From assembly GCA_016184305.1 (NCBI GenBank), contig JACPCX010000128.1:1-34929 (forward strand): a stretch of DNA of 34,929 nt. The letters are read 5' to 3'. Position 1 is the stretch's first letter, and the number at the start of each line of letters is the position of its first letter. This document shows, piece after piece, positions 1 through 34,929 of the stretch. The stretch is from Candidatus Rokuibacteriota bacterium (GTDB taxonomy: Bacteria > Methylomirabilota > Methylomirabilia > Rokubacteriales > CSP1-6). A program made the translations under genes and the position numbers. Under the pieces are notes generated by a model. It was given only the letters and a program-made list of their open reading frames with translations, was not told the DNA's origin and ran no database searches.

Positions 1-903
1 CTCGCGCAGCGTCGGCGTCCTGAACTTGCCCTTGTCCTCGTCGCGCTTGGTCGTGTAGTAGAGGCCGAGATCCCGGTCGGCCTTGCGGTAGAGCGGCTCG
101 GGAACGCCGCGGCTGTAGTGCTGGAAGCGCAGCGTGATCTGCCGGAGCGGGTCCTCCTCGAAGGCCGGGTTCTTGGGAACGCCGAGGTTGTGGTAGTTCT
201 CGTCGGACGCCAGCGGGCCCGAGTGGCACTGGATGCAGCCGGCCTTGCCCTGGAAGAGAGCGAGGCCGCGCCTCGCCTCCTCCCCGAGAGCCCTTGCGTC
301 ACCTTTGGCGAAGCGGTCGAAGGCGACCTGGTCGGGACTGGACACCAGCGTCCGCTCGAAGGCGGCGATGGCCTTCCACACATCGCCGATCAGGGGGCGG
401 TCGGTGCCGAAGACGGCCTTGAAGCGGCGCACGTACTCGGGGATCTGCCGCAGCCGCTCCTCCATCATGATGGGGTCGCCGTTGCCGGCCACGTTGCCCG
501 TGGCCGCGGCCTCGGCCTGCCCCTCGAGGCTCGTCACCTCTCCCGCCCAGAACAGCTTCGTGTAGTGCGCCGCGTTGAGCACCGTCTGAGAGTTGCGCCA
601 GTGCTGGGTGCCGGGGTAGCCGCGGGAGACGTCGCTCCCGTCGCCCCAGCCTGCCTCGGGGTTGTGACAGGAGGCGCAGGAGGTCGAGGCGTCGCCCGAC
701 AGCCGCGGGTCGAAGAAGAGGAGCCGCCCCAGCTCGACCTTCGCTGGCGACATCGGATTGTCGCGCGGCACCGCCACGGGAGGCAGGGGACCGAGGGCCA
801 GAGGCTTCTGAGACTGAGCCGAGACGGCGCCGGCGAGGAGCCCGGCCCCGAGCAGGAGCGCGGCCCCCGCGCCGATGAGGTTCGCTCCGGGTACGCGTCG
901 CAT
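1..903 (-). CDS. Di-heme cytochrome c peroxidase/MauG-family protein (IdrP-like), 3' end outside window
   Basis: Not in the ORF track; translated by hand from ATG 903 (RBS GAGGAGG): MRRVPGANLIGAGAALLLGAGLLAGAVSAQ signal peptide, ...ELGRLLFFDPRLSGDASTSCASCH...GKAGCIQCH...KGKFRTPTLRE. Two CxxCH heme motifs; frame open to base 1. Confidence 0.93.
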   Translation of the reverse strand, partial: MRRVPGANLIGAGAALLLGAGLLAGAVSAQSQKPLALGPLPPVAVPRDNPMSPAKVELGRLLFFDPRLSGDASTSCASCHNPEAGWGDGSDVSRGYPGTQHWRNSQTVLNAAHYTKLFWAGEVTSLEGQAEAAATGNVAGNGDPIMMEERLRQIPEYVRRFKAVFGTDRPLIGDVWKAIAAFERTLVSSPDQVAFDRFAKGDARALGEEARRGLALFQGKAGCIQCHSGPLASDENYHNLGVPKNPAFEEDPLRQITLRFQHYSRGVPEPLYRKADRDLGLYYTTKRDEDKGKFRTPTLRE

Positions 904-916
904 GGGTCGGGCCTCC

Positions 917-2011
917 TCAGTTCTTGCCCAGCGTCCGGAGCTTGTACTCCGGCGGGGTCGGGCGCTCAACGACGATGGGATCGCCGGTCAGGCTCTTGAG
1001 GAATTCCACCAGGGCTCGCTTGTCCCCGTCGCCGAGCCCCAGCGGGCGGAGCAGCGGGCTCTTGTTCGGGTGGGCCCCGCCGCCGCGGTTGTAGAAGTCC
1101 ATCACGTCGTCGAGCGTGGCCAGCGACCCGTTGTGCATGTACGGCGCGGTCAGCGCCACCTCGCGCAGCGACGGGGTCCTGAACTTGCCGCGATCTCCGG
1201 GCTCCTTCGTGACCCCGTAGAGGCCCACGTCTTCCCTCAGGTTGTCGTAGTTGGGAACGCCAAGCGTCTTCATGAAGCGCCGGAAGGTGATGTGGCGCAG
1301 CGGCTGGGCGTAGACGGCCGCGTTCTCCGGAACGCCGAGGGCATGGAACTTCTGGTCCGAGAGCAGGGCGCCGTCGTGGCACTGGATGCAGCCGGCCTTG
1401 CCCTGGAAGAGTCCCAACCCCTCCGCCGCGGCCGGGCTCAGCGCCCCCGCCCCCCCCTTCAGGTGGCGGTCCAGCGCCGCGTTGCGCGAGGCAATGGTCT
1501 GGATGAAGGCCGTGATGGCGTTGAGGATGCGCCCGTAGGTCGGCTCTCCTCCCATGGCCTTCGTGAACGTCTCCTCGTACTCGGGCATCTGCCGCATGCG
1601 CTCGATGAGGAGGCGGCCGTCGGCCTGCATGAAGTGGGCTTCCGTGAGATGGTCGCGGACGAGGGTCGGCAGGTCCCGCCCGTCCATCCTGCCATCCCAG
1701 TAACCCCGCCGATAATAGGCGGCGTTGAGGATGGTCTGGCTGTTCCGGAAGTACTCGCTGCCGGGGTAGCCGGTGGAGAGCGGCTTCCCATCGCCCCACC
1801 CCTTCTTCGGATCGTGGCAGGTCGCGCAGGAGATGGCGGCGTCTCCGGAGAGCTTGGTCTCGAAGAAGAGCCAGCGGCCCAGCTCCGCCTGGTCTGGATT
1901 CGGGGCCTTCAGCGCGGGCAGCGGGGCCAGCGGCTCGGCCAGCGCGGCGCCGGCTGCCAGAACAAGGACGGCCGCAGCGAGAACTCCGCCGAGTGCGAGG
2001 AGCCTGTTCAT
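917..2011 (-). CDS. Di-heme cytochrome c peroxidase/MauG-family protein (IdrP-like), 364 aa
   Basis: ATG 2011 with AGGAG RBS, Sec signal (…AALA-EP), CATCH and CIQCH heme motifs, FRTPSLREVALTAPYMHNGS signature; paralog of the downstream gene. Confidence 0.93.
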   Translation of the reverse strand: MNRLLALGGVLAAAVLVLAAGAALAEPLAPLPALKAPNPDQAELGRWLFFETKLSGDAAISCATCHDPKKGWGDGKPLSTGYPGSEYFRNSQTILNAAYYRRGYWDGRMDGRDLPTLVRDHLTEAHFMQADGRLLIERMRQMPEYEETFTKAMGGEPTYGRILNAITAFIQTIASRNAALDRHLKGGAGALSPAAAEGLGLFQGKAGCIQCHDGALLSDQKFHALGVPENAAVYAQPLRHITFRRFMKTLGVPNYDNLREDVGLYGVTKEPGDRGKFRTPSLREVALTAPYMHNGSLATLDDVMDFYNRGGGAHPNKSPLLRPLGLGDGDKRALVEFLKSLTGDPIVVERPTPPEYKLRTLGKN

Positions 2012-2130
2012 GGCCTGTCTCCTGTGACCCGGGCCGGGCACCCGGGCTGTCGCCCGCCCGATCCCGGGGCGGCGGTCCAGATCGAGAGGAAGATGGACGG
2101 TCCGGCAGCCGACACCCAGAAGGCGATGAG

Positions 2131-2859
2131 TCACTTGGCCACGAGGTCAAAGGTGATCTCCGCCTTGCCCTTGGCGGGGACGGTGACCTCGCCCTCCTTG
2201 ATGCCGAGCACCGGGTGCAGGGCCCGGACCTTGTACTTGCCGGGCGGCACGTCGGCGATGGCGAAGGTGCCGTCCGCCCCGGTCACCGCCACGTAGGGCG
2301 ACGGCGCGGCGAACATCCACGCGTGCATGAAGTCGTGGGCGTCGCACTCGATCTTGACCCACTCCCCCCGGCGGACGCTGACGGCCTTGGTGAGCGTCTG
2401 CCCCTGGTTGGGCTGGCCGAAGTTGAAGAGAGTGCGGCGGGTTGTGCCGATGATCTCGTAGCTGTGGATATTGTGGAGCACCGGGTCGCTGTTGAGGATG
2501 TCGAGGTCGCCTCCCTTGGGGACCACCATCATCGGCGGGATGAAGCGGCAGCCTTTCTGGTCGAGAAGCGGCTTCTTCCCCGCCGCCGCCCAGGCCTTGC
2601 CCTTCTCGATCCCGTCGATGATGACGACGGCGTTCTCGAGGGCCCCGTTCTTGACGGCCACCTCGACGATCTCCCGCACGCCGTCGCCGCAGACGTCGTT
2701 GTTCTTGGTGATGAGCATCTTCTTCGACACCGGCGCCCCCTTGAACAGCGCCTTCCCCGCGACGCTCCCGCCATCGGCCACCGGCGCCACGTCGTACGCG
2801 AGGGCCACCGCGGGAGCGAGCCAGATAACAGCCACGACGAACGCAGAGAGCTTCTTCAC
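2131..2859 (-). CDS. Exported cupredoxin-like/carboxypeptidase-regulatory-like domain protein
   Basis: Signal peptide (…ALA-YD); LDQKGCRFIP, NSDPVLHNIH and CDAHDFM motifs; C-terminal DGTFAIADVPPGKYKVRALH beta-sandwich. Confidence 0.8.
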   Translation of the reverse strand: MKKLSAFVVAVIWLAPAVALAYDVAPVADGGSVAGKALFKGAPVSKKMLITKNNDVCGDGVREIVEVAVKNGALENAVVIIDGIEKGKAWAAAGKKPLLDQKGCRFIPPMMVVPKGGDLDILNSDPVLHNIHSYEIIGTTRRTLFNFGQPNQGQTLTKAVSVRRGEWVKIECDAHDFMHAWMFAAPSPYVAVTGADGTFAIADVPPGKYKVRALHPVLGIKEGEVTVPAKGKAEITFDLVAK

Positions 2860-3260
2860 GCCTCCGTTCTCCTTCCCTCGCCGAGCCGCCGGCCGGCGAC
2901 CGTCTCGATCGCCCGGGTGAGCGCCCCGGAATCGATCTCCTTGAGGAGCAGCGCTCGCGCGCCCGCGCGCATGAGATCGCTCCGCGCCCGCTCGGTCAGA
3001 TACGCGGTCAGCACCACGATCCCGGCCTCCGGCGCAGCCTGCGCGATTCGACCCAGGAACGCCGCGGCATCCGGCGCCATCCGCGGCACGTCTGCCACGA
3101 CCACGTCGGGGCGCCGCTCACCGACCACTCGCACGGCCTCTGCCTCGTCGCGCCCCTCGGCCACCACCGAGATCCCCGGCACCTGCATGAGCCGCCGGGC
3201 CAGCCCCGCGCGGGTCCCGGGGTTCCCATCGACGATGACAACCGTGACGGGGCGCTCCAC
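2856..3260 (-). CDS. Stand-alone NarL-type receiver domain protein (no DNA-binding domain)
   Basis: VVIVDGN...PDVVVAD...VVLTAY...GARALLLKEI receiver fold; stop overlaps the next start (GTGA). Confidence 0.8.
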   Translation of the reverse strand: MERPVTVVIVDGNPGTRAGLARRLMQVPGISVVAEGRDEAEAVRVVGERRPDVVVADVPRMAPDAAAFLGRIAQAAPEAGIVVLTAYLTERARSDLMRAGARALLLKEIDSGALTRAIETVAGRRLGEGRRTEA

Positions 3261-3340
3261 GGCGGCAGCATCGCGCGCGGAGAGGGATGCCGAGAAGTGC
3301 CGGGTGGGGTCCGGGGGACAGTTTTTCGGCCCTGGCGGAT

Positions 3341-3358
3341 CAGGGCCGAATGGCCCTG
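3341..3358. promoter_or_regulatory. DosR/DevR-box-like palindrome
   Basis: CAGGGCC-GAAT-GGCCCTG, matching the GGGNC-N4-GNCCC core of Dev boxes; extra GGCCCTG half-site at 3328-3334; lies upstream of the peroxidase operon. Confidence 0.65.
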
Positions 3359-3387
3359 GCGCCGCACTCGTTCGGCCGGGCCGGGGC

Positions 3388-4044
3388 TCAGGCCGGGGGA
3401 GCGTGGCGCCGGGCGAAGAAGGCGGCAGCCTCGGAGCGGCGCGAGAGGTGGAGCTTGTCGAAGATGTGGGACAGGTAGTTCTTCACCGTCTTGTCGCTCA
3501 AGCCCAGCGCTGCGGCGATCTCCTTGTTGGTCTTGCCCTCGGCCACGAGGGCCAGCACCTTCCGCTCCTGGGCGGAGAGCTGCGTCACGTCGTCGGGCTG
3601 GCCCCCCGAGGCCAGTCGCTGGACCTTCTCGAGCACCTTCTGGGTCACGGCCGGATCGAGCAGCGACTGCCCCGCCGCCACCGTCTCGATGGCGCGCACC
3701 AGCTCCTGGCCGCGGATCTGCTTGAGCAGGTAGCCGGAGGCGCCGGCCAGGATGGAGCTGAACACGGCTTCCTCATCCGCGTAGGAGGTCAGCATGATCA
3801 CGCGGACGCGGGGATCGGCGCTCCGGATCTCCCGGCAGGCCTCCACCCCGTTGCGATCGGGAAGCCTCACGTCCATCACCACCACGTCCGGTCGCAGCGC
3901 CGCCGCCTGGGCCACCGCGGCCTCCGCCGTCCCGGCTTCGCCCACGATCGCGATGCCGCGTTCCCGGCTGAGGAGCGAGCGCAGCCCCACGCGGACCACC
4001 TCGTGGTCGTCCACCAGGAGCACGCCGATCTTCCGGGCGCTCAC
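3388..4044 (-). CDS. NarL/LuxR-family response regulator, DevR/DosR-like (218 aa)
   Basis: VLLVDDHEVVR, MDVRLPD, LTSYADEEA, GASGYLLK; HTH GKTNKEIA…SDKTVKNYLS; GTG start overlaps the kinase stop. Confidence 0.93.
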   Translation of the reverse strand: MSARKIGVLLVDDHEVVRVGLRSLLSRERGIAIVGEAGTAEAAVAQAAALRPDVVVMDVRLPDRNGVEACREIRSADPRVRVIMLTSYADEEAVFSSILAGASGYLLKQIRGQELVRAIETVAAGQSLLDPAVTQKVLEKVQRLASGGQPDDVTQLSAQERKVLALVAEGKTNKEIAAALGLSDKTVKNYLSHIFDKLHLSRRSEAAAFFARRHAPPA

Positions 4045-6344
4045 GACGCCGGCGCCCGGGGAATCCTCAGCGCGATCCGGGTGCCGCGGCCCTGGGCGCT
4101 GGTCACCGAGAGCTCTCCCCCGAGTCGCCGGGCCCGCTCGCTCATGTTCCGGAGCCCGCGGCCGACGCCCGGCCGGGCATCGGGCTCGAAGCCGACCCCG
4201 TCGTCCTCGACGCGCAGGCGCACGGAGCCGTCGTCGCGGCCGAGGCTCAGCGCAACGCGAGAGGCCCGGGCGTGACGGATCACGTTGGTCAGGGCCTCGC
4301 GGCAGATCTGGAAGAGGTGAATGACCTGGTCGCGCGTGAGCAGCCGGTCGATGCCCTCGTCCACGGAGAGGTCGGCAGCCAGGAGCGAGTTCAGCGCGAG
4401 CCCCCGCACGAGCCCGTCCAGGGCGCCGGCCACATCGCGGTCCTGAAGCTCCTCGGGGTCGAGCCCCACGAGGTAATTCCGGACGTCCCGGATCACGGTG
4501 TTGAGGCCCTCGATGGCCTCTTCGAGCCTGGGCCTGACCTCGAGCGAGCCCTCGGCGGCCAGCCGCATGCACTCCTCGAGCCCGAGGCCCGTGGCGTAGA
4601 TGGACTGGATGACGCCGTCGTGGAGGTCGCGCCCGATCCGGTCCCGCTCCTCCAGCCGGGCCAGATCCCGCACCTCACGGTGGAGTCGCGCGTTCTCGAT
4701 GGCGATGGCCGCCTGGTTGGCAAGCCCCTGGAGGAAGTCCATCTGCTCCCGGTCCACCACGCGCGGGGCCCGGTAGCCGACGCAGAGATCGCCAACTTCG
4801 CGCTCGCCTGTCCGCAGCAGCGCGGCGACGTGGGTCGGCAGGAGCTCACCGTGCGTCACGGAGCACAGGCAGCCCAGCGCCCCCGCCCGACCGCAGTCGG
4901 TGGCGTCCAGCGGCGCGCCGGGGCCGAGACGCAGGGCCTCCCCGGCGCCGCTCGTGGCGCCAACGCGCAGCCCCATGCCCGGCTCCACCAGGCAGAGGAT
5001 GGCCACATCGGCCCCGAGCAGCTCCCGCGCCTTGTCCACCACGAGCTGGAGGATCTCCGGCAGCGAGAGGAGACTCGATATCTCGGTGCCGATGCGCAAC
5101 AGCGCCCCCGCCTCCCGGGCCAACCGCTCGGCGCGCTCCCGCGCCTCGAGGAGCTCCCGCTCGTGCTGCTTCAGGTGCCCGGCCATCCGGTTGAACTGGT
5201 GGCTCAGGTCTTCCAGCTCGTCGTTGGTCTCCACGCGGATGACGCGGTCGAAGTCCCCCGCAGCGACGGCCTCGGCGGCCTTGGCCAGCGCGGCGATGGG
5301 CCGCGTGAAGTGCCGCGCGGCGGCGACGCCCACCACGGCGGCCACCACGAGCACGCCCGCCCCCAGCACCGCCACGAGAAGCTGGAGCGAGCGGATCGTG
5401 GAGAGGACCTCGGCTTTGCTGTAGGCGTGGGCCACGACCCACGGGCCCCGCCCGGGTCCGGGGTGGATCGGCGCGAAGGCGAGGATGCGGCCCCTGAGCC
5501 CCGGCTCCACGACCGCGCCGGCGGTGCCCGAGAGCAACCTGGCCGTGATCTCACGCGCGAAATCTCCGTGGAGACTGTCGCCCGCGGCGGCGAAGCCGCT
5601 GGCCTCGGGCGGCATCCGCCGCGAGTCGGCGAGATAGATTCCCTGCGAGTCCACCAGGAAAACCGTGCCGCGCTCGCGCCCCAGGCTCACCACCTGCGAG
5701 AGGATCTTCGACGCGTAGAGGTTCACGATCACGATCCCCCGCGCCTCGCCGCGCGGGTCGGCCACCCTCGCCGCGTACCGCACCACCGGCATGGCGGGAC
5801 GCTCGACCTTCCCCCACTCCTCGTTGAGGTCCATGGGAGAGACGTAGACCGCCCCGACCGTCAGCCTCATGGCCTCGCGGAAGTAGTAGCGGTCGCTCTT
5901 GTCCTGGAGCCCGGCGGCGGGGACCACGTAGTGGCGCTCCCCGTCGAAGTCCACGCGGGCGACCTCGCGTCCCCGCTCGTCGAGGTAGCGGATCTGGTAG
6001 TAGGCCTTCCGGGATCGGGAGAAGGCGAGGAAGGCCTGCTGGACGGCGTCGGTCGCCGCGCGCGAGGGACCCGACCCGGACGCGACCATCGTCTGCAGGG
6101 TTGGCAGCCGCGTGAGAAACGTCACGTCGTCGCGCACGGTCTCGAGGAACTGCTGGACCTCTCCCGCCTTGAGCGAGACTCCCTCACGCAGGCCGTCGAG
6201 GACGGTCTGCTTGAGAAGCGAGAAGGAGAAGACCGCGCCGTAGCCTCCCACGACGGCCACCGGCACCACCCCCAGCAGCACGAAGGCGATGACGAGCTTG
6301 GTGCGGATGCTCAGCCGGCGGAACAGCTTGTTGACGTTGACCAT
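4041..6344 (-). CDS. Sensor histidine kinase: TM-Cache-TM-HAMP-GAF-HisKA_3-HATPase (767 aa)
   Basis: ATG 6344 (MVNVNKLFRR); two TM helices flanking a QDKSDRYYF/YVSPMDLN Cache domain, HAMP (NDELEDLSHQFNRM), ERDRIGRDLHDGVIQ H-box, EALTNVIRHA, EDDGVGF, GRGLRNM. Confidence 0.93.
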   Translation of the reverse strand: MVNVNKLFRRLSIRTKLVIAFVLLGVVPVAVVGGYGAVFSFSLLKQTVLDGLREGVSLKAGEVQQFLETVRDDVTFLTRLPTLQTMVASGSGPSRAATDAVQQAFLAFSRSRKAYYQIRYLDERGREVARVDFDGERHYVVPAAGLQDKSDRYYFREAMRLTVGAVYVSPMDLNEEWGKVERPAMPVVRYAARVADPRGEARGIVIVNLYASKILSQVVSLGRERGTVFLVDSQGIYLADSRRMPPEASGFAAAGDSLHGDFAREITARLLSGTAGAVVEPGLRGRILAFAPIHPGPGRGPWVVAHAYSKAEVLSTIRSLQLLVAVLGAGVLVVAAVVGVAAARHFTRPIAALAKAAEAVAAGDFDRVIRVETNDELEDLSHQFNRMAGHLKQHERELLEARERAERLAREAGALLRIGTEISSLLSLPEILQLVVDKARELLGADVAILCLVEPGMGLRVGATSGAGEALRLGPGAPLDATDCGRAGALGCLCSVTHGELLPTHVAALLRTGEREVGDLCVGYRAPRVVDREQMDFLQGLANQAAIAIENARLHREVRDLARLEERDRIGRDLHDGVIQSIYATGLGLEECMRLAAEGSLEVRPRLEEAIEGLNTVIRDVRNYLVGLDPEELQDRDVAGALDGLVRGLALNSLLAADLSVDEGIDRLLTRDQVIHLFQICREALTNVIRHARASRVALSLGRDDGSVRLRVEDDGVGFEPDARPGVGRGLRNMSERARRLGGELSVTSAQGRGTRIALRIPRAPAS

Positions 6345-6377
6345 GGCCCCGACGCGCTCCGGCGGTGGATTGCCGCG

Positions 6378-6386
6378 ATCATAGCA
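6378..6386 (-). promoter_or_regulatory. Putative extended -10 promoter for the kinase operon
   Basis: TGCTATGAT on the minus strand ~35 nt upstream of ATG 6344. Confidence 0.4.
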
Positions 6387-6423
6387 CCGACTGCTGCCCG
6401 AAGATCCCGCTGACGCGCGGGGC

Positions 6424-7056
6424 CTACTCCTCGTCGGCGGGCCTGAGCGGCAGCGGCAGCGCCGAGACCACCGCGGCGCGGACGTTCCGCGCCATCTCCT
6501 GGGCGGCGCCCTTGACATCTTTGCCCCCCGCTGGCCAGATGAGCGGGTGGTACACGATGGTGAGGCGGCCAGGGCGCGGGAGCCAGCGCCCGGGCGGCCA
6601 CGACTCGCTGCCCCCGATAATGGTCACGGGGAGCACCGGCACCTTGCAAGAGCACGCCAGCCGGAACGCGCCCGGCCTGAAGCGCTGCAGCCGCCCGTCG
6701 GGACTCCGCCCCGCCTCGGGGAAGATCATCACGGCCGCTCCCGCATCGAGCAGCCGCACGGTTTCCCGCGTCGCCTTCGGGTCGGCCGCCTCGATCTCCA
6801 CCGGGAAGGCGCGCAGACGCCGGATCAACGAGGACAGGACCGGGATGCGGAAGAGCGCGCTCCAGGCCATGTAGTGGACCGGGCGGCGCACCGGGATGGT
6901 GACGAGCGGAGGATCGGCATAGGTCACGTGGTTCGGGGTGATGATCAGCCCCCCATCCCGGGGGATATTGTCGACGCCTTCGAAGCGGATGCCGAAATAG
7001 AGGCGCGCCCCCAGCCACACGGCGGGACGGAAGAGATCCAGGACGGGCGTGCGCAC
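6424..7056 (-). CDS. plsC: 1-acyl-sn-glycerol-3-phosphate acyltransferase
   Basis: NHVTYAD (NHx4D) and FPEAGRS motifs; likely GTG start at 7056. Confidence 0.88.
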   Translation of the reverse strand: MRTPVLDLFRPAVWLGARLYFGIRFEGVDNIPRDGGLIITPNHVTYADPPLVTIPVRRPVHYMAWSALFRIPVLSSLIRRLRAFPVEIEAADPKATRETVRLLDAGAAVMIFPEAGRSPDGRLQRFRPGAFRLACSCKVPVLPVTIIGGSESWPPGRWLPRPGRLTIVYHPLIWPAGGKDVKGAAQEMARNVRAAVVSALPLPLRPADEE

Positions 7057-7079
7057 GTCCCGATACTGCCACGGAAGCG

Positions 7080-7820
7080 ATGAGCGAGACAATGCGGCAT
7101 GACGCGAGCCGGCCGCTGGTGATCGCCCACCGGGGCGCATCGGCGGAGGCCCCCGAGAACACCATCGCGGCCTTCGAGCTGGCCCTGGCGCAGGGCGCCG
7201 ACGCCATCGAGCTCGACGTCCACCTCTCCCGCGACGAGCACCCGGTGGTCATCCACGACGGGACACTCGAGCGGACCACGAACGGCGTCGGGTCCGTCCG
7301 CGACCGGACGGTGCAGGAGCTGAAGCGGCTGGACGCCGGGGGCTCGCACTCCTCGGTCTTCCGGGGCCAGCGGATCCAGACGCTCCAGGAGGTGCTCGAG
7401 CGATTCCGCGACCGCACGCGCTTCTGGATCGAGCTGAAGGGGGGATCGGACCTCTACCCCGGCATCGAGGAGCGGGTCGTGGCCTGCCTCGAGATCTACG
7501 AGGTCATCGACCGGGCGCTGGTCCAGTCCTTCGACCACGAGGCGCTCGCGCGCGTCCGGACGCTCAGCCGGGAGGTCACGCTCGGGGCGCTGGTGGCGCA
7601 GCCTCCCCTGGACCCGGCGGTGGTGGCGCCAGGCATCGTTCAGGCCATCTGTCCGGGGGCACACCTGCTGACGGAACACGATACGGCGGTGATCCTGGGG
7701 GCGGGGCTCGGCTGCTACGTCTGGACAGTCAACGAGCCGGCCCAGATGGACCGGCTCGTCTCATGGGGGGTGAGCGGGATCATCACCGACCGGCCGGCGC
7801 TCTTGCGCGCCCGGCTCTAA
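7080..7820 (+). CDS. Glycerophosphodiester phosphodiesterase
   Basis: IAHRGASAEAPENT, IELDVHLSRD..VVIHD, IELK, VWTVN, GIITD motifs. Confidence 0.93.
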   Translation: MSETMRHDASRPLVIAHRGASAEAPENTIAAFELALAQGADAIELDVHLSRDEHPVVIHDGTLERTTNGVGSVRDRTVQELKRLDAGGSHSSVFRGQRIQTLQEVLERFRDRTRFWIELKGGSDLYPGIEERVVACLEIYEVIDRALVQSFDHEALARVRTLSREVTLGALVAQPPLDPAVVAPGIVQAICPGAHLLTEHDTAVILGAGLGCYVWTVNEPAQMDRLVSWGVSGIITDRPALLRARL

Positions 7821-7841
7821 CAGGCCGCTGAAAAGGGCCTG
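7821..7841. terminator. Small hairpin between convergent genes
   Basis: CAGGCC-gctgaaaag-GGCCTG directly after the phosphodiesterase stop; no U-tract. Confidence 0.25.
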
Positions 7842-7861
7842 TGGAGCTTGTCCGTATCCCT

Positions 7862-8272
7862 CTAATCCTCGTCGCCCTCGTCCCCGACGAAGGCAGCACC
7901 TGCGGGCGCGAGTCTCCGGGTGCTCCGCTCCAGCATGTCCTGGCAGCGCACGCAGGTCAGCACCTCGGGCATGGCCCGGAGTCGCGCCGGCGCGATCGGC
8001 TCGCCGCACTCCTGACAGATCCCGTACTCCCCTTCGCGCAGCCGCTCGAGCGCCTCCGCGAGCTTGTTGGCGCGCTCGACGAGCAGGCTCCGGGTGGCGA
8101 AGCTCATCTCCCGGTCCTCGTTCACGCGGATCAGATCCACCTCATCGGCCATGGCCGTGCTGTCCCCGATCGAGCCCGGAAAGTCCTCGAAGACCACCCC
8201 ACCGCCCATCCGCCGGATTCTCTCCACCGTCCGGGTCAGCTCCGCCTCGAGTCGCTGCTTGACGTCTTTCAT
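7862..8272 (-). CDS. TraR/DksA-family C4 zinc-finger protein (136 aa)
   Basis: AGAGGAG RBS; coiled coil with DEVD tip; YGICQECGEPIAPARLRAMPEVLTCVRCQ. Confidence 0.9.
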   Translation of the reverse strand: MKDVKQRLEAELTRTVERIRRMGGGVVFEDFPGSIGDSTAMADEVDLIRVNEDREMSFATRSLLVERANKLAEALERLREGEYGICQECGEPIAPARLRAMPEVLTCVRCQDMLERSTRRLAPAGAAFVGDEGDED

Positions 8273-8333
8273 CACCGATCTCCTCTTGGGCCCTGGGATG
8301 TCCAAACCTATAAGCTTCGTGGCACACGTAACA

Positions 8334-8349
8334 TGCAATCATCATGCCC
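8334..8349 (-). promoter_or_regulatory. Sigma54 (-24/-12) promoter for the dksA-like gene
   Basis: Minus strand GGGCAT-GATGA-TTGCA with correct GG-N10-GC spacing. Confidence 0.72.
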
Positions 8350-8601
8350 ACGAATTGCCGAGTTGGACGTCCCCTAAGGTCTCGATATTCAATATTTAGC
8401 CCGAAGGCATGGGGGTCCAGTCGGGCGAAACTCCTACACTCTGCGGGGAAAAAGCGGTACCGCTGTGGCAGGAATTGGCACCCAGTCCCCAGGATGAGAG
8501 GGGACCGCACCGGGGCGTGCTGCAGCCAGAACCATCGCGCCCACCTCCTCGTGAAGCGGCAGGAGGCCGGGTCGAGTCCCCCTGGCTCGGAGCTACGACC
8601 G

Positions 8602-8635
8602 GCGCCAGTTTGGCGTCGAGGCGACATCATGTCGC
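8602..8635. promoter_or_regulatory. Tandem palindromic enhancer (UAS) copy 1
   Basis: GCGCCA-gtt-TGGCGT (8602) and GCGACA-tca-TGTCGC (8621), 19 bp apart; the same arrangement recurs at 27441 and 34457. Confidence 0.8.
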
Positions 8636-8732
8636 TCGCGACCGTGCGGGCGCCGGCGCCGGATGTCCGGGGGCGGCCGGCATCTCCCCGCGAACACTGC
8701 CCTTCGTCGACAGCATTCGCGGAGTGACTGCC

Positions 8733-8748
8733 TGGCACTGGACTTGCG
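8733..8748 (+). promoter_or_regulatory. Sigma54 promoter for the receiver-otsA unit
   Basis: TGGCAC-TGGAC-TTGCG, near-perfect consensus. Confidence 0.85.
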
Positions 8749-8796
8749 AGGGCTCCGCTGCACGAGGAGCGTGCGGGGGATCAGGTGGCGGACGGT

Positions 8797-9048
8797 ATGG
8801 CTCACCGAAGCGTGCTGCTCATTGACGACGACGCCGAGATGGTTGCGGTCCTCCGGGTTGTGCTCGAACAGGAGGGACCCCGCGTCGCCGAGGAGGCCCT
8901 GCGCGGAGGCGCGCACTGCTCCCGGGAAAAACCGTTTCGCATGGTCGAGATCGTGGAGGCCATCGCGAACGAGACGCGCCAGGGGCACCTCATGCTGGGG
9001 GGCGAGCCGACGGGCCGAGGAGGAACGGAGGCAGAGCGCTCCCCATGA
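8797..9048 (+). pseudogene. Single-domain response regulator with internal deletion
   Basis: VLLIDDDAEMVAVLRVVLEQEG joins directly to PRVAEEALRGGA…EKPF; the phospho-Asp and ITAFG segments present in paralog 32646-33041 are missing. Confidence 0.75.
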
Positions 9049-11120
9049 GGATCACGACTCGTCTCGTGGGGGCGATCTGGATCTCGGCGCTGGTCATCAT
9101 GGCCGGATTCGCCTTCTTCCAGGTTCGGGAGGAGCGGGGCCGGCTGGAGCAGGACCTGGCCCGGCGGGCGGCGCTCCTCGGCGAGGGGCTGAAGGAGGCG
9201 GTGGAGCCGGCCGTCCGGAAGGGCTCCGCCCCGACCGTTGCGCGCCTGCTCAAGAAATTCGCGCGCCCCGATCGCCGCATCGCGGTCTATGACCAGTTCG
9301 GGAGTCTTGTGTCCGTGGCGCCGGACATGCCTCGTGCCCTGCCCCCCGCGCTGCCCGAAGTCACGGAGGCGATCACGCTCGGCGCTGCCCAGAAGGGGTT
9401 CCGGACGATCCACGGCGGGAACACGTACGTGTACGCGACGCCGCTCCAGCACGAGGAGCGGTCCACCGGGGCAGTTGCGGTCTTCCTGGACGCCGCCCAT
9501 CTCGACGCCGCCGAGAGCGGGCTCTGGCAGGACAACGCCATTCGCTTCCTGGCCCTTGCGCTTGGCATCTCGGTCGTCGCCCTCTTCGTCGTCCGGGTCA
9601 GCGTGGCGCATCCGCTGTCGGAGATGGCCGAGTGGGCGAAGCGCCTGAGGAACAACCCTGCGCCGCCTCCCCGAACCGCGGATCCTGGGCTGTTCGGCGC
9701 CTTGAGCGTGGAGGTGGCCGGCCTCGCGAGGAAACTGTACCGCGCCCAGGCCGCAGCGGAGCAGGAAGCGGCCCTGCGCCTTGCTGGCGACGTGATCTGG
9801 ACCGAGGAGCGGCTCAAGCAGTTCGTTCGCCTCAGATTCGGCACGCGGCCCCTCTTCGTCGTGTCGAATCGGGAGCCGGTCAGCCACCTCTGGAGGGGCA
9901 AGGAGATCGTGGCCCAGACGCCTGCAAGCGGGGTCGTGACGGCCATGGAGCCGGTGATGCGGGCCTGCGGCGGCGTGTGGGTGGCGCACGGCAGTGGCGT
10001 CGCCGATCGGGAGACGGCGGACGCCAGGGGCCGGCTCGGATTACCCGTGGAGGACCCGCGCTACACGTTGCGGCGCGTGTGGCTCACTCCGGACGAGGAG
10101 GAAGGGTACTACTACGGCTTGTCCAACGAGGGCCTCTGGCCGCTCTGCCATGTCGTCCACGTGCGGCCCGTGTTCCGGCCCGACGACTGGCTGGCATACC
10201 GGGCCGTCAACAAGAAGTTCGCGGAGGCCCTACTCGACGAGATGGCGGGGGTCGAATCCCCGACGGTCGTGATCCACGACTACCACTTCGCGCTGCTCCC
10301 CGCGCTCATCAAGGAGGCGCGGCCCGACGCGCGGGTCGCGATCTTCTGGCATGTTCCGTGGCCCAACGCCGAGGCCTTCGGCATCTGCCCGTGGCAGCGG
10401 GAGATCCTTCTCGGGATGCTGGGGGCGGACCTCATCGGCTTCCACACGCAGTACCATTGCAACAACTTCCTGGATACCGTCGATCGCGCGCTCGAGGCGC
10501 GAGTGGACGCAGAGCACTTCTCGGTGGTGCGTGGCGACCACACCGCCTGCGTCCGACCGTTTCCGATCAGCGTGGCCCCGGACCTCGTGGAGGACCCCCC
10601 GGAGATCTCGCGGAAGGCCCTCCTGGACCAGCTGGGCATCACGGGGGAGTTCCTGGGGGTGGGAGTGGAGCGGGTGGACTACACGAAGGGGCTGCCGGAG
10701 CGCTTCCTGGCGCTCCAGCGGTTCTTCGAGCGCTTCCCCGAATACTGCGAGCGGCTCGTCTTCGTCCAGCTCGGCGCCCCGAGCCGAAGCCGGATCAAGC
10801 GGTACCAGGAGCTCCAGGCGGAGGTCGACGCGACCGTGGACGCCGTGAATCGCGCCCTCGGCACGAAGAGCTGGCAGCCCATCGTGTACCTCAGGCACCA
10901 TCATGACCACCGGGACATCTGGCCCTTCTATCGCCATGCCGACTTCTGCATGGTGACCTCCCTGCATGACGGCATGAACCTCGTCGCCAAGGAGTTCGTC
11001 GCGGTTCGCGACGACGGGGAGGCGGCGCTCATCTTGAGCCGCTTCACGGGGGCCTCGCGGGAGCTGGGCGAGGCCTTGCTCGTGAACCCCTACGACCTGG
11101 ACGAGACGGCCGAGGCGGAG
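9045..11120 (+). pseudogene. otsA: Trehalose-6-phosphate synthase (GT20) with N-terminal TM-sensor-TM-HAMP-like module; C-terminus truncated (ORF runs on to 11411)
   Basis: VVSNREP, WVAHGSG, YYYGLSNEGLWPLCH, IHDYH, FWHVPWP, GVERVDYTKG, SLHDGMNLVAKEF, LSRFTGA, VNPYD; similarity stops at LDETAEA and the final helices are absent. Confidence 0.85.
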
Positions 11121-11242
11121 GCCCGGACACGAGGCGGAGTACGTCACGGCGGGCCGGGCGCGTGCCGACGGGCTGCCGTAGCGTCGAGGACACCCAGGCA
11201 GGACCCGTCCGCCCGTCCCTGGCCTTGCGCTCTCGCGTCCGC

Positions 11243-11607
11243 TCAGCAGGACCGAGGCTCCCGTAGTCCCGATCAGCGACGCCAGGACGGATCCCACCGC
11301 CAGAAAGGCGGTGTTCGTCAGCGGCGTCGCCTCCAGGTCGCCCGTCAGCCGGATGCCGCCGGAGCCGGATGCCGCCGGAGATCGTATAGAGCGCGGCCAG
11401 CAGCAGCATGAAGGACAGATACTCTTCCAGCGTGTGAAGGAGCGCGGTTGGCCGCTGGACGAGGTAGAACCCCGCGACTGGGAGGCCGAGGCCGCAGGAC
11501 ACGAGGAGCTTGTTACGGTTCCGCTCCCACCAATGCGGCACCCACAACGGACAGATGGCGATGGCGACAAGCATCGCCACGAACGGCAGGACCGCATACC
11601 ACGGCAT
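11243..11607 (-). pseudogene. Putative Na+/H+ antiporter-family membrane protein, frameshifted and truncated
   Basis: LPFVAMLVAIAICPL.VPHWWERNRNK…EYLSFMLLLAALYTISGGI, then a frameshift, continuing in another frame as TGDLEATPLTNTAFLAVGSVLASLIGTTGASVLL, then lost. Confidence 0.75.
11347..11380. repeat. 16-bp tandem duplication causing the antiporter frameshift
   Basis: AGCCGGATGCCGCCGG x2 (+AG). Confidence 0.9.
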
Positions 11608-11655
11608 CGGGTCCCAGTCCTCGTCTACCGGCCGGCTCCGGCCATGGAGCCCTCC

Positions 11656-11754
11656 TCAGCCCAGGCTGAGCTTGAGCACCAGGATTACAATCCCGGCGAC
11701 CAGGGCCATCCACAGGCTCACCACGAGACCTTCCCAGCCTTCCTTCATTTTCAC
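11656..11754 (-). CDS. Small single-TM membrane protein (32 aa)
   Basis: GGAGG RBS 8 nt before GTG; MKMKEGWEGLVVSLWMALVAGIVILVLKLSLG; below the ORF-track cutoff. Confidence 0.6.
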   Translation of the reverse strand: MKMKEGWEGLVVSLWMALVAGIVILVLKLSLG

Positions 11755-11834
11755 GGTGCCGTCCTCCGCGGAGAAAGAAAGAGGGCGCGCTGCCGCATCA
11801 GCGGCAGGCAGGGACGCGAAGGCGTGAGGACTGG

Positions 11835-12146
11835 CTAGTGGTCTTCGGAGGGCGAGGACGGGTCTGAGAGCGCGTCGGGAGGGCGTCTGGCCGGAAGGAG
11901 GGTCTGCCGGTGATCGACGGTCATGGGGTGCGAACGCGAGAGGGTCCGGACAACGACATGGGGCCGCCCGAGCGTGGGCACGCGGGCGAGGAGCGTAGGG
12001 GCGGACACGCTCTCGGCTCGGGCGCGATCAGCTTGAATCACCTCGACCGAGCCGTCCACGAACTGGACGGCTCCCGGCATCAAGGGATTGGCCACATCCA
12101 GCGAGACATACAGCAAGAGCAAGAGGGAGAAGCGCCGCGCCGACAT
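11835..12146 (-). CDS. Hypothetical membrane-anchored protein (103 aa), probably leaderless
   Basis: MSARRFSLLLLLYVSLDVANPLMPGAVQF…PSSPSEDH; TACAAT -10 hexamer 7 nt upstream of the ATG. Confidence 0.65.
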   Translation of the reverse strand: MSARRFSLLLLLYVSLDVANPLMPGAVQFVDGSVEVIQADRARAESVSAPTLLARVPTLGRPHVVVRTLSRSHPMTVDHRQTLLPARRPPDALSDPSSPSEDH

Positions 12147-12226
12147 GGCCCGCATTGTATCCGATCGGCGCCGTGTGAGCGGTAGGCCGACGACGGAAGC
12201 CGACGCCGGGATGGCGGGCAGGGGCT

Positions 12227-12364
12227 CTATCGCCTGAGGGCGCGCCGCGCCGCATCCACCAGGGCGCGCATCTCCGGGCTCGGCGCCAGCCCCGTGCCGT
12301 GTACGTAGTGGACGCTGAGGCCGCCATCGTCGAGACGGGCGAGCTCCACAGGAGAGCGATCCAC
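12227..12364 (-). pseudogene. Short coding-like remnant (45 aa) of unknown gene
   Basis: VDRSPVELARLDDGGLSVHYVHGTGLAPSPEMRALVDAARRALRR*, strong GC3 bias, GGAG upstream. Confidence 0.35.
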
Positions 12365-12379
12365 GGCTGGCGCTCCGTG

Positions 12380-12614
12380 GCCCTCGGCCTTCCGTCACCG
12401 CCAGAAGCTGCTCGACCAGCGCATTCACCCGGAACGGTTTCTCGACGTAGGCGGTGGCCCCGCGGCGGAGCGCTTCCGCCCTGACGGCCATCCCGCCGAA
12501 GGCGGTGATCACGATGACGTCCGGGCGGGCCGACTCCAGCGCCTGGAGCACCTGCTCGCCCGAGGCCGCCTCGTGCACCTCGAAGCCGTGGCGCTCGAGC
12601 GCCTCGCGGAGCAT
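12380..12614 (-). pseudogene. Single-domain response regulator remnant
   Basis: MLREALERHGFEVHEAASGE…RPDVIV|ITAFGG…AYVEKPF. It lacks the N-terminal acidic strand, the phospho-Asp segment and its own stop codon; end approximate. Confidence 0.75.
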
Positions 12615-12618
12615 GGCC

Positions 12619-13647
12619 CTACCGCCACCGGCCGATGAGGGTCGGCTTCTCCGCCTCGAAGGCTCCGGCGATCTCCTCGAGCGCCTGCTCGATCTCGGCC
12701 GGGGAGCGGTCACGCGTCGCCAGCAGGAAGGCCGCGACCCGGCCCAGGTAGAGGGGGGTCAGCGCCCGCAGCAGATGATCGCTGGGCAGCCGCCGGTCGT
12801 GGTAGGCGACGGCGAAGTCGCCGATCACCCGGGCCCAGAGCCGAGGCGCGAAGCGGAACTCGTCGGGAGCGACGAAGGGCAACGGATAGAGGTCCGTCAG
12901 CGTGGTGTCCGGCATGATCTGCTCCCAGACCGGGAGGAGGTCCTTGAGCCCGAGGCGGAACGCGCGGACCATGCGCTCCACGTCCGGGCCGCCCTGGTCA
13001 GGGAGCATGGTCGCGGGACCTCCGATGAGCGGCACCGCGCGGGCGTCGTGCGCCTCCTGCCAGGCCTCGCGATGGCGCCCCATGAGCGTGAGCAGCGGCC
13101 CCACCGTCTCGGCGACGATGGTCGGCAGGTCGGCCGGTCGCGCCCGCGGGCTGGGCCGCCGCCCGAGATGGACCTGGACTTCCGCCACCGATCGCGTGTA
13201 GGCCGGCAGCGCGCAGTCGGCCCGGCCAGCCGCCACGGGCCCGAGCAGAGCGCGGATCGCCTCGGGGGGCAGCCCGGCCAGCGTCGCATCCAGGAGCACC
13301 GCGCCGCGCACCTCGAGCCGGCCCGCCACCGACAGCAGCGTGCGCAGGGCCTGCCCGGCGTCAGCGTCCGGTCTCGACTCGAGGCAGAGCCGGCTCGCCG
13401 GCTCGGCGCCCGCCCACGAGCGGATCGCATGCATGGCGCCCTGGCGCCATCCCACGGGCAAGGCGAGCACCGCCGCCCGCTGAGCAGGGAAATGCTTCGC
13501 CAGCGCCGTCGCCGCGGCGTCGAGCAGGTCGGTGGTCCCGCCGGCCTCCTCGTCGGCGTACACGGCGGCCACCAGGTCCAGCGGCCCGGCCGCCTCCAGG
13601 GCCGTGAGGCTCTCCGCCGCGAGAGGGAGATCCCCGAGGCTCGCCAT
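12619..13647 (-). pseudogene. GT2-fold glucosylglycerate/mannosylglycerate synthase-like protein, degenerate and apparently internally deleted
   Basis: Conserved C-terminus (WARVIGDFAVAYH…LLRALTPLYLGRVAAF…FEAEKPTLIGRW); abrupt junction PAYTRSV|AEVQVHLG where the central segment is expected; no DxD. Confidence 0.65.
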
Positions 13648-13660
13648 GCCGGGGCGCCTC

Positions 13661-14863
13661 CTAAGCGGTGAGGCTCGCCAGCAGCGCGAGGTAGTCGCCC
13701 AGGTGGCGGGTGACGAGGAAGGTGCGCCGCACGTACTCGCGGGCGGCGCCGCCGAGCCTGGCGATCAGGTCCGGGTCCTCGAGGAGCTGGCGGATGCGGA
13801 ATGCCGCGCCCTCGACCGAGGTGACCCCGTATCCCGTCACCTCGGGGATCAGCTGGGCGGGAATGCCCCCGACCATGCTCGCCACCACGGGCTTGCCCTT
13901 CCACATGGCCTCGGCCACGATCAGCCCAAAATCCTCCTGGAGCGGCTTGTGCACGAGCATCGCGGCGGCCCGCTGCAAGGCGTTCATCTGCAGCTCCGCG
14001 TCCGGCGGGAGAACCAGCACATGGACATCGGGATCGTCCGCTGCCGCCTCGCGCACCTGCGCGAGCACGGTGGTGCCCTCGGGGTTGTCGGTGGCTCCCC
14101 ATCCCGCCAGGACGAGGCGGCAGGCCACGTACTTCTTCGCGAGGCGGTAGGCGCGGAGCACGCCCGGGAGATCCTTGCTCCGGGCATAGGGGGCCACCGT
14201 GAGGAGCAGGGGCTTGTCGCGGGGGACCCCGAGCTGCTCCAGGGTCTGGTCGATCTCCCGGCGGGTGAGATCCCGGTTGCGGTCGCTCAGGGGATCCACC
14301 GACGGGTGGACGATCAGGGTCGGGATGGGCAGGCGCTGGGCGAACTTCGGGAGCGAGAACACGGCGGCGTCATAGTGCTCCACGTCGCGGCGGACCAGGT
14401 ACCAGGCCCGCCGGTACGCCGCCGAGAGGTCGCCGTGGTAGCGCCACACCCACCGCCCCCGCTCCGGGCGATGATGGACGAGGCCGAGCGGTGCGGCGTC
14501 GTGGACCATGACGAGGTCGGCCTCGAGCCCGAGCCGCGACGCGTTGGCGCCGGCCGTCTCGCGGAACCCGTGGAGCATGGTCTCGGTGACCGGCTCCTCG
14601 AGGCCCGCGAGGGCCATGTCGAGGTGCCGGGCCGCGGCGTAGAACGCCGGGTCGCCCACGATCACCTCCCATGCCGCGTCGATTCCGAGTTCCTGCATCA
14701 TCGGGACCAGCCGGTTGAGGATAGCCGGCGAGCCGGCTCCGAAACGGCTGGCGTTGACGTGGAGGAAGCGGCGCCCCCGGAGCCGCTCGGCGAGACGCAC
14801 CAGGAGATCGATGGTCCCTCGCGGGGCGACCTCCCGGTAGGCGTCGAGACGGCCCGGGCTCAC
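13661..14863 (-). CDS. TreT-like GT4 glycosyltransferase with divergent motifs (400 aa)
   Basis: HVNAS, VHD..P, WVWR.H, PSVDPLSDRN, ATDNPEG, NALQRAA, EDFGLIVAEAMWKGKPV…GGIP; GTG start overlaps the upstream stop. Confidence 0.85.
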   Translation of the reverse strand: MSPGRLDAYREVAPRGTIDLLVRLAERLRGRRFLHVNASRFGAGSPAILNRLVPMMQELGIDAAWEVIVGDPAFYAAARHLDMALAGLEEPVTETMLHGFRETAGANASRLGLEADLVMVHDAAPLGLVHHRPERGRWVWRYHGDLSAAYRRAWYLVRRDVEHYDAAVFSLPKFAQRLPIPTLIVHPSVDPLSDRNRDLTRREIDQTLEQLGVPRDKPLLLTVAPYARSKDLPGVLRAYRLAKKYVACRLVLAGWGATDNPEGTTVLAQVREAAADDPDVHVLVLPPDAELQMNALQRAAAMLVHKPLQEDFGLIVAEAMWKGKPVVASMVGGIPAQLIPEVTGYGVTSVEGAAFRIRQLLEDPDLIARLGGAAREYVRRTFLVTRHLGDYLALLASLTA

Positions 14864-17031
14864 CGGCCGCCCCCCGGCAGCGCCTGGTCCACCAGGCGGA
14901 TCAGGCGGGCGCGAGTGCGCTCGAGGCTGCCGCCGTAGGGGCTCACTGAGCGCACGCGCGCGGCCAGCTCGGGCAGACCGAGCCTCTGCTCCAGCCACGC
15001 CGCGAAGTCGTTCTGCCGTCGGCCCAGCCGCATCCGCGCCTCGACCAGGTGGAAGTAGATAGCGCTGGAATCGACCTCGAGGAGCGCCCGGCGGAAGTCC
15101 GCGAGGTTGCGCACCTCGACACCCGTGGGGATCTCCACGATGCGCGAGCGGACGAAGTCGAAGGGGTCGGCCGAGACGACCCCGGGGACGACGGGCATCT
15201 CCCGCAGATGGGCGTCGATGACCGCCACCAGCTCCTCCCGCAGGGCCTCGAGCGTCGGGAACTCCGCCGGGTCCACCATGGCGAGGCGCTCGCCCAGCAC
15301 CTGGTCGCGCACCTGCACGGCCGCCCAGGTCGCGAAGTCGTTGGGGTAGATGCCGGCAGCGAACTTGTGGCGCAGCAGGAAGCCGTGGGTGTGGAAGTAG
15401 ATCGAGTCCACGGGAACCTGGTCGATGAGCTCGGCCAGCTGCCGCTCGTTCTCGGCCCTCACGCCCACAAACTCCCGCAGCTCGAGGCAGGCGACGAAGC
15501 GGAACGGCCCCGCGCCGGGCCCGAGCCGGTCGGGCGCAGGGCGCGCGGCGGGCGCCGCAGCCCGCCGGAGGCCGGCCAGCGGGATGCGGGCCCAGCCCGG
15601 GCGGTGATCCAGCTCGTAAAGCAGCTCGTAGGCGGCCTTGTCCAGCTCGAAGACGCGCAGCGCGGCGTTCAGCGTCTCCTGCTGTCGCGGCAGGAACCCG
15701 ACGCCGCGCTCGAGCGTCTCTGCCAGGTACCCCTCGAGGAAGGCCTCGCGAACGCCGTCCTCCCAGGCCTCTGCCCAGGGCCCGAGCCGGTCGGCCTGCC
15801 GCGGCTGCGCCGGCGCGGCGTCGGCGGCGCGAAGCAGCGCCGCCCGGGCCGCGTAGGCGAATGACCGCAGCATTCCCGCGACGTCGCGCAGGGCGCAGGT
15901 CTTGTGGCGCCGCAGCTCCAGGGAGCGCGCCGGCTCGCCCTCGAAGTCCACCACGGCGAAGCCGCCCGGAGCCCGCAGGATCTGGCCGAGGTGGTAGTCG
16001 CCGTGGACGCGGATCTTCAGGACGGCCGCGTCGGCGAGGCTCTGGAGCGCGGCCAGGCCCTCGCGCAGGGCGGGGAGGTGCTCGAGCACCTCTCGCGCCA
16101 GCCCGTGCGCGTCGGCGGGCAGCTCGTCCACCGCCTGCCCCAGCGCCTCTCCGACCCGGTCCAGGCGGGCACGAATCTCCTGCTGCCACCCGAGGACGTC
16201 GGCCAGCCCGATGGGCTCAGGCCCCAGCGGAGATCCCAGCGGGGCCGAGGCCAGCGCCCGGTGCAAGCGGCCCGTGAGAAGCCCCAGCGCGTGGGCCTCC
16301 TTCGCGTCCGCCGATGCCAGCGCCTGCGCGAACGCGGGATCGGAGGCGCCGTCGGGCTCGGGACCGCTGCCCGCCGCCGCGTAGTACTCGTCCAGGCGCG
16401 CCTGCACCGCCGCCCAGGCATCGCCCTCGGTCGGAAGGAACTCGTGAAGCGTGGCCAGGGTCGTGGGCTCGTCTCCCTCACCCTCGTAGACGAGGAAGCC
16501 CGCCAGCCGTGGCGCTTCGCGGAAGTCGGTCTCCTCGGTGAGGTGGCGCGTGAGCTCCAGCTCGGGGTTCGCACCTGGCTCGAGCCGGCGGAAGACCTTG
16601 AGGAAGGCCCGTTGCTCCAGCACCCGCGAGGTGTTGCTCTGCTCGACGCCCACCGGCTTCACCGAGCGGACGGGATCGGGCAGGAGCTCCGGCAGGAAGG
16701 CGGTGGCGCCGAACCGGAAGCCGCCGCACCGGCCCGCCAGCGTGCCCCCGGCGCGCATCTGCTCCACCACGGCGGCGCAGAAGCCCGGATCGTCGAGGGC
16801 GTCGGCCAGCGCGCCCCCGCGGGGCGCGCCTCCCGCCAGGGCCACGAGGTAGGTCTCGGGGTCGCCCACCTCGAAGTCGACACGGAACAGGGCGAGCGTC
16901 CCAGCGCTGCCCGGCACCTCGACGTGATCCACGGCCCTCACGGCCGTGATCCGCCGTGACTTGCTTCCGAACCAGCGCTGGCGGGGCAGGACGCTCGCGA
17001 GGGCCGTCGCCGTGCTGGCGAGGTCCGGCAC
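14860..17031 (-). CDS. Maltokinase (Mak/Pep2) fused to C-terminal DUF5752 (723 aa)
   Basis: LPRQRWFGSKSR, EQSNTS, FLKVFRR..PG.NPELE, IRVHGDYHLGQIL, DFEGEP, RDVAGMLRSF, ELDKAAYELLYE; then a duplicated SIY(F)H…NDFA.W domain. Confidence 0.9.
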   Translation of the reverse strand: MPDLASTATALASVLPRQRWFGSKSRRITAVRAVDHVEVPGSAGTLALFRVDFEVGDPETYLVALAGGAPRGGALADALDDPGFCAAVVEQMRAGGTLAGRCGGFRFGATAFLPELLPDPVRSVKPVGVEQSNTSRVLEQRAFLKVFRRLEPGANPELELTRHLTEETDFREAPRLAGFLVYEGEGDEPTTLATLHEFLPTEGDAWAAVQARLDEYYAAAGSGPEPDGASDPAFAQALASADAKEAHALGLLTGRLHRALASAPLGSPLGPEPIGLADVLGWQQEIRARLDRVGEALGQAVDELPADAHGLAREVLEHLPALREGLAALQSLADAAVLKIRVHGDYHLGQILRAPGGFAVVDFEGEPARSLELRRHKTCALRDVAGMLRSFAYAARAALLRAADAAPAQPRQADRLGPWAEAWEDGVREAFLEGYLAETLERGVGFLPRQQETLNAALRVFELDKAAYELLYELDHRPGWARIPLAGLRRAAAPAARPAPDRLGPGAGPFRFVACLELREFVGVRAENERQLAELIDQVPVDSIYFHTHGFLLRHKFAAGIYPNDFATWAAVQVRDQVLGERLAMVDPAEFPTLEALREELVAVIDAHLREMPVVPGVVSADPFDFVRSRIVEIPTGVEVRNLADFRRALLEVDSSAIYFHLVEARMRLGRRQNDFAAWLEQRLGLPELAARVRSVSPYGGSLERTRARLIRLVDQALPGGGR

Positions 17032-17053
17032 GGCTGCGCCCCTGCCCGCCGCC

Positions 17054-18751
17054 CTAGATCGCCGTGGCTTCGATGCCATACAACACCTCATCGCCGGCGG
17101 CGCCACCACGGAGCAGACGCAGCCAGTAGAAGGCGTAGGGAGCCAGCGTGAACAGGTACGGGCGGCTCTTGATGACCGGCAGCCGCGCCCCGTCCAGCAT
17201 CTCGGTCGGCACGGCTCCAGCGAACTCGCTGAGGTCGAGGAGCGCGGGCTCCACCGTCGCCGAGAGATTGGCCACGATCAGGATGGTCTCGCCGCGGTGT
17301 TCCCGGAGGTAAGCCAGGATGCGCGGGTTCGCCGGGTGGAGGAAGCGGAGCGCCCCTCGCCCGAAGGCCCGCGTGCTCTTCCGCGCGGCGATGAGCCGGC
17401 GCATCCATTGCAGCAGCGACGCCGGCGATCGGCGCTGCGCCGCCACGTTGACGACGGGGGAGCCGTAAACGGGGTCCGTGATGACCGGGCTGTAGAGCGC
17501 CTCCGGCTCGGCCGTGGAGAACCCCGCGTTGCGGTCCGCCGTCCACTGCATCGGCGTGCGGACTCCGGCTCGGTCCCCCAGGTGGATGTTGTCGCCCATG
17601 CCGATCTCGTCCCCATAGTAGATGATCGGCGTGCCCGGGAAGGAGAAGAGCAGGCCGTGGAGCAACCGGAGCTTCCCCTGGTCGTTATCCAGCAGCGGGG
17701 CCAGACGGCGCCGGATTCCCACGTTGAGCTTCATCCGCGTGTCCTGCGCGTAGGCGTAGTACATGTAGTCGCGCTCGGGATCGGTGCACATCTCCAGCGT
17801 GAGCTCGTCGTGGTTGCGCAGGAAGAGGCACCACTGGCAGGTCTCGGGGATGGGCGGCGTGTGCAGGAACATGTCGGTGATGGGCCGCCGGTCGGCCCGG
17901 TGCACCGCCATGAACATCCGGGGCATCAGCGGGAAGTGGAAGGCCATGTGGCACTCGTCCCCGTCGCCGAAGTAGGGACGCACATCCCTCGGCCACTGGT
18001 TGGCCTCGGCGAGCAGGACGCGGCCCCGGTACCGGGCGTCCACCTGCGCCCGGAGGCGCTTGAGGACGGCGTGGGTCTCCGGGAGGTTCTCGCAGCTCGT
18101 GCCCTCGCGCTCGAAGAGGTAGGGCACCGCGTCGCAGCGGAAGCCGTCGAGCCCCTTGTCGAGCCAGAAGCGCATCGCGTCCAGCATGGCCTGCTCGACC
18201 TCCGGGTTGTCGTAGTTGAGGTCGGGCTGGTGGCTGAAGAAGCGATGCCAGTAGTACGCGCCGGCCTCCGGGTCCCACGCCCAGTTGGACTTCTCCGTGT
18301 CCACGAAGATGATCCGGGCGTCCCGGTACTTGCGGTCGTCGGGGCTCCAGACGTAGTAGGCGCGCTTCGGCGAGGCGGGGTCCCGCCGTGCCTCCTGGAA
18401 CCAGGCGTGCTGGTCGGAGGTGTGATTGACCACGAGGTCCGTGATGACCCGGATTCCGCGCCGGTGGGCCTCGCCCAGGAACGCCTCGAAGTCCGCCATG
18501 GTCCCGTAGAGCGGCGAGACGTTGCAGTAGTCGGAGATGTCGTACCCGTCGTCGCGGAGCGGCGAGGGGTAGAAGGGCAGCAGCCACACGCAGTCCACGC
18601 CCAGATCCTGGAGGTAGTCGAGCCGGCCCGTCAGGCCGCGGAAGTCGCCAACGCCGTCGCCGTCGCCGTCCTGGAACGCCTTGACGTGAAGCTCGTAGAC
18701 GATCGCGTCCTTGTACCAGAGATCGTCGACGGGGGGTCTCCCGGCGCTCAC
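17054..18751 (-). CDS. treS: Trehalose synthase/maltose alpha-D-glucosyltransferase (565 aa)
   Basis: [74 protein letters not shown]. Confidence 0.96.
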
Positions 18752-20748
18752 GAGCAGGGATCCACGAAGGCCGTCCGCGGCAGCGCGGAGACGTGGAAGA
18801 TCGCGGCCGGCTCGTCCGGCTCGAGCCGCAGCGGGTGGGTTGGTCCCCGCCAGAGCTGGCGGCGGCCCGTCAGGAGCTCGTGCACCTGCACGCGCGCGTC
18901 GGCCGCGAGCCCCAGCCCGTCGAGCGGCAGGTGCAGGAGGGCCTCGTGGGCCTCGAAGGGGTCCAGGCTCACGGCGATCCAGAGCAACTCGGCGCCGTCG
19001 GCGCTCTGCTTGCCGTAGAAGACAATGTTGTCGTCGTCGGCCCGGTAGAAGCGCAGGCCCCGGGAGGTCTGGAGCGCCGAGTGCTCGCGGCGGATGCAGT
19101 TCAGCCGGGCGAGGTAGGCCTTGATGTTGCCCGGGGCCTCCCAGTCCCGCACCCGGATCTCGTACTTCTCCGCGCCCAGGTATTCCTCGGTGCCGGGGAC
19201 AGCCGCGTTCTCGCAGAGCTCGTACCCGCTGTAGATGCCCCAGAGCGAGGACAGCGTCGCGGCCAGGGCGGCGCGCAGCATGAAGGCGGAGCGGCCGCCC
19301 TGCTGCAGGATCGACGGCAGGATGTCCGGCGTGTTGGTGAAGAGGTTGCCCCGGAAGTACTCCGCCAACTCGGTCCCCGTCAGCTCCGTGAAGTAGGCCG
19401 TGAGCTCGTCCTTGAAGTTCCGCCACGTGAAGTAGGTGTACGATTGCGTGAACCCCACCTTGGCGAGCGCATGCATGAGTTTGGGCCGCGTGAAGGCCTC
19501 CGACAAGAAGACGACGTCGGGGAACACCGCCTGCACCTCGCGGATGAGCCACGCCCAGAACGGGATGGGCTTGGTGTGGGGGTTGTCCACGCGGAAGATC
19601 CGCACCCCCTGCTCGATCCAGAAGACGAGGACGCTGCGCGCCTCCTCCCACAGCGCCTCGCGATCCCGGCAAAAAAAGTCCAGCGGATAGATGTCCTGGT
19701 ACTTCTTGGGCGGGTTCTCGGCGTACTTGATGGTGCCGTCGGGCCGGTGCTGAAACCACTCGGGGTGCTCCTGCACCCAGGGATGGTCGGGCGAGCATTG
19801 CAGCGCGTAGTCCAGCGCGATCTCCAGGCCGTGCTCCCGCGCGGCGCGGACGAGGTCGCGGAAGTCCTCCAGCGTGCCCAGGGCCGGCTCCACCGCCTTG
19901 TGGCCGCCGTGCTCATTACCGATGGCCCAGGGGGAGCCCGGGTCCTCGGGGCCGGCCGCGAGCCCCCCGTTCCGGCCCTTGCGGAAGCGCCGGCCGATGG
20001 GGTGGATCGGGGGCAGGTAGAGGACGTCGAAGCCCATGGCGGCGATGTCCGGCAGGCGGGCGACGCAGTCCTCGAAGGTGCCGTGCCGTCCCGGCACCCG
20101 GCCCTGGGAGCGCGGGAACAGCTCGTACCACGCGGCGCACTGGGCGAGGGGGCGCTCGACCAGCAGCTCCAGCTCCCGCTCGTACAGTGTGGCCGCGCTC
20201 CGGTCCGGATAGCTCGCCATCAGCTCGGCCGTCTCGGTGTCCAGCAGGAGGCGCGCCCGCTGGGCCTGGCTCGTCGCCCGCGCCACCGCGGCGAGCCGCT
20301 CCTCGATGCGGCGGCGGTCGGCGTCGGCCGCCCGCGCAAGCGCCGTCCGCAGGAGCGCCGCGCCCTCCAGCAGCTCGCTCGTGACGTCCATCCCGGCGGC
20401 GAGCCGTTTCTCGAGGTCGCGCGCCCAGGTCCGGGAGGGATCGGTCCAGGCCTCGACGGTGTAGAGGTACCGGGCGTTCTCCTCCAGGAGGAAGTCCGCG
20501 GCCCAGCGGTCGTTGTCCACGGGGGCCATGGGCGTCTCGCGCCAGGCGGTGTCCTTCACCGTCCGGTACCGCAGCACGGCGGAGAGCGCGCCATGCCCTT
20601 CGCACAGGATGTCGGCGCTGACCTCGAATCGCTCTCCGGCCACGCGCTTGACGGGGAAGCGGCCGCCGTCCAGCTCGGGCCACACGTTGGCGATCCAGAT
20701 CGCCCGGAGGTCGCCACGCATCGGGTCTCGGGGCGTATTGGCCATCAT
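18748..20748 (-). CDS. glgE: Alpha-1,4-glucan:maltose-1-phosphate maltosyltransferase (666 aa)
   Basis: [76 protein letters not shown]. Confidence 0.96.
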
Positions 20749-23700
20749 CCTTCGTGCTCCTCTCGCGCGAGCAAGGCCACGGGGAAGGCCTCGAGCAGCC
20801 GCCCCACGAGCAGGACCGGCCCGCCGGCACGCCGCTCGATGCCCGGGCACGCCCCGGTGAAGGCATGGGTGAGCGGACCGGGCAGGTCCTCCGGCACCCG
20901 GACATGCGTGTCGCCCCACACCGCCGGTCCCAGGGGCAGCCGCGCGCCCTGATCCGTGAGGCGCGCCGTCAGGCGGGGCACCACGACGACGGCGACCTCG
21001 CCGTCCCGCCGGCGGGCGAAGGCGCAGAGATGGGCGGCGTGCTGGCCGCCCGCGGCCAGCGGAACATACTCCCCTGACTGGAACAGGGCGGCCGCCTCCC
21101 GGCGGACGGCCAGGGCCCGGTGGATCGTGTAGAGCTTGATCCGGCCGTCCATCCACCGCGTGAGCAGCTCCCGCGCCAGGCCCTCGAGGTCGCCGGCGGC
21201 GATCCGCGCGCGGAGCTCGGCGAGGGCGGCCTCGCGCAGGGAAAAGTCCACCGGGCGCCGGTTGTCGGGGTCCACGAGAGCAAGGTCCCAGATCTCGGTG
21301 CCCTGGTAGAAGTCGGGGACGCCCGGCGCCGTGATCTTGAGCAGGGTCTGGGCCAGGCTGTTGACCATGCCGAGGCGAGCGATGGGCGCCTGGAAGGCGA
21401 CGAAGTCCTCCAGGAAGCGGTGGTTGTGTCCCCCGGACTCCAGGATGACCGCCACGAAGGATCGGAGGGCCCCCTCGTAGGCCTCGCTGGGGTTGATCCA
21501 GCTCGTGTGGACCTTCGCCTCCTTGGCGGCCTTGGCCATGTAGTCCTGGATGCGGGCCACGAAGGGGCCGCCGGGGGTGGGCACGCCCGACTCGGGGGGG
21601 GGCCAGGCGCCCAGCAGGGTCTGGTAGAGCAGGTACTCGTCATTGGCGTCCGGCGCGGGCCGTCCGTCCACGCTGGCGGCGTGCCGCCGGTTCCAGCGCC
21701 GCCAGCGCCTCGCGGCCTCGCGCCACGCGCGCGGCATCTCGGACAGCACGTGTATGCGCGCCCGCACATCCTCGCCGCGCTTGGTGTCGTGGGTCGCCGT
21801 TGTGGAGAGCCCGGCGGGCCACGCCTGCAGGCGGGCCGCGCACTGTTTGTGGAACTCCTCCACGGAGACCCCGAACTGCTCGGGATCCCCCCCGACCTCG
21901 TTAAGGCTCACGAGCCGGTTGTAGCGGTAGAAGGCCGTGTCCTCGACCCCCTTGGCCGTCACCGGCGCCGTGATCTGCTGGAACTTGCCGACGAAGGCCA
22001 GCTGGGCGCGACGGTAATCGTCGTCGGCCGCCTCCGGCTCGCGCAGCAGCAGGATCTCGCGGACGAAGTCGAAGATGGAGGCGTTGGTGGTGGTGTTGCG
22101 CCGCCGGGCGAAGGCCACCGCCACCTCCACGCAGGCGCGGTCCTGGAGATCCACCTCCTGCTGGTCCCGCACGACGTAGGTCCGGTAGAGCGGGAAGCAC
22201 GCGATGATCTCGCGCAGCGCGTGTGTGAGGCTCTGCCGCGTGAAGTCGCGCGAAGTACGGTGACGCTGCGCCAGCCGGCTCAGGGCGTGGCCCAGCACTC
22301 CGAGCTCGCTGGCCATCGCCGTCTCGACGATGAGCTGCTTGGCTTCGTAGACGATGTCGGCGAAGGGCGCGCGCTGCCCGGTGAAACCCGCGTAGGCCGC
22401 GATCATGGGGCGCGCGCCGGCCGCATCCACGAACAACCCGCCCGCGAGGCTCAGGAACTCGTAGCCCGTGGTGCCGTGGATGCCCCAGCCCGCCGGCAGC
22501 CGCTCGCCGCGGGCGAGGACTTTCTCGGCCACGACGTAGAGGGGCCGGCAGCCCGGCCGGGCGGAATCGGCCTGGCAGGCGGCCTCGAAGCCGGCCGCCG
22601 CCGCGGCCACGGCCTCGTCGAGGCCTTGGCCCTCAGCCGCCCCCTCCCGGCGGCGGCGGGCGCGCGCGAGCTGGGCGAAGCGCTCCCGCTGCAGAGCCAG
22701 GAAGTAGCCGCGCGGGTCGAAGAGGCCGTCCGGGTGGTCGATCCGGAGCCCCGTGACCTTGCCCTCCTCGAGGAGCCGGAGTATCAGCCGGTGGGTCTCG
22801 CGAAAGACCGCCGGGTGCTCCATGCGGATTGCCGCCAGCTCGTTGACGTCGAAGAAGCGGCGGTAGTTTATCTCCTCCGCGGCCACCCGCCAGTGGGCCA
22901 GCCGGTACGGCTGCTCACCCAACAGCCGGTCCAGGAGATCGAAGCTGCGCGGGTCCCCGCGCTTTCCGTTGAAGACCCGGAGCGTCTCGTCCAGCGAGGC
23001 GCGCACAGCCTCGCTTGCCTCCGCGAGCCGGGCCAGTCGGCGCCGGATGACCTCCTTCTCGCGGAGGCGCTCCCGGACGCGCTCAGGCGCACGCTCGGCG
23101 GTCGGGGGTAGGTTCTCGAGCGCCGTGATGATGCTCTGGTACTCCTGCGCATCCGGGTGGTCTCCGCCCAACGTCGCCACGAGGGCCTCCAGGCGCTCGC
23201 CGAGGACCAGGGCCGCGGAGCGCGGCTCCACGGGCAGGAGCGTGTCGTAATAGCGGACGCGGAAGCCGCCGGCGTCCATCTCGAGCGCGAGCTCCTGGTT
23301 CTCCAGCACCCGACCGTACTGGTCTCCGAGGATGGGCAGCAGCACCTTCTGGGCCAGGTGGCGCTCCACCGGCTCCCAGTCGATGTCGAAGAAGTCCGCG
23401 TAGGGCGAGCTGGGGCCGTTCTCGAGGACGTCGTTCCACCAGCGATTGGCGCCCTGCGCGATGCCCATGTGGTTGGGCACCACGTCGAGGAGGTGGCCCA
23501 GGCCCCGCGCCCGCAGCGCCCCGGTGAAGGCCGCGTGATCCTCCGGTGAGCCGATCTCGGGGTTCAGCTGGTTGTGGTCCACCAGGTCGTAGCCGTGCGA
23601 GCTGCCGGGCCGGGCGGCCAGATAGGAGGACGTGTAGGCGTCGCTGATCCCGAGGGCCTCGAGATACGGCACGAGGCGCGCGGCGTCCCGGAAGGTGAAG

Positions 23701-23786
23701 GCGGCGTTCAGTTGGAGCCGGTAGGTGCTGAGCGGCACCCGCGCCTCGATCGGCACCCCCGCGGGCGTGAGATCCTCAGGCCTCAC
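20745..23786 (-). CDS. treY: Malto-oligosyltrehalose synthase
   Basis: [88 protein letters not shown]. Confidence 0.96.
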
Positions 23787-25347
23787 GCGCGGGCCTCTCC
23801 GGAGGCGGGGCCTCGGCGGCGGTCCCGTCCGCAGGCTCCCGGGCCTGAGGGTCCAGCACGGGAAGGCGAACGATCACCTCGGTTCCCCGGTCGGCGACCG
23901 AGAGGATCTCCACCTCGCCCCGGTGAGCCCGGACGATCTCCTCGACGATGGGCAGGCCGAGGCCCGTCCCGTGGCCCCGCCTCTTGGTGGAGAAGAAGGG
24001 CTGGAAGGCCTGCGCGAGCTCCTCCTCGCCCATGCCCTTCCCCTCGTCCAGGACGTGGATCGCGACCAGCGGCGTGTCGGCCTTGCCCCGGAGCACGCTG
24101 GCGCGCCCCTCGGGAGGCAACAGGGACTCGGGGCCGTGCGTGACGCGCACCGTTCCCCCGGGCGGCGAGGCGTCCAGCGCGTTGGTGAGCAGGTTGACGA
24201 ACACCTGCTGGAGGTGGTCGGCATCGGCCAGAACCTGCACCTCCTCGGGCGGCAGCTCGAGGCGGATCCCGACGCCCTTGTCGCGGCGCCGGCCGGCCAA
24301 GAGGTCGGTCACGCGCGCGAGGATCGGCCCCGGCTGCTCGGCGCGGAGCTGGGGCCGCCTCGGCCGGGCGTAGTCGAGCAGGTCCCGGACTATGGCGGTG
24401 ATCCGCTCGGTCTGGCTGGAGATCACGTCCAGGTGCCTGCGCTCGGGATCGTCGGCGGGGATGCCGCGGGCCAGCGCCTCCGCGCGCCCGGAGATCACGT
24501 TGAGCGGCGTCCCGATCTCGTGGGCGACCTCGGCGGCCAGCATGCCCACGGCGACGAGCTTCTGCGCTTGCTGGACATCGCGTTCCAGCTTGAGGCGCGC
24601 CTCCGACTGCTCCAGGAGCGCCTGCTGCGCCTGCTCGAGGCTCTGGGCCATGCGATTGAACTCCTCGGCCAGCTGTCCCAGCTCGTCGGCCCGGCGCACG
24701 TCGATGCGCTGGCTGAGATCGCCGCTGGCCACGGCGCGTGCGCCCTGGGTGAGGGCCCGCATGGGACGGGCGATGCTCCAGCGAGTGACGGCCAGGATGG
24801 CCAGCACGAAGAGGACCAGCACCACCAGCCGGTACACGATCCGCTCCCGGACGGCATGCGCGAACTCCCGCTCGACGGCGTCCAGCCTCTGGCGCACCTC
24901 GACGGCCGCCGTCCTGCCGTCGGGCCAGCGGAAGGGCTGGATGTGGCGGAGCACTTTGCCGCCCGATTCCTCGGCCAGCCCCGATCTCGACTCGCGCCGC
25001 TTGAGCGCCAGGGTGACGGTGTGGTCGGCGGGCGGCGGCGCCGGCACGTCCCAGGCCGTCGCGGCCGCCACGACCTCCCCCTTGGGGTCGTAGATGGCGG
25101 CCCAGACCAGCCCCGGCCTCTGGCGGATCTCCTCCAGCAGCTCTTGCAGCTCCTCCGTCGTCCGCCCGCGCCGCACATTGCGTCGCACGGCCAGGGCCAG
25201 GGTCTCGGCAAAGACCCGCTGGTCGGTGGCCGCCACCGCCACGAGCCGGTCCCGCTCTCGCGCCAGGCGCACGTAGTCGAAGGCGCCCGTGATGACGAGG
25301 AACGCGAGCATCACGAGCAGGACGAGCCGGGTCGTGAGGTGCTTCAT
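23776..25347 (-). CDS. NtrB-like membrane sensor histidine kinase with HAMP
   Basis: Two TMs, HAMP ([13 protein letters not shown]), [44 protein letters not shown]. Confidence 0.93.
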
Positions 25348-25360
25348 GTGCCGGAGCGGG

Positions 25361-25747
25361 TCAGGCCGGCGGCGCCGGCTGCAGCCCCAGCGCCTTCCGG
25401 ATGGCCGCCTTCATGTCGTCGATCCTGAACGGCTTGAAGAGGAAGTCCACCGCGCCCTTCTCCGCCGCCTCCACGTAAGACGGCACGTCGCCGAAGGCGG
25501 TCATCATGATGATCCGGGAGCCCGGACACGTGCGCCGGAATCCCGGCAGCAGGTCCAGTCCGCTGGGCCCAGGCATGTTCTTGTCCATGAGGATCACGTC
25601 GAACTGCGTGCCCCGGCAGGCCAGCACGGCTTCCGCGCCGTCGCCGGCCTCCCGCACCTGCCAGCCCTCCCGCCGGAGCTCCTCCGCGAGAAGTCCCCGC
25701 ATCTCGGGATCGTCGTCCACCACAAGGATCCGGATCGGTGTTGCCAT
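25361..25747 (-). CDS. Single-domain response regulator (intact)
   Basis: ILVVDDD…MDKNMPGPSGLDLL…MMTAFG…KPF; alternative start at 25798. Confidence 0.9.
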   Translation of the reverse strand: MATPIRILVVDDDPEMRGLLAEELRREGWQVREAGDGAEAVLACRGTQFDVILMDKNMPGPSGLDLLPGFRRTCPGSRIIMMTAFGDVPSYVEAAEKGAVDFLFKPFRIDDMKAAIRKALGLQPAPPA

Positions 25748-25794
25748 TCCAGAGCTCCCCCGCGCCGCTGCGCTTGCCTGGGTGCCGGCCGCGG

Positions 25795-26361
25795 TCATCG
25801 CCCGCCCGCCCAGGCCCCGGGCGTGGCGGCCAGGGCCATCCAGGCGCCGTCCACCAGGAGCCGGTTCGGGATATCCATGGCCAGCCCGGCGCCGAAGGCA
25901 TAGTGGTGCGTGAACCCGCCCTCGTCGATGCGCGCGCGCAGCTCCTGGCCGTCGGCGCGGATCAGCAGCAAGCCCCGCTGGGTGCGGCACGCACCGGGGG
26001 TGCAGCCCGTGACGGCGATATGCTCGACGTCCCCGACGCGGAGCATCTGCGGGAGCCCGCCCTGCCGGAACACCTCCCGAGCCGGGATGGCGGTGCCCCC
26101 CTGGGCCGGCGCCGCGGCGGTCCAGTCACGCTCGAACAGCGCCCGAACCCGCGGCCCGACCTCGGGGTGGCCGAGAACCTCGGCCCCGGTCCGTCCATAG
26201 CGCAAGGCTCCCGGATCCGCCGGGAGCACCTCCACCCGAGGCGGGCGCGGGCCAGCGGAGGGGAGCACGCATCCGCTCGCGCCGAGGACGATGACGAGGG
26301 CGCCTGCGAGATGCCCTGCGGTGGCTCGCCAGCGGAGCCATGGCCTCTTCGGTGTGTTCAT
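25795..26361 (-). CDS. Lipoprotein, Ivy-like motif
   Basis: GGAGG RBS, lipobox-like LGASG-C, VTGCTPGAC motif followed by beta strands. Confidence 0.65.
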   Translation of the reverse strand: MNTPKRPWLRWRATAGHLAGALVIVLGASGCVLPSAGPRPPRVEVLPADPGALRYGRTGAEVLGHPEVGPRVRALFERDWTAAAPAQGGTAIPAREVFRQGGLPQMLRVGDVEHIAVTGCTPGACRTQRGLLLIRADGQELRARIDEGGFTHHYAFGAGLAMDIPNRLLVDGAWMALAATPGAWAGGR

Positions 26362-26363
26362 GG

Positions 26364-26645
26364 CTAACCTCCAGGCGCCGGGTCGGGCCGTCGACCGCGG
26401 CGCGGGGGCGCAACCGCCTCGGTCTTCGAGCAGAGACGCAGCAGCGCCAGCGAACGGCTTTCGAGGGCATAGGGGGCGCCGCCCCTCAGGTGCCGCCCCA
26501 CGCCGGCGGGGACCTCGTCCGTCCGTGTATCCACCACCGGGTCCCAGCCCACTCCTCTGCGGTAGCCGGGTAGCACGAAGGACAGAGGCAGGTGATGGGC
26601 GTTGAGCGGGTACGGGTGGCCCGGCGGCTTGGTCTTCAGCACCAT
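26364..26645 (-). pseudogene. glgX: Glycogen debranching enzyme reduced to its termini (93 aa)
   Basis: N-terminal PGHPYPL (GlgX PGxPYPLGAT start) fused in frame to LNAHHLPLSFVLP…W.PVVDT…YALESRSLALLRL (GlgX C-terminus); position at the head of the alpha-glucan operon. Confidence 0.8.
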
Positions 26646-26724
26646 GCCCTCATTCTGCCACCGAGCGGTGGGGCCACACCGGCCGATAGTGGCAGGCGGC
26701 CAGGGGGTGATACGCTAGCCCGCG

Positions 26725-27264
26725 GTGAAGGCTCTCTTCCTCACGCGCGAGTACCCGCCCCACGTCTACGGCGGGGCCGGGGTGGCGGTGGACCATCTCA
26801 CGCGGGCGCTCAGCCGGCGAATGGCGGTAGAGGTCCGCTGCTTCGGCCCGCCCGCCCCAACGCCCCCCATCGTCGCGCGCGGTTACGAGCCCTGGGATCG
26901 GCTGCGGGGCGGCCCCGGCGAGCCGCGCTACTCGGGGGCGCTGGAGGCCCTGTCGGTGGGTTTGGCCATGGCCTGCGAGGCGGCGGTGGTCGCCTCCAGG
27001 GTCGGCGGCATCCCGGAGGTCGTGGAGGACGGGGTCACGGGCCTGCTCGTGCCGCCAGGGGAGCCGGCGGCCCTGGCCCGGGCGCTGCGCGCGCTCCTCG
27101 AGGACCCTGCCCGGGCCCGTGCCCTGGGCCTGGCTGGCCGCCGCCGGGTAGAGGAGCATTTCGGCTGGGACGCCATCGCCGCTCTCACCCATCGGGTGTA
27201 CGACGACGTCGTGGCGGCGTTTCGCGAGGGCGGGCCGGATCGTGAGGCCCCGGAGCAGCGGTAA
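26725..27264 (+). pseudogene. glgA: GlgA/GlgM-type GT4 glucosyltransferase with large in-frame deletion (179 aa)
   Basis: LTREYPPHVYGGAGV N-terminus joined at LAM|ACE to the VVASRVGGIPEVVEDGVTG…FGW C-terminus. Confidence 0.85.
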
Positions 27265-27372
27265 CCGCATGAGGCCCCGGCCCAGAGCGACACGGGCGAT
27301 CGCAGGCCCTCGGGGGCCCGGGTCGAAGGGGATCGTCACGGTGCTCATGGGGATGGTCCGATGCCAACACAG

Positions 27373-27388
27373 TGCGAAGGGTGTGCCA
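27373..27388 (-). promoter_or_regulatory. Sigma54 promoter facing leftwards (target gene apparently lost)
   Basis: Minus strand TGGCAC-ACCCT-TCGCA. Confidence 0.7.
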
Positions 27389-27440
27389 ACAAGGAGCCTC
27401 GCGGGGACGGGGAGTTGCGTGGCATGACTGCCGGCGCGGG

Positions 27441-27474
27441 GCGACACCGTGACGCTCCAGCGACATCGTGTCGC
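27441..27474. promoter_or_regulatory. Tandem palindromic enhancer (UAS) copy 2
   Basis: GCGACA-ccg-TGACGC (27441) and GCGACA-tcg-TGTCGC (27460), 19-bp period, centred between divergent sigma54 promoters. Confidence 0.82.
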
Positions 27475-27529
27475 CGGATCCGCTGCCTCCGACTTCCGAT
27501 CAGGTCCGCCCCACCAGCGTTTCGGGGCG

Positions 27530-27545
27530 TGGCGCAGCCGTTGCA
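27530..27545 (+). promoter_or_regulatory. Sigma54 promoter for treZ
   Basis: TGGCGC-AGCCG-TTGCA, 30 nt before the treZ start; AAGGAGG RBS at 27561. Confidence 0.82.
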
Positions 27546-27575
27546 CCGCTTGCCCCCTGGAAGGAGGCCGCGCCC

Positions 27576-29309
27576 GTGACCACGTTCACAGTGTGGGCCC
27601 CTCGCGCCGGCCAGGTAGAGCTGACAATCGGGACCCGGCGCATCGCCATGAGCCCCCGCGGCGACGGGTGGTGGAAGGTCGAGGAGCCCTCGGCCGCCCC
27701 GGGAACCGATTATGGCTTCGCGCTGGACGGGAGCCCGCCGCTGCCCGATCCGCGCTCCCCATGGCAGCCGGCGGGGGTGCACGGGCCATCGAGAGTCCTG
27801 GACCACGGAGCCTTCACCTGGAGCCATGCGCGGTGGCAGCCGCCACCGCTCGCGGCCGCGGTGATCTACGAGCTCCATGTGGGGACGTTCACCGGGGCCG
27901 GCACCTTCGAGGCCGTGGTCGACCGGCTCGATCACCTTGTGAGCCTGGGCGTCACCCATGTAGAGCTGATGCCGGTGGTCGAGTTCCCGGGCGCGCGGGG
28001 CTGGGGCTACGACGGGGTGGATCTCTTCGCCCCTCACCATGGCTGCGGGGGGCCGGTCGGCCTCAAGCGCCTCGTGGACGCCTGTCACGGCCGGGGCCTC
28101 GCGGTGATTGTCGACGTCGTCTTCAACCACCTGGGCCCCGCGGGGAATTACGTGGGTCGCTTCGGTCCGTACTTCACTGATCGCTACCGGACGCCGTGGG
28201 GAGAGGCCGTGAACCTGGACGCGGCGGAGAGCGACGAGGTCCGGCGCTTCCTCTGCGACAACGCGCTCATGTGGCTCCGGGACTACCACATGGACGGACT
28301 CCGCATCGACGCCGTGCACGCCATGCTCGACCGCTCGGCGACGCATGTCCTGGAGCAGCTCGCCGCCGAGGTGCGGGCGCTGGAGGCGCATCTCGGCCGC
28401 CACCTGGTCCTGATTGCCGAGAGCGACCTCAACGACCCGCGGCTGGTCCAGGCCCCGGTCGCGGGCGGCTACGGCCTCGACGCCCAGTGGAACGAGGACT
28501 ACCATCACGCCCTCCATGCCCTGCTCACGGGCGAGCGCCAGGGGTACTACGCCGATTTCGGCGGGATGCCGGATGTGGCCGCGGCACTCCGGGAGGGCTT
28601 CGTCTATGCGGGCCGGCGGTCGGCCTATCGCCGCCGGCGGCACGGGCGCGCGGCGACCGGGCTCGGCGGGCAGCGCTTCGTGGGATGTCTGCAGAACCAC
28701 GATCAGGTGGGCAATCGCGCTCGCGGCGAGCGGATGAGCCAGCTGGTGGGGCCCGGGCGCCTCATGATCGGCGCCGCCCTGGTCCTGACCGCACCCTTCG
28801 TGCCCATGCTCTTCCAGGGCGAGGAGTGGGGAGCGCGGACGCCGTTCCAGTACTTCACCGACCACGACGACCCGGCGCTCGGCGCCGCGGTGCGAGATGG
28901 CCGGCGGCGCGAGTTCGCCGCCTTCGGCTGGAACCCCGAGGAGGTGCCGGATCCGCAGGCGCCCGAGACCTTCGAGCGGTCGCGGCTGGACTGGAGCGAG
29001 CCGGCCCGCGAGCCGCACGCGAGCCTCCTCGCCTGGCACCGAGACCTGATCCGGCTGCGGCGTGCCCAGGCTGCGCTGTCGGACGGACGCATGGACCTCG
29101 TCCGGGTGGACTGGGACCAGCCGGCGGGCTGGATGCGCATCGAGCGGGGGGCGCTCACCGTTGCCGTGAACCTCGGAGCCCGGCGCCAGCCGGTGCCCCT
29201 GGGCCAGGAGCGGCCGCGCCGCCCGCTCCTGGCCTCGAGCCCCGAGATCGCCTTCGAGCCGACGGGGATCGCCTTGCCTCCCGACTCGGTGGCCGTGCTC
29301 GGGCCGTGA
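27576..29309 (+). CDS. treZ: Malto-oligosyltrehalose trehalohydrolase (577 aa)
   Basis: FTVWAP, PDPRS..QP.GVHGPS, IYELHVGTFT, WGYDGV, GLRIDAVHA, IAESDLN, QNHDQVGNR, PMLFQGEEWG. Confidence 0.96.
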   Translation: MTTFTVWAPRAGQVELTIGTRRIAMSPRGDGWWKVEEPSAAPGTDYGFALDGSPPLPDPRSPWQPAGVHGPSRVLDHGAFTWSHARWQPPPLAAAVIYELHVGTFTGAGTFEAVVDRLDHLVSLGVTHVELMPVVEFPGARGWGYDGVDLFAPHHGCGGPVGLKRLVDACHGRGLAVIVDVVFNHLGPAGNYVGRFGPYFTDRYRTPWGEAVNLDAAESDEVRRFLCDNALMWLRDYHMDGLRIDAVHAMLDRSATHVLEQLAAEVRALEAHLGRHLVLIAESDLNDPRLVQAPVAGGYGLDAQWNEDYHHALHALLTGERQGYYADFGGMPDVAAALREGFVYAGRRSAYRRRRHGRAATGLGGQRFVGCLQNHDQVGNRARGERMSQLVGPGRLMIGAALVLTAPFVPMLFQGEEWGARTPFQYFTDHDDPALGAAVRDGRRREFAAFGWNPEEVPDPQAPETFERSRLDWSEPAREPHASLLAWHRDLIRLRRAQAALSDGRMDLVRVDWDQPAGWMRIERGALTVAVNLGARRQPVPLGQERPRRPLLASSPEIAFEPTGIALPPDSVAVLGP

Positions 29310-29330
29310 CCGCTCCGGGCGGGGCACCAG

Positions 29331-29546
29331 CTACCCCCCGAGGGCTCCGGCCGTGAGCCCGCTCACGATGCGGCGCTGCAGCAGCAGGACCACGACCACC
29401 ACCGGCACCGTCACGATGACCGAGGCGGCGGCGATCTCGCCCCAGGGGAATTCCTCGATGCCCGGGAAGAAGGCGATGGCCACCGTTACGGTCTGCACCC
29501 GATCGGCGCCCGCCAGCGTCAGCGCCAGCAGGAACTCGTTCCACGA
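29331..29546 (-). pseudogene. C-terminal remnant of carbohydrate ABC permease (MalG-like)
   Basis: [11 protein letters not shown]…[35 protein letters not shown]. Confidence 0.85.
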
Positions 29547-30456
29547 GCGGTGCATGAGCGCGCGGCCCTCAAGAAACTCCTGCAGGCTGTCGTGCTCGGC
29601 GTAGGTGAGGACGCCGGGCGAGGCGGCTCCGGGATGTCTCAGCAGAGTCCACGGCGACCCCACCGTCTTCGCCCAGGAGTCTGCCGCCCATCGCCCGCAG
29701 GATCTCCAGGAAGTTGACCACCAGGCCCTCGTACTGCTTGCCCTGGAAGACGTACCCGGAGCGCCCGGTGGTGCCCAGGGCGGTCGCGACCCGGACGAGC
29801 TCCGGCCACGAGCGCGGCGGCGCCGGCAGCACGTCGCGCCGGTAGTACAGGAGGCCCGACTCGGTGAAGCGCGGCAGTGCCCACAGCCGCCCGCCCCAGG
29901 CCGCCGAGGCCAGCGGCGCCCGCAGGAAGGCCGCCCGCTCCCCGGCGGTGAGCTCGGCGCCGGCCGGCCTGATCCATCCGGCCGCGGCGAACTCCGCCGT
30001 CCAGATCTGGTCGATCTGGTAGACGTCCACCCCGGAATCCCGCGCCGCGAGCCACGTGACGAACTGCTGGTGCTGGACGTCAGAGGCATTGGGGAGCGTC
30101 CGCTGGCGCACCCGGACCCCGGTGCGCGCGGTGAAGGTCGCCAGGAGCTGAGCCTCGCTGGCGGGGTCCCGAGGCTTGAACTGGGCGAGCGTCACCGTCT
30201 CGGCATCCGCCGGCATCCAGCCGGCGATTCCGAGCGCCAGGGTCAGGAGCGCCAGCGGCGGTTTCCTGGCCCGGCCGCCGGTCCTCACTCGCAGAAGCAG
30301 GGCGGTCCCCGCGATCCCCGCCAGGAGTCCCACGGCGAGGGGCGCCCTCCAGTCGACCTGCTCGAAGATGCTGGGGTGGCGGCTCGGCAAAGAGACGTTC
30401 AGAAGCCGCTCGGCGCTCACCGCGAGAAGTAGCCACCCCAGGATGGTGCGCCGCAT
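29541..30456 (-). pseudogene. Trehalose/maltose-type ABC substrate-binding protein, broken and truncated
   Basis: [43 protein letters not shown]; frame change near 29635 into [25 protein letters not shown], which fuses to the permease remnant. Confidence 0.85.
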
Positions 30457-30460
30457 CCGC

Positions 30461-31171
30461 CTACAGATGCGTCAGCGTCTCGTGGGAGTGTGGCTCCCGG
30501 TCCCGTCTCAGGCGGCGCTCGAGGATCTCGCGGGCCAGGTGGCGCCCCCCCAGCCCGAAGGCCAGGGCCGCGGCCAGCACCAGCCCGCCGAAGGTGAGCC
30601 CGAAGGCGAGGAGCACGATCTCCTTCGCCAGGCCCAGGTGGGTGACGGCCATGGCCACGGCGAAGAGCAGCAGGCCCCAGCGCACCCCGCGCGCGAGGAG
30701 GCGCGCCTCCGGCAGCCCCGCGTTGACGGCGGCGATCAGGACGCCCTGGGCCAGGAAGTGGGCGAGGAGCCAGCCGATGAGCAGGATGAGAAGCGCTCCG
30801 AGCGCCGTGGGCAGCCAGACGAAGACGAAGGCCGTGACCCGCTCGGTGCCCGGCACCGCCATGGCGTCCACGGCCAGCGTGGCGAAGAGGAGGAAGATCC
30901 CCCAGAAGATGACAAGCCCGAACAGCTGCGACGGGGGGCGCGAGATGCCTTCCCGCCTGAGGAGGGACGTTCCGAGCCCCCAGGTCTCGGCGCGGCGGTC
31001 AAGGTCCACGGCGCGGGCCAGCCTCTGGCAGAGCCTGGCGCCGGCCCACGCGAGCAGGAGGCCGACCCCTACCAGGACGATGAGGGCGAGCACGGCGGGC
31101 ACGATGCCGAGCAGCCGCTCGCCCACCGTGCCCAGCGTCCTCAGCGCGGCGTCGCTCCACCCCGCGTTCAT
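30461..31171 (-). CDS. CmpX-like/conserved-TM-helix mechanosensitive-channel-associated membrane protein
   Basis: Repeated P...ALxIL.IGW helices; C-terminal LAAALAFGLGGR motif. Confidence 0.8.
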   Translation of the reverse strand: MNAGWSDAALRTLGTVGERLLGIVPAVLALIVLVGVGLLLAWAGARLCQRLARAVDLDRRAETWGLGTSLLRREGISRPPSQLFGLVIFWGIFLLFATLAVDAMAVPGTERVTAFVFVWLPTALGALLILLIGWLLAHFLAQGVLIAAVNAGLPEARLLARGVRWGLLLFAVAMAVTHLGLAKEIVLLAFGLTFGGLVLAAALAFGLGGRHLAREILERRLRRDREPHSHETLTHL

Positions 31172-31539
31172 GGCCGGGCTCCCGCTTCGGGCGCCGCGAC
31201 CCCGGGCCTCGGGAGCCGGCTCCTGTGAGTGGGTGGCCCGCCGCTGGATGGGGTTGGTCTCGGGCGGGGCGGCCGGACGACGAGGCCGCGACCGGCCCGC
31301 CCGTCCCGAGCATCGAGCGTGGCGCGGTCGAGGGCGCTGGCGACAGCCGGGTCCAGCAGCAGGATGGCCAGGCCCCCGTGGGTAACCGCGCTATCGCCAG
31401 GGTTGGGGACTCCGGGAAGCAGGCCCAGGCGGCCGGGTGGTCCCAGGACCATCCGGAGGGCCATGTCGGGATGGGAGAGGTTCGCCTCATTCCGGAGCGC
31501 GAGCAGGTAGTCTCGAGCCTGTGGCGTGACGTTCATCAT
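31168..31539 (-). CDS. HesB/IscA-fold protein lacking cysteines
   Basis: GGAGG RBS; MNVTPQA..L…ALR…PGD..V…ILLLD..VA..LD.ATLD pattern. Confidence 0.6.
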   Translation of the reverse strand: MMNVTPQARDYLLALRNEANLSHPDMALRMVLGPPGRLGLLPGVPNPGDSAVTHGGLAILLLDPAVASALDRATLDARDGRAGRGLVVRPPRPRPTPSSGGPPTHRSRLPRPGVAAPEAGARP

Positions 31540-31569
31540 CGGTGTGTCCTCCGTGCGCATGCGCGATGT

Positions 31570-31585
31570 CGCCCCCACGGTGCCA
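31570..31585 (-). promoter_or_regulatory. Possible weak internal sigma54 promoter
   Basis: TGGCAC-CGTGG-GGGCG: correct spacing but poor -12 element. Confidence 0.25.
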
Positions 31586-31608
31586 CGACTCGGGAGCGCA
31601 AGTCATGC

Positions 31609-32649
31609 TCACTCATCGCGTGTTTTCGGGCCGGTCCCGTCAGCCTGCTGCAGGACCACCGTACGCACCGGGTAGGGGATCTCGATGCCCTCGGCCCGGA
31701 ACCGCGCCAGGATGCGCTTCCGCAGCTCGTGCTGCGCCAGGTACTGGTCCACGAACGAAGCGACCTGGCAGATGAGGGTGAAGTCCAGGGAGTGGTCGCC
31801 GAAGCCAGGGATGAAGCGGACGAAGGGGCGCGGCTCGTCGAGGAGGCCCGGGACCTCAGCGGCGGCCTTCATCGCCTCCTCGACCAGGACGCGCTCCACC
31901 TGATCGGGGTCCGCCTGATAGCTGACGCTGACGGGCACCAGCAGCGACATCCGGGGCTCGGGCAGGTTGAAGTTGGTGATGATGGCCTTGGCCATCGTCT
32001 GATTGGGGATCACCACCACGTTGTTGGGCAGCGTGCGGATATGCGTCGAGCGCCACCCGATGTCCAGGACATAGCCCTCCACGCCGGAATCGAGCTTGAC
32101 GTAGTCGCCGACGGCGATCGGGCGATCGGCCAGGAGGTGGATCCCGGCGAAGAAGTTGGCCAGCGAGTCCTGGAGCGCGAGGGCCACGGCGAGGCCGCCC
32201 ACGCCGAGGGCGGTGAGAATCGGAGTGACGGTCAAGCCAAGCGTGGAGAGTACGACCAGCGTTCCGACGGCGATGGTGGCGAAGCGGACGATGGTCTGCC
32301 CGAGCCCCGTGACAGCCGCCGTCAGGCCCAGGCGCCCGCCCTGATGCGCGGTGACGAGCGCGAGGGCGGCCGCCAGGCTGAGCGTGACCGAGGCGATCAG
32401 CAGGGCCTCGATCCACAGCTCGAAACGGGCCGCGGCCCGCACCGGAAGATCGGCGACCTGGAGCGCACCGTATCCTCCGAGCACGAAACACCACAGGAGG
32501 GACGGCAGCCGCGCCGGCCGGACCAGCTGCTGCGCGGTCTCCCGCCGCGACAGTGCCCGCAGAAGCACCCAGCGGGCCAGGAGCGCCACGATGATGATGG
32601 CGGTGCCCGTGAGGATCGGCGTCATGAGGGCCGGCGACCAGCGGATCAT
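31609..32649 (-). CDS. mscS: Small-conductance mechanosensitive channel
   Basis: LGVGGLAVALALQDSLANFFAG, VGDYVKL.SG.EG.V.DIGWRST, IPN, GIEIPYP. Confidence 0.93.
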   Translation of the reverse strand: MIRWSPALMTPILTGTAIIIVALLARWVLLRALSRRETAQQLVRPARLPSLLWCFVLGGYGALQVADLPVRAAARFELWIEALLIASVTLSLAAALALVTAHQGGRLGLTAAVTGLGQTIVRFATIAVGTLVVLSTLGLTVTPILTALGVGGLAVALALQDSLANFFAGIHLLADRPIAVGDYVKLDSGVEGYVLDIGWRSTHIRTLPNNVVVIPNQTMAKAIITNFNLPEPRMSLLVPVSVSYQADPDQVERVLVEEAMKAAAEVPGLLDEPRPFVRFIPGFGDHSLDFTLICQVASFVDQYLAQHELRKRILARFRAEGIEIPYPVRTVVLQQADGTGPKTRDE

Positions 32650-33041
32650 GAATCGTCCCGCGTCCCCGGGGCGCAGGCCACCCGGCCGAGCGGCAGGAGT
32701 CGGCGCACCTGCTGCAGCAGCGCGTCCGTGCTGAACGGCTTCTCGATGTACGCCACGGCGCCCAGCCGGAGCGCCTCGTCCCGCACCGCCGAGCCGCCGA
32801 AGGCCGTGATCAGGATGACCGGCAGTCCGCGATGTCGCCTGGCGATGTAGGAGAGCAGGTCGAGCCCGCTCGGCCCCGGCATCTCCTTGTCCATCACGAT
32901 GAGATCCGGCACCTCCTTTTCGAGCGCCTCGACCAGCAACTCGCCGCTGGCCTCCTCGCGGACATCGAGCCTGTCTAGGGTCAGCATGTCACGCAGGAGA
33001 GCGCGCATGTCGGCGTCGTCGTCAACGACCATCACGACCAT
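32646..33041 (-). CDS. Single-domain response regulator (intact)
   Basis: VVDDD…MDKEMPGPSGLDLL…ITAFGG…YIEKPF. Confidence 0.9.
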   Translation of the reverse strand: MVVMVVDDDADMRALLRDMLTLDRLDVREEASGELLVEALEKEVPDLIVMDKEMPGPSGLDLLSYIARRHRGLPVILITAFGGSAVRDEALRLGAVAYIEKPFSTDALLQQVRRLLPLGRVACAPGTRDDS

Positions 33042-33132
33042 GCTGGCCCTCCAGCTTCAGGAGCCGGCCTTCCAGCTCCTGCAACCTCCCCAGGGCTTGA
33101 TCGACCTTCCCCGGCATCACTCTCCGCGCCAT
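33022..33132 (-). CDS. Small coiled-coil-like peptide (36 aa)
   Basis: AGAGGAGG RBS; MARRVMPGKVDQALGRLQELEGRLLKLEGQHGRDGR; overlaps the receiver start. Confidence 0.5.
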   Translation of the reverse strand: MARRVMPGKVDQALGRLQELEGRLLKLEGQHGRDGR

Positions 33133-33195
33133 CGGTCGTCCTCCTCTTCAGGGCGCCGGCTCCGCACCCGGTCGCGACCCGGGTTGCCTTCTGGC

Positions 33196-34308
33196 TCAGC
33201 CCAGGTTCCCAGACGCGGCATGGATCCTGACGACCGGCGGCGTCCACCTCTCCCTGCCGGAGATGTCAGGGCCGAGCCCTGACAGGACGCCCCGCAGAGG
33301 CCGTGACGGCCGCCGCCGCGCGACGCTGCCCATACGCGCGAGCCACGGAGTCGGGAGCGCCAGCCGGCGGGCCAGTCTCAGGACGCGGCGTGGCGTTCCC
33401 AGATCCGACCAGGTGAGCGCGGGCATCTGGGCCACCATCAGCTCCGGCGGGCACCGCTCGAGCACCGCCCGCGAGAAATTGGCGGCCGGCGCCGGCGCAT
33501 AGGCTTGCCGGATCGCCCAGCGCTCATGCTCCGTGTCGAAGAAGGCCGACAGCGGGGCCAGTCGCGCGTGCAGCAAGGGCAGATAGCGGCGGCCGAGATC
33601 CACCAGGGCCCGCGCCGTGGCCACGAGCACGAAGGTATTCCAGAGGCAGCCGCGGCGGAGGCACTCGACGGCCTGCGCCGGCGAGGGCTTCTCCCAGAAC
33701 CGCTTCGCCCGCCAGATGGGCCCCGCGCCTGTCGCGCCGACCTGGGCGCCCGGCTCGATCCAGCCGTACTGGGTGTCGGGCGTGTCGGCAAGCGCGCCGA
33801 GGAGCACCACCCAGGTGGGGTGGGCCCGGGCCGCGGCGGCCACGTCTTCGACATGGGCCATGAATCGCTCGGCATCGTCGATGAAGTGATCCGAGGGCAG
33901 CACCACGACGATGGCCTCCGGATCCTGCCGGGAGACCCAGTGCACCGGGAGGAGGACACCAGCGGCAGTCCCACGGTCGGCGGGCTGCTCCAGCACGCGC
34001 GGCATCAGCCCCTGCTCGATTTCACGCATGATATAGCCTGCGTGCTCGTCCACGGTGACCGCCACGGTCCGTGCGAGCGGGATTGCTCTGGCCGCGCGGT
34101 CCAGCGTCTGCCGAAGAAGCGAGCGTGCGCCCAGGACTGCGGCGAACTGCTTCGGGCGCGCCTCTCCATGGATCCGCCTGGTCAGGGGGCGCAGGCGCAT
34201 CCCCTGGCCGCCAGCCAGCACCACGGCCCAGAGCCGAGCGTCCTCACCGATCCAGCCGGGCGATTCCTGGACTGCCTCCCGCGTCCGATCGAGATCCTGC
34301 GCAACCAT
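33196..34308 (-). CDS. Mannose-1-phosphate guanylyltransferase-like nucleotidyltransferase
   Basis: AGGAGG RBS, ATG 34308; VLAGGQGMRL.PL, PKQF, RGTA, PSDH, FWEKP, WN, WSDLGT. Confidence 0.88.
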   Translation of the reverse strand: MVAQDLDRTREAVQESPGWIGEDARLWAVVLAGGQGMRLRPLTRRIHGEARPKQFAAVLGARSLLRQTLDRAARAIPLARTVAVTVDEHAGYIMREIEQGLMPRVLEQPADRGTAAGVLLPVHWVSRQDPEAIVVVLPSDHFIDDAERFMAHVEDVAAAARAHPTWVVLLGALADTPDTQYGWIEPGAQVGATGAGPIWRAKRFWEKPSPAQAVECLRRGCLWNTFVLVATARALVDLGRRYLPLLHARLAPLSAFFDTEHERWAIRQAYAPAPAANFSRAVLERCPPELMVAQMPALTWSDLGTPRRVLRLARRLALPTPWLARMGSVARRRPSRPLRGVLSGLGPDISGRERWTPPVVRIHAASGNLG

Positions 34309-34364
34309 GATCGCGTCCTCCTGACGATCGCCCGCCAGCGCCCGCGATCGCCAAGGATCGGTAT

Positions 34365-34380
34365 CGCAAGGATCTTGCCC
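34365..34380 (-). promoter_or_regulatory. Sigma54 promoter for the nucleotidyltransferase-receiver-mscS operon
   Basis: Minus strand GGGCAA-GATCC-TTGCG. Confidence 0.75.
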
Positions 34381-34456
34381 GTTCTGTCGCTTGGGAAATA
34401 CGGCGAGTCCATCGTGGGTTACGGGCGCTGACGCCAGCTCGACGTGGTGTCTTCGG

Positions 34457-34490
34457 CCGACAACTTGGCGCCCCGGCGACAACTTGACGC
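34457..34490. promoter_or_regulatory. Tandem palindromic enhancer (UAS) copy 3
   Basis: CCGACA-act-TGGCGC (34457) and GCGACA-act-TGACGC (34476), 19-bp period. Confidence 0.8.
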
Positions 34491-34508
34491 CCGGGGCGGC
34501 GAGGGCAG

Positions 34509-34929
34509 TCAGAGATCCTGGGCCCGGCGCTGGAGCGTCCGGACGGAGACGCCCAGGATGCGCGCCGCCGCCTGCTTGTCGCCGCCGGCTTCCTCGAGCA
34601 CCCGGCGGACGTACTGGCGCTCGAGCTCGCCCAGGGTGGGCCTTATGGAGGGCAGGCCCGTGTCCATCGAGAACTCCGTACCGAGGTCGGCGAGATGGAT
34701 CAGGGGCCCCTTCGCGAGCACCGCGGCCCGCTCGACGACGTTCTCGAGCTCGCGCACATTGCCCGGCCACCGATGCGCGACCATCCAGGTGGCTGCCTCC
34801 TCGGAGAACCCCGTGAGGGTCTTGCCGAGCCGCCGGGCGGCGCGCTGGAGGAAGTGGGCGGCGAGCAGCGGGATGTCCTCGGGCCGCTCGCGGAGAGCGG
34901 GCAGCCTCACGGGGATGACTGCGAGCCGG
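34509..34929 (-). CDS. Sigma54-dependent (NtrC/Fis-family) enhancer-binding activator, C-terminal part
   Basis: RLAVIPVRLPALRERPEDI, WPGNVRELENVVERA, Fis-type HTH GGDKQAAARILGVSVRTLQRR; 5' end outside window. Confidence 0.93.
   Translation of the reverse strand, partial: RLAVIPVRLPALRERPEDIPLLAAHFLQRAARRLGKTLTGFSEEAATWMVAHRWPGNVRELENVVERAAVLAKGPLIHLADLGTEFSMDTGLPSIRPTLGELERQYVRRVLEEAGGDKQAAARILGVSVRTLQRRAQDL

Follow-up and report, generated by a model that had tools for sequence, protein, structure and literature searches.

Tandem 15-bp palindromes with a fixed 19-bp period probably form the enhancer of an NtrC-family activator encoded at the right edge of the window, which would control a sigma54 regulon of stress-protection genes under a kinase encoded directly upstream of it. 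The window is the whole 34,929-nt stretch of DNA that was analysed, a contig (JACPCX010000128.1) of a Candidatus Rokuibacteriota genome (GCA_016184305.1, 3.2 Mb; G000). Its features are collected in Table 1.

Results

Pairs of sites at a single period

The six 15-mers described in an earlier note on this DNA were all found at their positions, arranged as three intergenic pairs with a 19-bp period. Compared with the consensus GCGACA-N3-TGTCGC the two members of each pair carry 3 and 0 (8602/8621), 1 and 0 (27441/27460) and 2 and 1 (34457/34476) mismatches, and only two of the six 15-mers are exact. Taken singly, sites at up to three mismatches were not enriched (28 found, 33.4 expected), and the signal therefore lies in the pairing. 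When pairs were sought at periods from 15 to 40, allowing at most three mismatches per site and four in all, we obtained five at period 19, one each at 24 and 36, and none at the remaining 23 periods. All five are intergenic. Two lie outside the window, one of them on contig C88, which adjoins the window end with an overlap of 99 bases and carries the remainder of the activator together with its kinase. The other, at C221:863, is followed 93 bp on by a sigma54 box and then by an alpha-amylase-family gene. The matrix scan of the genome that had been suggested earlier, using a matrix for paired sites built from 116 pairs, none of them from the loci of G000 or of its relative G001, recovered the same five intergenic pairs at 29.9-37.8 bits. 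At the neighbouring periods of 17, 18, 20, 21 and 22 bp, the numbers of matches of at least 18 bits were 0, 1, 0, 1 and 0.

Table 1. Positions of sites, predicted promoters and genes in the window (box scores in bits, from a regulon-derived matrix)
Feature	Position	Strand	Remarks
DksA/TraR-type zinc-finger protein, doubtful target	7862..8272	-	under DksA cut-offs
Predicted sigma54 box of dksA/traR-like gene	8334..8350	-	12.4 bits; ~250 bp from site 1
Tandem site 1 (pair of 15-mers, 19-bp period)	8602..8635		31.4 bits; same sequence in G001
Predicted sigma54 -24/-12 box before receiver-like ORF and otsA	8732..8748	+	18.2 bits; 96 bp from site 1
Receiver-like ORF, short, degenerate	8797..9048	+	no Pfam or NCBIfam match
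OtsA-type trehalose-6-phosphate synthase	9045..11411	+	membrane sensor-HAMP-like module at the N terminus, akin to the sensor of the kinases
Gene run, glgX remnant to 342-aa ORF	12619..26645	-	possible target of leftward 27.4-kb promoter
HAMP-HisKA-HATPase kinase	23776..25347	-	paralogue of C88 kinase, 39% over 381 aligned positions
glgM-type glycosyltransferase	26725..27264	+	in-frame internal deletion; 179 aa vs 396 aa in G001
Predicted sigma54 box, leftward	27373..27389	-	12.1 bits; 51 bp left of site 2
Tandem site 2	27441..27474		37.8 bits
Predicted sigma54 box before treZ	27529..27545	+	14.8 bits; 54 bp right of site 2
treZ	27576..29309	+	TIGR02402 over cut-off
Gene run after site 3	29569..34308	-	nucleotidyltransferase, receiver-only protein, mscS, 136-aa ORF, MscS-type TM protein, sugar-binding protein
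Weak predicted sigma54 box	34365..34381	-	<9 bits, 5/8 consensus positions; 75 bp from site 3
Tandem site 3	34457..34490		32.8 bits; 18 bp past the activator stop codon
Activator, C-terminal part (AAA+ lid, Fis-type HTH, helix GVSVRTLQR)	34509..34929	-	rest on C88

Predicted promoters and target genes in the window

All five GG-N10-GC boxes previously listed are present. The proposal that each pair lies upstream of a -24/-12 promoter stands as far as the existence of these boxes goes; the box facing away from site 3 is weak, as is the leftward box on C88. The 27.4-kb pair does lie almost equidistant from two divergent promoters, an arrangement not special to it, as 11 of the 88 pairs with a box (see below) have one on each side.

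Pairs and facing boxes together support otsA, treZ and the mscS operon as targets of the sigma54 regulon. The link to the putative dksA gene, also named as a target, is weak given the distance of its promoter from site 1, and no nearer pair was found (best pair score -20). Its product scores 53 bits against a DksA cut-off of 115.5 and has a tip reading DEVDLI, the hallmark of DksA being DxxDxA. For a trehalose-phosphate synthase fused to a sensor, as at otsA, no description was found in the literature searched.

The minus-strand run left of site 2 consists, in order, of the glgX remnant (26364-26645), a 188-aa ORF, a receiver protein (25361-25747) and the kinase, followed by treY, glgE, treS, a maltokinase-DUF5752 gene, treT and the 342-aa ORF. 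The leftward promoter is directed at no sense gene but at the 3' end of glgM, which is antisense to it. A real gene immediately behind this promoter was considered and rejected, the frame from 27348 having a codon score close to zero and homologues only in G000- and G001-type loci. No terminator-like or sigma70 -35/-10 site was found in 26300-27600. Contigs from two samples, both belonging to a single study, bridge the deletion in glgM; one of these samples may be the source. In the run after site 3 the nucleotidyltransferase occupies 33196-34308.

Distribution and breadth of the regulon

Pairs occur in 62 of the 183 genomes of the order, as against 3 of 183 for a reversed-pattern control, and comprise 124 candidate sites and 122 testable pairs. 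Equal frequency inside coding sequences would have spoken against an enhancer; 115 of the 122 testable pairs are intergenic (background 16.5%). An outward-facing -24/-12 box lies within 230 bp of 88 of the 122, compared with 4.1% of 3000 random intergenic positions, and for the other 34 no box of 6/8 or better was found within that distance. Boxes face outward in 104 cases versus 11 inward. The distance from pair to box is phased at 10.5 bp (R 0.45, n=99), a value reached by none of 2000 jittered sets. With one offset per target cluster (53 clusters) R was 0.50, and 20 held-out offsets gave the same phase, not significant alone (R 0.31). Beyond the order, none of 68 genomes from other orders of the phylum contained a pair, and a strict GTDB scan returned 47 stretches, mostly from Pandoraea and Rokubacteria-titled records, with a few others that have a box.

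Target families in the relatives include csbD, BON, Ku, SOD, otsAB, treYZ, glgX and mscS, with receiver-only proteins the commonest first target. No Pfam family was assigned to 43 of the 115 downstream proteins scanned, so the label 'general stress' is based on the proteins with a named family. The hallmark outputs of such a response (csbD, mscS, ku, trehalose, BON) are all present in relatives, and G000 has only trehalose/glucan genes and mscS. Trehalose genes can do without the system: treY is found in 123 of the 183 genomes, and at 20 treY loci taken from genomes that lack an activator orthologue there was not one pair with a box.

The same activator and sites might instead serve a narrower carbon-storage and osmotic regulon, partly decaying in G000, a reading we regard as unlikely. 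The five G000 pairs indeed serve trehalose/glucan, mscS and signalling genes only, just 4 of 78 intergenic sigma54 boxes of this genome have a pair 20-140 bp upstream, many family-f1 genomes contain one pair, and damaged targets in G000 include glgM, glgX and two receiver ORFs. Against this, genomes of genus g21 have up to 13 pairs, which precede csbD, BON, DUF1328, PRC, Ku, topoisomerase IB, SOD and encapsulated-ferritin genes, favouring a broader stress-protection regulon.

The kinase and other sigma factors

The kinase gene on C88 overlaps the start of the activator gene and the two are neighbours in relatives too, making its product the likely cognate kinase. The kinase at 23776-25347, previously taken to be the main input, is a paralogue and at most a possible second input. 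It shares with the C88 kinase the H-box helix HE[VI]GTPLN[IV]ISGRAE, alone among 15 pattern-matched G000 kinases, but its only close homologue among the loci examined is in the G001-type locus.

The earlier note combined that wiring with a sigma54 response in place of RpoS, SigB and EcfG. In line with this, neither SigB/F/G nor PhyR scored over cut-off, and the RpoS-like ORF of G000 (contig C168, with a peptidoglycan-hydrolase-like gene upstream) is only 251 aa long and lacks region 4. The gene is also truncated in two others of the genus (221 aa), and among the loci examined truncation is confined to this genus; the break in G000 is seen in its assembly and matched by the similar truncations in G002 and G003. 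For the order, however, replacement fails, as intact RpoS-like genes coexist with the motif: the gene is full-length in 26 of 30 loci examined, eight of them in motif-bearing genomes, and also in G028 and G030, which have 13 and 4 pairs. G003 has the truncated gene, yet neither motif nor activator orthologue by the queries used. RpoS was the best family for two of three intact relatives tested, all scores being below cut-off. The regulon's promoters are of the -24/-12 type and do not indicate a response driven by a sigma70-family factor of the RpoS, SigB or EcfG kind. Taken as a whole, the original scheme of the 23776 kinase as main input and sigma54 as replacement appears improbable.

The activator as reader of the pairs

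The complete activator, unbroken in G001 at 442 aa, has a receiver-AAA+-HTH architecture. Its AAA+ domain matches PF00158 (1.3e-66), and the receiver aspartate and acidic pocket, Walker A and B, GAFTGA, arginine finger and C-terminal Fis-type HTH are intact. With a single rpoN copy in G000 and -24/-12 boxes downstream of the sites, these domains and motifs predict a sigma54 enhancer-binding protein of the response-regulator type. Orthology to NtrC, ZraR/HydG, AtoC or GlrR is not indicated, all named NCBIfam scores being below cut-off (AtoC 432.6/714, NtrC 387.6/558.6, ZraR 381.3/760). The best solved relatives are PDB 1ojl (ZraR/HydG) and 4l4u (an Aquifex NtrC-family regulator).

That this protein reads the paired sites, as had been proposed, now appears likely from its genomic associations. 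The motif occurs in 48 of 61 genomes with an activator orthologue versus 14 of 122 without, counts that span related genomes and hence non-independent kin. On closer inspection 8 of the 13 'activator only' genomes did have pairs, and of 10 'motif only' genomes that were rechecked 3 contained the activator helix. In the sequence examined from five activator-bearing genomes (G141, G047, G043, G068 and G020) no pair was found, and G141 had none genome-wide at two mismatches. A pair lies within 5 kb of the activator C-terminus at 34 of 56 loci examined and within 200 bp at 17, although some of these loci were retrieved via the motif. None was found near other activators, at 19 other G000 loci or at 10 loci of a second activator, whose paralogues show identities graded from 54 to 72%. 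The recognition helix G[VIL]S[VL]RTLQR was present in 39 of 39 orthologues displayed and in none of 17 other G000 activators displayed.

We consider it very unlikely that genuine sites are read by some other protein, be it a different one among the about 20 proteins of G000 with sigma54-activator matches, a Fis-like protein or a repressor. This would suit the seven motif-bearing genomes in which the activator was not detected (six 68-78% complete; G177 91%) and the Pandoraea loci, where a near-identical tandem lacks a good sigma54 box; the co-occurrence, the proximity of pairs to this activator's gene and to no other, and the clade-specific helix favour the right-edge activator. Hardly credible is a REP-like repeat, RNA hairpin or chance product of 70% G+C, since the site, although self-complementary and at chance level when single, shows no excess free-position pairing (0.355 versus 0.321 column-shuffled, maximum 0.379), and the phased outward boxes and the reversed control also oppose it.

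Discussion

Bacterial enhancer-binding proteins assemble an AAA+ ring from two dimers on two sites and reach the sigma54 holoenzyme by DNA looping, and the combination of tandem site, AAA+ activator and sigma54 is in itself ordinary. In the regulon proposed here the membrane kinase encoded just upstream, on C88, would phosphorylate the activator as its main phosphodonor, with the 23776 kinase perhaps acting as a second. The phosphorylated activator, presumably bound to the pairs, would open sigma54 promoters at a distance of 40-110 bp. The expected output is trehalose and alpha-glucan enzymes and MscS channels, and in relatives also CsbD, BON, Ku and SOD. Pairs upstream of the kinase-activator genes may provide positive feedback, receiver-only proteins could damp the signal by taking phosphate, and the signal itself may be envelope-derived or osmotic. 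In most relatives the regulon would operate beside an RpoS-like sigma factor rather than replace it.

A sigma54 two-component system appears to command the output genes of textbook general stress responses throughout an uncultured order that is abundant in soil and groundwater, and dozens of small proteins without annotation are marked by its site as likely stress genes. With a named activator and kinase, a site consensus, a spacing rule and 124 candidate sites, the proposal is directly testable. More speculatively, Rokubacteriales might run general stress through sigma54 with interchangeable master activators, the GCGACA pairs serving about a third of the order and an unrelated activator with GGTAA-N3-TTACC-like sites acting on trehalose loci in a different genus. 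A sensor module common to kinase and trehalose-6-phosphate synthase could then let one signal act on transcription and on enzyme activity alike, and the RpoS-like gene could be undergoing loss in the genus of G000 as sigma54 takes over. We hold this extension only tentatively.

Like the NtrC-type activators (enteric NtrC, ZraR/HydG, Aquifex), the protein has a receiver-AAA+-Fis-HTH build with GAFTGA. The NtrC box, GCACCA-N3-TGGTGC, is a dyad with a 3-bp centre, as is the site described here, and the NtrC regulon targets nitrogen assimilation. In contrast, this system has a different half-site (position 3 is a G in 100% of pairs, as the search pattern itself dictates), a fixed 19-bp period and stress-protection targets, and no nitrogen-assimilation family was found among the targets scanned. 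The predicted fold of the TM-sensor-TM-HAMP part of the kinase has its best match in the extracellular domain of WalK, of the extracytoplasmic PAS/single-Cache type. Identity is 17%, however, and unlike WalK-type kinases this one lacks a cytoplasmic PAS domain and is paired with a sigma54 activator.

In the textbook case a general stress response is directed by a sigma70-family factor, and trehalose genes, BON/OsmY and DUF1328 are among the outputs of RpoS, SigB and EcfG. Alphaproteobacterial stress systems have many receiver-only proteins, as found here. Further EcfG outputs, in the sections of PMC7083833 consulted, include csbD, mscS and ku, all of which are target families here. Unlike those regulons, the present one uses sigma54 and one activator with no sigma70-family driver, and the RpoS-like gene is separate. 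A two-component sigma54 activator of Desulfovibrio vulgaris, DVU3305, is labelled 'General stress response, transmembrane transport' in the consulted parts of PMC4641369, with a regulon of two operons only; trehalose is absent from that paper's five supplements, where GCGACA/TGTCGC appears only in unrelated contexts. The earlier impression that the motif is new holds for the literature searched, in which neither motif nor regulon was found (including term-matched passages of PMC12316311, PMC3162934, PMC6615313 and PMC2875238).

A close parallel in site design is NmpR of Myxococcus xanthus. According to the sections of PMC11841059 consulted, its site is a 15-bp G+C-rich dyad, GCGCA-N5-TGCGC, present in two copies per promoter, mostly intergenic and sigma54-dependent. 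NmpR binds upstream of its own putative operon and, with phosphorelay input, controls oxygen-use genes. As described there, NmpR sites lie 14-15 nt apart in 5 of 7 bound promoters, whereas those reported here are separated by 4 nt and do not belong to the NmpR regulon.

Paired sites across the order

The window carries the six 15-mers described in the earlier note, as pairs at 8602/8621, 27441/27460 and 34457/34476 with 3/0, 1/0 and 2/1 mismatches to GCGACA-N3-TGTCGC, respectively. With DNA of 70% G+C, the window shows no excess of single 15-mers (28 found, 33.4 expected); the signal is the pairing. The source assembly (G000; 3.2 Mb, 88.8% complete) contains five pairs at the 19-bp period, compared with two in total over all 25 remaining periods in the 15–40 range, and all five are intergenic by gene-caller prediction. 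A genome scan with a paired matrix, trained on 116 pairs of other genomes with the loci of G000 and its relative G001 excluded, recovered the same five at 29.9–37.8 bits and no further match above 12 bits at the 19-bp period. The 27.4-kb region has a near-identical copy in Candidatus Rokubacteria records (L055).

Allowing one mismatch, the tandem pattern was found in 62 of 183 genomes of the order, whereas the reversed pattern, used as a control, was found in three; 68 genomes from other orders of the phylum yielded no match. The matches listed include at least 124 distinct pairs, 122 with enough flank for testing. Among these, 115 were intergenic (background 16.5%) and 88 had an outward-facing -24/-12 box within 230 bp, versus 4.1% of 3,000 random intergenic positions, a box being at least six of eight positions of the -24/-12 consensus. 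Boxes faced outward from the pairs 104 times and inward 11 times. Pair-to-box gaps clustered near 41, 52, 63, 73, 84 and 94 bp, a 10.5-bp phasing (R 0.45, 99 gaps) that none of 2,000 jittered sets reached. With a single gap per target cluster (53 clusters) R was 0.50, and 20 later gaps had the same phase (R 0.31, not significant by themselves). Helical phasing fits a looping enhancer, and free site positions showed no excess pairing, so a reading of the pairs as repeats or hairpins is disfavoured.

Two further tandems share the 19-bp period. In the relative G008, four NtrC-box-like GCACCA-N3-TGGTGC pairs (L111-L114) each lie 79–87 bp from a sigma54 box, three of them ahead of kinase or receiver genes. 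Pandoraea has a near-perfect GCGACA tandem in one intergenic region conserved across many genomes (L052, L053, L056, L057 and others), with no nearby sigma54 box better than 5/8.

The probable activator and its likely kinase

Contig C88 overlaps the right end of the window by 99 bases and carries the remaining part of the activator; G001 has the 442-aa activator, the kinase and the two flanking pairs together on one contig. The receiver, Walker, GAFTGA and arginine-finger motifs are intact. The protein passed none of the named family cut-offs, its closest solved relatives being ZraR and an Aquifex NtrC-family regulator. In a tree rooted for drawing only, ten orthologues formed one clade (100/99) separate from 14 other G000 activators. 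Against the orthologue query, sequence identity had two peaks, at ≥59% and ≤53%, and the recognition helix G[VIL]S[VL]RTLQR was present in 39 of 39 orthologues and none of 17 other G000 activators examined.

Taken as patterns rather than p-values, since kin are not independent, the counts associate site and activator both by co-occurrence (motif in 48 of 61 genomes with an orthologue versus 14 of 122 without) and by linkage (a pair within 5 kb of 34 and within 200 bp of 17 of 56 activator C-termini, part of these loci having been retrieved via the motif and 12 of 18 without a pair being shorter than 4.4 kb). No pair lay near any of 19 other G000 activator loci. Eight of the 13 activator-only genomes have a pair and box at a looser threshold; none was found in the DNA examined from G141, G047, G043, G068 and G020. 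Ten of the 14 motif-only genomes were rechecked: in three the helix is encoded by a gene that is partial or frame-shifted in position, whereas seven lack it (six 68–78% complete, one 91%). We infer that the activator binds the pairs, and these patterns likely identify it as the regulator of the regulon.

A HAMP-HisKA-HATPase kinase gene on C88 overlaps the activator start, a neighbourhood also present in relatives. The earlier note had the kinase at 23776-25347 probably feeding the activator; the C88 kinase, coupled to it, is instead the likely cognate one. The window kinase is its paralogue (39% over 381 aligned positions). Because both, uniquely among 15 G000 kinases caught by pattern, carry HE[VI]GTPLN[IV]ISGRAE, cross-phosphorylation is possible. 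Several genomes have a pair and box upstream of operons with kinase and activator, which suggests feedback; the G000 box there is weak (6.1 bits, 95 bp from the pair), and the receiver ORF between pair and kinase-activator genes is degenerate.

The predicted structure of the sensor part (pLDDT 86) best matched the WalK extracellular PAS/Cache domain, and Pfam gave no more than weak Cache matches, in 2 of 32 members. OtsA carries a module of this type in its N-terminal 270 residues (29%, E 7e-11). Such fusions also occur as clusters in Acidobacteriota and Methylomirabilota, and a literature search found no report of them.

Features located in the source genome and its relatives
Feature	Location	Remarks
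Off-window pair	C221:863	93 bp before -24/-12 box and alpha-amylase-family gene
Off-window pair	C88:2910	Ahead of the operon that encodes the activator
RpoS-like gene	L028:1195-1950 (G000 C168); L290-L292	Truncated/degenerate in 3/4 genomes of the genus; fourth has N-run
OtsA N-terminal TM-Cache-like-TM-HAMP-like module	Window 9045-9850; also L106, L170, L236, L277	Related to regulon kinases
Second sensor-OtsA gene	G000 C171:5327-7618	
Two sugar ABC permease-like genes	Window 29309-29830	Largely gone, binding protein left alone; kept after treZ in G001 (L101:16208-17874)
Broken second copy of receiver and 188-aa-ORF module (25361-26361)	Window 11835-12713	G001 copy more complete
Two MauG/MbnH-like di-haem enzyme genes, NarL-type two-component system	Window 1-6344	No relation to regulon
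gvp (gas-vesicle)-like cluster	L242 (G028:C4 147-157 kb)	By-eye call from translations; adjoins a pair of the 50-kb island with eight pairs

Predicted targets

otsA and treZ, proposed earlier as targets, stand as predicted ones, with pair-to-box gaps of 96 and 54 bp. The third predicted target in the window is a nucleotidyltransferase-receiver-mscS run: its box is 75 bp from the pair and relatives have good boxes behind the activator, but the G000 box is weak. The proposed dksA-like target retains a sigma54 box, but at ~250 bp from the pair, and only 6 of 104 boxes lie beyond 200 bp; in G028 and G025 the gene sits inside a pair-headed run. The box at 27389, which points left, is directed at the glgM 3' end, past which lie a 93-codon glgX remnant and a kinase-treY-glgE-treS-maltokinase-treT run. 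As pairs in relatives directly head glgX-treY, this box is probably the former promoter of that run and may still read through glgM; no terminator-like site was found in 26300-27600. At 26364-27264 the glgX start is joined to its end, while an internal segment of glgM has been deleted in frame at a short direct repeat; both kinds of damage suggest that the alpha-glucan route is decaying in this strain.

Genes that relatives have in the first three positions behind the promoters include otsA, otsB, treT, treY, treZ, glgX and mscS, as well as CsbD, BON, DUF1328, PRC, Ku, topoisomerase IB, Fe/Mn SOD and encapsulated ferritin. Receiver-only proteins were the commonest first target (13), and 43 of 115 representatives scanned (164 clusters in total) had no Pfam family. 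In G168 a group-2-like sigma70 factor (L221:3254-4582) lies in a run behind a pair-headed promoter, making a sigma54-to-sigma70 cascade possible. A 50-kb island of G028 holds eight pairs. Also in this genome, a short sigma factor encoded beside an anti-sigma-like protein (L326, C4 5-8 kb) is actinobacterial-looking by eye and may be contamination.

Other regulators

Trehalose genes, judged by their distribution, do not need this activator: treY occurs in 123 of 183 genomes, and a pair with a box was absent from all 20 treY loci taken from genomes that lack an orthologue. Six of these (L262-L266, L275) encode a different sigma54 activator, whose helix is GTTPKTLHNK, and have numerous sigma54 boxes, GGTAA-N3-TTACC-like sites 21–24 bp apart and target genes overlapping those of the GCGACA-pair regulon; a regulator swap is possible. 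In nine of the 20 no intergenic sigma54 box was found.

The suggestion that sigma54 acts in place of RpoS does not hold for the order, as relatives have a full-length RpoS-like gene: 313–323 aa in 26 loci of other genera (eight motif-bearing) and 334–335 aa in G028 and G030. RpoS was the best-scoring family in two of three tested, below cut-off. The eight sigma70-family matches of G000 are RpoD, a second group-2-like factor, the RpoS-like ORF and five ECF-like factors, none passing the SigB/F/G cut-off; the PhyR cut-off was passed in none of five genomes tested. The G000 RpoS-like ORF follows a peptidoglycan-hydrolase-like gene and lacks region 4, as do its counterparts in G002 and G003 lack that region.

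Comparison with known systems

On this genomic evidence the predicted sigma54 regulon is real and order-wide, with a stress-type output, and its inferred wiring is held with good confidence. A literature search, which could not reach motif databases, figures or the majority of subscription papers, yielded no account of the motif, in keeping with the earlier note, and no description of Rokubacteria running a trehalose/stress regulon through sigma54. The published EcfG regulon names csbD, mscS and ku (PMC7083833). In the D. vulgaris regulome the label 'general stress response' is given to one regulon, made up of two operons, and the GCGACA pair was not found in its supplements (PMC4641369). The closest studied 15-bp G+C-rich dyad, that of Myxococcus NmpR, has a different core and spacing and other targets (PMC11841059). 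The mechanism proposed here is that already known from NtrC-type activators; what is new is the variant of site and regulon.
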